DNA of 64,000 nt from Bacteroidales bacterium. Lineage in GTDB: Bacteria > Bacteroidota > Bacteroidia > Bacteroidales > WCHB1-69. Positions 1-64,000 of the stretch are shown piece after piece. Where the stretch lies: contig JAGCFD010000052.1 of assembly GCA_017650305.1 (NCBI GenBank), positions 21,096 to 85,095 on the forward strand. The letters run 5' to 3'. The notes beneath the pieces were generated by a model that saw only the letters and a list, made by a program, of their open reading frames with translations, ran no database searches and had not been told where the DNA came from. A program made the position numbers and the translations under genes. Position 1 is the first letter of the stretch. Each line of letters opens with the position of its first letter.

Positions 1-2
1 AA

Positions 3-170
3 GGCTCAAAGAAGAAGATAGAGTGGGGTAGCCAGATCCGAAGCTACGTTATGCAACCATACAAGATGGTGAAAGACCTGCGTACTGGATATGAAACCGG
101 AAATGTGAACGCCGTGATGGACGGAGAAATTGATGATTTTATCAAAGAGTACCTGATGCAAAACCATTGA
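3..170 (+). CDS. prfB: peptide chain release factor 2, C-terminal fragment (5' part outside window)
   Basis: Frame-3 translation ..[50 protein letters not shown] matches the conserved RF2 C-terminus. It is absent from the ORF track because there is no start codon in the window. The antisense ORF 6..200 is a shadow. Confidence 0.8.
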
Positions 171-220
171 AGAAGTTGTCAGTTGGGAGTTAGAAGTCAA
201 TAGCTAACAGCCAATGGCCA
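171..220. repeat. heptanucleotide tandem array (7 units: agaagtt gtcagtt gggagtt agaagtc aatagct aacagcc aatggcc)
   Basis: Starts immediately after the prfB TGA. The 7-nt phase was read directly from the sequence. Confidence 0.7.
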
Positions 221-278
221 TCTTTGAAGTGTTGATAAGTTCTTATATCTTTTAGTTGCAGGCTAACGAGAGTATGAG

Positions 279-286
279 TATCTTTG
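279..286 (+). promoter_or_regulatory. -7 promoter box TATCTTTG upstream of prs
   Basis: Exact match to the Bacteroides -7 consensus TAnnTTTG, 44 nt upstream of the prs ATG. Confidence 0.5.
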
Positions 287-330
287 CTTTTTGCTTTGAT
301 AATTTTTAAATCAATAAATATTAAGCAGTT

Positions 331-1263
331 ATGGATAAAAACTATGTATTGGTGGCCGGTCGTGCCAATCCTGAATTAGCCAAAAGCATCGCAGAACAAC
401 TTGACATGCCGCTATTCCCGGTGGACATTATGCAGTTCAAAGACGGTGAGATACAGGTGTATTTCAATGATACTATCCGTGGTAAAGACGTCTTCATCAT
501 TCAGCCGACGTTCGCACCTGCAGACAATATCATCGAGCTTCTCATCGCCATTGATGCTGCAAAGCGCGCTTCTGCACGTAATATCATCGCGGTGATGCCC
601 TATTTTGGCTATGCTCGTCAGGATCGTAAAGACAAGCCCAGAACATCCATCGGCGCCAAGCTTATGTGCAACCTGCTGACAACTGCAGGCGTAAGCCGTG
701 TCATCACCATGGACCTGCATGCCGACCAGATTCAAGGCTTCTTTGAGGTGCCGGTAGATCATCTGTTCGCTTCCAACGTGTTTATTCCATACATCCAAAG
801 CCTGAACAATCCCGACATTATGATCGCCTCTCCCGACACGGGCGGTACCAAACGTGCCTCCACATACGCCAAGGCACTGAACTGCGACCTCGCCATCGGC
901 TTCAAGCAGAGAGAAAAACAGAACGAGGTTGCATCGTTGCATATCCTGGGTGATGTGCGTGGCAAGGAGGTGATCTTGGTAGATGACATCATCGATACTG
1001 CCGGTACGCTCTGCAAGGCTGCCGAAGCCATCAAGGCCATGGGTGCCAAGAGCGTGAACGCCATGTGTGCTCACGGCCTCTTCTCCGCCGATGCTTTGGA
1101 CAAAATAGAAAAGTCATCACTGGAGACAGTGCTCGTCACAGACTCCATCCCGTTGAAACGCCCGTGCAGCAAGGTGCGTGTCGTCTCTGTCGCCAAACTG
1201 ATGGCCGATGTCATCGAGAGCATCGAACAATGCACCTCGATTTCCAAGCACTACTACGTATAG
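331..1263 (+). CDS. prs: ribose-phosphate pyrophosphokinase
   Basis: 310 aa. PRPP-binding loop VILVDDIIDTAGTL, DLHADQIQGFF and RQDRK flexible-loop motifs. Confidence 0.93.
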   Translation: MDKNYVLVAGRANPELAKSIAEQLDMPLFPVDIMQFKDGEIQVYFNDTIRGKDVFIIQPTFAPADNIIELLIAIDAAKRASARNIIAVMPYFGYARQDRKDKPRTSIGAKLMCNLLTTAGVSRVITMDLHADQIQGFFEVPVDHLFASNVFIPYIQSLNNPDIMIASPDTGGTKRASTYAKALNCDLAIGFKQREKQNEVASLHILGDVRGKEVILVDDIIDTAGTLCKAAEAIKAMGAKSVNAMCAHGLFSADALDKIEKSSLETVLVTDSIPLKRPCSKVRVVSVAKLMADVIESIEQCTSISKHYYV

Positions 1264-1278
1264 TCAATATCAAATTAT

Positions 1279-2331
1279 ATGCAAGATATGAACCATTCGG
1301 TCGCGGAGGAAACCCCCTCTGTCGGCAAATATGACCTTATCACTGAATTGGCCAAGGGATTCGTCCAAGAAAACGGATCCACAGTGGTCGGCATCGGAGA
1401 TGACGCCGCTGTCCTGTCCCCTTCTTCCGAATATGTGGTCACCTCGTCAAAGGTCTTCCTGGAGAATGTCCATTTTGATCTCACCTACGTGCCCTTGCAA
1501 TATCTCGGCTACAAGGCAGTGACAGTGGTCTGCTCGGACATTCTGGCCATGAATGCCATCCCTACACAACTCTCGGTCAACGTCGCCATATCCAATCGCT
1601 TTGACCTTAAAGCGGTGCAGGATCTGTTGGATGGCGTGGCCACCGGCTGCGAGAATCTGCATGTCGACATAACAGGACTGGACATAACCACTTCCCGCCG
1701 CGACCTGATCGTCAGTGTGTCGGCAACAGGAGAGTGCGAACCCGCACATCTGGTCCGACGCCAAGGCGCTGCCGAGAATGAGCTGATCTGCGTCTCTGGC
1801 GACTTTGCCGCCGCCTACGCCGGACTCCTCCTCCTCGAAAGAGAGAAGAAAGTCTTTGACGAGAATCCCGGTGTGCAACCCGACTTCGCCGGTCAGGACT
1901 ATCTCCTGCAACGTCAACTGCGTCCTGAAGCACGCTTGGATATCATCGAGGCACTGCGCCGCGAGGACATCATCCCAACTGCCATGACCAACGTGTCCGA
2001 TGGTATGGCCGCCGCCCTGATGCAGATCTGCCGCGCCTCCAATACGGGCGCCGTCATCTTTGAGGAACGAATCCCAATGACTGAATTGACCTTCAACACG
2101 TTAAGACATTTCTCCATTGTCCATACAGTAGCCGCACTTAACGGCGGGGACGATTATGAACTGATGTTTACTATTAAACAGGCTGATTTTGAGAGGATTA
2201 AAAATGTGGCGAATGTCTCCATCGTTGGTTATATCAAGGAAAAAGCATACGGATGCCAACTGATGACGAATGACAACCATCAGATTGAGATAAAGGCTCA
2301 GGGTTTCAGCAAAATGCAGAATCATGCATAG
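1279..2331 (+). CDS. thiL: thiamine-monophosphate kinase (AIR-synthase-related fold)
   Basis: 350 aa. N-terminal IGDDAAVL motif and PurM/ThiL-like architecture. Confidence 0.8.
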   Translation: MQDMNHSVAEETPSVGKYDLITELAKGFVQENGSTVVGIGDDAAVLSPSSEYVVTSSKVFLENVHFDLTYVPLQYLGYKAVTVVCSDILAMNAIPTQLSVNVAISNRFDLKAVQDLLDGVATGCENLHVDITGLDITTSRRDLIVSVSATGECEPAHLVRRQGAAENELICVSGDFAAAYAGLLLLEREKKVFDENPGVQPDFAGQDYLLQRQLRPEARLDIIEALRREDIIPTAMTNVSDGMAAALMQICRASNTGAVIFEERIPMTELTFNTLRHFSIVHTVAALNGGDDYELMFTIKQADFERIKNVANVSIVGYIKEKAYGCQLMTNDNHQIEIKAQGFSKMQNHA

Positions 2332-3670
2332 TACCATACAGTTTCATATCGGCGAAGTGTTGATGGGTGGAGACGCTCCCGTGGTGGTGCAGTCCATGAC
2401 CAATACTGATACTTTGGATGTCGCTGCTTCCGTGGCACAATGCGAGCGCATGGTGGAATCCGGCGCGCAAATGGTGCGTCTGACGGTTCCTTCCATGAAG
2501 GAGGTCAACTCCTTGGCACAGATACAGAATGAACTTCGTCGGAAAGGATATACCGTGCCCATAGTGGCCGATGTGCATTTCAATCCGAAGGTTGCGGAAG
2601 CGGTGGCCTCCTTCGTGGAGAAAGTTCGTATCAATCCTGGAAATTATGTAGACAAGCGTGTTTTCGCCTCCTTCACGATGACGGATGAGGAGTATGCTGA
2701 TGCCGTCAGACGCATGGCCGAGCGCGCCCGCCCGCTATTGGAAATATGCCGGGCCCATGGTACTGCCATACGGCTTGGCATCAACCAAGGCTCTCTCTGC
2801 GACAGAATCTTGAACCGATATGGCAACACCCCCGAAGCGATGGTCCAGTCGGCTATGGAGTGGCTCGACATCTGCGAAGAGGCGGATTTCCATAAGATGG
2901 TCATCTCTATGAAGTCCAGCAATGTGCAGACGATGATAGAAGCCACCTTGCGGCTCCATGAAGCCATGCGAGCACGCGGCCAGGTTTATCCGCTCCACCT
3001 TGGAGTGACAGAGGCAGGATGCGGCATTGAAGGTCGGGTGAAGTCGGCCGCCGGCATCGGTGCCCTGTTGCTGACAGGAGTGGGCGACACCATAAGAGTA
3101 TCCCTCACCGAGCCGCCTGAGAATGAGTCTCCATTTGCCCATCGCATCGTGCAGACGGTTTCCAGACTGAATCCTCAAGACGCTAAGATTCAAGGCCAAA
3201 CGCTGTATTACACCGCTCATATCGCTGATGCTGAGGAGTGGATGGTCAGTGCCGCAGCCATGGCCGGCTATGCCTATTATTACCACCATATCAAAGATGT
3301 TGTTCTTGAAAACAATACCCAGACTCCTGCCCAGTTGGACGAACTCCGCGCCATAATTTTGCAGGCATGCCGTATTCGTATGAGCAAGACGGAGTTTATC
3401 TCTTGCCCGTCGTGCGGTCGCACTCAATACGATATCCAGTCGGTGGTGAATCTGGTCAAAGAGCGTTTCGCCAACCATCCTGGCCTCAAAATTGGCGTGA
3501 TGGGTTGCATCGTTAATGGCCCCGGCGAGATGGCTGATGCCGATTACGGTATCGTGGGCGCCTCCCAAGGACTGGTCTGCGTCTATAAGGCCAAGGAGAA
3601 ACTCACCAACCCGATAGCCATCCCGGATGCGCTGGATATGTTGGAACAACTGATAGCTGAGAATCTTTAA
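2324..3670 (+). CDS. ispG: 4-hydroxy-3-methylbut-2-enyl diphosphate synthase (flavodoxin)
   Basis: 448 aa. TIM-barrel N-domain, C-terminal Fe-S motifs CPSCGRT and GCIVNGPGE. Overlaps thiL by 8 nt. Confidence 0.9.
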   Translation: MHSTIQFHIGEVLMGGDAPVVVQSMTNTDTLDVAASVAQCERMVESGAQMVRLTVPSMKEVNSLAQIQNELRRKGYTVPIVADVHFNPKVAEAVASFVEKVRINPGNYVDKRVFASFTMTDEEYADAVRRMAERARPLLEICRAHGTAIRLGINQGSLCDRILNRYGNTPEAMVQSAMEWLDICEEADFHKMVISMKSSNVQTMIEATLRLHEAMRARGQVYPLHLGVTEAGCGIEGRVKSAAGIGALLLTGVGDTIRVSLTEPPENESPFAHRIVQTVSRLNPQDAKIQGQTLYYTAHIADAEEWMVSAAAMAGYAYYYHHIKDVVLENNTQTPAQLDELRAIILQACRIRMSKTEFISCPSCGRTQYDIQSVVNLVKERFANHPGLKIGVMGCIVNGPGEMADADYGIVGASQGLVCVYKAKEKLTNPIAIPDALDMLEQLIAENL

Positions 3671-3681
3671 TCACCAAGAAT

Positions 3682-4851
3682 ATGGAATATAATTTTGATG
3701 AACCCGTTGAGAGACGCGGTACGTCATGCGTGAAACATGATATGTTGAAGGAGGTTTTTGGTACCCAGGATGTGCTGCCGATGTGGGTGGCCGATATGGA
3801 TTTCAAAACCCCTGATTTTGTGGTCAATGCCGTTAAAGAACGTTGTAACCACGAGGTCTTTGGCTATACCTTTGCACCTGCTTCATACATTTGTGCCGTG
3901 GTCAACTGGTTCCAGTCGCATTATGGTGTGGAGGCTAAATGGTCGAAGATGCACTTTATACCCGGAGTGGTGCAGGGCATCGCCTTCGTGCTTCAGGCTT
4001 TCACCCAACATGGTGATAATGTCTTGGTGACAACACCTGTCTACCCGCCATTCCTGAACGTCCCGCATCGCAGTGGCCGCCGTTTTGTCAGCAGCAGCCT
4101 GAAGACTGTGAATGGTCGTTTTGAGATTGATTATGAGGATCTTGAGGAAAAGGCTAAAGTGTGCAAGGTGATGATCTTGGCCAATCCCCATAACCCGTGT
4201 GGCACTGTCTGGACTCCGGAAGAACTTCGCCGTATCGCAGAGGTCTGCTACCGTCAGAAGGTGCTGGTCATCGCCGATGAAATACACGCCGACTTGACCT
4301 TGCCTGGACATAAGCATACCTCTTTCACCACTGTCTCCGAAGAGGCTTTCCATAACTCCATCACCTTCTTTGCTCCCAGTAAGACTTTCAATATGGCAGG
4401 CTTGGGCTCCTCTGTCTGCTATGTGCCCGATCCGGATATCCGTCGCCAGTTCTTCAACTATCTGGATGCAAATGAGCTCTCTTTGGGAAATCTTTTTGCC
4501 TATATTGGTGCGGAAGCGGCTTTCCGTTATGGAGAGCAGTGGCGTCTGCAATTACTTCAATATCTTCAGGGCAATGTGGACTTTGCCATAGATTATTTGG
4601 CCTGTCATGCCCCGAAGGTTGTGGCCATGCGTCCCGAGGCTTCCTTCCTGCTTTGGCTGGACTTCAGGTCGTACGGTCTTCCTCATGATGAATTGGTTCG
4701 TCTCATGATAGAAAAGGCCAAGGTGGGATTGAATAGCGGCACTGACTATGGCGCCGACGGGGAAGGCTTCATGCGACTCAACATAGGTTGCCCGCGCGCC
4801 ACATTGGAGAAAGGCTTGCACCAGATTTGTCAAGCTCTGCAAAGTCTCTAA
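3682..4851 (+). CDS. PLP-dependent C-S lyase / aminotransferase class I-II (PatB/MalY-like)
   Basis: 389 aa. PLP-lysine motif APSKTFNMAG and LANPHNPCG motif. Confidence 0.8.
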   Translation: MEYNFDEPVERRGTSCVKHDMLKEVFGTQDVLPMWVADMDFKTPDFVVNAVKERCNHEVFGYTFAPASYICAVVNWFQSHYGVEAKWSKMHFIPGVVQGIAFVLQAFTQHGDNVLVTTPVYPPFLNVPHRSGRRFVSSSLKTVNGRFEIDYEDLEEKAKVCKVMILANPHNPCGTVWTPEELRRIAEVCYRQKVLVIADEIHADLTLPGHKHTSFTTVSEEAFHNSITFFAPSKTFNMAGLGSSVCYVPDPDIRRQFFNYLDANELSLGNLFAYIGAEAAFRYGEQWRLQLLQYLQGNVDFAIDYLACHAPKVVAMRPEASFLLWLDFRSYGLPHDELVRLMIEKAKVGLNSGTDYGADGEGFMRLNIGCPRATLEKGLHQICQALQSL

Positions 4852-6266
4852 TCGAAATATTCGTCTTCAAAATTCAACAGATACACCTGCTCGGTACTTC
4901 TGGTGAGCGCGGTGTATAGCCATCGGAGGAATTCCTTGTCAAAACCGTCTTCCGGCACAAATCCTTTGTCGATGATCACCTGCTTCCATTGTCCGCCTTG
5001 GGTTTTGTGGCAAGTGAGGGTGTAGGCAAATTTAACCTGAACAGCATTGAGGTATGGATCGTTCTTGATGCGTATAAATCGCGCCCGGGGGTCGGTGATC
5101 TCCTGATAGTCTTCCGCAATGGCTTGATACAGGCGCTGGTTGTCCTCAAAGGATAGCGAGGCACTCTCAATATCCAGACTCTCAAGGATGATTTTGATGT
5201 CTATATTCTGTTCGTCGGGATAGTCGCAAAGACGGACCGTGATGTCGGCGAAGTGATAGCCATAAATCTCTTGCTGTCTATGAATGCTCATCACCTCCAT
5301 GATGTCGCCATTGGCTATGAAACCGATCTCTGACAACTCGTCAACCCAGTAGTAGTTGTTTTTTACGGCCATGATGAAGTCTCCAGTGGCTATGCTGTTC
5401 TCCCGGAAGTGAATTCGACTGCGGATCTCCTGGTTGAAGATGTTGGCGCGCTTGTTGGAGCGGGTGATGGTGACAATCTCTTCAGAGGCATATTTCCCGT
5501 ACAGACTGTTGTACAACTCTTCGAGTTCCCCGCCGTTGATGCGGATAACGTCAGGCATGGGTTTTGCGCTGAAGAGGGGAGGGAAGTAGTCTTCCGTGTC
5601 GATCTTGTCGCGAAGGGCAGTGGCGGAAACAAGAATGCCAGACTCTTGCGCTTGACGAACCACATCCGTAAGTCTGCAGGTGTATGGAGTGACGTCGTAG
5701 GTGTATTTCATATAGTCCAAAGAGAGCGCGGGACTCTCCGATGAGTGCACTGGCGGCAGCTGGGCGTCATCTCCGATAAACAGCATTCGGTTGTGGGGCG
5801 ACGAATAGACATAGTCGATTAGGTCATCCAAAAGGCTGGCCATGCCCAAGCCGTCCATATTGGTCTCGGAGGAGATCATGGAGGCTTCATCCACTATGAA
5901 GAGGGTGTGCTGGTATTTGTTCTCTTTGCGGACAAAATAGTGCGCGCCGCCACGCTGGGCAATCCGGTATATCCATTTGTGGATCGTATATGCTTTGCGG
6001 CCGGTGTACTGCGAGAGCACCTTGGCGGCGCGTCCCGTGGGAGCCAACAAGATGGTGCGCACATGCAACTCATCCAATGATTTGACCAGTGCGCTCATGA
6101 GGCTCGTCTTGCCGGTGCCGGCATAACCTTTCATGATGAAAAGGAATTGTTCGCCTTGATCAAAGATGAACTCTGATAATTTTTGGATGGCTTCCGCCTG
6201 CGATGGCGTGGGCTCAAAGGAAAAATGATGATGCAAACGATCCCTGAACTCCTCCCGTGTAATCAT
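4848..6266 (-). CDS. RecD/Pif1-like AAA ATPase DNA helicase
   Basis: 472 aa. Walker A GYAGTGKTS, Walker B FIVDEASM, C-terminal UvrD-like motif TCHKTQGGQW. Confidence 0.75.
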   Translation of the reverse strand: MITREEFRDRLHHHFSFEPTPSQAEAIQKLSEFIFDQGEQFLFIMKGYAGTGKTSLMSALVKSLDELHVRTILLAPTGRAAKVLSQYTGRKAYTIHKWIYRIAQRGGAHYFVRKENKYQHTLFIVDEASMISSETNMDGLGMASLLDDLIDYVYSSPHNRMLFIGDDAQLPPVHSSESPALSLDYMKYTYDVTPYTCRLTDVVRQAQESGILVSATALRDKIDTEDYFPPLFSAKPMPDVIRINGGELEELYNSLYGKYASEEIVTITRSNKRANIFNQEIRSRIHFRENSIATGDFIMAVKNNYYWVDELSEIGFIANGDIMEVMSIHRQQEIYGYHFADITVRLCDYPDEQNIDIKIILESLDIESASLSFEDNQRLYQAIAEDYQEITDPRARFIRIKNDPYLNAVQVKFAYTLTCHKTQGGQWKQVIIDKGFVPEDGFDKEFLRWLYTALTRSTEQVYLLNFEDEYFD

Positions 6267-6269
6267 AGC

Positions 6270-8192
6270 CTATCTGCTCATTCCAGTGAAAATCAAAATG
6301 TTGTCATCTTTGTAGTAGATGTCTTCACGATATTGCATCCTGTCTTTGTCATCTAAGAAACATGTGAAATACTCAATATAGAGAGGCATCTGTTTTTTAA
6401 GATGGATGGAGGTGGGCATCAACTTGCGGTAAAACTGTTTGTCGTATTCGGAGAGCTTTTCGTAGCGGATGGAGTCTTGCTCTTCTAATTTCTCCAGGTA
6501 TTTCTCTCCTTTCTCAGTGGTGGGTTCGCCTCCCATGATGATGTTGATCTGCTCTTTGCGAATGGTGTCAAAATCATTGTAGTTGTATATCACCTCGGCC
6601 AATTCAAAAGGATTCTCCACGCGGATACAGCCGTGCGAGAGGGCGCGCACTCTCCGTTTGAACGCCCCTTTGTTGTTCGTGTCGTGCAGATACACGGATT
6701 CAGTGTTGGGGAAGCTGAACTTGATTTGTCCCAAAGCATTATACCGTCCCGATGTCTGATACAAACGATAGGGTATGTTCTGTCTGTTAACCTTAGTCCA
6801 ATCGATTGTCTCCGGTTTCACATATTGTCCGTTGCGGGAGTCCTTGATGTAGAGATGCTCTTTGTTGACCACCGCCGTATTGCTCTTGCAGAGTTTGTAG
6901 TAGTATTCGTTTTTGATGATGTCGTACGGGATGTTCCACTCTGGATTGAGAACGATGTAGTTGATGTTGCTGTGCAGCAGGGGAGACTCGCTCTTAGCGG
7001 CGAGAATGAGGCCGTTGGACTTCTTCCGCCAAGATGCTTTCGCCGGGTTGGCAGTGCGGCCGCAACAAATACGGGTCTTGAAGGCAACCGTGTCTTCCAC
7101 AAAGGTGCATAAGGTGAAGTCGGGAATGTTGACGGCGATAAAGGTCCGGCCTTTGGCGGGCGTGACATGCCAACGAAGGCGCTCCATATTGGCCGAGAGC
7201 CGCTTGATGTAGTAGCTTGCGTGACGGTTCAGCTTCTCTATGGTTTCTTTGTCGAGGGTGTCGCTTGTCGGGATGGCGTTGTCAGCGCGGAAAAGATTGA
7301 CGGCTTTCAGAAGGGCAGGGGTCAGGCGGGTTGTGTCCGCCACAGCGCTGTCAAGTGTTCCCACCCATTTGAGACGGCGGCTAAGCTGCCGGTAATGCGC
7401 ATCTTCGGTGCGTCTGTGCCACGCGCCCACGGCTATAGTGTCTGGTTCAGACTCGGTCTTGCCATACCATGTCGCCAATTCTTTTTGATGACGTTTATAG
7501 ACGGGGTCCTCTATCTGTATGGTTTTCAGTGTTTTCTCAAGATCTTTTATTTGTGCAAGCGCCTCTTGCACAAATGCTGTGTCGGGCTTCTCATACTTGT
7601 AGAGCCATTTGCCGCCGTTAACAACTTTGGGATCGCTGATGCCATAGCGCAAGGCGGAGGCATAGCGCAGGTAGGATCGGGTCATGGCCAATTCCAAATC
7701 CAATAGCACTTTGTTCAAGATACTGTCTTGATTCTTTACCCGATGATTCTTCAAAGAATCTATCATAGAAACAATGAATCCATACTCAAACTCGTCTGGA
7801 TGAATGCCATGGTTGGGAGCTTCGGCAAGATACTGCAGTAGCGTGCTGCTCAAAGACTCGTCTAACCCTTTTTCAGTCCAGAAAGGCTCATAGTCGCGTT
7901 GGGCGTAGAAAGTGCGGATCCCATACTGAATGTTGGAGTCCGGGTCTGTGTATTCTGGGATGACTCGTTGGTAGTAATCCTGAACATCTTTGGAAGAATA
8001 AGCACTGTAATATTTGAACCACGATGGCTTGGGGTGGTGCAGACTGTTGTTCTGACACGAGGATAGGTTGAAGATGCAAACCAAACTTATCGTTAGGGTG
8101 AGCCATTGCCTGCTGATGATATGTTTGCTGATCTTTTCTCCCATCGCCGAGATTTTTGCTTTAGAGCGCAAAGATAGAAAATTATTTGACAA
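6270..8192 (-). CDS. L,D-transpeptidase family protein (YcbB-like)
   Basis: 640 aa. YkuD catalytic motif HDTN..LSHGCIRVENP and a lipoprotein-like signal LVCIFNLSSC. The alternative start M17 (8144) would remove the 11-nt overlap with the upstream gene. Confidence 0.85.
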   Translation of the reverse strand: MSNNFLSLRSKAKISAMGEKISKHIISRQWLTLTISLVCIFNLSSCQNNSLHHPKPSWFKYYSAYSSKDVQDYYQRVIPEYTDPDSNIQYGIRTFYAQRDYEPFWTEKGLDESLSSTLLQYLAEAPNHGIHPDEFEYGFIVSMIDSLKNHRVKNQDSILNKVLLDLELAMTRSYLRYASALRYGISDPKVVNGGKWLYKYEKPDTAFVQEALAQIKDLEKTLKTIQIEDPVYKRHQKELATWYGKTESEPDTIAVGAWHRRTEDAHYRQLSRRLKWVGTLDSAVADTTRLTPALLKAVNLFRADNAIPTSDTLDKETIEKLNRHASYYIKRLSANMERLRWHVTPAKGRTFIAVNIPDFTLCTFVEDTVAFKTRICCGRTANPAKASWRKKSNGLILAAKSESPLLHSNINYIVLNPEWNIPYDIIKNEYYYKLCKSNTAVVNKEHLYIKDSRNGQYVKPETIDWTKVNRQNIPYRLYQTSGRYNALGQIKFSFPNTESVYLHDTNNKGAFKRRVRALSHGCIRVENPFELAEVIYNYNDFDTIRKEQINIIMGGEPTTEKGEKYLEKLEEQDSIRYEKLSEYDKQFYRKLMPTSIHLKKQMPLYIEYFTCFLDDKDRMQYREDIYYKDDNILIFTGMSR

Positions 8193-9339
8193 TCATATAA
8201 TCGTGCATGTCAAGATGCAAGATGTGCTCCAACTCAGCTTTGTGCGCATCGTCGGTACGTATGAAGGCAGTAGCGGCAACTCCTACGGTGGGGTCGGCCA
8301 AGGGACGCAACTCCAGCACATCCATCATGTCATCGCGGAACTTCTTCTCATTGAAGACCTCTTCCGGTCTGGCATCGGCGGGGCGCTCCAAAACAAGGAA
8401 ACTATATGTGTCTTGCTCTTTGCCCTGCCACATCTCCTCTTTGCTCAGATGGATGTTCTCCAGATATGCCACGATGGGGTGCAATCCGCTGATGTGTGTC
8501 TGCAACTCGTTGAGACAGAATCCGGCGAAACGCAACGGGTTGATCTCAATGGGGATGGCTCGCTTGCCGTCGTAGCGGAACTCAATGTGCATGGGGAAAT
8601 CATGCAGCTTCAAGACCTTGTTGAGCTGCACGAGGAAGTTCATAAACGGCTCTTCGTATTGGTCGTATAAAGCTCTGCTGGAACAATACAGACGGTCGGA
8701 GGTGTCTGATTCGTTGGCAAACCGATGGTGGAAGATGTTGAGGATGGTCGGAGTGCCCTTCTCGTCAAAATAGGTGTCCACAGCATACTCTTCACCGTGG
8801 ATGTAAGCCTCTACCAGGAATTTCTGGGTGCCGATGACAAACTCCGGGAATTGGGAACTCACCTTGTGGAAGTTCTCCTGGATGTCGCGGATGACAGCCT
8901 GCCATTCCTGCACATCATGCACCACATGGACTCCCGCGCTCAGGAAGCCGATGGATGGCTTCAAAACCAAAGGGTAGGGGAGCTCGTCAGCCTTGATGCT
9001 GCCTAACTTGGCAATCTCTTCCTCGCAGAAGAAGAAGTCGGGGTACATGTCACGGCAAATGCGGCGGAAAGTTGCCTTGTCTTTCAACAATGCGATTTTA
9101 TCTAATAACTCCTGGTCGGGCAGGTGCTCTACCAACCATCCCAAAGCATTTTCCGACATCGTGTAGAGACGTCCGCGTTGCTGATAGGCGGCCACAAACT
9201 CTTCGTCGTTGTAGAGGTGAAGCGGATATCCGTTCGCTACAATCTGTTCCGACATGGCGTTGCGCAGGACCGGGAGATGCTGCTCGATGGCAGTCTTGAT
9301 CAATGTTTCAGATACGTATGGTTTTTCTAATATCAGCAT
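8182..9339 (-). CDS. ATP-grasp domain protein, substrate unknown
   Basis: 385 aa. Central segment (LVLKPSIGFLSAGVHVV .. VEAYIHGEEYAVD .. IEINPLRF) has the ATP-grasp layout. Confidence 0.6.
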   Translation of the reverse strand: MLILEKPYVSETLIKTAIEQHLPVLRNAMSEQIVANGYPLHLYNDEEFVAAYQQRGRLYTMSENALGWLVEHLPDQELLDKIALLKDKATFRRICRDMYPDFFFCEEEIAKLGSIKADELPYPLVLKPSIGFLSAGVHVVHDVQEWQAVIRDIQENFHKVSSQFPEFVIGTQKFLVEAYIHGEEYAVDTYFDEKGTPTILNIFHHRFANESDTSDRLYCSSRALYDQYEEPFMNFLVQLNKVLKLHDFPMHIEFRYDGKRAIPIEINPLRFAGFCLNELQTHISGLHPIVAYLENIHLSKEEMWQGKEQDTYSFLVLERPADARPEEVFNEKKFRDDMMDVLELRPLADPTVGVAATAFIRTDDAHKAELEHILHLDMHDYMIVK

Positions 9340-9366
9340 GAATAGGTGGTTTTTGTATGAATGGTA

Positions 9367-9984
9367 TTATATAAGTTCTTTTCGATGATTTAATTGAAAA
9401 CGGTATCCCACTTTTGTTGTCAGCGCGTAGTTTCGACTGATGCTGTCAAAGGAAACACCAAAATAGAGGATGTCGCCATGGTGGAATCTGTGGGCAGCGC
9501 CGATGGTGATACTCATCAAGAGTTTTATCGGAGCATATCTGTTTTCGGATGCCAACTCCCGAAACTCGTCTGGACCGATAAACTGTGTCATGCCGATTTT
9601 GAAGTTCAGGAAAGGAGTCCAGTTTTTCTTATAGGGTAAGATCTGGAATGTGAAGAATTCCCGTGTCATGAATAGATGGTAACGGATGTAGTGTATGTGG
9701 CGTCCAACCTCTTGGGCGATATAGTATCTGTTAAACCCCGCGCCAATGCCAACAGAAAAGATGGAATTGGTGGAAAAGGTCAAAGTGGCGCATCCGCCAT
9801 AACCATTGCCTGATTGAAAGATCTGATGATTTCGCAGTACTTTGTTCCATTCGGCCTCAAAACCTAGATGAACATATGCCTTCTTTTGGAGCAAGGAATC
9901 GGTACTCCCAGCCTTGACGGGAAAAACAAATCCGACAAGCAGGAAAAGGATGAGGGGTGCCGTTATATGCTGAAACCGTTTCAT
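9367..9984 (-). CDS. small outer-membrane beta-barrel protein (hypothetical)
   Basis: 205 aa. Signal peptide and alternating beta-strand pattern. Its start shares 1 nt with the stop of the upstream permease gene (TAATG). Confidence 0.45.
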   Translation of the reverse strand: MKRFQHITAPLILFLLVGFVFPVKAGSTDSLLQKKAYVHLGFEAEWNKVLRNHQIFQSGNGYGGCATLTFSTNSIFSVGIGAGFNRYYIAQEVGRHIHYIRYHLFMTREFFTFQILPYKKNWTPFLNFKIGMTQFIGPDEFRELASENRYAPIKLLMSITIGAAHRFHHGDILYFGVSFDSISRNYALTTKVGYRFQLNHRKELI

Positions 9985-11108
9985 TATTTACTCTTTTCCT
10001 GATAACTTAAAATAGCTCCAGTGTTCACCAAAACAGCCATTATGGACAGTATGAGGGTCTCTTTCTGAACGCTGATGAATGCACTGCCTTTCAGTACCAC
10101 CTTCTTGATGACCGTCATGTAGAATGACATGGGGTTGAGCCAGTTGATATGGTGCGCCCATTGCGGCATGCCCTCCGTTGGGGTGAACAGACCGCTCAGC
10201 AATACGAAGATGATGAAGAGGAAGAGCACGATGAACATGGCTTGCAACTGGTTCTCAGAAACGCTGGAGATGAAGAATCCTAACCCTAACATGACAAACA
10301 GGTAGATGGCCGTGATGCCAAGCAACATGGGGAAACTGCCCTGGACAGTGATCCCGAAGACAATCTTCATGATAAAAATACCGAGGATGAACTCCGCCAT
10401 GCCAAGAATCCAAAATGGAATCATCTTGCCTATGAGGAATTGCCAACGACGGATCGGAGTGACATTGACCTGCTCGATGGTGCCTATCTCTTTTTCACGC
10501 ACCAGATTCAAGGCAGTGACATAACAACCGATGAGCGTGACCAGTATGACCAAGATGCCTGGTACGATGAGGTTCTTGTAGTTCATCTGCTCGTTGTACC
10601 AGTATATGTAGGAGAGATTTAATCTTGAAGGTATTTGCTCTTCTTCAGTGACAAACATGTGCTTTTCCTGGAATTGCTGCATGTACCCACCGATGATTTC
10701 CTGCGTGTAGCCTACACCAATGCCAGCCTTGGTTGTGTTGATCGCGTTGGCTGTGATGGCTATTCGGGTTGCGTCTCCATTCATGAGGTCCTGCTCAAAG
10801 TGACTCGGAAACTCAACGATAATATCCACTTTGTCGTGCTGCAGCATCTTGTCAGCCTCTTTTTTATTGTGGATGATGCCGTGCGAGACAAATATATCCG
10901 ATGCGTTAAAACTATTGATGATATCTTTTGAAACGCTGGAACCGTCATGGTCGATAAAGGCGATGTCCAGAACTTTGATTTCATAGTCTGCGCAGAAAGG
11001 GAAGATCATGAATTGCACCATAGGCGCAACTATCAGAATGCTCAGCAGTAATGGATTGCGGAACACCTGCAAAAACTCTTTCTTGATCAGTATCAAAATT
11101 GTTCTCAT
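9984..11108 (-). CDS. ABC-2 type transporter permease (YbhR/YbhS-like)
   Basis: 374 aa. One N-terminal TM helix, a large loop, then 5 C-terminal TM helices, which is typical ABC-2 topology. Confidence 0.85.
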   Translation of the reverse strand: MRTILILIKKEFLQVFRNPLLLSILIVAPMVQFMIFPFCADYEIKVLDIAFIDHDGSSVSKDIINSFNASDIFVSHGIIHNKKEADKMLQHDKVDIIVEFPSHFEQDLMNGDATRIAITANAINTTKAGIGVGYTQEIIGGYMQQFQEKHMFVTEEEQIPSRLNLSYIYWYNEQMNYKNLIVPGILVILVTLIGCYVTALNLVREKEIGTIEQVNVTPIRRWQFLIGKMIPFWILGMAEFILGIFIMKIVFGITVQGSFPMLLGITAIYLFVMLGLGFFISSVSENQLQAMFIVLFLFIIFVLLSGLFTPTEGMPQWAHHINWLNPMSFYMTVIKKVVLKGSAFISVQKETLILSIMAVLVNTGAILSYQEKSK

Positions 11109-11111
11109 AAC

Positions 11112-12215
11112 CTAATTTCTTTTATCCAACATTTTAAGACTGATACTGATGAAGATAACGGCCATGGCAAACAGGATGGTCAGATATTCCCATACGTCGA
11201 AGAATCCAGAACCCTTGATCATCACATCCTTAATGGCTAAGATGAACCACTTGGCAGGGAACACATTGGCTAAAATCTGGAAAATCATCGGCATACTGTT
11301 GAGAGGGAAGAGAAAGCCGGAGAGCAGTACGGTGGGGAGGAACAGGCCCATCATGGTGATCATCATGGCGTCGAGCTGGGTGGTGCTGATAGTTGAGATC
11401 AGCATGCCGAACGATGCCGCAGTTAGCATGAAGATGATGCAGAGCAACAATAGGAACAAGATGCTGCCGTTGAGAGGCATCTTGAATACGAACACACTGA
11501 TGATGATGATGACGATGGTGCTGATAAAAGAGATGATCATGTAGGGAATCACCTTCCCGATGACCACATATACTTTCTTGACAGGGGTGATGAAGAGCAT
11601 GCGCATGGTGCCTGTCTCTTTTTCACGTGCTAAGGTGATGGAGCTCATCAAGGCCGTCACCAGAATCATGATGAGTGTGATGATGCCTGGGACGAACATG
11701 TAAACACTCTCCATATTGGCGTTGTACATCATCTTGGTGGTGATGCTGAATGGTTCCCCCATGGAGGTGTTTTTGTTGTATTCATTTTGGAACTCCTGCA
11801 CAACAGCTCTCACATAGTTGTTCAGAATGGAAGCAATGTTGAGGTCCGATACATCGTCAATGACCTGAATGACAGCATTATGTTCATTTTCAAGCTGATT
11901 CTCAAAGTTCTGAGGGATGACGATAGCCAGCTTGATGTTGTTCTCTTTGAATTGAAAGTCGATCTCAGTTTCCGTGTTAGGATAGGAGACTACTTGGAAA
12001 TAGTTGGATGAGGATAATTTGCGGACAAAGGCCTGCGACTGGCTGTCTTTGGAATGGTCCAAAACGGCAATTCGGGCATTGTGGATGTCGGCGCTGATGG
12101 TGAAACCGAATAGGAGAACCAGTGCCACAGGCATGGCTAATACCAACATCAACGTGATCCTGTCACGGATGATGTGGATGAACTCCTTCCTTAATATCAT
12201 GCGCAGCTCTTTCAT
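11112..12215 (-). CDS. ABC-2 type transporter permease (YbhR/YbhS-like)
   Basis: 367 aa. Paralogous architecture to the neighbouring permease. Confidence 0.85.
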   Translation of the reverse strand: MKELRMILRKEFIHIIRDRITLMLVLAMPVALVLLFGFTISADIHNARIAVLDHSKDSQSQAFVRKLSSSNYFQVVSYPNTETEIDFQFKENNIKLAIVIPQNFENQLENEHNAVIQVIDDVSDLNIASILNNYVRAVVQEFQNEYNKNTSMGEPFSITTKMMYNANMESVYMFVPGIITLIMILVTALMSSITLAREKETGTMRMLFITPVKKVYVVIGKVIPYMIISFISTIVIIIISVFVFKMPLNGSILFLLLLCIIFMLTAASFGMLISTISTTQLDAMMITMMGLFLPTVLLSGFLFPLNSMPMIFQILANVFPAKWFILAIKDVMIKGSGFFDVWEYLTILFAMAVIFISISLKMLDKRN

Positions 12216-12227
12216 CTCTTCAGTCCG

Positions 12228-12947
12228 TTAATGTTTCACATATTCCACAAATACATCGTTGATAGTGTTGACTCCGACTTGCTTTTTCAGTTCGTCAGGT
12301 GTGCCCAATAGCCGTATGACGCCATCTGCCATAATGGATATGCGATGACAATATTCGGCTTCATCCATGTAGTGCGTTGTTACTAATATGGTTACGCCCG
12401 TTGATGCGGTCTCGTAAATGAGATTCCAGAATTCGCGGCGCACGATAGGGTCTACGCCTGAGGTGGGCTCGTCCAAAAAGACTATCTTGGGCTTGTGGAG
12501 GATGGCGGTGGCAAAGGCCAACTTCTGTTTCCAACCCAATGGTATGGAGTTGACCAGCAGATTCGCCTGCTTGGTCATGTCCAATCGTGCCAGACTGTCC
12601 ATGATGCGCTCTTTTAGCTCCCGGCGTGGTATTTTGTAGATGGTCCCGAAGAGCTGCATGTTCTCAAAAACCGTTAAATCGTTGTAGAGCGAGAAGCGTT
12701 GGCTCATATAGCCAATATTGCGTTTGATGAGCTTGGATTGGGTGACCACATTGTATCCAGCCACCATGGCCGTGCCGGAAGTGGGCTGCAACAAGCCGCT
12801 CATCATCTTGATGGCTGTGGTCTTGCCGGCACCATTGGCACCCAAAAACCCGAAAATCTCACCTTCTCTAACCTGGAAGCTGATGTCGTTGACAGCAATA
12901 AAATCGCCGAATTTCTTTGTAAGATGTTCTACTTCAATACTATTCAT
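12228..12947 (-). CDS. ABC transporter ATP-binding protein
   Basis: 239 aa. Walker A GANGAGKTT, Walker B IVFLDEPTSGVD, degenerate signature IPLGWKQ. Confidence 0.9.
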   Translation of the reverse strand: MNSIEVEHLTKKFGDFIAVNDISFQVREGEIFGFLGANGAGKTTAIKMMSGLLQPTSGTAMVAGYNVVTQSKLIKRNIGYMSQRFSLYNDLTVFENMQLFGTIYKIPRRELKERIMDSLARLDMTKQANLLVNSIPLGWKQKLAFATAILHKPKIVFLDEPTSGVDPIVRREFWNLIYETASTGVTILVTTHYMDEAEYCHRISIMADGVIRLLGTPDELKKQVGVNTINDVFVEYVKH

Positions 12948-13866
12948 GGCGATTCATTTTGACGATTTCAATAAAGCAGTCCTCGATGGAGGGTTGAATG
13001 GGTTCAATGTCGCCATGCTCCTGTTTGTTGTCTTCCAGGAATTGCAGGAATTTTGGCATGGCAGTTTCCATATCTTCATAGAAGGCGATATGGCAATACT
13101 CGCCGTATGGGTAGTAATTGCATTGCAACGGACAGCTTTTCAAGGCCTCCAGCAGTGAGAAAATATCGGCACTCTTGAAAGTGTATAACGTACCCTTGAA
13201 ATGCTCGATAATGGCTTGCGGGGTGTCAATTCCTAAAATTTTGCCGTTCTGTATCAATGCGATACGGTCACAAAGCGTGGCCTCGTCCATGTATGGAGTG
13301 GAGACCAAAACAGTGATGCCCTGAGTGCGGATGGTCTGCAAAATCTCCCAAAACTCCTTGCGTGAGACAGGGTCCACACCTGTGGTGGGCTCATCCAGGA
13401 ACAAAATCTTGGGTTTGTGAATCAAGGCGCAGCAGAGTGCCAATTTCTGCTTCATGCCACCGGATAGCTTGCCGGCCTTGCGCTTGCTGAATGGCTCTAT
13501 CTGACGCCAGATGGGACGGATGAGGTCCATGTTGGCATCGATATCACTCTTGTACATGACAGCAAAGAAGTCTAGATTCTCCTTTACGGAAAGGTCTGGA
13601 TACAAGGAGAATGTCCCCGGAAGATATCCGATTTCCTGGCGGACTTGCTTATAGTCGTTGATAAGGTCCATGCCTAAAATCCGGATGTCGCCGGAGTCGG
13701 GTAGCAAGAGGGTGGTGAGAATGTTGAATAGGGTGGACTTGCCCGCACCGTCAGGGCCTACAAGACCGAACAGCTCGCCTTCCTGGATGTCAAAACTGAT
13801 ATCCTGAAGAGCATGTACGGTTTTGTTGTAAACCTTGTTGACTTTTTGTATGTTGAGCGCATCCAC
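12940..13866 (-). CDS. ABC transporter ATP-binding protein
   Basis: 308 aa. Walker A GPDGAGKST, signature LSGGMKQ, Walker B ILFLDEPTTGVD. Overlaps the next ATPase gene by 8 nt. Confidence 0.9.
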   Translation of the reverse strand: MDALNIQKVNKVYNKTVHALQDISFDIQEGELFGLVGPDGAGKSTLFNILTTLLLPDSGDIRILGMDLINDYKQVRQEIGYLPGTFSLYPDLSVKENLDFFAVMYKSDIDANMDLIRPIWRQIEPFSKRKAGKLSGGMKQKLALCCALIHKPKILFLDEPTTGVDPVSRKEFWEILQTIRTQGITVLVSTPYMDEATLCDRIALIQNGKILGIDTPQAIIEHFKGTLYTFKSADIFSLLEALKSCPLQCNYYPYGEYCHIAFYEDMETAMPKFLQFLEDNKQEHGDIEPIQPSIEDCFIEIVKMNRHE

Positions 13867-13878
13867 AGCCCGAAGACC

Positions 13879-14805
13879 TTATTTGAAAACTACATCTCCT
13901 GGCATGCCAATTTTGGCAGATCCGTCATTCTTGAAACTTACCTTGACAGCGTATACCAAGTTGACTCTCTCGTCTTTGGTCTGGATCATCTTCGGGGTGA
14001 ATTCCGCCTTCGGGGAGATCCATGTGACCTTGCCGTCAAGCTTGACATATTTGCCGTCAGGCTTGTCTAACCGTACGACGGCTTTCTGGTTCAACTTGAT
14101 GGATGAGAGTTGGTCTTCGGTGATGTAGACCTTGATGAACATGTTGTTCAAGTCAGCAATCTTGAAAAGCGGTTTCCCTTGATAAGCTAATTCGTTCTCT
14201 TCAATGTATTTGTTGATGATAGTGCCGGCGATGGGGGTCTTGATGCGGCAACTCTCCAAAGCATGCTGAAGCTGTTGGAGTTGGAAACGCATGGCTTCAA
14301 CCTCTTCCAGAAGCGACTGGTCCTGAGTGGAAAGAGTTGACTTGGTGGCCGCAATCTGGCTCCTTGTGATGTTGATCTCAGCCTGTATGTCGTCCAACTG
14401 CTTGGTTGATGCGGCATTGGCTTCAATCAGGTTGCTGACACGCTGTTTCTCTTTGTTTAAGGTGTTGAGTTTGTCATCCAGAACTTTTACTTGGGAAGTG
14501 GCATTGGGACGGCGCGCAAGTGTCGCTTTAATTGATGATTCCAACTGTTTGATCTGCAGGTAAGTCTGAAATGTGTCAATGCATCCTACCACCTGGTTGG
14601 CATCATAGGATTCACCTTCATGAATGTTGAATTCCAACATTTTGCCGTTAGCTTCAGAAGAAACTGTGATTTCGGTAGCTTCGCAAACCCCGTATGCATC
14701 GGCGTCATTTTTATGCTTGCGACAGCTGGTAAATGTGATCAGGATAGCGATAAGGCAAAGGTAGAGACCTATTCTGTGTAAAGAGTCCTGTTTGAAAGAT
14801 GTCAT
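13879..14805 (-). CDS. HlyD-family membrane fusion protein (YbhG-like)
   Basis: 308 aa. N-terminal anchor/lipobox FTSC, long coiled-coil segment, beta-barrel C-terminus. First gene of the exporter string. Confidence 0.85.
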   Translation of the reverse strand: MTSFKQDSLHRIGLYLCLIAILITFTSCRKHKNDADAYGVCEATEITVSSEANGKMLEFNIHEGESYDANQVVGCIDTFQTYLQIKQLESSIKATLARRPNATSQVKVLDDKLNTLNKEKQRVSNLIEANAASTKQLDDIQAEINITRSQIAATKSTLSTQDQSLLEEVEAMRFQLQQLQHALESCRIKTPIAGTIINKYIEENELAYQGKPLFKIADLNNMFIKVYITEDQLSSIKLNQKAVVRLDKPDGKYVKLDGKVTWISPKAEFTPKMIQTKDERVNLVYAVKVSFKNDGSAKIGMPGDVVFK

Positions 14806-14893
14806 ATATTGTTGCTTTTTTAATCGTAATTAATTGATTTTAGATAACATACAATCTTCTTTCGCCAGTGTTTTGTGGCTGGTTTTAGAAACT

Positions 14894-14901
14894 GCAAATA
14901 T
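14894..14901 (-). promoter_or_regulatory. -7 promoter box TATATTTG for the HlyD/ABC string
   Basis: The reverse complement of caaatata matches TAnnTTTG, 88 nt upstream of the ATG at 14805. Confidence 0.4.
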
Positions 14902-15018
14902 ATTCTTTTTCTCGATTAATCCAACTAGTCATTTAAATGCTCAAATGGAATGGAAATAGCATTGTCGCGCTATCGGCGTCCCGACCTGAAAAAAAAACAG
15001 GTCAAGAGAAAAAGCAAA

Positions 15019-15054
15019 AATCAGCAACTTACCTGAGTAAATTGCTGATTTTTT
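15019..15054. terminator. hairpin with flanking T/A runs (possible bidirectional terminator)
   Basis: 9-bp stem aatcagcaa/ttgctgatt (15019-27 / 15042-50) with a 14-nt loop. TTTT follows on the + strand and a T-rich stretch on the - strand. Confidence 0.45.
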
Positions 15055-15090
15055 GTCAAAAAAAAGAGAGACGTTCCGTGGAACGTCTCT
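15055..15090 (-). terminator. rho-independent terminator downstream of the tRNA pair
   Basis: Perfect 11-bp inverted repeat agagacgttcc/ggaacgtctct (15067-77 / 15080-90), followed on the minus strand by CTTTTTTTTTG. Confidence 0.75.
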
Positions 15091-15096
15091 ACAGAG

Positions 15097-15169
<73 letters not shown>

Positions 15170-15174
15170 TTGTG

Positions 15175-15258
15175 TACCGAAGGTGGGACTTGAACCCACA
15201 CGCCCGTAATGGGCAAGGGATTTTAAGTCCCTCGTGTCTACCATTCCACCACTTCGGC
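15175..15258 (-). tRNA. tRNA-Leu (anticodon TAA), long variable arm
   Basis: Reverse complement GCCGAAGTGGTGGAATGGTAGACACGAGGGACTTAAAATCCCT..GTGGGTTCAAGTCCCACCTTCGGTA. Anticodon loop is CTTAAAA. The class II variable arm is TGCCCATTACGGGCG. Confidence 0.9.
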
Positions 15259-15513
15259 GCGTTCAATGAACACTCTCAAAATTTGAGGGTGCAAAAATAC
15301 ACTTTTTTTGTTTGCTGCGCGACGAATGCATTTTTTTTCTTTTCTACTCATTAATAGCCTGTTGACCAGCCTGACGATTTCTCTCAGGATCTAATGGACA
15401 CTGGTTTTTCAGGGAAACAATCTGCCTGATGGCACTTTGTGCGGTTGTGCGCCCAAACATGTCGCGAATTTTATCAAAAAATGGTGGATCCGAGAGAATT
15501 CATTTAAAAATCT

Positions 15514-15521
15514 TATTTTTG
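15514..15521 (+). promoter_or_regulatory. -7 promoter box TATTTTTG
   Basis: Lies 20 nt upstream of the ATG at 15542, which supports the shorter start for the deaminase. Confidence 0.5.
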
Positions 15522-15541
15522 CCCACTCTAAAATAACTGAT

Positions 15542-16012
15542 ATGTACGAGAAGAAGTTTATGATTGAGGCCATACGCTTGGCCAATGAATGCTTTGAGAC
15601 TGGCAAGGGCGGTCCCTTCGGCGCCGTGGTGGTGAAAAACGGTGAAATCGTGGGCCGTGGTCGCAATATGGTGACCGTGGATAACGACCCTACAGCCCAT
15701 GCCGAGGTGCTGGCTATCCGTGATGCCTGTCGCAACCTGGGCACTTTCCAACTCGACGGATGCGAGCTCTACGCCAGCAGCGAACCTTGTCCGATGTGCT
15801 TCGGGGCAATCTACTGGGCACGACCCGATCGCATCTACTATGGAGCTCCCTGTGAGGTTGCTGCCGAAGTCGGCTTTGACGATACCTTTATTTACGAGGA
15901 GATCGGCAAGCCTATTAGCCAGTATTCTATCCCGACAGAACAACATGACGCAGATATCGCCGCGGAAACCTTTGAGCGATGGAAAGTATTTGAAAACAGG
16001 GTGGATTACTAA
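15542..16012 (+). CDS. nucleoside/guanine deaminase (CDA zinc-deaminase fold)
   Basis: 156 aa from MYEKKF. Zinc motifs TAHAEV and SEPCPMCFGA. The 191-aa track ORF start (15437) lies upstream of the promoter box. Confidence 0.85.
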   Translation: MYEKKFMIEAIRLANECFETGKGGPFGAVVVKNGEIVGRGRNMVTVDNDPTAHAEVLAIRDACRNLGTFQLDGCELYASSEPCPMCFGAIYWARPDRIYYGAPCEVAAEVGFDDTFIYEEIGKPISQYSIPTEQHDADIAAETFERWKVFENRVDY

Positions 16013-16194
16013 GACAGGAAAGACTGCTGCGGCCCTTTTCGGTTCCGAATGATCACGCGAATGTCCTCTGATGCAGTTGTGTCCATACACACCGATCCCC
16101 GGGAACTCATCCGCAAAAAACTCCTGTTTTTCAAATTTCATACAATATAACCTCTATTTCATACATTGTGAGTGGCGCAATCATTTGTTTTTTG

Positions 16195-16202
16195 TACTTT
16201 TG
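16195..16202 (+). promoter_or_regulatory. -7 promoter box TACTTTTG
   Basis: Lies 18 nt upstream of the ATG at 16221. Confidence 0.5.
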
Positions 16203-16220
16203 CGCCAAAATTAATGTCCT

Positions 16221-16595
16221 ATGTCAGAATTCCTAATCATCAGAAATACCACTGAATTTATCCGTTTCGTCTTGGATAATGTGGTCTATATATCTGCTGC
16301 CGGCAATTATTCTGACATTCACACCCGCGACAATGAATCCCGCACTGTCACGCTGCAATTGGGAAAGATTGAGGATGACTATATTGAGAAAATCGCCTCT
16401 GACAAGAAGGATTTTGTGCGTGTTGGCAAGAGCCTGATCGTAAATGTGGATTATGTGCATGTGATAATCCCGAGTAAAGGAGTGCTGATTTTGTCGGATA
16501 ACAGTACTTTTAAATATACCCTGAAAGCAGACAAGGATGTTTTGAAGGATATGAAGAAATATGTTGAAGCAAAATGGAAAAATGAAATACTTTGA
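16221..16595 (+). CDS. stand-alone LytTR DNA-binding domain protein
   Basis: 124 aa. LytTR-like pattern (IVYISAAGNYSDIHT .. FVRVGKSLIVNVDYV). No receiver domain. Confidence 0.7.
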   Translation: MSEFLIIRNTTEFIRFVLDNVVYISAAGNYSDIHTRDNESRTVTLQLGKIEDDYIEKIASDKKDFVRVGKSLIVNVDYVHVIIPSKGVLILSDNSTFKYTLKADKDVLKDMKKYVEAKWKNEIL

Positions 16596-17445
16596 CGACA
16601 TGAAAGATGATGAATTCCGAGTGATTGGCCAAAGAAATGTGCTGCCCAAACCGTTTTTTCGGAAGAAATGGTTCTGGATTGTGATGGTTCTGTCTCTGAT
16701 AGCCGTTGCAGTGGTTTCGCTGCTTACTTTGAAGAATTTTTCGAAGATAAATAAAGCTTCTATGATCTCGACTTCGGTGGTGGATTCAGTCGTTGAGAAA
16801 AACAATGGACCCTCAGCCGTCTTGGTGTGGGACACGGTCATCAATGACGTCCCACTGCGGATATTGATTCCCGAGAATGCACATGCCGAGTTGATGCTGG
16901 GCATGCCTGACACGCTCGACAAATCCATCGTCATGGCTGCTCAGGCTGCAGACATACGCGCTGACAATCAGAAGATTGTGGGTGCCTTTGTGCTGAAGGG
17001 CGAGCCGATTTCATGGGGGAAAGCCAAAGCCGGTTTCTGCGCTATCGTGGAGAATCGGGTCTATGTGGGCGTGGCTGAAAACACATCCCTCTTTGAGGAG
17101 GCTACTGAGAAAGGGGGCTATTTCTTCCGACAATATCCTTTGGTGAGCAACGGAAAAATGCTGGATAACAAGCCGAAAAACAAGGCGATACGTCACTCTT
17201 TATGCGAGCTGGACGGTCGGATTGTGATGGTCAGCAGCCATACCAAAGAGTCGTTTCACGATTTTGCTCAGGCACTTGAAGATTTAGGGGTTCGTCAGGC
17301 TATCTATCTGACAGGCGCCCAGTCTTTCGGCTTCTGTCGCCCCTCATCAGATAGCCTTCTCACCTGGGGCTCGTACGAGGCCCAGACGCAATTTGAAAAT
17401 GTCAACTATATAATATGGCGGGCACAGTCCCTCACAACACCGTAA
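16561..17445 (+). CDS. membrane-anchored protein, phosphodiester glycosidase (DUF2233)-like
   Basis: 294 aa. One TM helix (WFWIVMVLSLIAVAVVSLL). The C-terminal domain resembles the DUF2233 family by eye only. The start is uncertain (alternatives at 16582 and 16600). Confidence 0.4.
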   Translation: MLKQNGKMKYFDDMKDDEFRVIGQRNVLPKPFFRKKWFWIVMVLSLIAVAVVSLLTLKNFSKINKASMISTSVVDSVVEKNNGPSAVLVWDTVINDVPLRILIPENAHAELMLGMPDTLDKSIVMAAQAADIRADNQKIVGAFVLKGEPISWGKAKAGFCAIVENRVYVGVAENTSLFEEATEKGGYFFRQYPLVSNGKMLDNKPKNKAIRHSLCELDGRIVMVSSHTKESFHDFAQALEDLGVRQAIYLTGAQSFGFCRPSSDSLLTWGSYEAQTQFENVNYIIWRAQSLTTP

Positions 17446-20365
17446 CACTGCCCGTGAACTGATAGGGACGGCCATTGTGGTCGGTGCAGCGGATAACGTA
17501 GGAGTAGGTGGCATCGGTCGCCAGCTTTCCGCGAACGCTGCCATCCCAAACAAAGTTCTTGTCAGTGGAGAAAAATACCATCTCGCCCCATCGGTTGAAG
17601 ATGCTGATGGAGAAATCAGAAATTCTCATCTGGGCATAATCCGAAATGAAGAGTACATCGTTTAATCCGTCGCCATTGCTCGGCGTGATGGCATTGGGCA
17701 GATTCAAGACCAATGGACAAAACGGGATCGTGATCCGCTGAATGCTCTCGCAAGCACTGTTGGTGGCCGTCACGCTGTATAGACCGCTGAAGGTGACATC
17801 GATAGAGGTGGAGGATTCGCCCGTGTTCCAATGGTAGTTGTCAAAATTCAGCCCTTCAGCTATGAGGGTGGTTTCCTGGTTGGTGCAGAAATCAGGGTTG
17901 GTGGATGTTAGTCGTAGGAATGTGTCGATGACGGTCAAGTGCATGTTGACGGCACTGTCGCATTCGTGCAGAGAGGTGAACATGCGGAAGTAGTCTCCCG
18001 ATTCCTCAATCACCTCCCCGTTCCATAGGTAATAACCACATACGGTTTCCCACACTTCATTCTCTTCCGGATGACCAATGGAGAGGTGTAGGGTGACGAG
18101 ACTGTCGCATCCCTTCGCAGTTTGGTATAGCCTGTCGTAATCGCCACTCTCGGTATAGGTTTCGCCTTCCCAGGAATATTCCATGCAGGCGAATTTTTGG
18201 ATATGCTCATGATAGGATGGCAGGATGTTCAGATGGAGGTTTACGAGGCTGTCGCACCCTTCCGTGCCCGTGAGCGTGCGGGTTGTGGTGTACTCGGTCA
18301 AGCCGTCCAACGTGTTGGCAGCGATGTTGAAGCCGTTGTTGGAATAGGCTACGCCTGCGCAGATCTCATCCGTCAGAAACGTTTCTGTAGTCTCCACAAT
18401 CTCCACCGAGACGGTGTCGATCCCGGAACAAAGCACTTGCGAGCCATTCATCAGACGGGCGGTGAGCACATACTCTCCCGCCGAAGAGGTGGTCAGGTTG
18501 GCACTGTTGTCACCGGTATTCCATAAGTAGTTGTAATGGCTGTTGATGTCTGATGGCGCGAGGATGATGCTTTGTTCTTCACAAATATGTCGGTCTTCGC
18601 CCAAGTCCACGTCGGGTATGGCATGTACTTGAAGTGCAAAAGCGGTGTCGTAGGCGCATCCAAAATCATCGAGAACATGAAAGTGATAGGTCTGTTGGCC
18701 AGCTGTAACTCCCGTTAGTGAGTTCCCGGAGACCCCAATCCCGGAGAAATAGGCGGTGTCCAATCCTACCTCGTAAGACCAGTTCTGAGGCAATAAGGCA
18801 GGGTTGAGCGCCAACTCCCACTCCACAATATAGCCATTGTCTTGGTTTTCCAAATCCTGAACTTGGATGTACCAGTTGCCATTGAGGGGACATCCGATTA
18901 GCGAGGAGAAGTTCTGGTAGGGATGGTAGATGTGGGTCATGTTGGCAATGTTGGATGAATCCACACTGGGGTGATATGTGCCCACGTCCCAGTGCGGGTT
19001 GTACTGGCTGTGGATATTGGCATCGTTGTATAAGACACCGTTGGCGGGAGCATAGTTGTAGCCCAAACTGCTATTGTTTGACCAAATGTAGTTCCAAGGC
19101 TCTCCCATGGGGTTGATGCTGGGGTCGCAAGTGCCTTCGTCAGGTCGGTGGGCGATGCCCAAGTTGATGCGGTACATGCCAATCGACCAGTCGGAAGCAT
19201 AGTTGGGGTGGGGCAGGATGGTGGCATTCTGGCCGTTAGGACAGTAAATCTTGATGACCAGATCCTCAATGGCGGAGTGCTCCATCTTGATGCGGACGAA
19301 TAGCAAATCGTTGGCGCTGGATATCGAGGCTTCATTGGCGAAGTCGGTGAATGTCACGTTGGAGCGGTAATAGGTGCCGTAAGGCGGACAACTGATGCCG
19401 TCGGGCAGGAAGACCGTGTCTTGGATGATCAGATTGGTCTGCTGGGTGTAACTGACCTCCTGTAGCTGAAACTGATTGTTGCTGGGATACCCGATGCTGG
19501 GCGTGACCGACTGCCCGACACAAATCTGCGGCAGGTTTTGAATGGCATGCAAAGGGTTCTTGGAGGTGCGTAAACGAAATGCGATGGGCTGGCTGGCAGG
19601 ACAACTCAGCGAATCTAAGGTGATGACGGAGATGTCATATCCATGCGCATCTTGGAATGTGTGGGTCAGGCTGGTGAGACCCGTGCCGTTGAGGGTGGTG
19701 TCGTTGCCAAGTTTCCAAGAAAAGAGGGTGGTCGCATCCTGCTGCCCGTATCCATGCATGTGATTGTTCGGATATAACCCCTTGACACTGAGATGGACGG
19801 TTTCCTGAGGACAAATGTCAAGATAAAAGTAGTTGTCGTCAGAATGCAGGACGGGCAGGTGGGAGCATTGAGCCGTGTCGAATACAATCTGGTATGGCTG
19901 GCAAACGGGTGCGCAGGTGGCGTGAAGTTTGAAGCCTGCACCGTGGGTGCTTCCGTGTGTGGTGGGGAAATTGGAGGAGTGAAAGCGCAAGGTCAACGCA
20001 CCGGAGACATTCTCCGGACTGGCAGCGTAGGTCTGGAAAGTGGAGCTGGTTTGGTTACTGTTGTTAAGCCAGACCATAGGAGCACCGGTGGCTGTGGGAC
20101 CGTCATAGATGAAGAGGGTGTCGCTCTGGTGTATGTCGATGGAAACAACCTCCAAGGCGATGCTTCCCTGGTTGGCAGTGGGGTAGATGGTGAGCGTCTG
20201 GTTGAGGTTGGGACCGTAGATGCTGCTGGCCCCGCCATTGTCATACACATAGTAGTCGCAGCCTTGTACCGAAGTCTGCGAACCCATGTTGACGGAAGTC
20301 TGGGCTGAGACAACGGAAGACAAGAAGATAAGGGTGAAGATAATATGGATAGTCTTGCTGCTCAT
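17432..20365 (-). CDS. large secreted adhesin-like protein with P-domain-like module and T9SS type-B (gliding-motility CHU_C) C-terminal sorting domain
   Basis: About 977 aa from MSSKTIHIIF (signal peptide ..VVSAQT). Motif GNWYIQVQDLENQDNGYIVEWEL is P-domain-like. Three tandem C-DS-V-(N)LHL modules. The C-terminus NAITPSNGDGLNDVLFI..FNRWGEMVF..WDG matches the type-B CTD pattern. Confidence 0.75.
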   Translation of the reverse strand: MSSKTIHIIFTLIFLSSVVSAQTSVNMGSQTSVQGCDYYVYDNGGASSIYGPNLNQTLTIYPTANQGSIALEVVSIDIHQSDTLFIYDGPTATGAPMVWLNNSNQTSSTFQTYAASPENVSGALTLRFHSSNFPTTHGSTHGAGFKLHATCAPVCQPYQIVFDTAQCSHLPVLHSDDNYFYLDICPQETVHLSVKGLYPNNHMHGYGQQDATTLFSWKLGNDTTLNGTGLTSLTHTFQDAHGYDISVITLDSLSCPASQPIAFRLRTSKNPLHAIQNLPQICVGQSVTPSIGYPSNNQFQLQEVSYTQQTNLIIQDTVFLPDGISCPPYGTYYRSNVTFTDFANEASISSANDLLFVRIKMEHSAIEDLVIKIYCPNGQNATILPHPNYASDWSIGMYRINLGIAHRPDEGTCDPSINPMGEPWNYIWSNNSSLGYNYAPANGVLYNDANIHSQYNPHWDVGTYHPSVDSSNIANMTHIYHPYQNFSSLIGCPLNGNWYIQVQDLENQDNGYIVEWELALNPALLPQNWSYEVGLDTAYFSGIGVSGNSLTGVTAGQQTYHFHVLDDFGCAYDTAFALQVHAIPDVDLGEDRHICEEQSIILAPSDINSHYNYLWNTGDNSANLTTSSAGEYVLTARLMNGSQVLCSGIDTVSVEIVETTETFLTDEICAGVAYSNNGFNIAANTLDGLTEYTTTRTLTGTEGCDSLVNLHLNILPSYHEHIQKFACMEYSWEGETYTESGDYDRLYQTAKGCDSLVTLHLSIGHPEENEVWETVCGYYLWNGEVIEESGDYFRMFTSLHECDSAVNMHLTVIDTFLRLTSTNPDFCTNQETTLIAEGLNFDNYHWNTGESSTSIDVTFSGLYSVTATNSACESIQRITIPFCPLVLNLPNAITPSNGDGLNDVLFISDYAQMRISDFSISIFNRWGEMVFFSTDKNFVWDGSVRGKLATDATYSYVIRCTDHNGRPYQFTGSVTVL

Positions 20366-20378
20366 TACAAAAAGGTTG

Positions 20379-20386
20379 CAAAGATA
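20379..20386 (-). promoter_or_regulatory. -7 promoter box TATCTTTG for the adhesin gene
   Basis: The reverse complement of caaagata lies 13 nt upstream of the ATG at 20365. This argues against the track start at 20401. Confidence 0.5.
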
Positions 20387-20497
20387 TAAAAAATGAATCA
20401 TTATTCAGTACCACAATTAATTTTTCAGATCTGCCGTTATGTATCTGCTATTTTTTTGCATTTTTGCAGATTGTTATTTTTTGAAAAAAATGTTTCT

Positions 20498-21592
20498 ATG
20501 TACTTGAATGATAGTCTGAAACGGCATTACGAGGCGGATTCCTATTCGGCTCTTGAAGCACAACGGATGGCGCAATTTTACACGTTTGGACCGATGATGT
20601 TCCAGGTGGCCAGACTGATGGTCAAATGGGGTATCCTGGAAATGCTTGGCGAGGCCCCTTCCACCGAGAAAGAGGTGGCTGAAAAGGCGGGGATATCCCA
20701 ATATGCTGCCAAATGCCTGCTGGAGTCTTCTCTGACCATGCATTTGGTAACGGTCGACACCACAACAAATCGCTACTCGCTTGCCAAAATCGGCTGGTTC
20801 CTCCTGCATGACCATTCCACCCGCGTCAATATGGATTTCAACAACGATGTGGTGTATCAGGGGATGTTCTATCTGGAGGATGCTTTCCGCACGGGCCAGC
20901 CAGCTGGATTGAAGACGCTCGGAGACTGGCCGACTGTCTATGAAGGCCTCTCCTCCTTGCCGGAGCCTGCTTCCTCCAGTTGGTTTGCCTTTGACCATTT
21001 CTACAGCGACACGGCCTTTGAGACAGCACTGAAAGTTGTCTTTTCCAAGCCTGTCCGTCATCTGATGGACATCGGCGGCAATACCGGACGATGGGCGATG
21101 CAATGCGTCCAACACGATCCCGAAGTGCAGGTCACCGTGGTGGATCTCCCCCAACAGTTGGAACTGATGCGCCAGCAGACGGCAGGTAAGGATGGAGCCG
21201 ACAGGGTCGATGGGTTCGCCACCGATGTGCTGAAACCGGACTTCCCATTGCCTGCCCACTGTTCCTATGATGCCGTCTGGATGAGCCAGTTCTTGGATTG
21301 TTTCAGCGAAGAACAGATATCCCGAATTCTTAACCGTGTTGCCGAGGTGATGACACCAGACACCCGCCTCTATATCATGGAGACATTCTGGGATCGGCAA
21401 AAGTTCGAGACCGCCGCTTTCTGCCTCGTGATGACCAGCCTCTATTTTACCACCATCGCCAACGGCAATAGCAAGATGTATCATTCCGACGATATGATCA
21501 CGCTTGTTGAAAATGCCGGCATGGAGGTGGAAAGGTCCGAAGATATGATCGGTTTGGGACACACCATTCTGATATGCCGAAAAAAATCATGA
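20498..21592 (+). CDS. class I SAM-dependent O-methyltransferase (COMT-like, with N-terminal dimerisation/wHTH domain)
   Basis: 364 aa from MYLNDSL. SAM motif I LMDIGGNTGRW. The track ORF start at 20393 reads through the divergent promoter region. Confidence 0.8.
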   Translation: MYLNDSLKRHYEADSYSALEAQRMAQFYTFGPMMFQVARLMVKWGILEMLGEAPSTEKEVAEKAGISQYAAKCLLESSLTMHLVTVDTTTNRYSLAKIGWFLLHDHSTRVNMDFNNDVVYQGMFYLEDAFRTGQPAGLKTLGDWPTVYEGLSSLPEPASSSWFAFDHFYSDTAFETALKVVFSKPVRHLMDIGGNTGRWAMQCVQHDPEVQVTVVDLPQQLELMRQQTAGKDGADRVDGFATDVLKPDFPLPAHCSYDAVWMSQFLDCFSEEQISRILNRVAEVMTPDTRLYIMETFWDRQKFETAAFCLVMTSLYFTTIANGNSKMYHSDDMITLVENAGMEVERSEDMIGLGHTILICRKKS

Positions 21593-21607
21593 TGAGTGAG
21601 CGCAAGG

Positions 21608-21629
21608 ACAAGTCGTACTTGTTTTTTTT
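21608..21629 (+). terminator. rho-independent terminator after the methyltransferase gene
   Basis: Stem acaagt/acttgt with a 3-nt loop, followed by T8. Confidence 0.55.
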
Positions 21630-21630
21630 A

Positions 21631-21638
21631 TATTTTTG
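21631..21638 (+). promoter_or_regulatory. -7 promoter box TATTTTTG for the ACP/KS operon
   Basis: Consensus match 98 nt upstream of the ACP ATG. Confidence 0.4.
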
Positions 21639-21736
21639 CATTTTTTATGAATGATATGTGCAGGTTGTAAAGGATGACTGCACGAAATGTGTTGTAAGGT
21701 ATTTTCATCCTTTGTGTTAAGAGTTTTTATAGAAAG

Positions 21737-21979
21737 ATGAATAGAAGTGAAATAGAAGAAAAAGTGAATGCTTTTTTGGTAGAAGAGTTAGAGATTGAGG
21801 AGGAAAAGTTGGTGCCGGAAGCCTTGTTGAAGGAACAATTGGGCATCGACAGCCTGGATTTTGTTGATATTGTAGTCATCGTGGAGAAACTGTTTGGGTT
21901 TAAAATCAAACCTGAGGATATGAAGAATGTGAAAACCCTTTCCCAGTTTTACGATTATATCGAATCCAAGGTGGCATAA
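21737..21979 (+). CDS. acyl carrier protein
   Basis: 80 aa. Phosphopantetheine attachment motif LGIDSLDFVDI. Confidence 0.9.
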   Translation: MNRSEIEEKVNAFLVEELEIEEEKLVPEALLKEQLGIDSLDFVDIVVIVEKLFGFKIKPEDMKNVKTLSQFYDYIESKVA

Positions 21980-21990
21980 TCTCATAGACT

Positions 21991-22872
21991 ATGGCAGCTG
22001 AGCGGGCTTGGCAGGGCACTACTGACGGTAACTCGTGGATGCACCGGAACCTCATTCGGATCATGAGGATTGTGCCGTTACGGCTTATGTACGGCTTCGT
22101 CGCTCTGTTTGTGGTCCCCTTCTATTTCGTCTTTTCCAAGGGCTTTCGTCCTACCTATCGTTTTTTTCACCATAGGCTTGGCTATTCATCCGTGAAGTCT
22201 TTCTTCGCGACTTATTGCAACTTCTGCCGCTTCTCTCAGGTTATCCTGGATCGATTTTACTGCTATGCAGGCGGGAAGTTTGAGTTCCAAATCGACCAAT
22301 ATCAACTTTATCAGGATTGCGCTGCTGCAGAGCCGGGCTTCCTGATCCTGAGTGCCCATGTCGGTAACTATGAGCTGGCGGGCTATTCCCTCGTGGCAAC
22401 CCAAAAACGATATAACACCCTCGTCTTTGGCGGTGAGGCTGAATCTGTGATGCAGAATCGCCAGAAGATGTTCGCCGATACGAATATCCGAATGATCTTG
22501 GTGAAAGAGGATATGTCGCATATCTTCTTGATGAATAGTGCATTGGAAAATGGAGAGAGCGTCAGCATCCCCGCTGATCGGGTGGTGCATAACCAGAAGA
22601 CGGTGACCTGCAACTTGCTGGGCGCTCCGGCCAAACTGCCGCTGGGTCCTTTTATGATGGCGGCTCAACGCGATGTGGCCCTCCTCTCAATCCAGGTGAT
22701 GAAAGAGTCAGCCAAGCAATATCATATCTACATCGAACAGCTGAAGAGTGAGTCGGCTTCCGTCCGTGACAAGGCTGCTGATTTGGCACAACAGTACGCC
22801 AACCATGTGGAGTCCGTAGTCCGGAAATACCCCTATCAATGGTTTAACTATTACGATTTTTGGCAAGCCTGA
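21991..22872 (+). CDS. LpxL/HtrB-family (lysophospholipid/lipid A type) acyltransferase
   Basis: 293 aa. N-terminal TM helix and catalytic-type motif SAHVGNYELAG. Confidence 0.7.
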   Translation: MAAERAWQGTTDGNSWMHRNLIRIMRIVPLRLMYGFVALFVVPFYFVFSKGFRPTYRFFHHRLGYSSVKSFFATYCNFCRFSQVILDRFYCYAGGKFEFQIDQYQLYQDCAAAEPGFLILSAHVGNYELAGYSLVATQKRYNTLVFGGEAESVMQNRQKMFADTNIRMILVKEDMSHIFLMNSALENGESVSIPADRVVHNQKTVTCNLLGAPAKLPLGPFMMAAQRDVALLSIQVMKESAKQYHIYIEQLKSESASVRDKAADLAQQYANHVESVVRKYPYQWFNYYDFWQA

Positions 22873-22874
22873 CA

Positions 22875-23315
22875 ATGAATTTTACCGATATCCACATACA
22901 ATCTTTGCTCCCTCAACAACCACCGATGGTGATGGTGGATCGTTTGCTCTCTGCAGACCTGAAGACCGCTGTTACCTCGTTGGAAATTCGGGCAGATAAT
23001 ATGTTCGTCGAGCATGGAATGCTGAAATGCTATGCTTTGATTGAGCATATTGCGCAGACCTGTGCTGCCCAATTGGGCTTTGTGGATAAGTATCTGCGAG
23101 GACAGGATGGCGTGAGGATCGGTTATATTGGCTCTGTTAAGAAGATGCGGGTGGAGACTGCCCCTAAAGTCGGGGAGGTGCTGACGACCCGCATGGAGGT
23201 GTTGGAAGAGGTGATGGATATGAAGTTGATATCAGCCGAGACATTTGTCGGTGAGCGCCGAATCGCCTCCGCTGAACTGAAAATAGCCCTGTCGGGAGAA
23301 AGGATTGGTGTATGA
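22875..23315 (+). CDS. hotdog-fold 3-hydroxyacyl-ACP dehydratase-like protein
   Basis: 146 aa from MNFTDIH. LLPQQPPMVMVD N-terminus as in aryl-polyene dehydratase subunits. The track start at 22860 would overlap the previous gene. Confidence 0.6.
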   Translation: MNFTDIHIQSLLPQQPPMVMVDRLLSADLKTAVTSLEIRADNMFVEHGMLKCYALIEHIAQTCAAQLGFVDKYLRGQDGVRIGYIGSVKKMRVETAPKVGEVLTTRMEVLEEVMDMKLISAETFVGERRIASAELKIALSGERIGV

Positions 23316-24463
23316 TAGTCAGGAAGATAGGCGAGAGCATGATTACGCCTCTGGGCTTTTCCGTGGAGGAGAACTTCCAAGCTGTGCTTGAGATGCGCTC
23401 TGCGTTGCGTCTCTATGAGCATTGCTGGAACATGCCCTTCCCCTGCCAACTCTCCCTGATCCCCGATGATCTGTTGGAGGCTGCATTCCAAGAGGAAGTC
23501 GAACTGCCCAGACTTCCATCCCCAGCATGTACACGATTTGAGAAGCTGTCGTTGCTGTCGGCTGTGAAAGCGGTCAGACAGAGTGGCATAGACCCGAAGT
23601 CAGAAAGGGTCCTCTTTGTGCTGTCGTCCACCAAAGGCAATGTGTCTTTGCTTTCTGAGAAAACGGTCGATATGCAGAGGGTCACCCCTGCCCATACGGC
23701 CCAGCTGCTTGCTGATTATTTTGGCAACCCGAATACACCGATAACCGTCTCCAATGCCTGCATATCAGGCCTGTGTGCCCAGATGGAGGCTTATCGTTGC
23801 CTTCTGTCTGGACAATATGATGCTGCGGTGGTCGTTGGTGCCGATGCACTCTCGCCCTTCATCGTGGCGGGTTTCCAGTCATTGCGCGCCTTGTCGGTGG
23901 AGCAGTGCCATCCATTCAGTGACAGTCGGAAAGGGTTGAACCTGGGCGAAGCTGCTGCTGCCGTAGTTTGGGAAGCTGCCGAAGACTATGCTCTTGACAC
24001 CTCTTGGAAGATGATGGCGGCTGCCGTGCGCAACGATGCCAACCATATCTCCGGCCCCTCCCGCACGGGAGAAGGCAGCTATCGTGCACTCCAAGCCGTG
24101 CTGCAGCGAAGTGGCTTGTCAGCCAAGGACTTGGCGTGCCTGAATGTGCATGGGACGGCAACCCTCTACAATGATGAGATGGAGGCTGTCGCCATTAGCC
24201 GGGCGGACCTTGCCAGTGTGCCGGTGAATGCCTTGAAAGGTTACTATGGCCATACGCTTGGTGCCGCCGGCGTGTTGGAGGTGCTCCTGACCATGTGTGC
24301 CCTGGACCATGGGCTTGTCCCCGCCACCCGCGGATTCGAAGGACTTGGAGTCTCCGTGCCCCTTCAAGTGTCGGCGGAGACGATGAAGACAAGCCAACGC
24401 TCATTTGTGAAACTATTGTCCGGCTTTGGAGGCTGTAATGCCGCCGCCGCCTTTACCCGTTAA
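23312..24463 (+). CDS. beta-ketoacyl-ACP synthase (KAS I/II-like, Cys-His-His)
   Basis: 383 aa. Active-site motifs NACISG, NVHGTAT and YYGHTLGAAG. ATGA overlap with the dehydratase gene. Confidence 0.85.
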   Translation: MIVRKIGESMITPLGFSVEENFQAVLEMRSALRLYEHCWNMPFPCQLSLIPDDLLEAAFQEEVELPRLPSPACTRFEKLSLLSAVKAVRQSGIDPKSERVLFVLSSTKGNVSLLSEKTVDMQRVTPAHTAQLLADYFGNPNTPITVSNACISGLCAQMEAYRCLLSGQYDAAVVVGADALSPFIVAGFQSLRALSVEQCHPFSDSRKGLNLGEAAAAVVWEAAEDYALDTSWKMMAAAVRNDANHISGPSRTGEGSYRALQAVLQRSGLSAKDLACLNVHGTATLYNDEMEAVAISRADLASVPVNALKGYYGHTLGAAGVLEVLLTMCALDHGLVPATRGFEGLGVSVPLQVSAETMKTSQRSFVKLLSGFGGCNAAAAFTR

Positions 24464-24473
24464 TTGCTGTACG

Positions 24474-25037
24474 ATGAAGAAAAGGATCACACATTCGGTT
24501 AAATTGACTTGTCAGACCTTGGAGGTGGATGGTAAACGCGTGGCCATGGCGGTGGAGGGGGAGTCTTTCCTCACCTCGTTGTATCATGCGGCATCCATAG
24601 AATATCCCAAGTTCTTCAAGATGGATCTCTTGAGCAAGGTCGGCTTCATCGCTTCCGAGTACCTGCTGAATGCAGAGGGGAAAGAGCGTTTTCAGCCTGC
24701 AGACGACCGCGCGATACTCCTGTTCAATAGAAATTCTTCTTGGAATGCCGATACAACATTCCAGCAGACAATAGACAATCCTGAGGAGTTCTACCCGTCA
24801 CCGGCGGTGTTTGTTTATACACTCCCGAACATCGTCACCGGCGAGATTGCCATCCGGAACAAATATCATGGCGAGAGCGACTTTATCCTCCTGCCGGAGA
24901 TGTCCGAGGCGGCCATGGACCAGGCGATAGACCGGGCTTTTCTGGATCCGGCGACTACGAGCGTGTTGGCGGGATGGGTGGAAGCCATTTCAGAAGATGA
25001 TTTTGAAGCCTTCTTAACCATAACGGAAGGCTATTAA
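24474..25037 (+). CDS. short thiolase-fold/KS-like accessory protein (no catalytic Cys recognised)
   Basis: 187 aa from MKKRITH. Sits between a KS and an ACP. There is one mid-sequence Cys in the N-terminal region, and it is not in a KS context. Confidence 0.4.
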   Translation: MKKRITHSVKLTCQTLEVDGKRVAMAVEGESFLTSLYHAASIEYPKFFKMDLLSKVGFIASEYLLNAEGKERFQPADDRAILLFNRNSSWNADTTFQQTIDNPEEFYPSPAVFVYTLPNIVTGEIAIRNKYHGESDFILLPEMSEAAMDQAIDRAFLDPATTSVLAGWVEAISEDDFEAFLTITEGY

Positions 25038-25060
25038 TGGATAAGTAAACCTATAAAGAT

Positions 25061-25318
25061 ATGGAACTGATTGATGAATTAAAAACGAAAATGATTGAGG
25101 CGTTGAATCTGGAGGAGATGACGCCAGCTGACATTGACGAACAAGCCCCCTTGTTTGGCGAAGAGGGCCTCGGTCTGGATTCTATTGACGTCTTGGAGCT
25201 GATCGTGCTGCTCGATCGTACCTATGGTATCAAGATTGAGGATCCGAAGCTGGGCAAGGAGATCTTTACGTCTGTGCGCACGATGGCCGACTACGTGGCT
25301 GCAAACCGAACCAAATAG
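25061..25318 (+). CDS. acyl carrier protein
   Basis: 85 aa. Motif LGLDSIDVLELI. Confidence 0.9.
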   Translation: MELIDELKTKMIEALNLEEMTPADIDEQAPLFGEEGLGLDSIDVLELIVLLDRTYGIKIEDPKLGKEIFTSVRTMADYVAANRTK

Positions 25319-26500
25319 ATGTATCCACGGGTTGTCATCACCGGCATGGGAGTCGTCTCTGCACTCGGAGTGGGTGTGGAGGCCAATGCGTATGCGCTGA
25401 AGAAGGGACTCTCCGGCATCGGTACGGCGCGCTTCTTGCCTACCGACCACTTGGAGTTTCCTATCGGGGAAGTCCCGATGGGGAATGACGAGCTATGCTG
25501 GATGCTGGGACTGCCTCCCGGGCCGACCTGCTCGCGCACCCGACTCTTGGGAGTAGTGGCTCTGCGGGAGGCGCTGACCATGGCAAATCTGCAACACCAC
25601 GCTGGCCTGGCCCTGATCTCGGGGACCACAGTCGGAGGTATGGATGTCACGGAACGGCTCTATCCCAACCCGTTGCCTGAGGGTGTGTCCGATGTTCACG
25701 ACTGTGGCGCTTCCACCAATGCCATCGCCGATGACAGCGGCGACTTCAACTATACGGCTACCGTCTCCACGGCCTGCTCTTCCGCCATGAATGCCTTGAT
25801 TGCCGCTAAGCTGATGATCGAAAGCGGCGAGCGCGACATCGTTGTGGCAGGAGGCGCGGAGGCTATGTCGCTGTTTCACCTCAATGGCTTTAAGTCGCTG
25901 ATGATCCTGGATCGGCAACGGTGCCGTCCGTTCGACAAGACCCGTGCGGGCCTGAACTTGGGCGAGGGCGCGGCCTATCTCGTGCTTGAGAGCGAAACCT
26001 CGGCGCTGAGACGTGGCGTGAAGATCATTGGGGTGCTCAGTGGTGCAGGCAATGCCTGCGATGCCCATCACCAGACCGCCTCTTCGGAAGATGGTGAGGG
26101 CGCCTTCCGGGCTATGAAAATGGCCCTTGACGATGCGGGGTTGTCAACATCCGACATTGGCTATGTGAATGCGCATGGCACGGGAACCCCCAACAATGAC
26201 GCCTCTGAGAGCGCTGCGCTGAGGCGCGTCTTTGGCGACCAGCTGCCGCCAGTATCCTCCACAAAATCGTTAACCGGACATACGACCAGCGCCTCGGGTT
26301 CCCTGGAGGCGGCCTTCTGTCTCATGGCGATGCAACAAGGATTTTTGCCTGCTCAATCTGAATTTGAAAATAATGATGATCAATGCATCACACCTGTTAC
26401 CGCAAGCAATGCTTTAGATGCGGAACTGCATCATGTGATGTGTAATGCCTTCGGTTTCGGAGGCAACGATTCGTCTATAATCCTATCCCGTTATGAATAA
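25319..26500 (+). CDS. beta-ketoacyl-ACP synthase (FabF-like)
   Basis: 393 aa. Motifs TACSSAMNA, DAHH, NAHGTGTPNND and LTGHTTSASG. Confidence 0.9.
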   Translation: MYPRVVITGMGVVSALGVGVEANAYALKKGLSGIGTARFLPTDHLEFPIGEVPMGNDELCWMLGLPPGPTCSRTRLLGVVALREALTMANLQHHAGLALISGTTVGGMDVTERLYPNPLPEGVSDVHDCGASTNAIADDSGDFNYTATVSTACSSAMNALIAAKLMIESGERDIVVAGGAEAMSLFHLNGFKSLMILDRQRCRPFDKTRAGLNLGEGAAYLVLESETSALRRGVKIIGVLSGAGNACDAHHQTASSEDGEGAFRAMKMALDDAGLSTSDIGYVNAHGTGTPNNDASESAALRRVFGDQLPPVSSTKSLTGHTTSASGSLEAAFCLMAMQQGFLPAQSEFENNDDQCITPVTASNALDAELHHVMCNAFGFGGNDSSIILSRYE

Positions 26501-27113
26501 GGTGTACGTGACAGCAATCGTGAAAGAGGTCCCATTGGAGGAATACGGGCAATACCTGCCTCCGATGAAGGCCCGGCGCATGGGCAAGTTGCAGAAACGA
26601 GCTCTTGTGACCGCACTCAAGGCGATGGAAGCCAGTGGCATCATGGTGCCGGACGCCATCATCAACGGGACTGCCATGGGTTGTATGGAGAATACAGTGC
26701 AGATGCTCGATGGTTTGATGAAGGAAGGGGAGCAGATGAACATGCCGACCTGCTTCATGCAGTCCACCCACAACACGGTGGCTTCCATGATTGCCATCTA
26801 TACGAAGAATCACGGTTACAACACGACCTATTCCCACCGTACCATCTCTTTTGAGTTGGCTTTGCAGGATGCGCTTTTGCGCTTACGCACGGGACTCCTG
26901 CGCACAGCGCTAGTGTGTGCCAATGATGAACTCACGGAACTGCAACAACAACAGCCCCGCTTTTTCGGCCAACTGGAGGTGCAGGATCGCTCCGAGGCGT
27001 GGATGCTCTCCGTGGAGCCGGGCGATCACCCGATCTATGAGATTGAAAATGTGAATATTATACATCAAAAAGGCATGGAAGACCGTGCCGTTATCCAAAA
27101 AATATCGCTATGA
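26493..27113 (+). CDS. truncated KS-like protein (chain-length-factor-like partner)
   Basis: 206 aa. 8-nt overlap with the KS gene. Thiolase-fold-like half without an active-site Cys motif. Confidence 0.5.
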   Translation: MNKVYVTAIVKEVPLEEYGQYLPPMKARRMGKLQKRALVTALKAMEASGIMVPDAIINGTAMGCMENTVQMLDGLMKEGEQMNMPTCFMQSTHNTVASMIAIYTKNHGYNTTYSHRTISFELALQDALLRLRTGLLRTALVCANDELTELQQQQPRFFGQLEVQDRSEAWMLSVEPGDHPIYEIENVNIIHQKGMEDRAVIQKISL

Positions 27114-27460
27114 GACTAATCGTTTTGGCCATCATACAGTCTGTTCTCCTATGCTCTGGACAGGTCTTTTTGAAATTTGCGCTTCAGAAAATGGACACAT
27201 TTGCCTGGAAATGGTCGTTTTTTGCGTCACAGCTTACCAATTGGTGGTGGCTGGCCTGCGGCGCTGCATACGGTACAGGTGCCGTTCTCTGGATGTACAT
27301 CCTCAAGAACTTCCCCTTCTCCAGAGCCTATCCGCTCATCTCGTTGAGCTACGTCTTTGGCATGATCGCCGCCGTGCTGGTATTCCACGAAACAGTGCCT
27401 GCAACCCGCTGGATCGGCGTGCTGCTGATCATGGCGGGATGTTATTTCGTGGCACAGTGA
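27110..27460 (+). CDS. small 4-TM membrane protein (EamA/ArnE-like, DMT superfamily half)
   Basis: 116 aa, four hydrophobic helices. ATGA overlap with the upstream gene. Confidence 0.5.
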   Translation: MRLIVLAIIQSVLLCSGQVFLKFALQKMDTFAWKWSFFASQLTNWWWLACGAAYGTGAVLWMYILKNFPFSRAYPLISLSYVFGMIAAVLVFHETVPATRWIGVLLIMAGCYFVAQ

Positions 27461-27468
27461 GAAACGGA

Positions 27469-27667
27469 GAGTTAATAGATGATAGATAATAATTAATAGT
27501 TAATAGATAATAGTTGATAATTTAGGGCTAATGGCCAACGGCTAACGGCTAACAGCCAAAGTTCAAAGTCAAAGTTCATAGATAATAATTAATAATTCAG
27601 GGCTAATGGCTAACAGCTAACGGCTAATGGCTAACAGCCAAAGTTCAAAGTCAAAGTTCACAGTTAA
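27469..27667. repeat. roughly 200-nt block of about 28 phased heptanucleotide units, organised as a tandem duplication of a composite module
   Basis: Units ttaatag atgatag ataataa ttaatag ttaatag ataatag ttgataa tttaggg ctaatgg ccaacgg ctaacgg ctaacag ccaaagt tcaaagt .. . The 17-mer atagataataattaata is repeated exactly at 27482 and 27578. The 32-mer ggctaacagccaaagttcaaagtcaaagttca is repeated exactly, ending at 27577 and 27660. Confidence 0.85.
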
Positions 27668-27671
27668 TGCA

Positions 27672-28310
27672 ATGAGACAGATATTCTTGATAATCAGTAT
27701 TTTGTTTGCCCTGATGGGGAGTGAGGCGCAAACGCTGGCCAAGACCTCCCCGGAGCAGTCTAAGAAGATGCTGGAGACGGTCGCGAAAGCCACATCCACG
27801 GTGAAATCGATCCAGTGTGACTTCACTCAGGTGCGTCACTCCACGATGCTCAAGGAGAAGCAGATATCCAAAGGTCAGATGTACTTTGCAGGCAAAAACC
27901 TTAAGTGGGCTTATACCTCACCGAACAAGTACGCCCTGATAGTCAAGGACGATGGCCAACAGGTGCTGATACAGCAAGACGGCAAGACCAGAAAGGCGGA
28001 GGGACAGAGTGGACAACTGTTCAAGGGCATCGCGCAGATTGTGATGAACAGCGTGACGGGTGCAGCCCTGTCCAATAGTAGCGACTTCTCGGTTGAGATG
28101 TACACACAGGCAAACACTTGGGTGGCCAAATTGACCCCCAAACAAGCCAAGTTGAAGAAGATGTTTTCATCTATCTATCTTTATTTCAATGATAAGCACA
28201 ATGCTGTCTATAAAGTCGAGATGAAAGAGGCAAGTGGTGATGTCACCACCATCACCTTCTCCAATGTGAAACTCAATGAGAAAATCTCAGATTCGGTATT
28301 CAATTCATGA
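27672..28310 (+). CDS. LolA-like outer-membrane lipoprotein carrier family protein
   Basis: 212 aa from MRQIFLIISILFALMGSEAQ (signal peptide). LolA-like motif IQCDFTQ..KGQMYF. The track start at 27627 lies inside the heptad array. Confidence 0.55.
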   Translation: MRQIFLIISILFALMGSEAQTLAKTSPEQSKKMLETVAKATSTVKSIQCDFTQVRHSTMLKEKQISKGQMYFAGKNLKWAYTSPNKYALIVKDDGQQVLIQQDGKTRKAEGQSGQLFKGIAQIVMNSVTGAALSNSSDFSVEMYTQANTWVAKLTPKQAKLKKMFSSIYLYFNDKHNAVYKVEMKEASGDVTTITFSNVKLNEKISDSVFNS

Positions 28311-28332
28311 TGATTAAATCTTTGAGGAAAAG

Positions 28333-28692
28333 ATGAGGTTAGAAAACGAATTATATAAGCTTGTCGATAGAGACGAAAGGTCCGCGCGGGTACGCCTGCT
28401 GCCGGACAGCGTCATTTTCAAAGCGCACTTCCCTGGGAATCCTGTGACACCAGGAGTTTGTCAGGTTGGAATGGTGGAGGAGCTGGTCGAGATGATACTT
28501 GATTGCAAACTGCATCTTCGCGAAGTCAAGTCGCTTAAATATCTGGAGGTCTTGAGGCCGCAACCCGATCAGACGGTTGTCATATCCTTCGACAATCTGG
28601 AGCCGGAAGATGCCGAGTTGAAAGTCAAGGGAAGTATAGCCGCTGAGGATAAGATATTTACGAAGTTCTCATTAGTATTTGTGAAGCAATGA
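28333..28692 (+). CDS. hotdog-fold dehydratase (FabA/FabZ-like)
   Basis: 119 aa. Motif HFPGNPVTPGV. Confidence 0.7.
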   Translation: MRLENELYKLVDRDERSARVRLLPDSVIFKAHFPGNPVTPGVCQVGMVEELVEMILDCKLHLREVKSLKYLEVLRPQPDQTVVISFDNLEPEDAELKVKGSIAAEDKIFTKFSLVFVKQ

Positions 28693-29456
28693 ATGAAGAC
28701 TGGGGACACTTTTGCGATGAGGAGCGCATCTGTGTGATCGTTCCGACCTACAATAACGAAAAGACCATTGTGGAGGTCATTCGCCGTATCCAGTCATTTA
28801 CCCATAATATTATTGTGGTGAACGATGGGAGCACGCCCGAAACGATGTCCCTCATCACCAATTCTTTTCAAGATGATCGTCCTGACGTGGTGGATTATGC
28901 TCCCAATCGGGGCAAGGGTTATGCGCTGATGCAAGGCTTTCGTAGAGCCTTGGAACTTGGCTACCGTTACGCCATTACCATCGACTCTGACGGGCAACAT
29001 TATCCGGAAGATATCCCCTTGTTTCTGGAGGCGTTCAAGGGAAACCGAGGTTCGCTGATTGTGGGTGCGCGCAATCTGACCGCCGACAATATGCCCTCCA
29101 AGAACACCTTCGCCAACAAGTTTTCCAACTTCTGGTTCCGGCTGCAGACGGGCATCCCGTTGGAAGATACGCAGAGTGGATTCCGTCTTTACCCCTTGGA
29201 ATCCATCAACTTGCGTTGGCCTATAACCCCGCGTTATGAGGCAGAGTTGGAGCTGCTAGTCTTCTCCGCATGGCGTGATGTCCCCGTGATGTCAGTGCCT
29301 GTGCGTGTCTATTACCCACCCGAGGATGAACGTGTTAGTCACTTTAGACCGTTCTGGGACTTTTTCCGCATCAGCGTGCTCAATTCCATCCTTACCTTTG
29401 GAGCGCTGCTTTACTATCTGCCTTTAAAACTATGGCGGAGATGCACGAAGAGATAG
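28689..29456 (+). CDS. family 2 glycosyltransferase
   Basis: 255 aa. Motifs VIVPTYNNE and DSDGQH (DxD). C-terminal TM helix. Confidence 0.85.
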   Translation: MNEDWGHFCDEERICVIVPTYNNEKTIVEVIRRIQSFTHNIIVVNDGSTPETMSLITNSFQDDRPDVVDYAPNRGKGYALMQGFRRALELGYRYAITIDSDGQHYPEDIPLFLEAFKGNRGSLIVGARNLTADNMPSKNTFANKFSNFWFRLQTGIPLEDTQSGFRLYPLESINLRWPITPRYEAELELLVFSAWRDVPVMSVPVRVYYPPEDERVSHFRPFWDFFRISVLNSILTFGALLYYLPLKLWRRCTKR

Positions 29457-29494
29457 TGGTGGAAGGGTAGTCCTCTCTGTTTGGAAATTTTGTG

Positions 29495-29502
29495 TATGTT
29501 TG
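29495..29502 (+). promoter_or_regulatory. -7 promoter box TATGTTTG (internal cluster promoter)
   Basis: Consensus match 71 nt upstream of the ATG at 29574. A 7-bp hairpin gtagttt/aaactac (29518-29540) lies in the leader. Confidence 0.4.
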
Positions 29503-29573
29503 CAATCTTTTTATGGCGTAGTTTGAATTTTGTAAACTACTGCTGTAGAAGTTGATAGCGACAATACACGCTC

Positions 29574-32500
29574 ATGACTGGATTTTTTTTGCGGATATAT
29601 GACTTCCTGGAGAAGCATCGCGGCTTGGCCATTGCTATAGCCGTAACGCTCACCATGCTCTTTGCTTTCCTGGCATCGCGTGTACACTATGAGGAGGACA
29701 TCGCCAAGTTTCTGCCCCGTGATGAGAAGAGTTTGAAATATCAGGAGGTCTATCAGCAGTTTGCGGCCCAGAACAGGATTGTTCTGGTCTTCTCGGCCGT
29801 TGACAGTTTTGATCTCTATGCGATGGAGGAGTCCATGCAGCTCTTAGGCGATAGTCTTTCCGATCAGGAGATGGTAGACAACCTGAATGTGAGTGTGGAC
29901 GAGTGGCAGTTTCTGGATTTGATGGATGCGATGTACGCCCACCTGCCTTGTCTCTTGGAAGATTCTGATTATCTGCGTATTGATTCTTTATTGCACGAGC
30001 CAAACCTCGTGGAGGACCAGTTGGGCCGGATTGACCGTATGCTGATGTTCCCCACGTCAGGCATGTTTCGTCATAGCATGATGAATGATCCGCTGCAGCT
30101 GTTCACGCCCGTGCTGCAAAGGCTGAATACCTTGAAGTTGAATGACGCTTTTCAGGTGATGGATGGATATCTCTTCACAGCTGACGGCCAACATGGCATT
30201 ATCACTTTCGACAGTCCGTATGGCTCCAATGAGAGTCATCTGAATGGCCTGTTGTCCGATTTTTTGGATGAAAAGATTGCTGAGGTCCAGGCTCAGGTGC
30301 CCGGGGTGGCCATTGCCGCGGTGGGAGCGCCGTTGATTGCGGCGACCAATGCGTCGCAGATTAAGCGCGATTCTCTTTTGGCGGTTGCCATCGCTGTTAT
30401 CCTCATTCTCACAATCCTGTTGTTGCATTATCGTCGGCTCTCCGACATCCTTTGGGTGGGGGCCTCGATACTCTTTGGGGCCTTGTTTGCTCTGGCGGGT
30501 GTGGCCATCATCAGGGGTGGTATCTCCATTATCGTGCTGGGCATCGGTTCTGTTATCGTCGGCATTGTGGCCAACTACCCGTTGCACTTCCTGGATGCTT
30601 ATAAGGAGGTGGGCAATCGGCGGGAGGCTTTGCGCGAGATGGTGCTGCCACTCTTCATTGGCAATTTGACCACGGTGGCGGCCTTCTTCTGCCTGCTTTG
30701 GCTGGATGCACAGGCCATGCGCGACCTGGGACTCTTCGCGTCGCTGATGCTCATCGGTACGATCCTTTTCGTGCTCATATTCCTGCCCCAGTTCATGCAC
30801 CATCGTCCCCAACCGTCCGAACATCGGCTGTTCGCCAAGCTTGCAAGCCTCCAATTGTCCCGCAGCAAAGCCCGCCCGTGGATATTCCTCGTCGGCTTGG
30901 TGGTGACGATTATCCTGGGCTATCTCTCCCAACGGATCACTTTTGACAGCGACCTGTCACATATCAACTATATGACTCCCGAGCAGCGGAAGAACTTGGA
31001 AATACTCTCCCAAGTGCAGTCCTCTGACATGATGTATGCTGTGGCAGAAGGTGCCACTCTGCAGGAGACGGTGGACCGTAATGCAGCTTTGATCAACCAG
31101 CTCAAAGGTTGCGAGGCGGTGCAGTCCGTCAGCGGAGTGGGGGAGGTGCTGCCATCCCAACAGCAGCAGAGAGCTGCCGTAGACCGCTGGAATTCCTTCT
31201 GGCAAGAGGAGTCCCGACAATCATTCATTCAAGGGTTTAAGCGTAAGGCGGCAACTCATGGCTTTACGGATGAGGCTTTCCAGCCCTTTGTGGAAAGGAC
31301 AACCCAACAATGCGAGGTCGCTGACATAGATGACTTCAATGACATCGTGGAACCGTTTACCGACAAGTATATTTATGCTGCGGAGTCGGGATGGAGGATT
31401 GTCAATTACGTCAAGACAACCGATCCTACAGCGGTGCATCCGTTGTTAGATGATGGTGATGAGAGCTTGTACGCATTCTCGGGCAGCGATCTGGGACATC
31501 AGCTGGTGGACATGCTCCGTGGCTCGTTTAACTATATCGGGCTGGTGTGCAGCATGGTGGTTTTCATTTTCCTGTTGATCTCCTTTAAAAGAATCGAGCT
31601 GGCCCTACTGGCATTCCTGCCCTTGGCTGTCGGCTGGATCTGGATTCTGGGTATCATGCATCTTACTGGTATTCAGTTTAATATCGTCAACGTTATTCTG
31701 GCCACCTTCATTTTTGGACAGGGTGACGACTATACCATCTTCATCACGGAGGGGTTGTTGTACGAGTACACGACCGGCAAACCGCGTCTTGCCTCGTATA
31801 AGCATAGTGTTGTCATCTCGGCCCTGATCATGTTCGCGGGCGTGGGTTGTCTGATTGTCGCCAAGCATCCGGCCCTGCGCTCCCTGGCGTTGGTCACGAT
31901 CGTCGGTATGGCCATGGTCGTGCTGATGGCTACCTTTATCCCGCCGTTGATCTTCGATTGGCTTACCAAGAAGAAAGGAGTTAAAAGGGAAACGCCCATC
32001 ACGCTCGGACGACTGTTGTACACCCTTTTTATCGGAGTGTGGTTCCTATGTCTTTTCCTCTTCCTGATTCCCTATACAGCGGTTTATTTCTTGTTCGGGA
32101 AGAACACGGAGGAGAAGAAGCTGCGTTATCATGCGTTGTTGAGTAGAATGGCCAATTTTTACATGCGCTATCTGCCGTTTGTCAGGTTTAGCAAGAGCAA
32201 TGTCGCTGCCGAGACCTTTGAGAAGCCCGCTGTGGTTGTGGCGAATCATCAGAGCCATCTCGACCTGCTTTGCATGATGTCGTTGACCCCGAAGATTGTC
32301 TTCCTGACCAACGACTGGGTGTGGCGGAATCCGTTCTATGGCTTGGTCATCCGCAAGGCCGAGTGCTATCCGGCAAGTGACGGCATGGAGCAGAATCTGC
32401 CTCGGCTTCGCGATCTGTATGCACGAGGCTATTCCATCTGCATCTTCCCCGAAGGCACGCGCTCCCCGAAATGCGAGATCCTGCGCTTCCACCGAGGAGC

Positions 32501-32813
32501 CTTCACGTTGGCTCGCGAACTGGGTGCCGATATCCTGCCAGTCTTCCTGCACGGTGTGGGCCATGTGCTGCCTAAGGAGGAGTTGATGTTCAGGCGAGGC
32601 GACATCCATATTGAGATTGGAGAACGTGTACGTCCATACGAGGAAGTGCAGGCCGATACGGATAGCGAGCGTGACCGCGTGGTGACCAAGCAAATGCGGC
32701 ATTTCTATCAGGATCATTATGCCGAGATTTGTCAAGAATTGGAAACACCAGCGTATTGGAGACATTTCCGAAAATATCAGGATCGATACAAGGTTCCTGT
32801 AGATAATCAATAA
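29574..32813 (+). CDS. MMPL/RND-like exporter fused to a C-terminal PlsC-type (LPLAT) acyltransferase domain
   Basis: 1079 aa. Two bundles of about 6 TM helices separated by soluble loops over residues 1-820. The C-terminal roughly 230 aa carry NHQSHLDL (HX4D) and FPEGTRS. Confidence 0.75.
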   Translation: MTGFFLRIYDFLEKHRGLAIAIAVTLTMLFAFLASRVHYEEDIAKFLPRDEKSLKYQEVYQQFAAQNRIVLVFSAVDSFDLYAMEESMQLLGDSLSDQEMVDNLNVSVDEWQFLDLMDAMYAHLPCLLEDSDYLRIDSLLHEPNLVEDQLGRIDRMLMFPTSGMFRHSMMNDPLQLFTPVLQRLNTLKLNDAFQVMDGYLFTADGQHGIITFDSPYGSNESHLNGLLSDFLDEKIAEVQAQVPGVAIAAVGAPLIAATNASQIKRDSLLAVAIAVILILTILLLHYRRLSDILWVGASILFGALFALAGVAIIRGGISIIVLGIGSVIVGIVANYPLHFLDAYKEVGNRREALREMVLPLFIGNLTTVAAFFCLLWLDAQAMRDLGLFASLMLIGTILFVLIFLPQFMHHRPQPSEHRLFAKLASLQLSRSKARPWIFLVGLVVTIILGYLSQRITFDSDLSHINYMTPEQRKNLEILSQVQSSDMMYAVAEGATLQETVDRNAALINQLKGCEAVQSVSGVGEVLPSQQQQRAAVDRWNSFWQEESRQSFIQGFKRKAATHGFTDEAFQPFVERTTQQCEVADIDDFNDIVEPFTDKYIYAAESGWRIVNYVKTTDPTAVHPLLDDGDESLYAFSGSDLGHQLVDMLRGSFNYIGLVCSMVVFIFLLISFKRIELALLAFLPLAVGWIWILGIMHLTGIQFNIVNVILATFIFGQGDDYTIFITEGLLYEYTTGKPRLASYKHSVVISALIMFAGVGCLIVAKHPALRSLALVTIVGMAMVVLMATFIPPLIFDWLTKKKGVKRETPITLGRLLYTLFIGVWFLCLFLFLIPYTAVYFLFGKNTEEKKLRYHALLSRMANFYMRYLPFVRFSKSNVAAETFEKPAVVVANHQSHLDLLCMMSLTPKIVFLTNDWVWRNPFYGLVIRKAECYPASDGMEQNLPRLRDLYARGYSICIFPEGTRSPKCEILRFHRGAFTLARELGADILPVFLHGVGHVLPKEELMFRRGDIHIEIGERVRPYEEVQADTDSERDRVVTKQMRHFYQDHYAEICQELETPAYWRHFRKYQDRYKVPVDNQ

Positions 32814-32815
32814 GA

Positions 32816-34330
32816 GTGCTAATCATGACTGATCATCATATCCATATTATCGGCGGCGGTATCGGCGGGTTGTTCACAGCTGCGCTTCTGGCCAAGGAGG
32901 GCTATAAGGTGACTGTCTTGGAGCGTAGTGCGCATGTGGGCGGCGGCTTGCAGTCGTTTTCCCGCAACGGGGTCACCTTTGATGCCGGCATGCACGTGGT
33001 GGGTGGGCTCCAGCCCGGTGGCTCGCTCAACCGCATCTGCCGTCACCTCGGCATCCTGGACCAGCTGCACTATAGACAGGTCGATGCCGATTGCGGAGAC
33101 GAGGTGTTCTGTTTCGAGGACAGGACTCGCTACCGCATTCCGCAGGGCAAGGAAGCCTTCACGAAATATTTCCAGCAGCTTTTTCCGGAAGAGCGGGATG
33201 ACATCCAACGCTATGTGGATCACCTGTTTGCTATGGCTGACAAGGTTGATTTCTTCTTCCTCAGGCCCGGTAGCGAGGCGACGATAGGGGATGATACATT
33301 CTACCAGTCTTCAGCACAGTTCATTGCCGACCATGTGCGTGATCCGAAGTTGCGCAGTCTGTTAGCTTACCTCAGCCCGCTGTGTGGGGGTGATGCCGGA
33401 TACACGCCGGCCTATATCTTTGCTTTGATCAACTATCTCTATATCAGTGGTCATTACCGTTTTGAAGGACCTGCGGAACAGCTGGCTAAGGCGTTGGTGC
33501 ACCGCATTGGCGAGCTGGGTGGCGAGGTGTTGACCAACGCGGAGGTTGTTGACCTTCGCATGGAAGATGGAAGAGTGCAGTCTCTCATTACCACTGACGG
33601 TCGCAGTCTGAAAACGGACCTCGTCATCTCCTCCATCCATCCACAAGCGATGTTAAAAATTGTCAATGGCCCATTGTTCACGAAGGCTGCCCGCGCGCGT
33701 TTGTCGGCTGCCCCGAACAACTATTCCGCTTATTGCGTCTATGTGGTGCTCAAAGATGGAATGTTCCCGTATCTCAATCATCCGTGTTATGGCTGGGACG
33801 ATTACGACAAGGTGTGGCAGTTCGGAAAGTATGATGAAGAGAATTGGCCGCAAAATTTCGTCTATTTCACCCCGTGCGAAAAGGATCAAGGCCCCTACGC
33901 AAGGGCTTTGCAGGTGATCGTCTTCTCTCCGTTTTCCATGGTTGAACGATGGGCGGACACAACGGTCGGGAAGCGCGGAAGTGAGTATGAGATGTGGAAA
34001 GCAAAACACACGGAGCAGATATTGGATAAGCTGGAACTATGCCATCCAGGGTTTCGTGCGTGTGTGGAGGCCGTCTATGATGCCACGCCGCTGACCATCC
34101 GCGACTACTTCAACGAGCCAGAGGGGTCGCTCTACGGATTGCAGAAAGACAGCCGGGATCCGTTTGCTGGCTATTTGCCGATTCGCACCAGAGCTGAGAA
34201 CCTCTTGATGACCGGCCAGAATGTCTTCCTGCACGGCTGTTGTGGCGTGCCGCTCACGGCGGTGATGACTGCCGAGGCCGTGATGGGGGAGAAAGACGGA
34301 ATTGTGAAACAGTTAGAAGTTGGCAGTTAG
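32816..34330 (+). CDS. NAD(P)/FAD-dependent oxidoreductase, phytoene desaturase (CrtI)-like
   Basis: 504 aa. Dinucleotide fold IIGGGIGGLFTAALLAKEGYKVTVLE. The last 7 codons are built from heptad units. Confidence 0.8.
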   Translation: MLIMTDHHIHIIGGGIGGLFTAALLAKEGYKVTVLERSAHVGGGLQSFSRNGVTFDAGMHVVGGLQPGGSLNRICRHLGILDQLHYRQVDADCGDEVFCFEDRTRYRIPQGKEAFTKYFQQLFPEERDDIQRYVDHLFAMADKVDFFFLRPGSEATIGDDTFYQSSAQFIADHVRDPKLRSLLAYLSPLCGGDAGYTPAYIFALINYLYISGHYRFEGPAEQLAKALVHRIGELGGEVLTNAEVVDLRMEDGRVQSLITTDGRSLKTDLVISSIHPQAMLKIVNGPLFTKAARARLSAAPNNYSAYCVYVVLKDGMFPYLNHPCYGWDDYDKVWQFGKYDEENWPQNFVYFTPCEKDQGPYARALQVIVFSPFSMVERWADTTVGKRGSEYEMWKAKHTEQILDKLELCHPGFRACVEAVYDATPLTIRDYFNEPEGSLYGLQKDSRDPFAGYLPIRTRAENLLMTGQNVFLHGCCGVPLTAVMTAEAVMGEKDGIVKQLEVGS

Positions 34331-34344
34331 AAGTTAGCAGTTAT
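34310..34344. repeat. 35-nt heptad module cagttag aagttgg cagttag aagttag cagttat
   Basis: Contains the TAG stop of the CrtI-like gene (34328-30). The ATG of the next gene (34343-45) begins in the last unit. Confidence 0.85.
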
Positions 34345-35152
34345 GAGAAAATATAGAATCCTTATAGTATGTGTTGTCCTGATATTGTTGAGTGACAATA
34401 TCTTTGCGCAGAAGTTGACAGAGTTTCTGCCCGAGGGACGAAAAGCGGATACGGCCGTAGTGGTGTGTCCGGGCGGCAGCTATTACTGGCTGGCGAAACG
34501 CGGTGAGGGCAGCGAGGTGGCGCAGTGGCTGAATGCCAACGGCTATGCCGCCTACGTCTTGGAATACCCCGTCTCCGGTTGGTGGTCGTGGTTCACCCAT
34601 ATCCGGCGGAGCTGCTGCACGCAATATCCGGGACAATTGAATGCGCTGGAAGATGCGTTAAAAACCGTTAAATCGAAGGGCTATAAAACTGTCGGTGCGA
34701 TGGGCTTCTCCGCCGGCGGTCATCTGGTGATGAGTGGTGCCGAACTTTTGCCCGACAGCACCGCGCCCGACTTCGTGGCGCCCATCTATCCTGTGATCAC
34801 CATGCGCGAACCATACGTGCACAAACGCTCCCGTCGTGGACTCATGGGAGAGCGTCGCCAGCATGACCCCATGATGTGGGATTCCCTCTCGTTGGAACTG
34901 CACGCCGCTCAGGTGCGCTGCCCTGTATTCCTGCTCAGCTGCGTGGATGACCCTACCGTGGACTGGCATAATGCCAAGATGATGGCGGACTCGCTGAAAG
35001 CGTATGATAAGGTGAACGTCTATTACATGAATCCTCAGCAGGGAGGGCACGGCTTTGGCGTGAACAGGGATAAAATGGACAAACACGAAGTCAAGGATGT
35101 GCTCGCATGGCCGGATGAGTTTCTTGCCTGGCTGCGGCGCGGTGCTCGTTGA
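34343..35152 (+). CDS. secreted alpha/beta hydrolase (esterase/lipase-like)
   Basis: 269 aa. Signal peptide and nucleophile elbow GFSAGGH. Confidence 0.75.
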   Translation: MRKYRILIVCVVLILLSDNIFAQKLTEFLPEGRKADTAVVVCPGGSYYWLAKRGEGSEVAQWLNANGYAAYVLEYPVSGWWSWFTHIRRSCCTQYPGQLNALEDALKTVKSKGYKTVGAMGFSAGGHLVMSGAELLPDSTAPDFVAPIYPVITMREPYVHKRSRRGLMGERRQHDPMMWDSLSLELHAAQVRCPVFLLSCVDDPTVDWHNAKMMADSLKAYDKVNVYYMNPQQGGHGFGVNRDKMDKHEVKDVLAWPDEFLAWLRRGAR

Positions 35153-35174
35153 TTCTGAGTCCGTTATGCTATAA

Positions 35175-36086
35175 CTATTTAGTATACGTGATGGGGATCT
35201 CGAAGAGACAGCGCACCAGTCTTCCGTCAGACTTTCCAGGCTTCCACGGCGGCATGGCCGAGACCGCCCGTACCGATTCCTCGTCGCAGGCGGGATAAAG
35301 CGAGACCTTCACTTCCGCATGAGCTACACAGCCGTCTTTTTCCACCGCAAATTCGATTAAGTTCGTGCCCCTGATGTTGTTCATTTGGGCTTTCTCAGGG
35401 TAAACCACTTCATTTCTAAGGAAGTTCATAAGCCTGTCGATTCCGCCCGAATATTCCGGCATATCTTCGACGGGCAAAGGTTTTGTTTCCCCTTTTTCGT
35501 GCTCAGTCTCAGTGTTGGACGGTATGTCGGCATTGTCAGGCTCGTTGTGCTGGGCTATATATTCAAGGTATTCGCGGCAGTATCCGACTTTTTCGAGGAG
35601 ACGCTGCTTTTCAGAGCCAGTGCTGAGGTTAGCGGCCTGTTGGTAAAGACGGAACGCTTCGTTTTTGTCCTCTTTCACGTCTCTGCCACACCAGTAGGCG
35701 TCGCCCAGTCTTTCCACCGCTTCCACATGGTTAGCGTCGACCGCCTTCTTCAGATAATGAATCGCTTTCTCCATGTCGCCGCACTTTCTGTACGCGTTGG
35801 AGAGCTTGAAAGCATCCGCATCCTCCAGCCGATTCAGGAGTTCTATGGTTTTGATTTGCTCGCACGGCTGGTCACTCAAAAGGTCGTTTTCCGCAACCTT
35901 GAACAAAGCTTCCAGATTCCCTTCGTTAGCTGCTTTCCGGTAATAGTTCAAGGCTTTCGGCCACTGTTTCTCACCAGCGGCCTCATATTTTCGCGCCTTC
36001 AGCAGCGCCTTCTCGCCCTGAGCGTGCAGCAAGCCGAAAGAGAGTGCGATCAACACTATGGTGGAAAGAATGTGTCTCATATTCAA
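35175..36086 (-). CDS. Sel1/TPR-repeat protein with TonB C-terminal domain
   Basis: 303 aa. Signal peptide, Sel1-like repeats, C-terminal PEYSGGIDRLMNFL..PPWKPGKSDG TonB_C-like domain. Confidence 0.65.
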   Translation of the reverse strand: MNMRHILSTIVLIALSFGLLHAQGEKALLKARKYEAAGEKQWPKALNYYRKAANEGNLEALFKVAENDLLSDQPCEQIKTIELLNRLEDADAFKLSNAYRKCGDMEKAIHYLKKAVDANHVEAVERLGDAYWCGRDVKEDKNEAFRLYQQAANLSTGSEKQRLLEKVGYCREYLEYIAQHNEPDNADIPSNTETEHEKGETKPLPVEDMPEYSGGIDRLMNFLRNEVVYPEKAQMNNIRGTNLIEFAVEKDGCVAHAEVKVSLYPACDEESVRAVSAMPPWKPGKSDGRLVRCLFEIPITYTK

Positions 36087-36103
36087 TCATGTTTAGTTGC
36101 TTG

Positions 36104-36111
36104 CAAAAATA
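36104..36111 (-). promoter_or_regulatory. -7 promoter box TATTTTTG
   Basis: The reverse complement of caaaaata lies 17 nt upstream of the ATG at 36086. Confidence 0.5.
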
Positions 36112-36290
36112 GCATTTATTTCAAACGCGTTAATTATTGTTTATAGAAATGACTGCTTTTCTGCATAACGCGGACGTGAAAGGGGTCTTCAGTATGCAGT
36201 TCTAGTCATAGTTGGATTTCGATGCTGATTGTTAAAGAAGGCAAAGGTACTGAAAATTTCAATGGACCGCACGGCACAGCAAATTATGTG

Positions 36291-36298
36291 TATTTTTG
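36291..36298 (+). promoter_or_regulatory. -7 promoter box TATTTTTG
   Basis: Lies 24 nt upstream of the ATG at 36323, which supports that start over the track start at 36296. Confidence 0.5.
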
Positions 36299-36322
36299 CC
36301 GCTCGAAATTCATGGTGCAAGA

Positions 36323-38710
36323 ATGACTCATACAGCTAAACGGACGGCATTCATCATCGGTGGGACGATCCTTCTCGCCATAGGTCTGTTTGCCCTTTTC
36401 GGAAGGCACACCAAGGTGGCCGAAAGCATCAAGCAGCAGACCGCAGTTCTGCTCAAGAAAGAGTACATCCCTAACCAAAATGTGGATGTGGAATCCACCA
36501 TGGCCTTCCAGAAGTTAGATTCGCTGTATGCCAACTTCCGGAAGGATTTCCGAATGCACTACCAGACCATTGCCACCGCCACCTTCCCCGACAGCAGCCG
36601 CATCATCCTCATCGCCGAGCCGGCCCCGTTTTTCGAACTCGACAGCCTGGAGAATATTTGCAGTCGCTTCACCCATCAGACTACGCAACGAAGCTTCAAG
36701 ATCGGCTACGATGGGCATGTCACGGATATGGCTGTTGTGTTGGGTAATGCCACCACCGAGAACATGGATAACCTCGTGGCCAAGATCTCCCAGCAGCAAT
36801 ACCTCTCTGATTATAAACCCAATGCGCTTGACCTGCTGGGCGGAGAGAAACGACACTATTTTTCGGGCGACAATCTGGACTATCAGATCACCTTGGGCGA
36901 GTTTGACGACTGGTTCTTCGCCGCGGGAGAAGCCTTTATTGATGATGCTGACACGGCCAACGATTTGACTGTCAGCGATATGTTCCAGCAACAGCGTCGC
37001 GGGGTCTTCTTCAGTCGTGAACCGGGCCTGGTGGCTTGGAGCATCCGTCGCGACAGTGACCTCTCCGAGCAGGCGGGCGACATCCGTCGGTTCGCCCTCG
37101 ATGCGGACCTTATCCTCGGCGCCCTGCGGGATTCCGCCACGTTGGTGGTCATCGGTCGCGAGCGCGAGACACCGTTGGAGATGCTGCCGCCCCTGCGGGT
37201 GGAGAGTGTCCTGCTGGTCGCTTCCATTAGCAGCAAGGAGCTCTCGCAGAGCCTTGACATCAACGACTGCATGGCCGGCAAGATGAGCAATGGGCGTGAC
37301 TGGTGCCCCACCTACCTCAGCCGCGAACTGGAGAACACCGAGTTGGGGCATCTGCTCACCATCACCGATGTGCTGCTCAAGGACTGGTCGGAGAACGGCA
37401 CCATACAGGAGGCATGCTATCATTATCCATCTCCTGGGCGTTTTCCATTCGATAGACCACTGTTCAAGAAGTTGGGACTCAGCGAGTTGGTTTATAACTG
37501 GAATACGGCCAACACCATGTACGCCATCGATTTGCCGGAATACACCATCTATACGCTCAACCGTACCGGGGCCTTGCCGGTGTCTTATTTCCATTCGCAG
37601 AGCAGCGGTGCCAGCGTTGGGGCGCAGTATGAGCGGCAGGCGGGCAACTATTTCGCCAACTGTGGCAATACGGATATTGCCCGTGTGGTGCAGTATGTCG
37701 CACTTTATCAACTGTTTATGGATAACGGCATCACCTACAAGGGCAACCTGCTCCATCCCGCCTTTCCGTCAAACAAGCCCTACCTGTTGGCCAAGCCCTG
37801 CCGTGACCTGCTGGACATCCTCAAGAATCTGACAGACAGTAGGATCAATGAGCTCTCCGACACGTTGACGACTCTTCACTTTGCCGCTTATGTTGAGGAG
37901 CAGGTCAGCAAGCAGTTGAGAAAGAACGAACAAGAGTATAACTTCACCTATACGGATGAGCATGAGCGGGCTATTTACCGGGATGTCAACCAGCATGAGA
38001 AGGCTGATCTGGCTGGGGAGTTCCGTGGGGCTCGTTCCATGCTACAGGGGCTTTCCGAGGAGGAGTACACGAAGTTGGTGCGTTATTTGGCCTACCCGCG
38101 AGGTACGATGGTCAACAGTCGGGAGACCTACGACCGTATGTTGCGGGCGCAGAAGGTCAACAAGCTGTTGCGGCATATCGGCAAGAACAACCTGCCCCTC
38201 TTGGGTATTGACTTGGCGAAGGTGCGCGACTACTTTGTGGGCAGCCTGCGTAACAGCGGGGGCCGCTATCTCAAGACACCGTCGGTCATCGTGACTTATA
38301 ACGACCTGAACACCACGGGCGGCCACAACATCTCCTCACGGATCAGCAGGGTGGGCAGCACCACGAACTACAAGCGGTCCGGTGGTGGCGCTCCGGTGGC
38401 GCACGCTACCCCTCTGCCTGCATCGACTCCCTCTGCGCCGTCAGCAAGTTCGCCATCCGCGAATGCCAAGCCCTCCTCGGGCAGTGGCCCGTCCGCGAGT
38501 GCCAGACCTTCCACGGGCGGGAAGCCCTCTGCCAGCGGTAGTCCGTCATCGGGCAGCAGGCCCACGACGACGGCCAAACCCTCTGGCAGCACCTCGTCTT
38601 CGGCCAAGAGCAGTACGGCATCGTCTTCCGTTAGACCCTCTTCTTCCGGCTCCGTCCGTCCGCGCACCAGCGTGGTCGGCGGCGGTGCGAGAACGACGAG
38701 AGGGTTCTGA
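36323..38710 (+). CDS. membrane-anchored hypothetical protein with a roughly 110-aa Ser/Pro/Gly/Ala-rich basic C-terminal tail
   Basis: 795 aa from MTHTAKRTAFIIGGTILLAIGLFALF (TM anchor). No recognisable catalytic motif. The tail reads ..PSAPSASSPSANAKPSSGSGPSASARPSTGGKPSASGSPSSGSRPTTTAKPSGS.. Confidence 0.6.
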   Translation: MTHTAKRTAFIIGGTILLAIGLFALFGRHTKVAESIKQQTAVLLKKEYIPNQNVDVESTMAFQKLDSLYANFRKDFRMHYQTIATATFPDSSRIILIAEPAPFFELDSLENICSRFTHQTTQRSFKIGYDGHVTDMAVVLGNATTENMDNLVAKISQQQYLSDYKPNALDLLGGEKRHYFSGDNLDYQITLGEFDDWFFAAGEAFIDDADTANDLTVSDMFQQQRRGVFFSREPGLVAWSIRRDSDLSEQAGDIRRFALDADLILGALRDSATLVVIGRERETPLEMLPPLRVESVLLVASISSKELSQSLDINDCMAGKMSNGRDWCPTYLSRELENTELGHLLTITDVLLKDWSENGTIQEACYHYPSPGRFPFDRPLFKKLGLSELVYNWNTANTMYAIDLPEYTIYTLNRTGALPVSYFHSQSSGASVGAQYERQAGNYFANCGNTDIARVVQYVALYQLFMDNGITYKGNLLHPAFPSNKPYLLAKPCRDLLDILKNLTDSRINELSDTLTTLHFAAYVEEQVSKQLRKNEQEYNFTYTDEHERAIYRDVNQHEKADLAGEFRGARSMLQGLSEEEYTKLVRYLAYPRGTMVNSRETYDRMLRAQKVNKLLRHIGKNNLPLLGIDLAKVRDYFVGSLRNSGGRYLKTPSVIVTYNDLNTTGGHNISSRISRVGSTTNYKRSGGGAPVAHATPLPASTPSAPSASSPSANAKPSSGSGPSASARPSTGGKPSASGSPSSGSRPTTTAKPSGSTSSSAKSSTASSSVRPSSSGSVRPRTSVVGGGARTTRGF

Positions 38711-38741
38711 ATCCTTGTGATCATCTAACCAACTATTTTAC

Positions 38742-38749
38742 TATCTTTG
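38742..38749 (+). promoter_or_regulatory. -7 promoter box TATCTTTG
   Basis: Lies 23 nt upstream of the ATG at 38773. Confidence 0.5.
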
Positions 38750-38772
38750 CGGCCGTTTTTCATCCGTTGATT

Positions 38773-40113
38773 ATGATTGACAGGAATCCAGATATAGAAT
38801 TCGCTTCTGCTGACGAGATCAAACAGTATCAAGAAGTGAAACTGCACGATGCGTTAGCCTATCTGCAGCAGCATTCTCGCTACTACCAGCGTATGTTCGA
38901 GCGTTACCGCATTCATGTGGAGAAGATACGCACTATCGAGGATCTGGTGAACATCCCCTTCACGGAGAAGAAAGACCTGCAGCTCTTCAACGAGGACTTC
39001 CTCTGTGTGCCTAAGGAGAAGGTGATCGACTACATCACCACAAGTGGCACGCTGAGCGACCCCGTGACCTTCTGCTGTACCGAGAAGGATCTGCAACGGC
39101 TGGCTTATAACGAGAAGAAGAGTTTCGAATGCGCCGGACTGAAACCCGGCAACATCCTCCAGTTGATGGTTACACTCGACAAGCGGTTCATGGCCGGACT
39201 GGCCTATTTCCTCGGACTGCGCGAGTTGGGCGCCTCGGTCATCCGCGTGGGTAATGGTATCCCCGAGTTGCAGTGGGACACCATCCAGCGCATCAAGCCT
39301 GACAGCATCATGTGCGTGCCTTCGTTCATCCCGCGACTTGTCCAATACGCTGAGGACCACGGTATCGACTATCAAAACTCCAGCATTCGCAAGATCATCG
39401 GGATAGGGGAGAGCCTGCGCAATCAAGACTTCTCGCTCAACCTTTTGGGCGAGCAGATCAAATCGAAATGGGATGTTGAGCTTTACGCCACCTACTCCTC
39501 GACTGAGATGGGCGCGACCTTCAGCGAGTGCGAGTATGGTGAGGGCGGACATGTGCACCCTGAGCTCATCATCGTGGAGATCATCGGCGAAGACAACCTG
39601 CCGGTGGCCGATGGCGAAACTGGCGAGGTGGTGGTGACGACCCTCGGCGTGGAGGGTATGCCGCTCTTGCGCTTCCGCACGGGCGATATGTGCGCGAAGA
39701 TCACCGAACAATGTCGTTGCGGCAGAAATAGTTACCGTCTCACCCCGTTGGTGGGTCGCAAGAACAATATGATCAAGTTGAAGGGAACCACGCTTTATCC
39801 GCCCGCCATGATGGACGTGCTGAACAACACTCCGTTTGTGCAGAACTATGTCATCTATGTGCAGGATTCACAGCAGGGAACCGATGAGGTGGTGGTGAAG
39901 GTCGGGTTGAATGCGGAAGTCTTGGAGCAGAATTCCCGGTTCAAGAATCATCCCGAGGAGATCGTCAACGAGCTGAAGAACCGGTTTAGAGCGCACGTGC
40001 GCGTGGCACCGGTCGTGCAGATCGCCCCGGTGGAGGAGGTCCAGCGCATCAACTTCCCGCCAAGCGCCCGGAAGCCCGTGAAGTTTGTGGATCTGCGAGG
40101 CGTCGGAAAATAG
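38773..40113 (+). CDS. adenylate-forming enzyme, phenylacetate-CoA ligase (PaaK)/F390-synthetase family
   Basis: 446 aa. Motifs TTSGTLSDP and YATYSSTEMG. The track start at 38767 is a TTG. The in-frame ATG is at 38773. Confidence 0.75.
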   Translation: MIDRNPDIEFASADEIKQYQEVKLHDALAYLQQHSRYYQRMFERYRIHVEKIRTIEDLVNIPFTEKKDLQLFNEDFLCVPKEKVIDYITTSGTLSDPVTFCCTEKDLQRLAYNEKKSFECAGLKPGNILQLMVTLDKRFMAGLAYFLGLRELGASVIRVGNGIPELQWDTIQRIKPDSIMCVPSFIPRLVQYAEDHGIDYQNSSIRKIIGIGESLRNQDFSLNLLGEQIKSKWDVELYATYSSTEMGATFSECEYGEGGHVHPELIIVEIIGEDNLPVADGETGEVVVTTLGVEGMPLLRFRTGDMCAKITEQCRCGRNSYRLTPLVGRKNNMIKLKGTTLYPPAMMDVLNNTPFVQNYVIYVQDSQQGTDEVVVKVGLNAEVLEQNSRFKNHPEEIVNELKNRFRAHVRVAPVVQIAPVEEVQRINFPPSARKPVKFVDLRGVGK

Positions 40114-40127
40114 ACCCTGCAAGATCT

Positions 40128-40667
40128 TTACTTTCCCCGGACAGTCGCCTTTTGGATATTACGGAAATGACTGGGGGTGATCCCCATCTCCTTCTTGAAT
40201 GCTTTATGAAAAACCTGTCGGTTACTGTAGCCGCACATCTCCCCAATCACCTCCATCTTTTCCTGGAAATATTGAGGGTCGCTCAGCAGACTCAAGGATT
40301 CTTTGATTCTGTAACTGTTTAGTAATGAAGAAAAATTCTGATGCAAGCAAGCGTTGATGACGTGCGAAAGCGTAGTCTTGTTGGTCCCCAATTCCTTGGC
40401 CAAATCCTGAATGTTCAACTCCGGCCTCAAGTACAATTTGCCCTGCTCCATGCTGGTTTGTAATTTCTGAAGCAGTTTTTCGCTTAGATCATCGATGGAA
40501 TCAGTGGCTTCGAAGACGATCGGTTCAACCAGATTGTTACATTCGTCGTCTTGGCGGAGACTCTTCTGCATCAGCTTCCGATACGAGTGACGGCTGTGAA
40601 TGAATAATACCAACGTGATAATGTTGGAGATAACTAGAATCGACAAAATGAAGAATAGAATTTTCAT
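40128..40667 (-). CDS. membrane-anchored AraC-family HTH transcriptional regulator
   Basis: 179 aa. N-terminal TM helix and C-terminal AraC HTH (IGEMCGYSNRQVFHKAFKKEMGITPSHFR). Confidence 0.75.
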   Translation of the reverse strand: MKILFFILSILVISNIITLVLFIHSRHSYRKLMQKSLRQDDECNNLVEPIVFEATDSIDDLSEKLLQKLQTSMEQGKLYLRPELNIQDLAKELGTNKTTLSHVINACLHQNFSSLLNSYRIKESLSLLSDPQYFQEKMEVIGEMCGYSNRQVFHKAFKKEMGITPSHFRNIQKATVRGK

Positions 40668-40713
40668 GACGGCGAAAATAAAAAAAACTTAAATCCATTA
40701 CCCGATCCTGCCG

Positions 40714-40765
40714 AATTATGACAAATTATTGATAAATTATGACATATTACAGCCAAATAATGACA
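40714..40765. promoter_or_regulatory. three direct repeats AAT(T/A)ATGACA spaced exactly 21 bp apart (reverse complement TGTCATAATT, Pho-box-like)
   Basis: Repeats at 40714-23, 40735-44 and 40756-65. Weaker half-sites (GCTGTAATA, ATCAATAA on the reverse strand) lie between them at about 10.5-bp phasing. The region sits between the divergent AraC gene and the porin-pst operon. Confidence 0.5.
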
Positions 40766-40785
40766 GAATTCTGCTGCTGAAATCC

Positions 40786-40793
40786 TATTTTTG
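40786..40793 (+). promoter_or_regulatory. -7 promoter box TATTTTTG for the porin-pst operon
   Basis: Lies 34 nt upstream of the ATG at 40828. Repeat 3 sits where a -33 element would be. Confidence 0.5.
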
Positions 40794-40827
40794 CCCGTTT
40801 TTTTCAAAATGCATATCTTTTGAATGT

Positions 40828-41970
40828 ATGGCAAATAAAAGGCTGTTTTTTTTAATGATCACCTTATGGTTAGGATCGATGGTAGGATTTTCACAGGATA
40901 CTATCTCGAAGAAAAAATCCCAGGACGTATGGCAGCAAGTAAAAGAGCATGTGAGCATTGGTGGGTGGGTTGACGCCCAGTACATGTATGATAAGGCCGG
41001 TGGAGTCCAAAGCAGTGTGATGCAGATCCGGCGCGCCCGTCTCGACTTTAAAGGTAGCCTTTCCAAGTGGGTGGACTTCAGATTGCAGGGTGACTTTGCC
41101 CCTAATCCCCGCTTGATTGATGCTTACGTTAAGGTGAACTTTTGTCAATATGTCCAACTACAGGTCGGGCAGTTCAAAATCCCGTTTTCTATTGAGAACA
41201 AATATTCCCCATTAGATTTAGAGCTGACGGAGAACGCGCAGGTTATCAGTGCTTTGTCTGGATATAAGGATGTGACAGGCATTAGTTCCTATTCTAATGG
41301 TCGCGAAATTGGACTCATGCTCACGGGTACGTTGGCCTCCGCGAAAGTGCGTGGCGAGAAGATTCCCATATTGAAGTATGGGGTCGGCCTTTTCGGTGGA
41401 AACGGTATCAATGTGAAGACTGACAACATGGCCAAGGATATTTCAGCCAGAATAGAATTCAGCCCATTTGTGAAGAACATGATCTTTTCTGCTTCGGGTT
41501 ATTGGGGCAAATATAATATATTGTATGACGGTGCTTCCACTGGTGTGGATGGTCGGCGTTATCGCTATGCTGCAGGTGCTGAATACAATGACAAAAAATG
41601 GGTGGTGCGTGGCGAGTATGTTGCCGGATTGACCGATTTAGCCTCGTTGAATCCATCGCCAGACCCTGATGGCTTAGTCGTGGAACCTGCTTTCACCCAA
41701 GGGTTTTATGTTATTGCAGGCTATTGGTTCGACTTTGGTTGGGGTAAGGACATCCCCATGCGGCAGAAACTCCGTCCTGTGTTGCGTTTCGACTATTACC
41801 GTTATAATCAGCACGATGCTTTCAATGTTCCCTCCATATACTATTCCGCGGGGCTCGAATGGTGGCCAGAGCGTCATGTGCGAGTGCAGTTGAACTACAC
41901 TTTGAAGCAACGTTACCAGATAGATCAGTTCGGGCATACCCTGACTGCCATGGTTTCCGTGAAGTTTTGA
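40828..41970 (+). CDS. phosphate-selective porin O/P family outer-membrane protein
   Basis: 380 aa from MANKRLFFLMITLWLGSMVGFSQ (signal peptide). Beta-barrel pattern ending ..AMVSVKF. Immediately upstream of pstS. Confidence 0.7.
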   Translation: MANKRLFFLMITLWLGSMVGFSQDTISKKKSQDVWQQVKEHVSIGGWVDAQYMYDKAGGVQSSVMQIRRARLDFKGSLSKWVDFRLQGDFAPNPRLIDAYVKVNFCQYVQLQVGQFKIPFSIENKYSPLDLELTENAQVISALSGYKDVTGISSYSNGREIGLMLTGTLASAKVRGEKIPILKYGVGLFGGNGINVKTDNMAKDISARIEFSPFVKNMIFSASGYWGKYNILYDGASTGVDGRRYRYAAGAEYNDKKWVVRGEYVAGLTDLASLNPSPDPDGLVVEPAFTQGFYVIAGYWFDFGWGKDIPMRQKLRPVLRFDYYRYNQHDAFNVPSIYYSAGLEWWPERHVRVQLNYTLKQRYQIDQFGHTLTAMVSVKF

Positions 41971-42011
41971 GGCGCATAATGTATGATTTTGAATATTAAT
42001 AAATTATCAAT

Positions 42012-42980
42012 ATGAAAAAAACAATTACCCTTTTATCAGCAATTTGCATCTTAGCGATGTGTGTTTCTTGTGGAAAGAAGCAGAATCCGCAGTCGAATGG
42101 CGGGCTCACAGGAGAAATCTCCATTTCCGGGGCTTTTGCGCTCTATCCGTTGGCCGTGAAATGGGTCGAAGAGTTTCAGAAGGCGAATCCGGGTGTGCGC
42201 ATTGACATTTCCGCAGGAGGTGCCGGCAAGGGCATGACCGACGTTTTGGCCAATGTGGTTGACCTTGGTATGGTCTCCCGTGAAGTCTATCCTCCCGAAT
42301 TGGAAAAGGGGGCGCTGCCTTTCGCCGTGACCAAAGATGCGGTGGTCATCACCGTGAATACAGAGAACCCGCATGCTGCTGTCATGAAACGGCAAGGCAT
42401 CACCAAAGAGGAGGCTTATAAGATCTGGATCTCTGGCGAGATCAAGACCTGGGGACAGCTGCTCGGCACTGCTGACAACACTCCGATCCATGTCTATACG
42501 CGTTCCGACGCTTGCGGTGCGGCCGAAACCTTTGCGATGTGGATGGGCAAAAAGCAGGAAGACCTCCAGGGCACGGCTGTCTTTGGCGACCCCGGGCTGG
42601 CCAATGCTGTGCAGCGTGACAAGTTAGCCATTGGATTCAACAACATTGGATATGCTTACGATGAAGAGAGCCGCAAGCCCAATACGGGTCTCTTTGTCTT
42701 CCCCATCGATCGCGACAACGATGGCAACATCACGACTGAGGAATACTTTTACGACACCAAAGATGATTTTGTGAAAGCCGTTGCGGAGGACAAGTATCCC
42801 TCGCCGCCCGCCCGTGACTTATACCTTGTGAGCAATGGGGTGCCCACCAGTCCCGCTGTCGTGGCGTTCTTGAAATACATTCTCACTGACGGACAGCAGG
42901 AGTGTGCTCCCGCCGGCTACATCAGCCTCAGCGAGAATAAACTCCAAAATGGCCTTTCCAAACTGAAATCCACCCGTTAA
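42012..42980 (+). CDS. pstS: phosphate ABC transporter substrate-binding lipoprotein
   Basis: 322 aa. Lipobox AMCVSCG. PBP fold with the ISAGGAGKG phosphate-binding-type motif. Confidence 0.88.
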   Translation: MKKTITLLSAICILAMCVSCGKKQNPQSNGGLTGEISISGAFALYPLAVKWVEEFQKANPGVRIDISAGGAGKGMTDVLANVVDLGMVSREVYPPELEKGALPFAVTKDAVVITVNTENPHAAVMKRQGITKEEAYKIWISGEIKTWGQLLGTADNTPIHVYTRSDACGAAETFAMWMGKKQEDLQGTAVFGDPGLANAVQRDKLAIGFNNIGYAYDEESRKPNTGLFVFPIDRDNDGNITTEEYFYDTKDDFVKAVAEDKYPSPPARDLYLVSNGVPTSPAVVAFLKYILTDGQQECAPAGYISLSENKLQNGLSKLKSTR

Positions 42981-43088
42981 TCATTGAAGAGGTATTCCTT
43001 GAGCGCTAGATGCGCAAAGTGCTCATAATCCGCACGTGCGAAGTGCAGTGTGGGGTGAGTCGCGAAAAGGGAATCAAGCTAAGATATT

Positions 43089-43985
43089 ATGCATAAGTCG
43101 AGAATCATCAAGGACAAAACGGCTGGCGCCACCATGCTTGCCCTGACCATCCTCTCCATCTTGTTTGTGGTGGTGATGTTCGTGGGGTTGTATCTGAAGT
43201 CGGTGCCGGTGTTGGAGGGGAAGTCGCTGTGGAGCCTGCTTTCCTCCAGCGAGTGGAAGCCCATCAAAGGGGAGTTCGGCTTCTTGCCGTTCATTGCGGG
43301 CACGCTTTGGGTAACTTTTATCGCCATCCTGCTGGCGCTGCCTGTCTCCTTGTTCACCGCTTTCTACCTTACGGAGTATGCCCGTCCGGCGGTACGCAAG
43401 TTTGTGTTTCCGGCATTGGACATCTTGGCGGCATTGCCTTCGGTGGTTTATGGCATCTGGGGTACCTTGGTCATCGTACCGCTCATTTCCGACAGGCTTG
43501 CACCGCATTTTGTGGAATATTCATCGGGCTACACGGTTTTGGCTGCTGGTATTGTCCTCGGCGTGATGGTGATTCCCTTGTTAGTCAGCCTTTTCATCGA
43601 AGTGTTCAGCATGGTGCCTCGCGATTTGCGCGAAGCCTCGTTGGCGTTGGGGGCCACCCGCTGGCAGACCAGTCAGAAGGTCGTGGTGCGCAAAACACTG
43701 CCCGGCATCTTCGCCTCCACCGTGCTGGCCGTCTCCCGTGCCATGGGCGAAACCATTGCCGTACTCATGGTCTGCGGCTGCGTGATGACCATCCCGAAGA
43801 GCCCTCTTGACAGCGGATATCCCATCCCCGCCCTCATCGCCAACAACTACGGCGAGATGCTCTCTATGCCTCTCTATGAGTCCGCGCTGATGTTTGCGGC
43901 TCTCATCCTCTTCGTGGTCGTTTTCATTTTCAACCTGTTGTCCCGTATCGTCCTCTACAGAATGGAGAAACGACTCGGCCAATAG
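43089..43985 (+). CDS. pstC: phosphate ABC transporter permease PstC
   Basis: 298 aa, 6 TM helices. EAA-type loop REASLALGATRWQT. Confidence 0.88.
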   Translation: MHKSRIIKDKTAGATMLALTILSILFVVVMFVGLYLKSVPVLEGKSLWSLLSSSEWKPIKGEFGFLPFIAGTLWVTFIAILLALPVSLFTAFYLTEYARPAVRKFVFPALDILAALPSVVYGIWGTLVIVPLISDRLAPHFVEYSSGYTVLAAGIVLGVMVIPLLVSLFIEVFSMVPRDLREASLALGATRWQTSQKVVVRKTLPGIFASTVLAVSRAMGETIAVLMVCGCVMTIPKSPLDSGYPIPALIANNYGEMLSMPLYESALMFAALILFVVVFIFNLLSRIVLYRMEKRLGQ

Positions 43986-44018
43986 CCATTATTAACGATT
44001 AACCTTAAGCATTCTCTA

Positions 44019-44873
44019 ATGAAAGTATCAACAACAAAGAAAGTTCGCGAGATAATTGCCCAAGTCCTCATGTGGTTGTCAATGGCTGTGGTCTTCGTCA
44101 TGGTGATCAGTGTCATCTGGACCATCTTCTCGCACGGCTGGAAGGCCATGAGTTGGGAGATGGTGAGCAGTCTGCCCGGGGGCGGCTTCTACATCGGCAA
44201 GGAGGGTGGCTTCCTCAACGCTATAGTGGGGTCGCTTTACATTGTGGGGGCCTCCACGGTGTTGGGGCTGCTTGTCTCCGTTCCGGTAGTTTTTTATCTC
44301 AATGTCTACTTGAAGCCGGGTTCTAAGCTGGCCTACGCTGCACGGATGGCCTTCGACGTGCTCTTTGGGGTCCCTTCTATCGTGTATGGTGCCTTCGCGT
44401 TCACCATCATGATCTTCTTCGGTCTCCGGACCTCTTTGCTGGGTGGTATCATCGTCATCACCCTGCTCATCATCCCGATTTTCATCCGCACCATGGATGA
44501 GGCCACGCGCGAGTTTCCCCGCGACATTCTCGACGCCACCTATTCACTCGGCGCCACCCGATGGGAGACGCTGAAGGTCGTTATCCGTCAGATTGCGCCG
44601 GGTATCGCTACTGCCACGCTGCTCTCCGTCGGGCGTGCCATCGGGGACGCTGCCGCGGTGATGTTCACGGCTGGCTATACCGACAGCATCCCCACGTCCC
44701 TGTCTCAACCCGCTGCCACGCTTCCTCTGGCTGTCTTCTTCCAACTCAGTAGCCCCATCCCCGAGGTGCAAGACCGCGCCTACGCCGCAGCCCTCGTCCT
44801 CACTGTCATTGTACTCGTCCTCAGCATCGCCGGTAGATTCATCACCAATAGGTTTTCGAAGAATAAAGTGTGA
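44019..44873 (+). CDS. pstA: phosphate ABC transporter permease PstA
   Basis: 284 aa. EAA-type loop LDATYSLGATRWET. Confidence 0.88.
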   Translation: MKVSTTKKVREIIAQVLMWLSMAVVFVMVISVIWTIFSHGWKAMSWEMVSSLPGGGFYIGKEGGFLNAIVGSLYIVGASTVLGLLVSVPVVFYLNVYLKPGSKLAYAARMAFDVLFGVPSIVYGAFAFTIMIFFGLRTSLLGGIIVITLLIIPIFIRTMDEATREFPRDILDATYSLGATRWETLKVVIRQIAPGIATATLLSVGRAIGDAAAVMFTAGYTDSIPTSLSQPAATLPLAVFFQLSSPIPEVQDRAYAAALVLTVIVLVLSIAGRFITNRFSKNKV

Positions 44874-44932
44874 ATTAGTGAACAGTGATCAGATAATAGT
44901 CATAGTCAATAGTCATAGTTATAGTCAACAAT
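44874..44932. repeat. degenerate 6-7-nt-period array (TAGTCA(A) x5 plus ttagtga acagtga)
   Basis: Fills the whole pstA-pstB spacer. TAGTCA/TAGTTA occur at 44897, 44903, 44910, 44916 and 44922. Confidence 0.6.
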
Positions 44933-45679
44933 ATGATAGAAGTCAAAAACCTCAACATCCATATCAAGAATGCCCACATATTGAAGGATGTGAATGTCAC
45001 GTTGCCCGAGCGGCAGATCACCTGCATCATCGGGCCATCGGGATGCGGCAAGACCACCTTGCTGCGGACACTCAACCGCTTGATAGACTCCACGGAAGGG
45101 GTCCGACTTGCCGGACAGGTGCTGGTCGATGGGCAGGACATCATACACAGCGGTTCGGAGATCACCGAGTTGCGCCGTCGGATCGGGCTGGTGAGCCAGC
45201 GTCCATGTCCGCTGCCCATGTCCATTTTCAACAACGTGGCCTATGGCTGCCGCATCAACAATCTATGTAAAGGCAAAGAACTGCATCGCAGAGTGGAGGA
45301 GAACCTGCGCGGAGTGGGGCTCTGGGACGAGGTGAAAGACCGTCTTCACGCGCCTGCCGCCCGCCTCTCCATTGGCCAGCAGCAGCGTCTCTGCCTTGCC
45401 CGCTCCCTTGCTGTGGAGCCCGAATACATCCTTGCCGATGAGGCCACCAGCGCGCTTGACCCTATCTCCGCCAAAACCGTGGAGGATCTTTTTGTGAAGC
45501 TTAAAGAGCAATATTCCATCATCATGGTCACTCATACCCTGCGGCAGGCTCTCCGTATCGCCGATCATGTTGTCTTCATGTATCTTGGTGAAATCATCGA
45601 GCAAGGTCCCGCCGACCAAGTGTTCCATCACCCTCAGCACGAGCTCACCCAAAAATACCTGTCCGGAGCCTTTAGTTAG
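44933..45679 (+). CDS. pstB: phosphate ABC transporter ATP-binding protein
   Basis: 248 aa. Walker A GPSGCGKTT, signature LSIGQQQRL, Walker B ILADEATSALD. Confidence 0.92.
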   Translation: MIEVKNLNIHIKNAHILKDVNVTLPERQITCIIGPSGCGKTTLLRTLNRLIDSTEGVRLAGQVLVDGQDIIHSGSEITELRRRIGLVSQRPCPLPMSIFNNVAYGCRINNLCKGKELHRRVEENLRGVGLWDEVKDRLHAPAARLSIGQQQRLCLARSLAVEPEYILADEATSALDPISAKTVEDLFVKLKEQYSIIMVTHTLRQALRIADHVVFMYLGEIIEQGPADQVFHHPQHELTQKYLSGAFS

Positions 45680-45714
45680 TTGGCAGTTAGTAGTTAGAAG
45701 TTAGTAGTTGTTGG
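45673..45714. repeat. heptad array tagttag ttggcag ttagtag ttagaag ttagtag ttgttgg
   Basis: The first unit contains the pstB stop (AGT TAG, 45674-79). Confidence 0.8.
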
Positions 45715-45768
45715 GGTATAGCATACAATGATGAATAATAATAATGGCAATTAAACAAATATAGATAA

Positions 45769-46668
45769 ATGTACAAGTTAACTCATTTGAAAGAATTGGA
45801 ATCCGAGTCCATCTATGTTTTACGGGAGGTGGCGGCGCAATTTGAGCGACCGGCCATCCTCTTCTCTGGTGGCAAGGATTCCATCGTGGTCACCTATTTG
45901 GCCTACAAGGCGTTCTATCCCGCCAAGATTCCGTTCCCGCTGTTGCACATCGACACGGGTCACAACTTCCAGGAGACCCTCGACTACCGCGACGCGCTCG
46001 TGGAGAAGTTAGGGGCGCAGTTGGTTGTCGGCTCGGTGCAGGAGAGCATCGACAAGGGGCGCGTGAAGGAGGAGAAAGGCTATAATGCTAGTCGTAACCG
46101 CTTGCAGACCACCACATTGTTGGATACTATCGAGGAATACAAATTCGACGCCTGCATCGGAGGCGCGCGTCGCGACGAGGAGAAGGCCCGCGCCAAAGAG
46201 CGTTTCTTCTCGCATCGCGACGAGTTCGGACAGTGGAACCCCAAAAACCAGCGGCCGGAACTGTGGAACATATTTAACGGACGCAAGAACATGGGCGAGC
46301 ACTTCCGCGTGTTCCCCATCAGCAACTGGACTGAGATGGATGTCTGGCAGTACATCTACGCCGAGAAGATTCCGCTGCCGTCGCTTTACTTCACGCACGA
46401 GCGGCGCTGCTTTCTCCGTGATGGCCAATGGCTGGCTGCCGAGCCCTGCATGATGCTGAAACCCACTGAGGAGGTGGTCACTCGCCGCGTGCGCTGCCGC
46501 ACCATCGGCGACATCACCTGCACTGGACTCACCATCTCCGAGGCCAACTCCTTAGAAGACATCATCGCCGAGATCGCCGCCACCCGCATCACGGAACGCG
46601 GAGGCCGTGCCGATGACAAACGCAGTGAGACAGCCATGGAGGACCGGAAGAAGGAAGGGTACTTTTAG
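45769..46668 (+). CDS. cysD: sulfate adenylyltransferase subunit 2
   Basis: 299 aa. PP-loop FSGGKDS. Conserved CysD C-terminus RMEDRKKEGYF-like. Confidence 0.92.
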   Translation: MYKLTHLKELESESIYVLREVAAQFERPAILFSGGKDSIVVTYLAYKAFYPAKIPFPLLHIDTGHNFQETLDYRDALVEKLGAQLVVGSVQESIDKGRVKEEKGYNASRNRLQTTTLLDTIEEYKFDACIGGARRDEEKARAKERFFSHRDEFGQWNPKNQRPELWNIFNGRKNMGEHFRVFPISNWTEMDVWQYIYAEKIPLPSLYFTHERRCFLRDGQWLAAEPCMMLKPTEEVVTRRVRCRTIGDITCTGLTISEANSLEDIIAEIAATRITERGGRADDKRSETAMEDRKKEGYF

Positions 46669-46700
46669 TTAGAAGTTTGTAGTTAGAAGTTAGTAGTATG
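46666..46700. repeat. 35-nt heptad module tagttag aagtttg tagttag aagttag tagtatg
   Basis: The first 3 nt are the cysD stop and the last 3 nt are the cysN ATG. Near-identical to the module at 34310-34344. Confidence 0.85.
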
Positions 46701-47987
46701 AATAATGGATATTTAGATATGGAGCTGTTGCGGTTTACGACCGCGGGCAGCGTGGATGACGGCAAAAGCACGCTCATCGGAAGATTATTATACGACAGCA
46801 AGTCGATTTTCGAGGACCAGCTGGAGGCAGTGGAACAGGCATCGAGGAGCCGCGGCAACGAAGAGGTGAACCTTGCGCTGCTTACCGACGGACTGCGGGC
46901 AGAGCGCGAGCAGGGCATCACCATTGATGTGGCCTATCGCTACTTTGCCACCCCCAAGCGCAAGTTCATCATCGCGGACACCCCTGGCCACATCCAGTAC
47001 ACCCGCAACATGGTGACGGGTGCTTCCACCGCCGACCTCGCCATCATCCTCATTGACGCGCGCAACGGCGTTGTGGAGCAGACGGTGCGCCACTCTTACA
47101 TCGCCTCGTTGCTTGGCATTCCTTTTATTGCTGTGTGCATCAACAAGATGGACTTGGTCGATTTCTCTGAGCAGGTCTTCAAGGACATCCAGCAGCGCTA
47201 CGAGGAGATGGCCGCCAAGATCGGCATCCACGCCTCGCTGCTCTTCATCCCGATCTCGGCCAAGTATGGCGATAATGTGGTGGAGACTTCCCAAAACATG
47301 CCTTGGTACACCGGTGGCCCGCTGATGCACTTGTTGGAGACAGTCTCTATTGACCACAAAATGGGCGACGAAACAGAGCCGTTGCGGTTCCCGGTGCAAT
47401 ACGTTGTTCGACCCATCTCCGACAAGTTCCCCGACTACCGCGCCTACGCGGGACGACTCTCCGGCGGTGTGTTGCGCAAGGGCGACACCGTGCGTGTGCT
47501 CCCCTCCGGATTGACGAGTAAGGTGAAAGCCATCATGCAGGCCGACAAGGAATTGGATATGGCGCACACCCCAGAATCCGTCTCCATTCTGTTAGAGGAC
47601 GACATTGACATCAGCCGGGGCGACATGCTTGTAAATGCAGAAGGACCGCAACCGACGATTTCCCAGCAACTCAAAATGCACTGCTGTTGGTTCAACGAAA
47701 CGGAGATGCAGTTGCGCAAACGCTACATCCTCCGCACCGCTGTGTCGGAAACTGTCGCGATGGTGCAAGCGGTGGATTACAAGGTGGATGTCAGCACTTT
47801 GGAGCACGTAGAGGGAGTGACGTCGTTGAAGATGAACGACATTGCCTGTATTACAGTCAAGACAGCCAATCCTATAGTGGTTGACAGGTATGCTGAGAAT
47901 CGTGTCACAGGCTCTGTAATCTTCATTGACCCCGACAGCTTCGAGACGGTGGGGGCGGGGATGATAGCCATGAACAATGTACAATGA
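46698..47987 (+). CDS. cysN: sulfate adenylyltransferase subunit 1 (GTPase), no APS-kinase fusion
   Basis: 429 aa. G1 GSVDDGKST, G3 DTPGH, G4 NKMD. Confidence 0.92.
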   Translation: MNNGYLDMELLRFTTAGSVDDGKSTLIGRLLYDSKSIFEDQLEAVEQASRSRGNEEVNLALLTDGLRAEREQGITIDVAYRYFATPKRKFIIADTPGHIQYTRNMVTGASTADLAIILIDARNGVVEQTVRHSYIASLLGIPFIAVCINKMDLVDFSEQVFKDIQQRYEEMAAKIGIHASLLFIPISAKYGDNVVETSQNMPWYTGGPLMHLLETVSIDHKMGDETEPLRFPVQYVVRPISDKFPDYRAYAGRLSGGVLRKGDTVRVLPSGLTSKVKAIMQADKELDMAHTPESVSILLEDDIDISRGDMLVNAEGPQPTISQQLKMHCCWFNETEMQLRKRYILRTAVSETVAMVQAVDYKVDVSTLEHVEGVTSLKMNDIACITVKTANPIVVDRYAENRVTGSVIFIDPDSFETVGAGMIAMNNVQ

Positions 47988-48000
47988 ACAATGTAGAATT

Positions 48001-48714
48001 ATGAGATATTTCAAAGACGATATTGAAGCATTGAATGTGCGTTTTGCGGAGACCGCTCCGGAAGAACTGCTGCAACATTTTTATGAGATTTATGGCGACA
48101 GGATTGCCTTGTCGTCCAGTCTGAGCATTGAGGACCAGACCCTAACGGACATGCTGATGAAAGTCGGTCCGGAAGCGAGGGTTTTCACACTCGACACGGG
48201 CCGTCTTTTCCCGGAGACCTACCAACTCATCGATAAGACCAATTTGCATTACGGCATCCACATGGAGGTCTTCAGTCCGCAAACGGAGTCGTTGCAGCGA
48301 TTTGTGCGAGAGCAAGGCATCAACCCCTTCTACGAAAGCATTGAGAAACGGCACGCCTGTTGCCATGTGCGCAAGCTCGAACCTCTCGGTCGTGCATTCC
48401 AAACGCTCGATGCCTGGATCTGCGGACTTCGCCGTGAACAGTCTGTCACCCGTACCAATATGCAGAAGATTGAATGGGATGAAAACCATAATGTGTTGAA
48501 AATCAATCCGCTCATCGACTGGACTGAAGCACAAGTGTGGGACTATGTGAAGACTCACCAGGTGCCGTACAACAAGCTGCACGACAAGGGTTACCCGAGC
48601 ATTGGGTGCGAGCCATGTACACGGGCCGTGAAGCCTGGCGAAGACATTCGCGCGGGCCGCTGGTGGTGGGAATCACCCGAGCACCGCGAGTGCGGGCTGC
48701 ATCAAAAGTCGTAA
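48001..48714 (+). CDS. cysH: phosphoadenosine/adenosine phosphosulfate reductase, Fe-S (APS reductase) type
   Basis: 237 aa from MRYFKDD. Catalytic ECGLH plus cysteine pairs ACCHVRKLEPL and SIGCEPCT. The track start at 47977 overlaps cysN. Confidence 0.85.
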   Translation: MRYFKDDIEALNVRFAETAPEELLQHFYEIYGDRIALSSSLSIEDQTLTDMLMKVGPEARVFTLDTGRLFPETYQLIDKTNLHYGIHMEVFSPQTESLQRFVREQGINPFYESIEKRHACCHVRKLEPLGRAFQTLDAWICGLRREQSVTRTNMQKIEWDENHNVLKINPLIDWTEAQVWDYVKTHQVPYNKLHDKGYPSIGCEPCTRAVKPGEDIRAGRWWWESPEHRECGLHQKS

Positions 48715-48772
48715 AGATGGAGGATGAGATTACTTTTTTGGGTCGATAAGGCTTGAGATAATAGAATATTTG

Positions 48773-48780
48773 TACTTTTG
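48773..48780 (+). promoter_or_regulatory. -7 promoter box TACTTTTG
   Basis: Lies 20 nt upstream of the ATG at 48801. Confidence 0.5.
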
Positions 48781-48800
48781 CCGTATAAAAATCAACCCTT

Positions 48801-50549
48801 ATGAATAAGCAGATCCTATTATTCTGTCTTCTCATCCTCTTCGCAATAGCTGGATCCGCCCAGACCGTCACCCTTACCTTTACAGGGCGTGACGGCGCGA
48901 ACAAACATGTGGAAATGAATTATGTGAGCGTCTCCAATGTCACCAAAGGCTGGCAGGTGCTTCTTCCCTGGCCTGACACGGTGCTGACGCTGCAGAACCA
49001 GACCGGCATTCATGACGTGGAAACCGCACAGGCCCTCTCCCTGCAAATGTCGCCCAACCCATTCGATGGCATCACAGACGTGGTCTTGTCGGTCCCCGAG
49101 GATGGGATTGTGCGTCTGGAAATTGCCGATATGAGCGGGAGGATGGTAGAGACGTTTCATGAAACGTCTCTGCAGCCGGGTGCACATCAGTTCCGTATAT
49201 CCCTGGCGTTCGCAGGCACTTATCTGCTGACCGCCCATCATAACGGACAATCCACGTCGCTGAAGATGGTGTGCCATGATGGCGGGAGCTCCAATACTAT
49301 CCAATACGTGGGCATTGCAGAGTCTTTTGATCCGATGCCGCTACCAACCAAATCCCAAAGCCGAGGTCTCATCACCCGGCCCTTTGATTTCGGCGACCAG
49401 ATGGAATTTGTGGGAGTCGCCACCATCAATGATGAGGAAGAGGAAAGCCAACCCATTGAGCAGCCTCTTTGGGAATCGCAGACATTTGTATTGCAGTTTT
49501 CAGCCATACAGCTGTACTTGCCAACCGTCATCACGGCAAACGTCACTGGCATCACGGATACCTCAGCTATCTGTGGGGGAGAGGTGACGGATGACGGGGG
49601 TGACACTGCGACGGTCCGTGGTGTTTGCATAAGCATTTCGCCCTCTCCAACGGTTTACGGACGACATACGGTGGAAGGTAGTGGCATGGGCCCTTTCACC
49701 AGTCATCTGTCCGGACTGATTTCCAACTTCACGTACTATGTGCGGGCATACGCCACCAACAGTTTGGGCACTGCATACGGGGAGGAGAAGTCTTTCACGA
49801 TCCCCATCAACCCGAATGGCGATGCTTGGTCATGTCCGGGCGCGCCATCGCTTGTCGACATTGACGGGAATGTGTATAATACCGTTCAGATAGGTCAGCA
49901 ATGCTGGATGCGCGAAAACTTGCGCACGACCCGGTATGCCGATGGAACGCCCGTCTTAGAGGGCGAAAGTGGCTCTACCACGATTGGGCATTGGTATTAT
50001 CCGATGAATGTATCCACCAACATGTACAACTATGGATTGCTGTACAACTGGTCGGCGGTGATGCGTGGCGCTGCCGGTAGCACGACGAATCCGAGCGGTG
50101 TGCAGGGCCTTTGTCCCAACGGCTGGCATGTGCCGAGTGATGCCGAATGCACGCAGCTTTTCAACTATCTGAAAAGCCAGAGCCAGTATTGGTGCGGCGG
50201 TGACAATAGCCAGATTGGAAGATCGCTGGCCGCCACGGTCGGCTGGGATGCGAGTGGCCTCCCGAGCCCCTGCGTGGTAGGCAATGACGATCTCTCCCAC
50301 AATAATGCTGCCAGGTTTGGCGCACTTCCGGCAGGGTTCTATGACAGTTCATCAACGATTACTATTGGAAGCGAATACGGTGGACTTGGATATGTTACCT
50401 TCTTTTGGACAGCCACGGGCACAAGTACCTCGTATGGCTATAACAATATCTATTACTGGGGACTTCATACAAACTATGCCCTTGTCATGCACAATGATTT
50501 ATATGACTCCGATGGCGAGGCACGATCCGTACGTTGTGTGAAGGACTGA
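48801..50549 (+). CDS. secreted protein with internal T9SS-CTD-like beta-sandwich and C-terminal FISUMP (Fibrobacter succinogenes major paralogous) domain
   Basis: 582 aa. Signal peptide. Residues about 70-155 read SPNPFDGITDVVLSVPEDGIVRLEIADMSGRMV..GTYLLTAHHNGQSTSLKMV. The C-terminus reads DGNVYNTVQIGQQCWMRENL..GLLYNWSA..CPNGWHVPSD..FGALPAGF..FWT..SVRCVKD. Confidence 0.75.
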   Translation: MNKQILLFCLLILFAIAGSAQTVTLTFTGRDGANKHVEMNYVSVSNVTKGWQVLLPWPDTVLTLQNQTGIHDVETAQALSLQMSPNPFDGITDVVLSVPEDGIVRLEIADMSGRMVETFHETSLQPGAHQFRISLAFAGTYLLTAHHNGQSTSLKMVCHDGGSSNTIQYVGIAESFDPMPLPTKSQSRGLITRPFDFGDQMEFVGVATINDEEEESQPIEQPLWESQTFVLQFSAIQLYLPTVITANVTGITDTSAICGGEVTDDGGDTATVRGVCISISPSPTVYGRHTVEGSGMGPFTSHLSGLISNFTYYVRAYATNSLGTAYGEEKSFTIPINPNGDAWSCPGAPSLVDIDGNVYNTVQIGQQCWMRENLRTTRYADGTPVLEGESGSTTIGHWYYPMNVSTNMYNYGLLYNWSAVMRGAAGSTTNPSGVQGLCPNGWHVPSDAECTQLFNYLKSQSQYWCGGDNSQIGRSLAATVGWDASGLPSPCVVGNDDLSHNNAARFGALPAGFYDSSSTITIGSEYGGLGYVTFFWTATGTSTSYGYNNIYYWGLHTNYALVMHNDLYDSDGEARSVRCVKD

Positions 50550-50597
50550 TGGAGGACATGTGATGATTAGCTTGAAGGTGTAAACCGAAAAAAATCG

Positions 50598-50605
50598 TAT
50601 CTTCG
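50598..50605 (+). promoter_or_regulatory. -7-like promoter box TATCTTCG (one mismatch)
   Basis: Lies 22 nt upstream of the ATG at 50628. Confidence 0.35.
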
Positions 50606-50627
50606 CAGCCCTAAATTTAGAGTAGAG

Positions 50628-52151
50628 ATGAATCCGATTTTCACCCTCGCTGACGTTGAAAAAATCGTTTACGGAGACAAGAAGATAGCCCTTTCCGACC
50701 TGCCGATGGACAAGGTGGCGGAGTGCTACGATTTTCTGAAGCAGTTCAGCGCAGACAAGATCATATACGGTATCAACACCGGCTTCGGGCCGATGGCGCA
50801 ATGGCGCATCGACGATGCCGACCTCACCGCTTTGCAATACAATATCATTCGCAGTCACTCCACGGGCGCGGGCGAGCCGCTGCCCGACGAGTGCGTGAAG
50901 GCCGCCATGGTGGCCCGCCTCGGCACCTTCCTGCAGGCCCGCTCCGGTGTGCATCCTGACCTCGTGAAGCTCTTGGTGGAGATGATCAACCGCGACATCC
51001 TCCCGATGATTCCTCGTCATGGCAGCGTGGGTGCAAGCGGCGACCTCGTGCAGCTGGCGCACCTCGCCCTCGCGATGATCGGGGAGGGGAGCGTCCACTA
51101 CCACGGCGAATGGCGGCCGGCAGCGGAAGTGCTGAAGGAGAATGGACTCGAGCCGTTCAAGATCCACATTCGCGAAGGACTCTCCATCACCAACGGCACC
51201 GGCGTGATGACCGGCGTGGCGATGATCAACCAGTTCCAGGCCGAGCAACTGCTCGACTGGGCCACACTCGCCGCCGTGATGATGAACGAGATCGCCGGCT
51301 CCTTCGACGACCTGATGGCTGAACCGCTCAACACGGTGCGCCGTCACGAGGGACAGCAGGTCATCGCCGCCCGCATGCGCACGCTCGCCCGCGACAGCCA
51401 GTGCCTGCAACAGCGCGAGCATCAGCTCTATGAGGGTGACCATACCGAAACGACCTTCGACCACAAAGTGCAGCCCTACTATTCGTTGCGTTGCGTGCCG
51501 CAGATCCTCGGTCCCATTTACGAGACCCTGGCCAACTGCCGCCGCGTGCTCGAAGAGGAACTTAACTCCGCCTGTGACAACCCCATCGTGGATCCCGAGA
51601 CCCGCAATGTCTATCACGGTGGCAACTTCCATGGCGACTACGTCTCTCTCGAACAGGACAAAGTCAAGATTGCAATGGTCCGTCTCGTGATGACCGCCGA
51701 GCGCCAGCTCAACTATCTCTTCCATGACCGTATCAATGGCATCTTGCCGCCGTTCCTCAACATGGGCAAATTAGGGCTCAACTACGGCATGCAGGCGTGC
51801 CAGTTTACGGCTACCTCCACCACCGCCGAGTGCCAGACGCTGGCCATGCCCAATTATGTGCACAGCATCCCAAACAACAATGACAACCAAGATGTTGTGA
51901 GCATGGGCACCAACACCGCATTGCTCACCCGCACGGTCATCGACAACGCTTGGCAGGTGCTCTCCATCCAGTATATCGCCCTTGCCCAAGCCGTTGACTG
52001 TCTGAATATTGCCGATAAACTCGCCCCCATTTCGAGACAGATATACAAACAAGTGCGCGAGATATGCCCCGCCTTCATTGAGGATACGCCGTTCTACGAG
52101 GACCTGCGGAATGTGGAGGCGTTACTTAGAAGACAACGCCTCGGCTTTTAA
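50628..52151 (+). CDS. aromatic amino acid ammonia-lyase (HAL/TAL family; flexirubin-type tyrosine ammonia-lyase-like)
   Basis: 507 aa. MIO-forming GASGDL. Motifs GINTGFGPMAQ, NIIRSHSTGAG and HSIPNNNDNQDVVSMGTN. From memory these closely resemble the Flavobacterium johnsoniae TAL. Confidence 0.8.
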   Translation: MNPIFTLADVEKIVYGDKKIALSDLPMDKVAECYDFLKQFSADKIIYGINTGFGPMAQWRIDDADLTALQYNIIRSHSTGAGEPLPDECVKAAMVARLGTFLQARSGVHPDLVKLLVEMINRDILPMIPRHGSVGASGDLVQLAHLALAMIGEGSVHYHGEWRPAAEVLKENGLEPFKIHIREGLSITNGTGVMTGVAMINQFQAEQLLDWATLAAVMMNEIAGSFDDLMAEPLNTVRRHEGQQVIAARMRTLARDSQCLQQREHQLYEGDHTETTFDHKVQPYYSLRCVPQILGPIYETLANCRRVLEEELNSACDNPIVDPETRNVYHGGNFHGDYVSLEQDKVKIAMVRLVMTAERQLNYLFHDRINGILPPFLNMGKLGLNYGMQACQFTATSTTAECQTLAMPNYVHSIPNNNDNQDVVSMGTNTALLTRTVIDNAWQVLSIQYIALAQAVDCLNIADKLAPISRQIYKQVREICPAFIEDTPFYEDLRNVEALLRRQRLGF

Positions 52152-52188
52152 CCAAGAACCTAAACCTTAAACCCTATACTCTAAAAAA
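52152..52188. repeat. heptad array ccaagaa cctaaac cttaaac cctatac tctaaaa
   Basis: Fills the entire spacer between the lyase stop (52149-51) and the reductase ATG (52189). Confidence 0.65.
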
Positions 52189-52917
52189 ATGAAATACGCA
52201 CTCATAACCGGAGGTTCCCGCGGCATCGGACGTGCCGTGGCCATGCGCCTCTCCCGCGACGGGATGCCCGTCATCATCAATTATGTAAGCAACGATGCAG
52301 CTGCCGAGGAGACCAAACAGATGGTCGAGGCTCAGGGCGGCACTTGCGAGCTGCTGAAGTTCGACATCGCTGACGCACAGGCCGTCGATGCAGCCTTGCA
52401 GCAGTGGGAGGAGTCGCACCCCGACGATTATATCTCCGTGCTGGTGAACAATGCCGGCACGCGCCGCGACAACCTGATGATCATGATGGATGAAGACGAC
52501 TGGCATAGCGTCATTGACACGCCGCTGAACGGCTTCTTCTACATCACCCGCCGGGTGGTGAAGACGATGTTGACCAAACGCGATGGCCGTATCATCAACA
52601 TGGCATCGCTTTCGGGATTGAAGGGCGTCCCCGGCCAGACTAACTACAGCGCTGCCAAGGCTGCCATCATCGGCGCGACCAAGGCGTTGGCACAGGAGGT
52701 GGCCAAGCGCAAAGTGACGGTCAACGCCGTGGCGCCGGGCTTCATCGCCACCGACATGACCGCCGAGCTGGATCAGGCTGCCCTCAGCAAGATGATCCCC
52801 GCACAGCGCTTCGGCACACCCGACGAGGTGGCCGCCGCCGTCGCATTCCTCGCCTCCCCGGAAGCCTCCTACATCACCGGGCAGGTAATCCAGGTGAACG
52901 GAGGACTATACAGTTAA
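52189..52917 (+). CDS. 3-oxoacyl-ACP reductase (FabG-family SDR)
   Basis: 242 aa. Motifs TGGSRGIGRA, NNAG and YSAAKAA (YxxxK). Confidence 0.9.
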   Translation: MKYALITGGSRGIGRAVAMRLSRDGMPVIINYVSNDAAAEETKQMVEAQGGTCELLKFDIADAQAVDAALQQWEESHPDDYISVLVNNAGTRRDNLMIMMDEDDWHSVIDTPLNGFFYITRRVVKTMLTKRDGRIINMASLSGLKGVPGQTNYSAAKAAIIGATKALAQEVAKRKVTVNAVAPGFIATDMTAELDQAALSKMIPAQRFGTPDEVAAAVAFLASPEASYITGQVIQVNGGLYS

Positions 52918-52966
52918 AAGTTGTCAGTTAAGAGTTGTCAGTTAGCAGTTCGCAGTTGGAAGGTGG
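52911..52966. repeat. heptad array of 8 units: cagttaa aagttgt cagttaa gagttgt cagttag cagttcg cagttgg aaggtgg
   Basis: The first unit supplies the reductase stop (AGT TAA). The phase was verified base by base. Confidence 0.85.
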
Positions 52967-53203
52967 GTGGCGAATAAAAAAAGGGGACTATATACTTGAT
53001 GGCACCTATGTGATGGTGAAAACAGAACCTCTTTTTTCGAGATTTCATTGCAATGAGCAATAACGTTCTTTGTTATAAGTATCAGTTTATTAGGTAATTA
53101 TAGTCTTTAACTTTTCTCTTCTATATAACTAGAATCCTTGTTATTTCTCATGTCCGTTTGAATATTTCAATGAGAACTTGATAGAAAAATTACAAAAGAT
53201 CAA

Positions 53204-53545
53204 GCCGACATGAAATCGCCCGCTCTGTCCGCCCTCTGACAGCGGCCATTCACGCCGCGTCCGCCTCGCCATGTCGGCATTCCCGCCCGCGTACTCCATG
53301 GCGAAATATTACCTTGATTCCACATTGCCTGTGCGCTGGTCGGTCGCCATGACGCTCGGACGCATCTGTGCGGGCTTGCGGTTCCCCGTAGGGGATACAG
53401 ATCTGTAGCCTGGGGTGAAGACGTGAGGTACGAACGCCTCACCCCAGGGGAAAGGCGTGTGCGTAAGATAGGTCGCGGCGCGGGTGAAACCTGCCATGAT
53501 GTTGGTAACATGCCCGCCGCGAAAGGGGAGACTGTGCCATCATGT
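53204..53545. ncRNA. candidate structured non-coding element (GC-rich island, family and strand unknown)
   Basis: About 340 bp that is visibly GC-rich, flanked by AT-rich ORF-free DNA. Strong helices: gccgacatg/catgtcggc (53204-12 / 53270-78), catggcga/tcgccatg (53297-304 / 53344-51), cctggggtga/tcaccccagg (53409-18 / 53439-48). The only ORFs are R/S/P/G/W-rich and look like composition artefacts. Confidence 0.35.
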
Positions 53546-53555
53546 ATATAATTAC

Positions 53556-53594
53556 CCCAAAAATAAACGGCGGAACGATTTGACCGTCCGCCGT
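53556..53594 (-). terminator. rho-independent terminator of the sigma/lipoprotein operon
   Basis: 8-bp stem acggcgga/tccgccgt (53567-74 / 53587-94), followed on the minus strand by TTTATTTTT. Confidence 0.7.
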
Positions 53595-53617
53595 CTGACA
53601 TGTGGAGTGCTCTGGTT

Positions 53618-53833
53618 TTATTTGCACTTGTAAACGGACATTCCCATGCCTTCTTCTTCGTTGAGCTTCTGCTCCATGGCTTTGCAGTCTTCTTTGCTCA
53701 TGCTCTCGTCCTCAAAGACGGGGAATGAGTTGGTGACATCAGTCTTCACATAGCAATGGCAACCTTTGCTGCATGATGTGGAGACGGCCGCCAGCATCAA
53801 AACTGCTGAAAACAAAACCAATACTTTTTTCAT
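53618..53833 (-). CDS. small Cys-rich lipoprotein (hypothetical)
   Basis: 71 aa. Lipobox AVSTSC. Four further cysteines (CHC .. C .. C) and an acidic C-terminal half. Confidence 0.6.
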   Translation of the reverse strand: MKKVLVLFSAVLMLAAVSTSCSKGCHCYVKTDVTNSFPVFEDESMSKEDCKAMEQKLNEEEGMGMSVYKCK

Positions 53834-53937
53834 ACAGGTTTTTCTAGACTTCTTGGTGATATAATCATGAATAACTGTGATTGTCTATGCGGAAGTCGAT
53901 AACACAGAGATATCTGCAGTCATCCGTTTTGAAATTA

Positions 53938-54648
53938 TCAGAATGACAATGTGATGGCAGCTCCGCAGGGCGCAGCTCTGAAACCCAGTTGTATGTTGGC
54001 TGTCGTGCCGTTGAAGTTCTGTGTGATATTGTTGAATCGCACTTTGCTTCGGATGGTTAGTATGGCCGCGGGCACGATGAAAGCGGTGGTGGCGAGCGCG
54101 CTGCCCGCGAATATGAATAATCCTCCCATGGCGCTGCGCCAGAGGTCCGGGCCCAAGCGGTCGCTTTCAAGGAGTTGATCTCTTAGTTTTGCCGTTTGGA
54201 AGAAGACGGCGCAGAATTGATAAAGCCCGATTCCAGCGAATGCGGCCGCACACCCGCCGGCCACAAAGAGCGGAATGCTGATGGCTGTATTCCGCTTGGC
54301 CTTACGATATTCAGCGTAATCGCTGGCAGAGAGCAGTCCTTTGAGCTCCGTGTCGTTAAGACGGAACAACTCACCGCCCACCCCGTTGATGTACATGGCA
54401 CCTCGCTGGTGATACAGCTTTCCGACACCCCGGTCTCTTTGGAGCGCTTGCAGGAGCTCCTCTTTGCTCTTTGGTATGGAACTGGAGGTGGAATCATAAA
54501 CATATAGCGTATCATAGACAACCTCTTCTTCGTAGATGTAGAGGGTGTCTGGACTGGTTTTAGGGTCGTCCACTTGGGCAAATGCGGTGACGGAGACGGC
54601 TGATAGCAGCCCTGTCACGATGAAACTGAAAAACATCTTTTTGAGCAT
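53938..54648 (-). CDS. hypothetical secreted/membrane protein (2 predicted TM helices)
   Basis: 236 aa from MLKKMFFSFIVTGLLSAVSVTAFAQ. The track ORF start at 54771 overlaps the upstream sigma gene and is unlikely. Confidence 0.55.
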   Translation of the reverse strand: MLKKMFFSFIVTGLLSAVSVTAFAQVDDPKTSPDTLYIYEEEVVYDTLYVYDSTSSSIPKSKEELLQALQRDRGVGKLYHQRGAMYINGVGGELFRLNDTELKGLLSASDYAEYRKAKRNTAISIPLFVAGGCAAAFAGIGLYQFCAVFFQTAKLRDQLLESDRLGPDLWRSAMGGLFIFAGSALATTAFIVPAAILTIRSKVRFNNITQNFNGTTANIQLGFRAAPCGAAITLSF

Positions 54649-54658
54649 GGTGTAGGAT

Positions 54659-55705
54659 TTATGGTTGGGTTGAATCTTGAATGACAACGGTACGTCTCTT
54701 TTTTTTGACCACCTTTTTGACCACGACAGGCTTGGGAGTGTCGGTGACGGTGTCAGACGGCGGCGCGGCATCTTCCTTTGCTACAGGTCGTGACGTGCGG
54801 GGTGCTTTGACGGTGGTGCTCGCCGGATTACTGGCAGCCTCAAGACTTTCATGGGCTGGGAGCTCGTGGGAGTCTGTGTCGAGACTGTCTGTTGCCAAGG
54901 AGATGGGTGGAACGACGTCTGGCGTTACGGTGCGGGAATGGTTGGCCCAAAAGAAGCCTCCCGCTGAGGCTGTGAGCACGCCTGTGGCGATGATGGGAAG
55001 CGTATGCGCATTCATCCATAGGCGGAGTGATAGCGGAGAAGACAGGGACCCTTCTCCGATGGTGATGGGATCCTGTGGTGAGATGGAAAAACCAGCCATC
55101 TTCTGACGGCAATAGCGGTCGAACGCCTTGTCTGGGTTGCTGAATAGTGGAATCATGAACATAAGCAGGGGTTTTCTTTGTTTTGATTTTTCAAATAGGA
55201 TCTTCTGAAGATGTCTGCGTGCCCGTAGAAGATGCGACTTGGAGGTGTTGACAGATATCCCCATGAGATTCGCAATCTGTTGATGGGTGTATCGTTCGAA
55301 GATGTAAAGGTTCAGGACAGTGCGATGATGCTCGGGCAGCTGGGCGATGGCCTCCAGGATCTCTTCTTGGGTGAACTCTGCCTGTCTGATGGCAGCCATC
55401 ATCCCTTCAGCGGAAGCGCTATCGTCATCTTCCTCTGCGGCAGCGAACTCGGAGGACAGCGGTATGGCTTTCCGCTCCTGACGCAGGTAGGCGAGCGCCT
55501 TGTTGATGGTGATACGCATCAGCCACGCCTCGAAAGAACCGAGGCCTTTGTAGGTGTCCGCCTTCTCGATGGCAGTCAGAAACGCATCATGTGCGATATC
55601 CTCTGCCGTCTCGCGCACAGGCACGTAGCGGTAGCATACACCGATCATCTTCGCTATGTTCTGGTTGTACTTCTTCGTCCAGAACGACTTCATTCTTTTC
55701 TTCAT
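54659..55705 (-). CDS. ECF-type sigma-70 factor fused to a TM helix and Pro/Thr-rich, Lys-rich C-terminal extension
   Basis: 348 aa. Region 2 DIAHDAFLTAIEKADTYKG..FEAWLMRITINKA. Region 4 LPEHHRTVLNLYIFERYTHQQIANLMGISVNTSKSHLLRARRHL. Then TM LPIIATGVLTASAGGFFWA and the tail ..KPVVVKKVVKKKRR. Confidence 0.8.
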   Translation of the reverse strand: MKKRMKSFWTKKYNQNIAKMIGVCYRYVPVRETAEDIAHDAFLTAIEKADTYKGLGSFEAWLMRITINKALAYLRQERKAIPLSSEFAAAEEDDDSASAEGMMAAIRQAEFTQEEILEAIAQLPEHHRTVLNLYIFERYTHQQIANLMGISVNTSKSHLLRARRHLQKILFEKSKQRKPLLMFMIPLFSNPDKAFDRYCRQKMAGFSISPQDPITIGEGSLSSPLSLRLWMNAHTLPIIATGVLTASAGGFFWANHSRTVTPDVVPPISLATDSLDTDSHELPAHESLEAASNPASTTVKAPRTSRPVAKEDAAPPSDTVTDTPKPVVVKKVVKKKRRTVVIQDSTQP

Positions 55706-55731
55706 CCTTGCAGTTCAAGTGTTTTCCGCGG

Positions 55732-55739
55732 CAAAACTA
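55732..55739 (-). promoter_or_regulatory. -7 promoter box TAGTTTTG for the sigma operon
   Basis: The reverse complement of caaaacta lies 26 nt upstream of the ATG at 55705. Confidence 0.45.
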
Positions 55740-55899
55740 CATAAAATGCCAGAATCTAAATCGTATTATTGATCTTCTTTTCTTTTTGATTGTTATTGTT
55801 AATCCGAATAGTTTAAGCAAAACATGTTCTGTTTCACCTATAATGATAAGAATAAGTGGAAGGGTTGCACCCGGTAGAAATTTTTTTTCTAAAAAATCG

Positions 55900-55907
55900 T
55901 ATTTTTG
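55900..55907 (+). promoter_or_regulatory. -7 promoter box TATTTTTG
   Basis: Lies 20 nt upstream of the ATG at 55928, which supports the shorter KS start. Confidence 0.5.
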
Positions 55908-55927
55908 CCGCCCTATTAGAATCGTAT

Positions 55928-57148
55928 ATGGACAAGCGAGTTGTAATCACCGGAATGGGAATATGGTCGTGCATAGGCACGACGAAGGACGAGGTGGCCG
56001 AATCGTTGCGTGCGGGCCGTGTCGGCATCGGCAACGACCCCGACCGTTTGGCCTACGGATACCAGTCGGATCTGACGGGCATGGTACCCGAACCGGAGCT
56101 GAAATCTTTATTGCACAGACGGTTGCGCGCGGGCCTGTCGCAGGAGGCAGCCTACGCCTTCATGGCCTCCCGCGAGGCTTTTGAACAAGCCGGTATGGAT
56201 GAGGAATACCTTCTCAACCACGAAGTGGGCGTTATCTTTGGCAACGACTCTTCGTCAAAGCCGGTGATTGAAACCGATCGGATGCTGGTGCAGCGGCCTG
56301 ACACGGAGCTGCTGGGTTCCGGTCTCATCTTCCAGTCGATGAACTCCACGGTGAACATGAACCTGAGCAGCATCTTCCATCTGCGCGGTGTCAACTTCAC
56401 CGTCAGTGCGGCGTGTGCCAGCGGCAGCCATTCGGTGGGCCTCGGCTATCTGCTCATCAAGCAGGGATTGCAGGACACGGTGCTGTGCGGTGGCGCCCAG
56501 GAGGTGAACCAGTTCGCGATGGCCTCCTTCGATGCGCTGGGGGCTTTCTCCAAAAGGGTCGGCGATCCCCAAAGGGCGGCGCGGCCCTTCGACCGCGACC
56601 GTGACGGCCTGGTGCCCAGCGGCGGTGCGGCAGCATTGGTGCTGGAAGACTACGACCATGCGGTGCAACGTGGCGCCACCATCCTCGCAGAGGTCGCCGG
56701 CTATGGCTTCTCCTCCAATGGCGGCGGCATCTCCCAACCCTCCGACGACGGCAGCGTGGTGGCTATGAGCCGCGCCATGGAGATGGCAGGCGTCACCCCG
56801 GCGGACATCGACTATGTGAATGCCCATGCCACGGGCACGCCCCAGGGCGACACGTTCGAGGCACTGGCCATCGACCGCCTCTTCCACGGTCAGCACGCCC
56901 TCATCAGCTCCACCAAGGGCATGACCGGCCACGAATGCTGGATGGCCGGTGCGAGCGAGCTGGTCTATTGTACCCTGATGATGCAGCACGGCTTTGTGGC
57001 CCCCAACGTCAACTTCGAGAACCCAGACGAGGCTTCCGCCCCACTGAATATCGCAACCAAGACGGTCGAGATGCCGCTGAATACGGTGCTGAGCAACAGC
57101 TTCGGGTTCGGTGGGACGAACTCGGCGGTGGTGCTGAAGAAGTGTTAG
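55928..57148 (+). CDS. beta-ketoacyl-ACP synthase (FabB/FabF-like)
   Basis: 406 aa from MDKRVVITGMG. Motifs SAACASGSH, NAHATGTPQGD and MTGHECWMAGA. Confidence 0.9.
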   Translation: MDKRVVITGMGIWSCIGTTKDEVAESLRAGRVGIGNDPDRLAYGYQSDLTGMVPEPELKSLLHRRLRAGLSQEAAYAFMASREAFEQAGMDEEYLLNHEVGVIFGNDSSSKPVIETDRMLVQRPDTELLGSGLIFQSMNSTVNMNLSSIFHLRGVNFTVSAACASGSHSVGLGYLLIKQGLQDTVLCGGAQEVNQFAMASFDALGAFSKRVGDPQRAARPFDRDRDGLVPSGGAAALVLEDYDHAVQRGATILAEVAGYGFSSNGGGISQPSDDGSVVAMSRAMEMAGVTPADIDYVNAHATGTPQGDTFEALAIDRLFHGQHALISSTKGMTGHECWMAGASELVYCTLMMQHGFVAPNVNFENPDEASAPLNIATKTVEMPLNTVLSNSFGFGGTNSAVVLKKC

Positions 57149-57178
57149 GCGCGACTTTCTGGAGAGGTGCCTCAGTCC

Positions 57179-57937
57179 TTATTCTACACAAGTCAGATTG
57201 TCTTGAAACCATTGCCACGCCAACTCGGCTTGGGCGTGCAGCATAGCCATTCCGTTCTGGATATGGCATCCATGATCTATTCCTTGCTGTAGGAATGGTG
57301 TCACGGCAGGATTGTACACTAAATCGTAAAGGAGATGATGACTTGTGAGTGCCTGGTAGGGAAGGGCAGGAAGCTCATTTTCGTGGAGCCCGGCTGTGCC
57401 TAAGGGTGTGCAGTTGACAATGAGATGGTGGGCGCGCATCAGCTCGTCGCTAACATCTTCATATCGTAGGGCGCCCTTTTTTCCGCATCGCGAAACGAAC
57501 TGGTAGGCAACTTGTCGCTTCCGCAGGGCGTATGCGACAGCCCTCGCGGCCCCGCCCGTGCCCAAGATGAGCGCTCGCTCCGGCAACATTTCTCCCGTAA
57601 GACTCTCTGAAAAGCCCATCCAGTCGCTATTGTATCCGGTGAGCAGGGTTTTGCCCGTACTGCGCTCGACTGTCACCACGTTGACAGCTCCAATCTCTTT
57701 GGCTGGCTGGTCCAGGTGATCTAAGTAGGGGATGATCTGCTCTTTGTAGGGATATGTCACGTTGAAACCCATCAGCTCGGGATTTCTATCCAGTAAGCTG
57801 GGTAGCTCTTCCATGGCAGCTAACTCAAAAAGTACGTAACGGCAGTCGGCACGCCCCTCACGAACAAAAAACTGCTGATAGATGGCCGGGGAGGCACTGT
57901 GCTTCAGGGATTTTCCGATGAGTCCGTAAAGCTTCAT
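57179..57937 (-). CDS. aroE: shikimate dehydrogenase
   Basis: 252 aa from MKLYGLIGKSLKHSASPAIY. NAD(P) motif GTGGAARA. ATGA overlap with the upstream dedA-like gene. The track start at 58129 is an in-frame extension into that gene. Confidence 0.85.
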   Translation of the reverse strand: MKLYGLIGKSLKHSASPAIYQQFFVREGRADCRYVLFELAAMEELPSLLDRNPELMGFNVTYPYKEQIIPYLDHLDQPAKEIGAVNVVTVERSTGKTLLTGYNSDWMGFSESLTGEMLPERALILGTGGAARAVAYALRKRQVAYQFVSRCGKKGALRYEDVSDELMRAHHLIVNCTPLGTAGLHENELPALPYQALTSHHLLYDLVYNPAVTPFLQQGIDHGCHIQNGMAMLHAQAELAWQWFQDNLTCVE

Positions 57938-58716
57938 TCGGTTACGTTTTCGCTGTTCTCTGAAGATGCTTTCTTGGCACGGGAACTCCGCACTCCTTTG
58001 AAAATCAAATAGCCAACAAAGGCAAAACAGAGTATCCAAAGACCAATCTTCAATTCGTCGTTGTACTGCTCGATCAAGTCTTGCTGTCCGTGGGCAAAGT
58101 AGCCCAAGAAGGCCAGAACCGTATTCCAAAGCGCGGCGCCGATGGAGGTGAAGAGGACGAAGATGCCGAAGTTCATCTTGGCGAGACCTGCCGGTATGGA
58201 GATGAGCTGGCGGATGGCCGGTATCAAGCGGCCAATCAGGGTGGAACTTTTGCCATTCTCGATGAAATAGTCCTCCGCCTTCTTGATCTTTTCGCTGTTC
58301 AATAACAGAAGATGCCCAACTTTACTGTCGGCAAACCAATAGATGATGGGCCGGCCGAGCAACATGGAGAGGATATAGTTGATGATGGCGCCCAAAAGGG
58401 CTCCTAAGGTGGCAAAAAGGATGACTAACAATACATTAACCACTTTGGACGGGGTGGTGAAGAGCGCTTCGTTATCTTCATTGCAAGCCTGATAAGCGGC
58501 CGGCGGCACAATGACCTCAGATGGAAATGGTATGAAGGAACTCTCTATGGTCATCAACAAGGTGACCGTTCCGTAGTTTAGGTGACTGTTGTACCAGCCT
58601 ATAACTCGGTCTGTTACGGATACTTTTTCTGCAGCCGTGACGGTCGAGTCCGCTTGCGCAAATGTGGTTTGAAAAATGCAGAGTAGGCAGATGGCCAGGA
58701 TTAATGTCTTTTTCAT
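57934..58716 (-). CDS. DedA/VTT-domain family membrane protein
   Basis: 260 aa. Signal/TM helix plus the DedA-like core (..GRLIPAIRQLISIPAG..). Confidence 0.7.
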   Translation of the reverse strand: MKKTLILAICLLCIFQTTFAQADSTVTAAEKVSVTDRVIGWYNSHLNYGTVTLLMTIESSFIPFPSEVIVPPAAYQACNEDNEALFTTPSKVVNVLLVILFATLGALLGAIINYILSMLLGRPIIYWFADSKVGHLLLLNSEKIKKAEDYFIENGKSSTLIGRLIPAIRQLISIPAGLAKMNFGIFVLFTSIGAALWNTVLAFLGYFAHGQQDLIEQYNDELKIGLWILCFAFVGYLIFKGVRSSRAKKASSENSENVTE

Positions 58717-58724
58717 GTTGAATG

Positions 58725-60233
58725 TTAATAGTTGGGAGAATCAAAAAAAAAGTCTTCGGAAAGCTCATCCTCTTCTTCAAAAAGGTCGATCACATCTTCA
58801 AGATTACCAGGGATTTGAAGACTGTAACGCTCTGCCAGCTCGCAGACCTGCGGAAGCAGGAAAGGATTTCCGGACATATAGAAGAAATCTTCAAATTCGT
58901 CCTGGTTCATAGCACTGAAAGCCTTCTCTAAATGGAATGTTCCCTTGTCGTACCATCCTAACTCCATGAAGAACACTCCTTGACAATATTGGATGAAGGT
59001 GTCGTTGATGACCGAATCCTGAAAATAATTTACCAGATCGATGCTTGAATGTATAGCTTCCTGAGTACCATGGTGATAAGTGAGTTGGAGAACGAGTCGG
59101 AAAAATTCATATTCAGACTGATCCATATAGAATAATCTCTCGAAGATGTCAAAAATTTCCTGCTGGTCTTTGACGGGGTGGAGTAGGGAAAGCAGTCTGG
59201 GTGCCAAGGCAAGAAGGACAGGCGTTTCGCTCTCCTTTTTCCAGAGGTCTCGGAGAATGTTTCTGGCCATGGGGAGATTGTCCATGGCTCGGCAAACCTT
59301 GATGATTCCCTCAAACCTGAAGATGTAGAGCGGGTCGGTGGGATCGGCATTGATGAAATCCTGTAAAGCCTGGTCGTATTCATTCATCCGATAATGGCAT
59401 CTTCCAATCATCACATCCACAGGATATAAGTTTGCTCTCTTGAATTCCTGGTATTGCTTCAATGCATGTTCAAAATCATTCATCCGATAATAGCAGTCTG
59501 CCATGTTGAAGAGAATGTGCAGGTTGTCAGGATTCAGGGAATATTGGAATTGGAAAGCGTTGAGCGCATCCTGGTTCTGGCCAAGAGTGAAATAGGTCAT
59601 GCCGAGAAGTCGCCAGACCTCTTCATGCATGGGGTATTCATCAGACAGTCTTGTGAGGAAGCTGAGAAGGTCTTTACTTTTGAAGGAAGTGAAACTGGCA
59701 AAGATGAGCATCTCCAAGTTCACAAGCGTATATTTGTCTTGACTTTCCGCTGTTAAAATATGAGAGAATGCCCGATCTACATCTGAATTTTGGAGGAATT
59801 CCATAGCCAATAGGGCATGGGCTTCAGGCAATTCATATTTGAGTGAGATCGCTTTGTTGAGCAACCGAACCGCATCTACGTCCTTATGGGTCAGCTGGGC
59901 CATGAGCACCTTCTCCACATATACTTCGGGCAAATCCGGGTAGCGTTTCTCGATGGAGTTCAACTCCTTCTCGGCTTCCAAGTGTAGACCCTTCATTACC
60001 AGAAGTTTGGAGTGTAGAAGCATGAAGAAAGGATTGTCAGGAAACAGCTTGAATGCCGCCTTGAATCCTTCTTCTGCCTGGTCAATATAAAATTCATCTA
60101 CAAAATATGAGATGATGTCGAAGAGGTCTTCACTATCCATATAAAACCCTTCAAAATCATTTTCTGCCGCCTCTGAGAATTTCTCCAGCAATGCATCAAA
60201 TTCCAAATCTTCTTCCTCGTCTTCTGTATGCAT
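58725..60233 (-). CDS. tetratricopeptide repeat protein
   Basis: 502 aa. Acidic N- and C-termini and multiple TPR-like 34-aa repeats. Confidence 0.7.
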   Translation of the reverse strand: MHTEDEEEDLEFDALLEKFSEAAENDFEGFYMDSEDLFDIISYFVDEFYIDQAEEGFKAAFKLFPDNPFFMLLHSKLLVMKGLHLEAEKELNSIEKRYPDLPEVYVEKVLMAQLTHKDVDAVRLLNKAISLKYELPEAHALLAMEFLQNSDVDRAFSHILTAESQDKYTLVNLEMLIFASFTSFKSKDLLSFLTRLSDEYPMHEEVWRLLGMTYFTLGQNQDALNAFQFQYSLNPDNLHILFNMADCYYRMNDFEHALKQYQEFKRANLYPVDVMIGRCHYRMNEYDQALQDFINADPTDPLYIFRFEGIIKVCRAMDNLPMARNILRDLWKKESETPVLLALAPRLLSLLHPVKDQQEIFDIFERLFYMDQSEYEFFRLVLQLTYHHGTQEAIHSSIDLVNYFQDSVINDTFIQYCQGVFFMELGWYDKGTFHLEKAFSAMNQDEFEDFFYMSGNPFLLPQVCELAERYSLQIPGNLEDVIDLFEEEDELSEDFFFDSPNY

Positions 60234-60256
60234 GGATTAATTTTTTTTTGAAGGCG

Positions 60257-60264
60257 CAAAGATA
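60257..60264 (-). promoter_or_regulatory. -7 promoter box TATCTTTG for the TPR-dedA-aroE operon
   Basis: The reverse complement of caaagata lies 23 nt upstream of the ATG at 60233. Confidence 0.5.
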
Positions 60265-60276
60265 CTGCTTTTTTTC

Positions 60277-60284
60277 TATCTTTG
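60277..60284 (+). promoter_or_regulatory. -7 promoter box TATCTTTG for the DRTGG/hydrogenase-like operon
   Basis: Lies 48 nt upstream of the ATG at 60333, back-to-back with the minus-strand box 12 nt away. Confidence 0.5.
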
Positions 60285-60332
60285 CAGTCCTATTCATTCT
60301 TTATTATTAACATTAAAATATTGGATTAAATC

Positions 60333-60680
60333 ATGACATTAAAAGAGGTTGCCGACCTGTTACAGGCTACGGTGATTACAGGAGAAGATTTTTTGGACAG
60401 AGAAGTGGAGTGTGTGTTTGCTTCTGATCTGATGAGCGATGTGCTAACCATTAAGGATCATGACGGCTTGCTGCTTTTGACGGGCCTTTGCAATCTTCAG
60501 TCTATGCGCACCTGTGAGATGGCTGACATCCAGATGGTGCTGGTGGTTCGCGGCAAAGTGGTGACCGAGGATATGATTGAAATCGCGGAAGACAACGACA
60601 TTGTGGTACTCTCAACACCATATTCCATGTATAAAACCTCGGGTATCTTATACAACGCCGAACTCCCTTCTATTTACTAA
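60333..60680 (+). CDS. DRTGG-domain protein
   Basis: 115 aa. The pattern ..DHDGLLLLTGLCN.. and the size are typical of DRTGG modules found next to hydrogenase-like sensor genes. Assigned by eye. Confidence 0.55.
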   Translation: MTLKEVADLLQATVITGEDFLDREVECVFASDLMSDVLTIKDHDGLLLLTGLCNLQSMRTCEMADIQMVLVVRGKVVTEDMIEIAEDNDIVVLSTPYSMYKTSGILYNAELPSIY

Positions 60681-60694
60681 TAAAACAATCGCTT

Positions 60695-61108
60695 ATGGAT
60701 TTTCAATATCATGTTGAAGGTGGTGATTTCACCAATGCCGGATCAACCTCAAGCGAGGTGAAAAGGATGCTGAAGAAGATGGGTGTCCGTCCGGATATAG
60801 TAAAGCGGACCGTAGTGGCCTTGTACGAGGCGGAAGTCAATATCGTTGCGCATGCCTACCGTGGCGATATCTTCGTCAACTTGGAGCCTGACAAGGTCTG
60901 CATAACCCTTAAGGATGAAGGGCCTGGAATTCCCAATGTGGAGTGGGCTATGCAAAAAGGCAACTCCACCGCCTCGCCTAAAGTCCGTGAGATGGGCTTC
61001 GGCGCCGGCATGGGCCTCCCCAATATCCAAAACAACTCCGATGAGATGCATATTGACACAGAGGTTGGGGTAGGGACTACCATCAGCTTTGTCAACCATT
61101 TCGCATAA
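60695..61108 (+). CDS. HATPase_c-type anti-sigma regulatory factor / Ser-Thr protein kinase-like ATP-binding protein
   Basis: 137 aa. N-box EAEVNIVAHA, G1 DEGPGI, G2 GFGAGMGLPN. Confidence 0.7.
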   Translation: MDFQYHVEGGDFTNAGSTSSEVKRMLKKMGVRPDIVKRTVVALYEAEVNIVAHAYRGDIFVNLEPDKVCITLKDEGPGIPNVEWAMQKGNSTASPKVREMGFGAGMGLPNIQNNSDEMHIDTEVGVGTTISFVNHFA

Positions 61109-61156
61109 GTTGTGATTATGATGATTTGTTATTTTGTTAATTAACAATAATTTACT

Positions 61157-62536
61157 ATGCAAGAAGATTTCCACCACGCGCTAAAATTCAAGTACGACCT
61201 TTGTATCGGCTGTGCCCATTGTACGGGTGCCTGCCCTACGGGTGCTATTCACGTGGATGACGGACACCCGCGCTTGGACCCGAACCGTTGTGTGGACTGT
61301 GGCCGCTGCTATATCGCATGCCCCGTCAATGCCATCTATATTGAGCAGGACGACTTCCAGACGGTGTACGACTGCAAGTACCCGGTGCTGCTGATGCCCT
61401 CCATTTTTATGGCTCAGTTCGAGGACAAAATCAAGGAGAAGACAATCTTGTCCGCTTTGTATCATATTGGCTTCAAGCATGTCTTTGAGTGTGAGAAGAG
61501 CGTTGACTTTCTCAGGGACGAAATGCAGAAAGCAACGAATGAGAATGACGGGTTGAAACCTTTGATTTCCACATTCTGTCCGGCTATTGTGCGACTGATT
61601 CAGGTGAAATTTCCTGTTCTGGTGCCGAATCTTTACCTTATGAAACCCCCGTTGGACCTGACCGCTTTGTATATTCGTAAGCTGTTGACGGAAGAGGACC
61701 ATATACCCGCGGAAGATATCGGAATCTTCTATGTGACGCCTTGTGCCGCTAAGATCGCGGCTATCAAGAGTCCGGCCACGGAGGAGGAATCTCCTGTGAC
61801 AAAGGTGATTAATATGAATTTCTTGTATAGTAAGGTGATGCGTGTCATCAAACAGGGAGAGTACCAACTCTGTGACGATGCGCGAACCCGTTTCCACCGT
61901 CTCTCAAAATCCAGTCTCAACTACACGCTCACAGGTGGCGAAGCTAATCTGCTCAAAGAGGGCCGCAATTTGGCTATCGACGGCATCCATAATGTCTCGG
62001 AGTTCCTGGAGAAGTTGGAAGATGAGGACATCCAGGACATCGACTTCCTGGAGCTGCGCGCCTGCGATGAGAGCTGTTCCGGCGGTATCCTGACCGCTAA
62101 CAACCGTTTCTTGATGACGGAACGCCAACGCAAACGCATGCAGAAGTCGCCTGATGAGGTGGATGCCGAGGATAACGATTTGCTCAACTACACCGACTAC
62201 CTGGCGCAGCATAAGCGTGTGCTTGGCCATGTGGAGCCTCGTTCTATGGATAAGATGGACGATGACTTGGCCACGGCTATGCAGAAGATGAAGCGCGCCT
62301 TTGAGATCAACTTGAACCTGCCGCAGGTGGACTGCCGTATTTGCGGATACCAATCCTGCAAGTCATTGTCTGAGGCTGTCGTGAAAGGCGATGCGGAAGT
62401 GGACCAGTGTATCTTCATCCAGCGTATTCTGGAGCACTGTGACAAGATGGATATTTCGGAATCCATGAAGGTGATGACCAAGATCTGGGGTACTAAGAAG
62501 ACCAGCTCCTCCATTGCGAAGAATCTGAATCTGTAG
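61157..62536 (+). CDS. [FeFe]-hydrogenase-like protein (2x[4Fe-4S] ferredoxin domain + H-domain-like core + C-terminal 4-Cys domain), putative sensory type
   Basis: 459 aa. Ferredoxin motifs CIGCAHCTGACP and CVDCGRCYIACP. H-cluster motif equivalents STFCP (vs TSCCP), TPCAAK (vs MPCxxK) and ELRACDESCSGG (vs ExMACxxGCxxG). C-terminal CRICGYQSC..C. Confidence 0.7.
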   Translation: MQEDFHHALKFKYDLCIGCAHCTGACPTGAIHVDDGHPRLDPNRCVDCGRCYIACPVNAIYIEQDDFQTVYDCKYPVLLMPSIFMAQFEDKIKEKTILSALYHIGFKHVFECEKSVDFLRDEMQKATNENDGLKPLISTFCPAIVRLIQVKFPVLVPNLYLMKPPLDLTALYIRKLLTEEDHIPAEDIGIFYVTPCAAKIAAIKSPATEEESPVTKVINMNFLYSKVMRVIKQGEYQLCDDARTRFHRLSKSSLNYTLTGGEANLLKEGRNLAIDGIHNVSEFLEKLEDEDIQDIDFLELRACDESCSGGILTANNRFLMTERQRKRMQKSPDEVDAEDNDLLNYTDYLAQHKRVLGHVEPRSMDKMDDDLATAMQKMKRAFEINLNLPQVDCRICGYQSCKSLSEAVVKGDAEVDQCIFIQRILEHCDKMDISESMKVMTKIWGTKKTSSSIAKNLNL

Positions 62537-62578
62537 CTGTTAGCCATTAGCCGTTAGCCATTAGCTGTTGGCTGTTAA
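62537..62578. repeat. heptad array ctgttag ccattag ccgttag ccattag ctgttgg ctgttaa
   Basis: Fills the whole spacer between two convergent genes. The last unit contains the minus-strand stop (AGT TAA) of the radical SAM gene. 62537-62557 is the exact reverse complement of 27617-27637. Confidence 0.85.
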
Positions 62579-63636
62579 CTGAACTTGTAGCAACGAAGGA
62601 CGGGCTGGTCGAGGGTGGGGTGCAGGTGCATGGCCCCGCCGAGGCATTGTCGGAAGTCTTTACATTTGGCACAGGGCCCGCAGCGCATCCACTCGCGGTT
62701 GCGCATCACCTGGAATTTGTTATCCCACACCTCCATCAAGTCGTCCTGATAGATATTGCCCTGCACAAAGGAACGGTTGATGTTGGGGCAGGCGGAGATG
62801 CTCCCGTCAATCAGGACGGAGCCGATGTTGATGCCGGCGCGGCAGAAGAAATAGCTGTCGCGGATGCTCTCCTCGTATTTCCCCGTATAGGCTTCGCAGC
62901 TGAAGGTGATGTTGATGCGCCCCTCTTGGCGAGTCTGGGCGATGAACTGCAGCATCTCTTCCAGTTGTGAACGTGACAGTTGCAGTGTGTCGTTGCTGGC
63001 GGCCCTGCCGATGGGGGCAATGGTGAAGAGTCGCCAATAGCGGATGCCGTTAGCGATGAGCTCCTCTTTGAGTCGTGACAATTCGCCGATATTGCGTTGG
63101 TGTACGCAGGTGACCACGTCATAGCTGAGCCCGCGTGTGTGCGCGATGAGACGGAGGGCGTTCATGGCCCGCCGGTAACTCTCCGGATGGCCGCGCAGCC
63201 AGTTGTGGGTCTCCTCCAGACCGTCCAGACTCACGGTCACCGAGGACAGTCCTGCGGCGACGAGCTCTTGATGACGCGCGGTGTCGTACAACATGCCGTT
63301 GGTGACGATGCCCCAGCGGAAACCGTGCTCGCGCAGCTTCTTGCCACAATCAGCCAGATCCCTACGCAACAAAGGTTCCCCGCCGGTGATGGCGATGATG
63401 ACGGTATCGCGGGGATAGCGTTTCTCCAATGGCGCAATGGCATGGAGGAAGTCTTCAAAGGGCATGTCTGGCACATGGGCCTCCGACTGGCAGTCAGAAC
63501 CGCAATGCCGGCAGGAAAGATTGCATCGCCAGGTGCACTCCCAAAAGAGGTAGTTGAGCTCGCGGATGGCGGTCTCATTTTTCCTGAATATCCGGAAAAG
63601 CCAACGTTTGAAAGGAGATCTCTTAGGAGTCTTCAT
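62575..63636 (-). CDS. radical SAM/SPASM domain protein
   Basis: 353 aa. CNLSCRHCG (CX3CX2C) and C-terminal Cys clusters (..SACPN.. CGPCAKCKDFRQCLGG). Confidence 0.85.
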   Translation of the reverse strand: MKTPKRSPFKRWLFRIFRKNETAIRELNYLFWECTWRCNLSCRHCGSDCQSEAHVPDMPFEDFLHAIAPLEKRYPRDTVIIAITGGEPLLRRDLADCGKKLREHGFRWGIVTNGMLYDTARHQELVAAGLSSVTVSLDGLEETHNWLRGHPESYRRAMNALRLIAHTRGLSYDVVTCVHQRNIGELSRLKEELIANGIRYWRLFTIAPIGRAASNDTLQLSRSQLEEMLQFIAQTRQEGRINITFSCEAYTGKYEESIRDSYFFCRAGINIGSVLIDGSISACPNINRSFVQGNIYQDDLMEVWDNKFQVMRNREWMRCGPCAKCKDFRQCLGGAMHLHPTLDQPVLRCYKFS

Positions 63637-64000
63637 GGATTCGTTGTACTTTCAACTCCATACCCTGTAACTGTTCGGCAGAAATGGTGGTGTCCAGTCT
63701 CTCGTATAAGCCGTTTACAGTGCTGTCTATGTCTATGACATCCACACGATACTCAACTGGGGAATACTCCTGGAACTCTCCAGCAAAGTAGCCTTCGTGG
63801 TCGGTAGTGTCAATGGGGTGCATCCATAAATTGACCTGAAGACCTTCCACTGGCTCGCCGGTTTCAGCATCAAGCACTTGGCCTCTGGGCTGAAGGAGGA
63901 TGCCTGGTGGCATTCCATAGCAGGCTTGGAAGGTGAACATGAGGGCGGTGGCGGAGAAGGTGCCGAACAGGGCTCTCAGGATACGTTGTTTCTTGTTGCG
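63623..64000 (-). CDS. putative lipoprotein partner of the radical SAM enzyme (5' end outside window)
   Basis: The reading frame stays open to the window edge. The translation ..KKQRILRALFGTFSATALMFTFQACYG.. shows a signal peptide with a lipobox upstream of the track Met. 14-nt overlap with the radical SAM gene. Confidence 0.6.
   Translation of the reverse strand, partial: RNKKQRILRALFGTFSATALMFTFQACYGMPPGILLQPRGQVLDAETGEPVEGLQVNLWMHPIDTTDHEGYFAGEFQEYSPVEYRVDVIDIDSTVNGLYERLDTTISAEQLQGMELKVQRIHEDS

Follow-up and report, generated by a model that had tools for sequence, protein, structure and literature searches.

Period-7 tandem arrays at gene ends and in operon spacers of a rumen Bacteroidales genome: strand-specific composition and comparison with known heptanucleotide repeats

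Introduction

The stretch of DNA analyzed here (the window, 64,000 nucleotides from a rumen Bacteroidales genome) raises the question of why head-to-tail arrays with a period of seven nucleotides should recur where genes end and within the spacers of operons, and whether they serve the genes that they adjoin. An earlier note on this DNA listed nine such loci and advanced several possible functions, which are considered here together with evidence from other genomes and from viral contigs.

Identification of heptamer arrays in the window

The period-7 arrays of the window are real and lie far above chance. Using a strict setting (28-nt sliding window, at least 75% self-match at a given lag), lag 7 returned 8 segments (365 nt) while lags 4-6 and 8-12 returned none, and Markov-2 simulations of the window gave no lag-7 segment. 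A second setting (21-nt window, at least 16 matches) recovered 10 loci at lag 7 against 0.07 expected, in addition to 9 at lag 14, a harmonic of lag 7; none of the other lags from 4 to 13, nor lag 15, came near lag 7 in the window. The ten arrays total 657 nt, about 15% of the non-coding DNA of the window. All nine loci previously listed contain the heptamer arrays described, and the in-phase runs reported for two of them were recovered, with 8 units from 52911 and 14 units from 27472, the latter followed by a 6-nt unit that shifts the phase. Nevertheless, the list had missed a tenth locus (47963-48009, units ATGAACA/ATGTACA), and the description as strict 7-nt arrays needs correction at 44874-44932, where 6-, 7- and 13-nt units are mixed. 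The earlier conclusion that these are not CRISPR arrays stands.

On the + strand, the first array (171..220) lies directly 3' of the prfB stop codon (TGA, 168-170) and passes from AGTT-type units (AGAAGTT GTCAGTT GGGAGTT AGAAGTC) to CTAAC-type units (AATAGCT AACAGCC AATGGCC); the next gene is prs, starting at 331, and the two flanking genes match the Pfam families RF-1 (prfB) and Pribosyltran_N (prs). A compound array of 200 nt (27467..27668, +) fills the EamA-LolA gap of an aryl-polyene-like cluster with blocks of TAATAGA, GGCTAAC and CAAAGTT units, arranged from 27498 as an 82-nt super-unit in 2.2 copies, and is identical in contigs L091-L093. The CAGTTAG/AAGTTAG array at 34307..34353 (+) runs from the end of an amino-oxidase (CrtI-like) gene into the next gene's ATG at 34343; the final 7 codons (KQLEVGS) of the former gene and its stop (TAG, 34328-34330) lie within this array, which probably encodes the C-terminal tail.

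Between pstA and pstB, the degenerate 6/7/13-nt array (ATAGTCA, 44874..44932, +) takes up the whole gap from the stop TGA at 44871-44873 to the ATG at 44933. The pstB Ser-stop (AGT TAG, 45674-45679) lies inside an NAGTTAG array (45672..45716, +) that extends over the first half of the pstB-cysD gap, while a TAGTTAG/AAGTTAG array (46663..46711, +) stretches from the cysD stop (TAG, 46666-46668) to the cysN ATG at 46698. The ATGAACA/ATGTACA array (47963..48009, +) encodes the CysN C-terminal tail (..AMNNVQ), supplies its stop (TGA, 47985-47987) and extends as far as the cysH ATG at 48001. Further along, a G-poor array (CCTAAAC CTTAAAC CCTATAC, 52148..52188, +) with a predicted minimum free energy (MFE) of 0 kcal/mol occupies the gap between an aromatic ammonia-lyase gene (stop TAA, 52149-52151) and fabG (ATG 52189), and eight in-phase CAGTTAA/AAGTTGT units (52911..52973, +) begin within the FabG Ser-stop (AGT TAA, 52912-52917), at the + end of a 282-nt convergent gap. 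Finally, a CTGTTAG/CCATTAG array with no strand assigned (62530..62583) fills a 38-nt convergent gap and includes the stop of an Fe-hydrogenase-like gene (TAG, 62534-62536, + strand) as well as the Ser-stop of a radical-SAM/SPASM gene (TTA, 62575-62577, TAA on the - strand).

Position relative to genes and variation between strains

The proposed link between arrays and upstream stop codons holds, given that the arrays abut or include the stop. Among array-flanked gene ends, 17% had a second, in-phase copy of the stop triplet at +7, compared with 3% of the other gene ends (p = 5e-5), so that the periodicity takes in the stop codon itself. Besides, the four gene ends reported as Ser-stop (AGT-TAR) were correctly identified and are the only ones so ending among the 60 in the window. 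The link is not confined to 3' ends: 7 of the 10 window arrays are found in co-directional gaps, and the majority of these seven reach the next ATG. Arrays were far denser in intergenic DNA, with 8-11 per 10 kb in gaps that were co-directional (+) or convergent, against 0.1 per 10 kb in called ORFs, the genes in these comparisons being crude longest-ORF calls. They are confined to DNA without protein constraint, which fits the expectation that a 7-nt indel shifts the reading frame.

The earlier suggestion of slippage-prone spacers was borne out by related strains, whose arrays differ by whole units. The pstB-cysD array has two extra units (+14 nt) in strains L083, L086 and L087, the cysD-cysN array one extra unit (+7 nt) in L081, L083, L086 and L087, and the cysN-cysH array +7 nt and diverged units in L089; the mixed 6/7-nt pstA-pstB array differs by -6 nt between strains, and L001 and L002, which are sibling species, have an orthologous gap of just 4-8 nt. 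At 23% divergence of third codon positions between strains, arrays differed at approximately 10% of aligned positions, a figure obtained from repeat alignments that are biased towards matches, compared to 17% for other intergenic DNA; some sequence constraint on the arrays is possible.

Heptamer arrays are not restricted to the window. In 1.25 Mb from 80 other Bacteroidota/Chlorobiota species, period 7 prevailed among those not divisible by 3 (77 segments at lag 7 vs 3-17 at lags 4, 5, 8, 10, 11 and 13), and the same was observed in a second set of 0.92 Mb. The cysD-cysN spacer carried arrays of unrelated units in roughly 20 of 81 lineages (partly judged by eye), which could reflect selection rather than tolerance.

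Strand polarity and the favored explanation

The composition of the arrays depends on the gene boundary that they adjoin. Stop-adjacent arrays had more G than C, being C-poor (A/G/U) in the transcript, in 39 of 46 cases (p = 2e-6), while start-adjacent arrays had more C than G, being G-poor (A/C/U) in the transcript, in 13 of 16 informative cases (p = 0.02). This strand rule also holds in 415 loci of viral contigs with four unrelated A/G/T units (p about 1e-7), where 65 of 124 arrays that read A/G/U in the mRNA lay no more than 12 nt from a stop, against 17 of 95 reading A/C/U (p = 1e-7), and the proportions within 35 nt of a start were 32/124 and 61/95, respectively (p = 1e-8). Such strand-specific placement points to constraints acting on the mRNA. 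Both kinds of boundary array are also poorer in predicted structure than ordinary spacers, the median MFE per nt being -0.03 for stop-adjacent arrays, 0.00 for start-adjacent arrays and -0.08 for length-matched ordinary spacers (p = 3e-4 and 4e-4, respectively).

The explanation that we favor, with moderate confidence, is that the arrays are born by slippage and that filtering at the level of the mRNA leaves those that serve as inert, unstructured linkers of three letters. Arrays grow or shrink by whole units, as slipped-strand mispairing or unequal recombination would predict, and a filter acting on the mRNA would decide which of them survive. Since sequence without C is automatically rich in TAA, TAG and TGA, an array overrunning a gene end would cost few extra residues, and since sequence without G contains no ATG, GTG, TTG or Shine-Dalgarno-like G runs, an array before a gene would not compete with the real start. 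The surviving arrays may act as unstructured linkers between the cistrons of this genome, which is poor in Shine-Dalgarno sequences, for example along pstA-pstB-cysD-cysN-cysH.

Alternative explanations

A tentative alternative, which we regard as unlikely, is that the arrays are a binding platform for a single-stranded RNA (or DNA) protein with a footprint of about 7 nt, in which tandem units would provide avidity, the genome-specific unit family would mirror the specificity of the local protein, and binding would control the flanking cistrons through their stability, processing or translation. Candidates are RbpB-like RRM-1 proteins, cold-shock-domain proteins and ribosomal protein S1. That the arrays are placed by strand implies that it matters which strand is in the RNA, and the moderate conservation of array sequence across 23% synonymous divergence also agrees with binding. 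Moreover, unit families are genome- or clade-specific: five window loci have AGTTAG-type units, each time in sense orientation and even with a shared 14-nt super-unit, AGTTTAG/AGTTGAG units are found at different loci of the relatives L001, L003 and L099, and units are more similar within than between genomes in the window genome, L003 and L077. Purely local, independent seeding does not predict such sharing across loci. It has been reported that RbpB of Bacteroides thetaiotaomicron binds a threefold repeat of the G/U/A motif GUAGGAUA with a KD of 5 uM and does not bind a C/U motif (bioRxiv 10.1101/2021.04.27.441718), and that each CspB monomer binds one heptamer (PMC4679880). However, unit sequences are unrelated between genomes and, in some (L057, L058), even within one, and AGTTAG was found in 113 stretches of the viral contigs, where scrambled units of the same composition were as common (108, at least 120 and 74), so that no universal sequence-specific factor is needed. 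In addition, the published CLIP data for RbpB in B. thetaiotaomicron report no peaks at heptamer arrays (PMC11697453).

It is improbable that the arrays are selected translational insulators, whose stops would cycle through all frames every 7 nt and end read-through or frameshifted ribosomes. The arrays do begin at or inside the stop codon, array-supplied stops end four or five window genes, and a C-free composition maximizes the density of stop triplets. The statement that stops are placed in every frame of both strands is valid for 5 of the 10 window arrays; in the other five, one sense frame each is open (34307, 44874 and 52148) or antisense frames are open (46663 and 47963). When 34 stop-adjacent arrays from 21 genomes were compared with permutations of their unit columns, all three sense frames were stopped in 59% of arrays and 58% of permutations, leaving a sense frame open in 41% of the former, and the stop density was 0.113 vs 0.106 per nt (p = 0.16). 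The C-poverty of these arrays remains outside the stop triplets, and arrays without any stop are common in other genomes (GGGACGA, TACCGAA, AACCAAG, ACAACTC). Furthermore, ordinary A/T-rich spacers already hold stops, and closing antisense frames has no obvious selective basis. The claim that arrays exist to put stops in six frames is thus not upheld, as stops are no commoner than composition predicts and many arrays are stop-free, and we infer that the stop codons are a by-product of composition rather than a selected feature.

We attach a similarly low probability to the arrays being 3'-end RNA elements, whether unconventional terminators, 3' stabilizers, coupling hairpins between an array and a reverse-complement copy that follows it, or Rho-avoidance ("anti-rut") tracts that would prevent polarity inside operons. 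Rho prefers C-rich, G-poor rut sites, and the C-poor, G-rich arrays have the opposite composition, although the arrays before starts, being G-poor and C-rich, would resemble rut sites. Inverted array pairs able to form long hairpins lie between a stop and the next start in L025, L033, L045, L047 and L074, with a similar pair upstream of prs in L097. Arrays were more frequent in convergent than in divergent gaps when both genome sets were combined (14/175 vs 6/213, p = 0.035), a contrast that was not replicated in the second set alone. The assertion of no hairpin potential is accurate for the intercistronic arrays (MFE 0 to -5.6 kcal/mol) but not for 171-225 and 62530-62583, which fold to -13.1 and -15.4 kcal/mol, respectively; neither value is significant against dinucleotide shuffles (z -1.6 and -1.5), and no array folds significantly better than its shuffles. 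A scan of 44001-64000, half of the window, found no T-run or hairpin-plus-T-run terminator at the arrays, in agreement with the earlier view that they are not classical terminators, and the majority of the window arrays are operon-internal, a place where terminating transcription would do harm.

That the arrays arose as an artefact of assembly or sequencing is practically untenable. The short contig L094 does break within the array at 27.5 kb, as is typical of repeats in short-read assemblies, but more than 10 contigs of varied samples, projects, assemblers and databases (ENA, Logan and NCBI GCA_017652025.1) carry identical or unit-variant arrays at matching positions, and equivalent arrays occur in hundreds of unrelated contigs.

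Comparison with known repeat systems

REP/BIME repeats follow stop codons, lie within operons or convergent gaps, and seldom occupy divergent ones. The window arrays resemble REP elements in this distribution, but the latter are palindromic hairpin units of about 35 bp, whereas the former consist of direct repeats and show no significant structure. Leaders that are G-poor and unstructured favor 30S/S1 loading when they precede a start codon, and the window arrays may be likened, by analogy, to these A/C-rich standby or enhancer leaders in having G-poor, unstructured sequence before starts. Contingency-locus SSRs also change length by slippage; however, they are near-perfect, hypermutable, located in ORFs or promoter spacers and switch genes on and off, while the window arrays are degenerate, lie after stops or between cistrons and changed by 1-2 units over about 23% synonymous divergence.

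The STRR sequences of cyanobacteria are a closer parallel, reportedly going back to Mazel et al. in 1990. Together with the heptamers GGGGATT of Nostoc and GGGAATC of Xanthomonas, they form dispersed intergenic arrays, including operon-internal ones (pecE-pecF), that vary widely in length and sequence between close relatives at the same gaps and occasionally occur as inverted pairs (PMC4692102). They belong to other lineages and have other units, and their G-rich units can form G-quadruplexes (PMC4692102), whereas window units are A/G/T or A/C/T without G runs.

The TAACTGA direct repeats of Beggiatoaceae, Cyanobacteria and five Bacteroidetes (MacGregor, 2015, PMC4679880), for which S1, Csp and CsrA were proposed as binders, are likewise intergenic heptamer arrays with a genome-specific unit at many loci and a fixed orientation to genes. 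The window contains no exact TAACTGA repeat, but the reverse complement of TAACTGA, TCAGTTA (CAGTTAT in register), is one base from the window unit CAGTTAG. The sets of the Beggiatoa genome are mostly forward and just upstream of start codons (PMC4679880), while the dominant family of the window has the opposite orientation and is stop-anchored.

Among the long SSRs of prokaryotes surveyed by Mrazek et al. (2007), as summarized in PMC4679880 and PMC4692102, 7 was the most abundant length among units of 5-11 nt. According to these summaries (see also PMC4060949), prokaryotic heptanucleotide SSRs share with the window arrays an intergenic excess, a patchy phylogeny and a variable length; polymerase slippage was the proposed origin, and PMC4679880 credits the survey with a polymerase-footprint idea for the period of 7. 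The survey predates these rumen Bacteroidales genomes and, as summarized there, gives no account of stop/start placement or strand polarity. The earlier note was fair in stating that no function had been described, but the class itself had been, in cyanobacteria, Beggiatoaceae and a few Bacteroidetes (PMC4679880, PMC4692102), and the window arrays are dispersed intergenic heptanucleotide simple-sequence repeats of this already described class.

Period-7 arrays in the window and their gene context

Tandem Repeats Finder (TRF) and a re-reading of every locus in 7-nt register recovered period-7 arrays at all nine loci listed in the earlier note, whose description of their anatomy was largely right; head-to-tail heptamers, claimed there for all of them, were found at nearly every locus, the exception being 44874-44932, where units of 6, 7 and 13 nt are mixed. 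A tenth array that had escaped that list, built of ATGAACA/ATGTACA units, occupies 47963-48009 and encodes the last residues of CysN together with its stop codon. The lag-7 autocorrelation scan that had been proposed as a check gave eight segments with a 28-nt window and at least 75% self-match, compared with none at lags 4-6 and 8-12 and none in Markov-2 simulations, and ten loci against 0.07 expected with a 21-nt window and at least 16 matches. Altogether, the ten arrays (starting at 171, 27467, 34307, 44874, 45672, 46663, 47963, 52148, 52911 and 62530) comprise 657 nt, about 15% of the approximately 4.45 kb of non-coding DNA in this window of an uncultured rumen Bacteroidales with 51% GC; none was found in the interior of the 59.7 kb of ORFs, against ten in approximately 4.5 kb of intergenic DNA. 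The nearest genome record is a ruminal Candidatus Limimorpha MAG, whose CysD is 96% identical.

Seven arrays lie in co-directional gaps, in most cases filling them as far as the following ATG; of the remaining three, two are in convergent gaps and one lies behind prfB, 110 nt ahead of prs. Apart from the prfB array, they are found between the EamA and LolA genes and between the amino-oxidase and S9 peptidase genes of an aryl-polyene/flexirubin-like cluster, along pstA-pstB-cysD-cysN-cysH, in the gap between the aromatic ammonia-lyase gene and fabG, at the 3' side of fabG, and in the convergent gap between a Fe-hydrogenase-like gene and a radical-SAM/SPASM gene. The biosynthetic cluster itself spans 20393-35152, with a second part at 50628-52917, 15 kb apart, and four arrays are internal to these two parts or at their borders. 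Its first part encodes a methyltransferase, two ACPs, a lipid A-type acyltransferase, ApeP-like and ApeI-like proteins, several ketosynthases, LolA, a glycosyltransferase, an MMPL/acyltransferase fusion and the amino-oxidase, while the second holds the aromatic ammonia-lyase and FabG.

The units in the window include NAGTTAG, GGCTAAC, TAATAGA, CAAAGTT, ATGAACA and CCTAAAC. The pattern AGTTAGNAGTTNG has 15 matches at five loci (0.5 expected), all of them sense for the upstream gene, and these five loci have the NAGTTAG unit in common and even a 14-nt super-unit (YAGTTAG-RAGTTKG). Moreover, TRF detected an 82-nt higher-order repeat at 27498-27668 (2.2 copies, 85% matches) composed of blocks of three heptamers (TAATAAT-type, GGCTAAC and CAAAGTT), and since this super-unit is itself duplicated, the arrays also enlarge by segmental duplications bigger than single units. 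All AGTTAG-type arrays are on the + strand behind + strand genes. Of 16 4-kb bins, 14 have a positive GC skew, those across the 4-16 kb stretch of - strand genes included, which makes the + strand the probable leading strand; none of the six - strand co-directional gaps of at least 25 nt has an array, a number too small to tell a replication-strand effect from chance.

Strain variation and spacer expansion

Contigs from other samples and assemblers with identical CysD carry the same arrays, so that the assembly artefact considered in the earlier note does not account for them, and the arrays differ by whole units, in keeping with its suggestion of slippage-prone spacers. Among related strains, the pstB-cysD spacer is 14 nt longer in L083, L086 and L087, the cysD-cysN spacer is 7 nt longer in L081, L083, L086 and L087, the cysN-cysH spacer of L089 is longer by one 7-nt unit and has diverged unit sequences, and the mixed 6/7-nt pstA-pstB array differs by -6 nt. 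The contigs compared are not clones, since their third codon positions are 23% different. At aligned positions the arrays diverge by about 10% (13/124, a hand count for pstB-cysD included) against 17% in other intergenic DNA, a difference that is weak evidence of constraint because repeat alignments favour matches. The arrays thus vary in unit number and are not hypervariable in sequence. No strain variation was observed at 27467 and 34307, where the contigs compared were identical. Two contigs covering the 27.5-kb array region differ in other ways: L094 starts inside the array, apparently because a short-read assembly broke at the repeat, and in L093 (around 7200) the array is complete but roughly 60 nt are missing, among them the start of the LolA-like gene that comes next downstream and the part of it predicted to encode a signal peptide.

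The two sibling species, L001 and L002, have a pstA-pstB spacer of only 4-8 nt and a CysN whose C-terminal tail is about five residues shorter than that of the window, indicating that the arrays are lineage-specific expansions of very short spacers that are able to overrun a gene end. The CysN tail (AMNNVQ-stop) and the amino-oxidase tail (KQLEVGS-stop) are encoded by array units, and the latter would also be an extension. The four Ser-stop (AGT-TAR) endings that had been attributed to array units were found in 4 of 60 window genes, all array-associated; Phe-Ser-stop is the native end of pstB in the sibling species (AGT TAA in L002).

Structure and regulatory signals

None of the window arrays showed significant structure against dinucleotide-preserving shuffles. 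The intercistronic arrays fold at 0 to -5.6 kcal/mol, and the stretches 171-225 and 62530-62583 fold at -13 and -15 kcal/mol (z of -1.6 and -1.5); significant hairpins at these two loci, suggested by z values of about -2 with mononucleotide shuffles, were accordingly discarded. The median folding energy per nt was -0.03 kcal/mol for stop-adjacent and 0.00 for start-adjacent arrays, compared with -0.08 for length-matched ordinary spacers (p=3e-4 and 4e-4). Intrinsic terminators, with a G+C-rich hairpin and a T-run, were rejected, as the earlier note had anticipated: no such site occurs at the arrays in 44001-64000, the part scanned (arrays 171, 27467 and 34307 lie outside it), and the folds are no better than shuffles. 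In the same 20 kb the promoter consensus had 19 matches against 16 expected, those inside 44897-44937 and 47971-47999 being at chance level. Rfam returned nothing at the arrays at gathering thresholds, and its only matches in the window at these thresholds were two adjacent tRNA genes on the - strand (15097-15258).

A different repeat precedes the pst operon. Three copies of TGTCATWWTT, the only matches in the window (0.7 expected), are spaced by exactly 21 bp (40714, 40735 and 40756) on the - strand, within 40714-40765, a region that TRF describes as a 10/11/21-nt repeat and that is unrelated to the heptamer arrays. They lie in the divergent gap between an AraC-type regulator gene (40128-40667, - strand) and the phosphate porin O/P-pstSCAB operon (from 40828, + strand). 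Judged by their likeness to Pho-box half-sites (CTGTCATA-type), they are probably a phosphate-regulon operator of this operon.

Arrays in other genomes

In 80 loci of other Bacteroidota/Chlorobiota species, 77 lag-7 arrays were found, compared with 3-17 for each of lags 4, 5, 8, 10, 11 and 13 and 12-32 for each of lags 6, 9, 12 and 15, the lag-6 and lag-12 segments being probably mostly coding repeats. An independent second set, 0.92 Mb taken around prs, gave 39 lag-7 arrays against 4-11 for lags 5, 8, 10, 11 and 13, so that 7 is the dominant period not a multiple of 3 there too. The units are unrelated across genomes (AGTTGAT, GAGTTAT, ACAATGA, AACCAAG, GGGACGA, TACCGAA, AATTGAT, GAATTAG and others), and the relatives L001, L003 and L099 carry AGTTTAG/AGTTGAG units at other loci. 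The cysD-cysN spacer contains arrays, with differing units, in about 20 of 81 lineages, as judged partly by eye; one of the carriers is the cultured, array-rich Anaerophaga thermohalophila (L054). Among other cultured Bacteroidota, Flexibacter litoralis and Gramella forsetii have arrays according to PMC4679880.

In several other Bacteroidota, arrays occur as inverted pairs: an A/G/T array adjoins the stop codon, and behind it comes a second array whose unit is the reverse complement of the first (for example GAGTTAT...ATAACTC or GAGTTGT...ACAACTC). Such pairs were seen in L025 (10898-11002), L033 (10898-10993), L045 (4286-4379), L047 (2054-2130), the cysD-cysN spacer of L074 and L097 (3479-3644); where the pair occupies a cysD-cysN spacer, its second member sits immediately ahead of the next start, and the L097 pair is upstream of prs. 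Such pairs would form a long hairpin joining a cistron end to the next start, a possible translational-coupling device. The cysD-cysN spacer takes other kinds of repeats as well: in a Prevotellaceae MAG (L012, about 10898-11210) it holds three copies of an approximately 80-nt G/C-rich element with the inverted repeat CCCTCCCCTGGATGGGGGAGGG and no heptamers, which looks like a REP/MITE-type insertion.

Placement relative to genes and coding strand

The placement figures in this paragraph are based on crude longest-ORF gene calls. In 81 genomes, array density per 10 kb was 0.1 in ORFs, 8.5 in + strand co-directional gaps, 10.9 in convergent gaps and 1.0 in divergent gaps, an intergenic enrichment of the kind that the earlier note had proposed to test. 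Arrays were more frequent in convergent than in divergent gaps in the first set (12/106 vs 2/122, p=0.004) and in both sets combined (14/175 vs 6/213, p=0.035), but the second set alone did not replicate the contrast (2/69 vs 4/91, not significant). An apparent excess of arrays between + strand genes over those between - strand genes (32/129 vs 1/36) was distrusted: cysD, whose own downstream spacer is prone to arrays, had served to centre and orient the loci, and the richest loci have almost no - strand gaps. Within co-directional gaps the arrays keep to the edges, next to the upstream stop or the following start, and in long gaps there is often one at either side. The positional link to stop codons described in the earlier note was also recovered: where an array flanks the gene end, the stop triplet recurs in phase at +7 in 17% of cases, compared with 3% of the remaining gene ends (p=5e-5).

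The side of the gap depends on the strand. On the mRNA strand, stop-adjacent arrays in co-directional gaps have A.37, C.05, G.25 and T.32, with G exceeding C in 19 of 19, compared with C.18 and G.16 in ordinary spacers; across both genome sets G exceeds C in 39 of 46 stop-adjacent arrays (p=2e-6), and C exceeds G in 13 of 16 informative start-adjacent cases (p=0.02). As a replication set we used viral contigs with three exact units of AGTTAGN (113 stretches), GATTGAN (108), AGTGATN (at least 120) or TAGGTAN (74), where by our own estimate about two would be expected by chance; none of the 113 (AGTTAGN)3 arrays lies inside an ORF. After de-duplication, 65 of 124 arrays that read A/G/U in mRNA were at most 12 nt from the upstream stop and 32 of 124 at most 35 nt from the next start, while for those reading A/C/U the corresponding counts were 17 of 95 and 61 of 95 (p=1e-7 on the stop side and 1e-8 on the start side). 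The stop-side contrast is significant for each of the four units separately, and the start-side contrast for AGTTAG and AGTGAT only. Since AGTTAG and the scrambled A2G2T2 units are equally abundant in the viral contigs, AGTTAG is not universally special, and a universal preference for it was rejected.

C-poor arrays therefore follow stops and G-poor arrays precede starts, a rule that argues that the mRNA, beyond DNA alone, determines where the repeats reside. No statement of it was found in the literature on heptamer repeats consulted, including PMC4679880, PMC4692102 and bioRxiv 10.1101/2022.06.06.494920.

Origin and possible role of the arrays

We consider that the likeliest mechanism, and on balance a somewhat probable one, is that arrays made by slippage are filtered at the mRNA level into unstructured linkers. 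The observations from which it is assembled are unit-wise gain and loss, location in DNA free of protein constraint, spacer expansion, inclusion of stop codons, strand-specific placement and low predicted structure. Arrays would arise and change size by slippage; the idea that 7 nt reflects a polymerase footprint is credited to Mrazek 2007 in PMC4679880. Their persistence would then be set at the level of the mRNA. Because C-free sequence is automatically rich in stops, an array that overran a gene end would cost only a few residues, and a G-free sequence, having no ATG, GTG, TTG or G-rich Shine-Dalgarno mimics, would not compete with the genuine start. Initiation in Bacteroidota is thought to rely on unstructured upstream regions. 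Both three-letter alphabets rule out G-C pairing, which may suit lineages such as the Bacteroidota. According to PMC7797042 and PMC3155529, which also bear partly on upstream regions, ribosomes of this phylum make no Shine-Dalgarno pairing.

What such linkers leave unexplained is the sharing of units within a genome. Besides the common NAGTTAG unit and super-unit of the window, unit similarity is 0.30 within genomes against 0.10 between genomes, the within-genome value being the higher in three of eight array-rich genomes examined. This sharing keeps alive a putative trans-acting single-strand binding protein that recognises the arrays, although we regard its involvement as unlikely. The puzzle of genome-specific units applies to STRRs too. 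It has been noted for the TAACTGA repeats (PMC4679880). RbpB prefers a tandem G/U/A motif in vitro (bioRxiv 10.1101/2021.04.27.441718), which provides a lead only, but we found no CLIP evidence linking this RRM-1 protein to heptamer arrays.

About equally doubtful, in our assessment, is that the arrays are selected modules of cistron boundaries, C-free on stops and G-free before starts, whose unstructured three-letter RNA tracks govern coupling, Rho polarity or protein recruitment. In lineages poor in Shine-Dalgarno sequences (Bacteroidota, cyanobacteria, Beggiatoaceae and their phages), such tracks could control Rho polarity or the coupling of reinitiation to termination or, alternatively, recruit an ssRNA-binding protein with a 7-nt footprint, and the complementary pairs of L033, L045 and L047 could act as a coupling hairpin melted by the terminating ribosome. 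If true, this would assign a function to a repeat class that, to our knowledge, has been without explanation since 1990.

As a selected property, the six-frame translational insulator of the earlier note finds no support. Stops in all six frames are present in five of the ten window arrays, while the other five leave at least one frame open. Among 34 stop-adjacent arrays from 21 genomes, 59% close the three sense frames and 44% the three antisense frames, but 58% of column-permuted arrays, in which composition and periodicity are kept, also close the three sense frames, and the stops per nt are 0.113 observed against 0.106 permuted (p=0.16). Selection for stop codons per se was rejected by this test; outside stop triplets C is still scarce (0.12, against 0.26 for G), and stop codons are apparently not what the arrays are for.

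The arrays can stretch operon spacers of 4-8 nt to 30-200 nt, and they alter both the C-terminal residues and the stops of real genes. In practice, gene callers will misplace starts and stops at them, and short-read assemblies can break there.

Comparison with known repeat systems

By every feature tested, the window arrays are heptanucleotide SSRs (LSSRs), a class already known: they are 7-nt head-to-tail repeats longer than chance, confined to non-coding DNA, they change copy number by whole units (+14, +7, +7 and -6 nt at four spacers), and they occupy dispersed loci with genome-preferred units, as far as the 64 kb of genome examined goes. They differ from phase-variable contingency loci, in which an SSR within an ORF or promoter spacer switches expression, in that they lie after stops or between cistrons and alter at most a few C-terminal residues.

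Dispersed heptanucleotide repeats have been catalogued since 1990, by now in several bacterial phyla. STRRs in the strict sense consist of CCCCAGT, TTGGTCA or CAACAGT units in Nostocales (heterocystous cyanobacteria); the window comes from a rumen Bacteroidales and its units are different. Previous papers describe units specific to a genome, arrays of varying length, some of them in inverted pairs, and, in the case of TAACTGA, an orientation relative to start codons, and they term the function of heptamer repeats unknown or speculative (PMC4679880, PMC4692102, bioRxiv 10.1101/2022.06.06.494920). The exact TAACTGA family (MacGregor 2015) has no match in the window with 0-1 mismatch, and the two 2-mismatch matches are near chance (5 of 100 shuffles gave at least two). 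The nearest window unit, CAGTTAG, is the reverse complement of TAACTGA with one substitution. The TAACTGA repeats are mostly forward and a few nt upstream of starts (PMC4679880), whereas the dominant family of the window has the opposite orientation and is anchored at stops. The general rule found here, by which starts are preceded by the A/C/U strand and stops followed by the A/G/U strand, is the most useful new result of this analysis, since it converts an old descriptive puzzle into a testable form.

Follow-up and report, generated by a model that had tools for sequence, protein, structure and literature searches.

A GC-rich intergenic block in a Bacteroidales genome is very probably part of a MITE

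INTRODUCTION

What is a sharply bounded, GC-rich and helix-rich block of some 340 bp doing between two convergent gene ends of a rumen Bacteroidales genome? The block lies at 53204-53545 of the window, the whole 64,000-nucleotide stretch that was analysed (GenBank assembly GCA_017650305.1, contig JAGCFD010000052.1, positions 21,096 to 85,095 of the forward strand). A preliminary description, made from the letters and their open reading frames, took it for an orphan and proposed it as a candidate novel structured RNA. One way to understand such an island is to look inside it, for a gene or a fold; another is to look for its relatives, first in the same genome and then in the genus. The second approach places the block within a larger unit, 52983-53558, which is very probably a copy of a MITE (miniature inverted-repeat transposable element), a kind of cut-and-paste DNA transposon that is non-autonomous and has no transposase gene of its own. 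The kind is ordinary; the family is apparently undescribed, as no description of it was found in the literature. The cargo of the element has conserved hairpins, which stand beside a Flavo-1-like motif in related genomes, and may have an RNA role, though this is improbable.

BOUNDARIES AND PARTS OF THE ELEMENT

The sharp edge that first drew attention to the block is borne out: G+C content is 59-66% over 53200-53500 against 26-33% over ~53000-53200, with a genome mean of 49%. The AT-rich, ORF-free DNA to the left, which had been read as flank, is actually the left arm of the same repeat. The unit is 576 bp long and consists of the GC-rich block together with the AT-rich ~240 bp on its left (Table 1); its termini are 23-25-bp terminal inverted repeats (GGnnAnTATATACnTGATGGCAC). 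When an extended query was compared with the genome's own assembly by BLAST, homology among copies was seen to begin at ~52972-52989 and to stop at ~53556-53567. Copies of the element have defined outer ends, and homology between them breaks off there.

In and next to the left arm, more than 25 other copies have sequence homologous to 52972-53120 and 53177-53246; the 56 bp inserted between these stretches are common only to the copies on contigs C66 and C52. At the other side of the element, the inverted-repeat motif recurs in the loop of hairpin C (TCATGGCA, 53491-53498, minus strand), as a putative second transposase-binding site.

Table 1. Parts of the element and of its insertion site, in window coordinates
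Feature	Position	Strand	Remarks
Target site, left copy, A/T-rich TAAAAAAA	52975-52982	.	Flank directly outside the left inverted repeat
Left terminal inverted repeat GGGGACTATATACTTGATGGCAC	52983-53005	+	Inverted match of 53534-53558
AT-rich left arm	53006-53203	+	Includes 56-bp insertion 53121-53176
Subterminal TGATGGTGA repeat	53011-53019	+	Within the AT-rich left arm
GC-rich cargo, mosaic of hairpin modules	53204-53533	+	~10 copies in G000 and G006, 81-94% identical
Hairpin A, CCCC-GUA-GGGG	53384-53394	+	Present in 14/14 aligned homologues from four genomes
Hairpin B, CCUGGGG...CCCCAGG, with inner 5-bp stem; the 10-bp helix of the preliminary description	53409-53448	+	
Hairpin C, CGCGGCGCGGG...CCCGCCGCG	53474-53521	+	Stem invariant or pairing-preserving
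Right terminal inverted repeat GGGGTAATTATATACATGATGGCAC (minus-strand reading)	53534-53558	-	
Target site, right copy AAAAATAA, the T-run of the minus-strand terminator	53559-53566	.	
Terminator hairpin of the 71-aa lipoprotein gene	53567-53594	-	Insertion target, outside the element

THE FAMILY IN ITS OWN GENOME AND IN THE GENUS

The block is no orphan. In the window's own genome (G000; an assembly of 2.09 Mb in 66 contigs) the query 53190-53560 has 76 BLAST matches; five are near full length, at 88-93% identity, and many of the matches to short modules lie at contig ends. When up to three mismatches are allowed, the genome contains 71 instances of the inverted-repeat core TATATACnTGATGGCAC, and 17 elements, 114-682 bp in length, have a complete inverted-repeat pair. 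If each element is taken to end 6 nt beyond the core, nine of these 17 lie between 8-bp direct repeats that differ at one position at most, and in seven of the nine the repeats are perfect (TTATTTTA, TTTTCTTT, TATTTTTA and AAATAAAA are examples); pairing the left flank of one element with the right flank of another gives a rate of 4%. A+T makes up 91% of the flanking sequence. The characters by which a MITE is known are thus found at this locus and in its family: inverted repeats at both ends, dispersed small copies without a transposase ORF, an empty site in relatives (below) and, for the family, a duplication of fixed length. In the window copy this duplication is imperfect, TAAAAAAA agreeing with AAAAATAA at only six of eight positions, which counts against the reading. 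What had been proposed as an orphan structured RNA is cargo inside an element that is present in many copies and has inverted repeats and target-site duplications.

A different perspective would have the unit be a palindromic repeat of the REP/BIME kind, whose spread was due to recombination or to a RAYT-type (Y1/HUH) enzyme and not to a DDE transposase. Its interior is a mosaic of GC-rich hairpin modules close to terminators, as this would suppose, and the modules are also found outside inverted repeats in other genomes of the genus. However, DDE cut-and-paste elements are marked by just this combination of long inverted repeats with GG termini and target-site duplications fixed at 8 bp, and a repeat with defined outer ends, at which inter-copy homology stops, does not suit the proposal; we hold it to be very improbable.

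Close copies of the MITE differ by indels of ~108, 56 and 34 nt. The ~108-nt segment is absent from the window copy and from that on C66, and is held by most siblings between 53246 and 53243-equivalent positions; the hairpin B module is wholly absent from four sibling copies (C21, C5, C30b and the one in G006). Indels of these sizes are more in keeping with a mobile repeat in decay than with an RNA gene under constraint. A degenerate variant with longer GC-rich cargo is found just after a tRNA-Arg(CCT) gene (G000:C12:17802-18288; L012 2303-2789). It has two extra modules, a decayed right inverted repeat and no left end, and may be an old insertion beside the tRNA gene; Rfam finds only the tRNA there.

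Outside the window's genome, the repeat-end pattern is abundant (12-59 hits) in nine of 55 genomes of the genus, and a reversed control pattern gives no hits in any of the 55. Among 185,579 species genomes the exact 24-mer is confined to Bacteroidales/Muribaculaceae MAGs from rumen, omasum and caecum.

INSERTION INTO A TERMINATOR

The state of the locus before insertion can be read from relatives. In G008, a congener, synteny is kept between the SDR gene and the end of the lipoprotein operon, which are only ~150 bp apart; the spacer ends in ...GGTAAAAAAAAAAGCGGCGGAACG..., which is the terminator hairpin with an unbroken A/T run, an A10 run adjoining the hairpin, and the empty site reads GGTAAAAAAAAAAGCGG. 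The closest relative, G006, is 93% identical in the flanking gene and has no element beside the hairpin. In the window the terminator reads ACGGCGGA...TCCGCCGT and then TTTATTTTT on the minus strand. Because G008 and G006 keep the same hairpin without the element, the insertion can be placed: the element went into the T-run of the minus-strand terminator of the lipoprotein gene, and the hairpin and a T-run are intact. A consensus terminator scan does not call the hairpin at 53567-53594, its loop being longer than 8 nt, over the limit of the rule. Lying between two convergent gene ends, with terminator hairpin and T-run preserved, the copy here most likely does nothing specific.

The intergenic site of the window's MITE is a hotspot of gain and loss. 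At the MITE position, G006 has an AT-rich ORF of ~315 codons, or 1 kb, with a lipoprotein-like product (G006:C28; L025 2070-3015); neither G000 nor G008 has this ORF.

Arrays of AGTTNNN heptads, (AGTTGTC AGTTAAG ...)n, start right after stop codons at 52918-52960 of the window, at L029 2013-2095 in G008 and in L018; their position is conserved across the genus and their sequence is not.

A PROPOSED MOBILIZING ENZYME

The scheme we propose is that the element would be moved by an IS1595-family DDE transposase acting in trans, which would bind the TGATGGCAC-containing ends and the subterminal repeats. A mover of this type is suggested because the duplications are 8 bp long, the termini begin with GG and the repeat ends resemble those of IS1595-family elements; we infer it, because no autonomous element with identical ends was found. 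On these grounds, mobilization in trans by such a transposase seems likely, if with less assurance than the identity of the element itself.

The window's genome holds three IS1595-family transposase genes. All three products have Zn_ribbon_IS1595 and DDE_Tnp_IS1595 domains above Pfam cut-offs, two of the three reach the NCBIfam NF033547 cut-off, and each gene lies within an element of ~1 kb bounded by inverted repeats of its own (CAATAGATACnnGTTGAC). The resident elements (G000:C37:3095-4146, C3:13782-14761 and C29:~290-1355) are each single-copy with an intact ORF, and the three proteins are diverged, at 50-56% identity. IS1595 copies in G053 and G006 (L055/L056) have flanking sequence in common; therefore at least one IS1595 insertion is old and vertically inherited.

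The insertion-sequence ends closest to those of the MITE, TA(G/T)ATAC(A/G)TGTTGGC, are found in two MITE-rich genomes, G058 and G053. They reach an alignment score of 7 against the MITE ends, where shuffles give -4.2 +/- 3 with a maximum of 5-6 in 500, and agree with them at 16-17 of 23 positions; none is identical. The ends of the three resident insertion sequences score -1 to 3, inside the range of shuffles (maxima 5-7). The ISNwi1 subgroup of IS1595 has ends of the form 'ggnnatTAT', which were not used as evidence.

Across the genus, a match to one of the three resident transposases at E<=1e-10 is present in 16 of 55 genomes, and a full-length gene in ten: five of the nine MITE-rich genomes and five of the 46 others (Fisher 0.006, for related genomes that are not independent). 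A full-length IS1595-like gene was not found in four of the MITE-rich genomes (G032, G043, G045 and G051), all of them draft MAGs. Neither G000 nor the loci examined from relatives yielded an autonomous element that has these very inverted repeats: solo repeat ends in G000 adjoin ordinary genes, with no autonomous partner there; 20 loci with the exact 24-mer consist of short pairs or solo ends only; and across the genus, all repeat-end pairs among those listed are less than 800 bp apart.

CODING POTENTIAL

A further perspective would locate the origin of the block in a protein gene, now decayed, or in the remnant of a transposase. Every copy has long minus-strand ORFs (112-151 aa), which is what recommends the idea; but two or three frames are open simultaneously, the longest frame differs from copy to copy, and the 34-nt indel disrupts the frames. 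Pfam gives no match at E<=0.1 for ORFs inside the element, and the search for a transposase or conserved ORF within it returned none. The GC-rich block has no similarity to the resident IS1595 transposase genes, and no translated match spans it in one frame across copies. The chance that a coding remnant lies here is close to nil; the earlier reading of the block as non-coding, with ORFs that are artefacts of composition, was sound.

THE CARGO AS A POSSIBLE RNA

The helices

The structural features first recorded are in place. Perfect helices of 9 bp (53204-12/53270-78), 8 bp (53297-304/53344-51) and 10 bp (53409-18/53439-48) are present, with the two small hairpins cccc-gta-gggg and cgca-tctg-tgcg, and the failure to match known RNA families is repeated by database search: over 52000-55000, Rfam 15 at E<=1 returns only a chance-level MAT2A_D (E=0.24), and ARAGORN finds neither tRNA nor tmRNA at the locus. 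The fold is no better than that of shuffled sequence. The predicted folding energy of the plus strand, -135.4 kcal/mol, compares with -135.2 +/- 5.5 in dinucleotide shuffles (z = -0.04); the minus strand has z = -1.45. In an alignment of ten close copies these helices pair in 95.6% of cells, because the sequences themselves are conserved. A covariation check, as the preliminary description called for, gives nothing significant in the same ten copies: values as high as those observed are attained in 64-110 of 500 shuffles. Invariant columns are somewhat more frequent in stems than elsewhere (74% vs 58%), a comparison biased by the choice of stems on the window copy.

More distant homologues of 53384-53527, 70% identical, occur in G045, G051 and G032, and in an alignment of 14 sequences hairpins A, B and C are kept, with five or six pairs changed on both sides and several G-U pairs that can be read on the plus strand only. 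The outer pair that adjoins hairpin A (alignment columns 12/25) goes from G-C to U-A; the long-type homologues, at 70% identity, preserve both stems of hairpin B, outer and inner, with both partners exchanged at three pairs; across 24 right-end modules and the 14 homologues, the stem of hairpin C either does not vary or stays paired. The double changes amount to few events, because they separate only two clades. The hairpin modules are conserved beyond what pure junk cargo would predict, and this counts against a plain MITE reading. Of the structured RNA first proposed, then, three hairpins are real and conserved, with pairing kept through double substitutions, but the minimum free energy is at chance level. 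The suggested switch is not supported: gtgagg (53423-28) with cctcac (53437-42) does compete with the 10-bp helix, but has no counterpart in the diverged long-type homologues.

Hairpins A and B also occur together as short intergenic repeats (CCUUGAGCAG-CCCCGNNAGGGG-CAAGAGCUYGGUAG-CCAGGGG...CCCCUGG) without inverted repeats elsewhere in the genus (L016-L022, in G004, G016, G010, G014, G008 and G007), at one to six per genome; one of them sits between the ATPase and permease genes of an ABC transporter.

The connection with Flavo-1

Four related genomes (G045, G051, G032 and G043) have elements of ~380-660 bp between the same inverted repeats. The long-type elements have hairpins A-C, then a hairpin that matches Flavo-1 (RF01705) at 28-39 bits, the gathering score being 42, and after it a GC-rich hairpin followed by ...ACGCCCAAAU(A)n. 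The Flavo-1-like match is present in every long-type locus tested. Long-type loci include L087 (G051:C58), L096, L093, L088, L111 (G043:C50:7320-7800) and L112 (G043:C32:65660-66260), with a conserved multi-hairpin cargo of ~400 nt; on either side of L111 the 8 bp AAAAAAAC are duplicated without mismatch. For the long cargo, alifold favours the plus strand over the minus strand (-116.7 vs -97.4 kcal/mol).

Flavo-1 units also stand alone, without inverted repeats, and the gathering score is reached by such units in seven of 55 genomes of the genus. In them the closing helix of the long cargo, GCGUG/CACGC, becomes GCGUU/AACGC. The stand-alone unit of G000 (C18:28381-28454; L104) scores 36 bits and lies upstream of a response-regulator gene; this unit and L114 (G007:C108:400-900) have a second GC-rich hairpin and ACGCCCAAAU(A)n after them.

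The window copy itself has no Flavo-1 match at E<=1 over 52000-55000. A resemblance of 53204-53380 to an inverted Flavo-1 loop region of the long cargo was considered and dropped, as BLAST at word size 7 gave it no support.

The GC-rich block of the window would be passenger DNA made up of hairpin modules. Its cargo looks like a recombined and deleted variant of one that elsewhere continues into the Flavo-1-like motif, and in this clade Flavo-1 may be a module that transposons carry.

What the hairpins may be for

Two ways of giving the cargo a function can be weighed. The first supposes that the GC-rich block is a functional structured RNA of the plus strand, with hairpins A-C acting, for example, as stabiliser, decoy or regulator and the MITE a mere vehicle. 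The retention of these hairpins at 70% identity, with changes on both sides of pairs and G-U pairs that make sense on one strand, speaks for it, as do the position of the modules before the Flavo-1-like hairpin inside the same inverted repeats in G045, G051 and G032, the plus-strand preference of the long cargo and, with the bias mentioned, the invariance of stem columns. However, the Flavo-1 part is missing from the window copy, which also lacks ~108 nt relative to its siblings, and four of those siblings dispense with hairpin B; the fold is no better than shuffled sequence, the ten-copy covariation is within shuffle range, and the double changes split just two clades. We think this account improbable.

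The second perspective looks to the family and not to the window copy: the inverted repeats would be a vehicle that spreads a candidate RNA of ~400 nt, composed of hairpins A-C, the Flavo-1 hairpin and the GCGUG/CACGC helix. This seems unlikely too, if less so than a functional RNA in the window. If it were true, Flavo-1 in these genomes would be a mobile, transposon-borne RNA gene, or else a structure of RNA or single-stranded DNA needed for transposition; the window copy would be a truncated derivative, which may still yield a structured plus-strand RNA.

IMPLICATIONS

GC-rich 'islands' between genes in MAGs of rumen Bacteroidales should be checked for membership of this MITE family before they are put forward as RNA candidates. 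Short-read assemblies tend to break at the family, as the many contigs that stop within a copy show, and terminator T-runs are a target of the MITE. The sibling elements with Flavo-1-like modules provide a lead on an Rfam motif that has lacked a known function since 2010.

COMPARISON WITH KNOWN SYSTEMS

Flavo-1 (Weinberg et al. 2010, PMC2864571) is without known function; hits to it in Flavobacterium psychrophilum are found in sense, in antisense and outside transcribed regions (PMC9723704). The likeness of the window element to Flavo-1 (RF01705) is one of neighbourhood: its hairpins A-C are homologous to the modules that precede the Flavo-1-like hairpin in related elements, but the motif itself is absent from it.

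Eight-bp target-site duplications have been described for the IS1595 family, and GG termini with 8-9-bp duplications for the related Merlin elements of eukaryotes (PMC8101967). The element resembles both in inverted repeats that start with GG and in 8-bp target-site duplications. Its end core, TA(T/G)ATACnTG(A/T)TGGC, resembles that of IS1595-family elements in the same genus, and transposases with Zn-ribbon and DDE_Tnp_IS1595 domains are encoded in the same genome. The element differs from the IS1595 family in having no transposase gene, and no autonomous partner with identical ends was found. From MITEs derived from DDE insertion sequences it differs in its interior, which is not an internally deleted transposase gene; instead it carries an unrelated cargo of GC-rich hairpins.

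The Correia elements of Neisseria and the MITEs of Porphyromonas gingivalis are the nearest in general habit: short, multi-copy, intergenic, bounded by inverted repeats and often near gene ends. Correia elements duplicate TA, and bacterial MITEs are known to break short-read assemblies. Compared with these, the sequence of the inverted repeats and the length of the duplication are different, and the family described here is larger, with elements of up to ~680 bp, and has a highly modular GC-rich interior.
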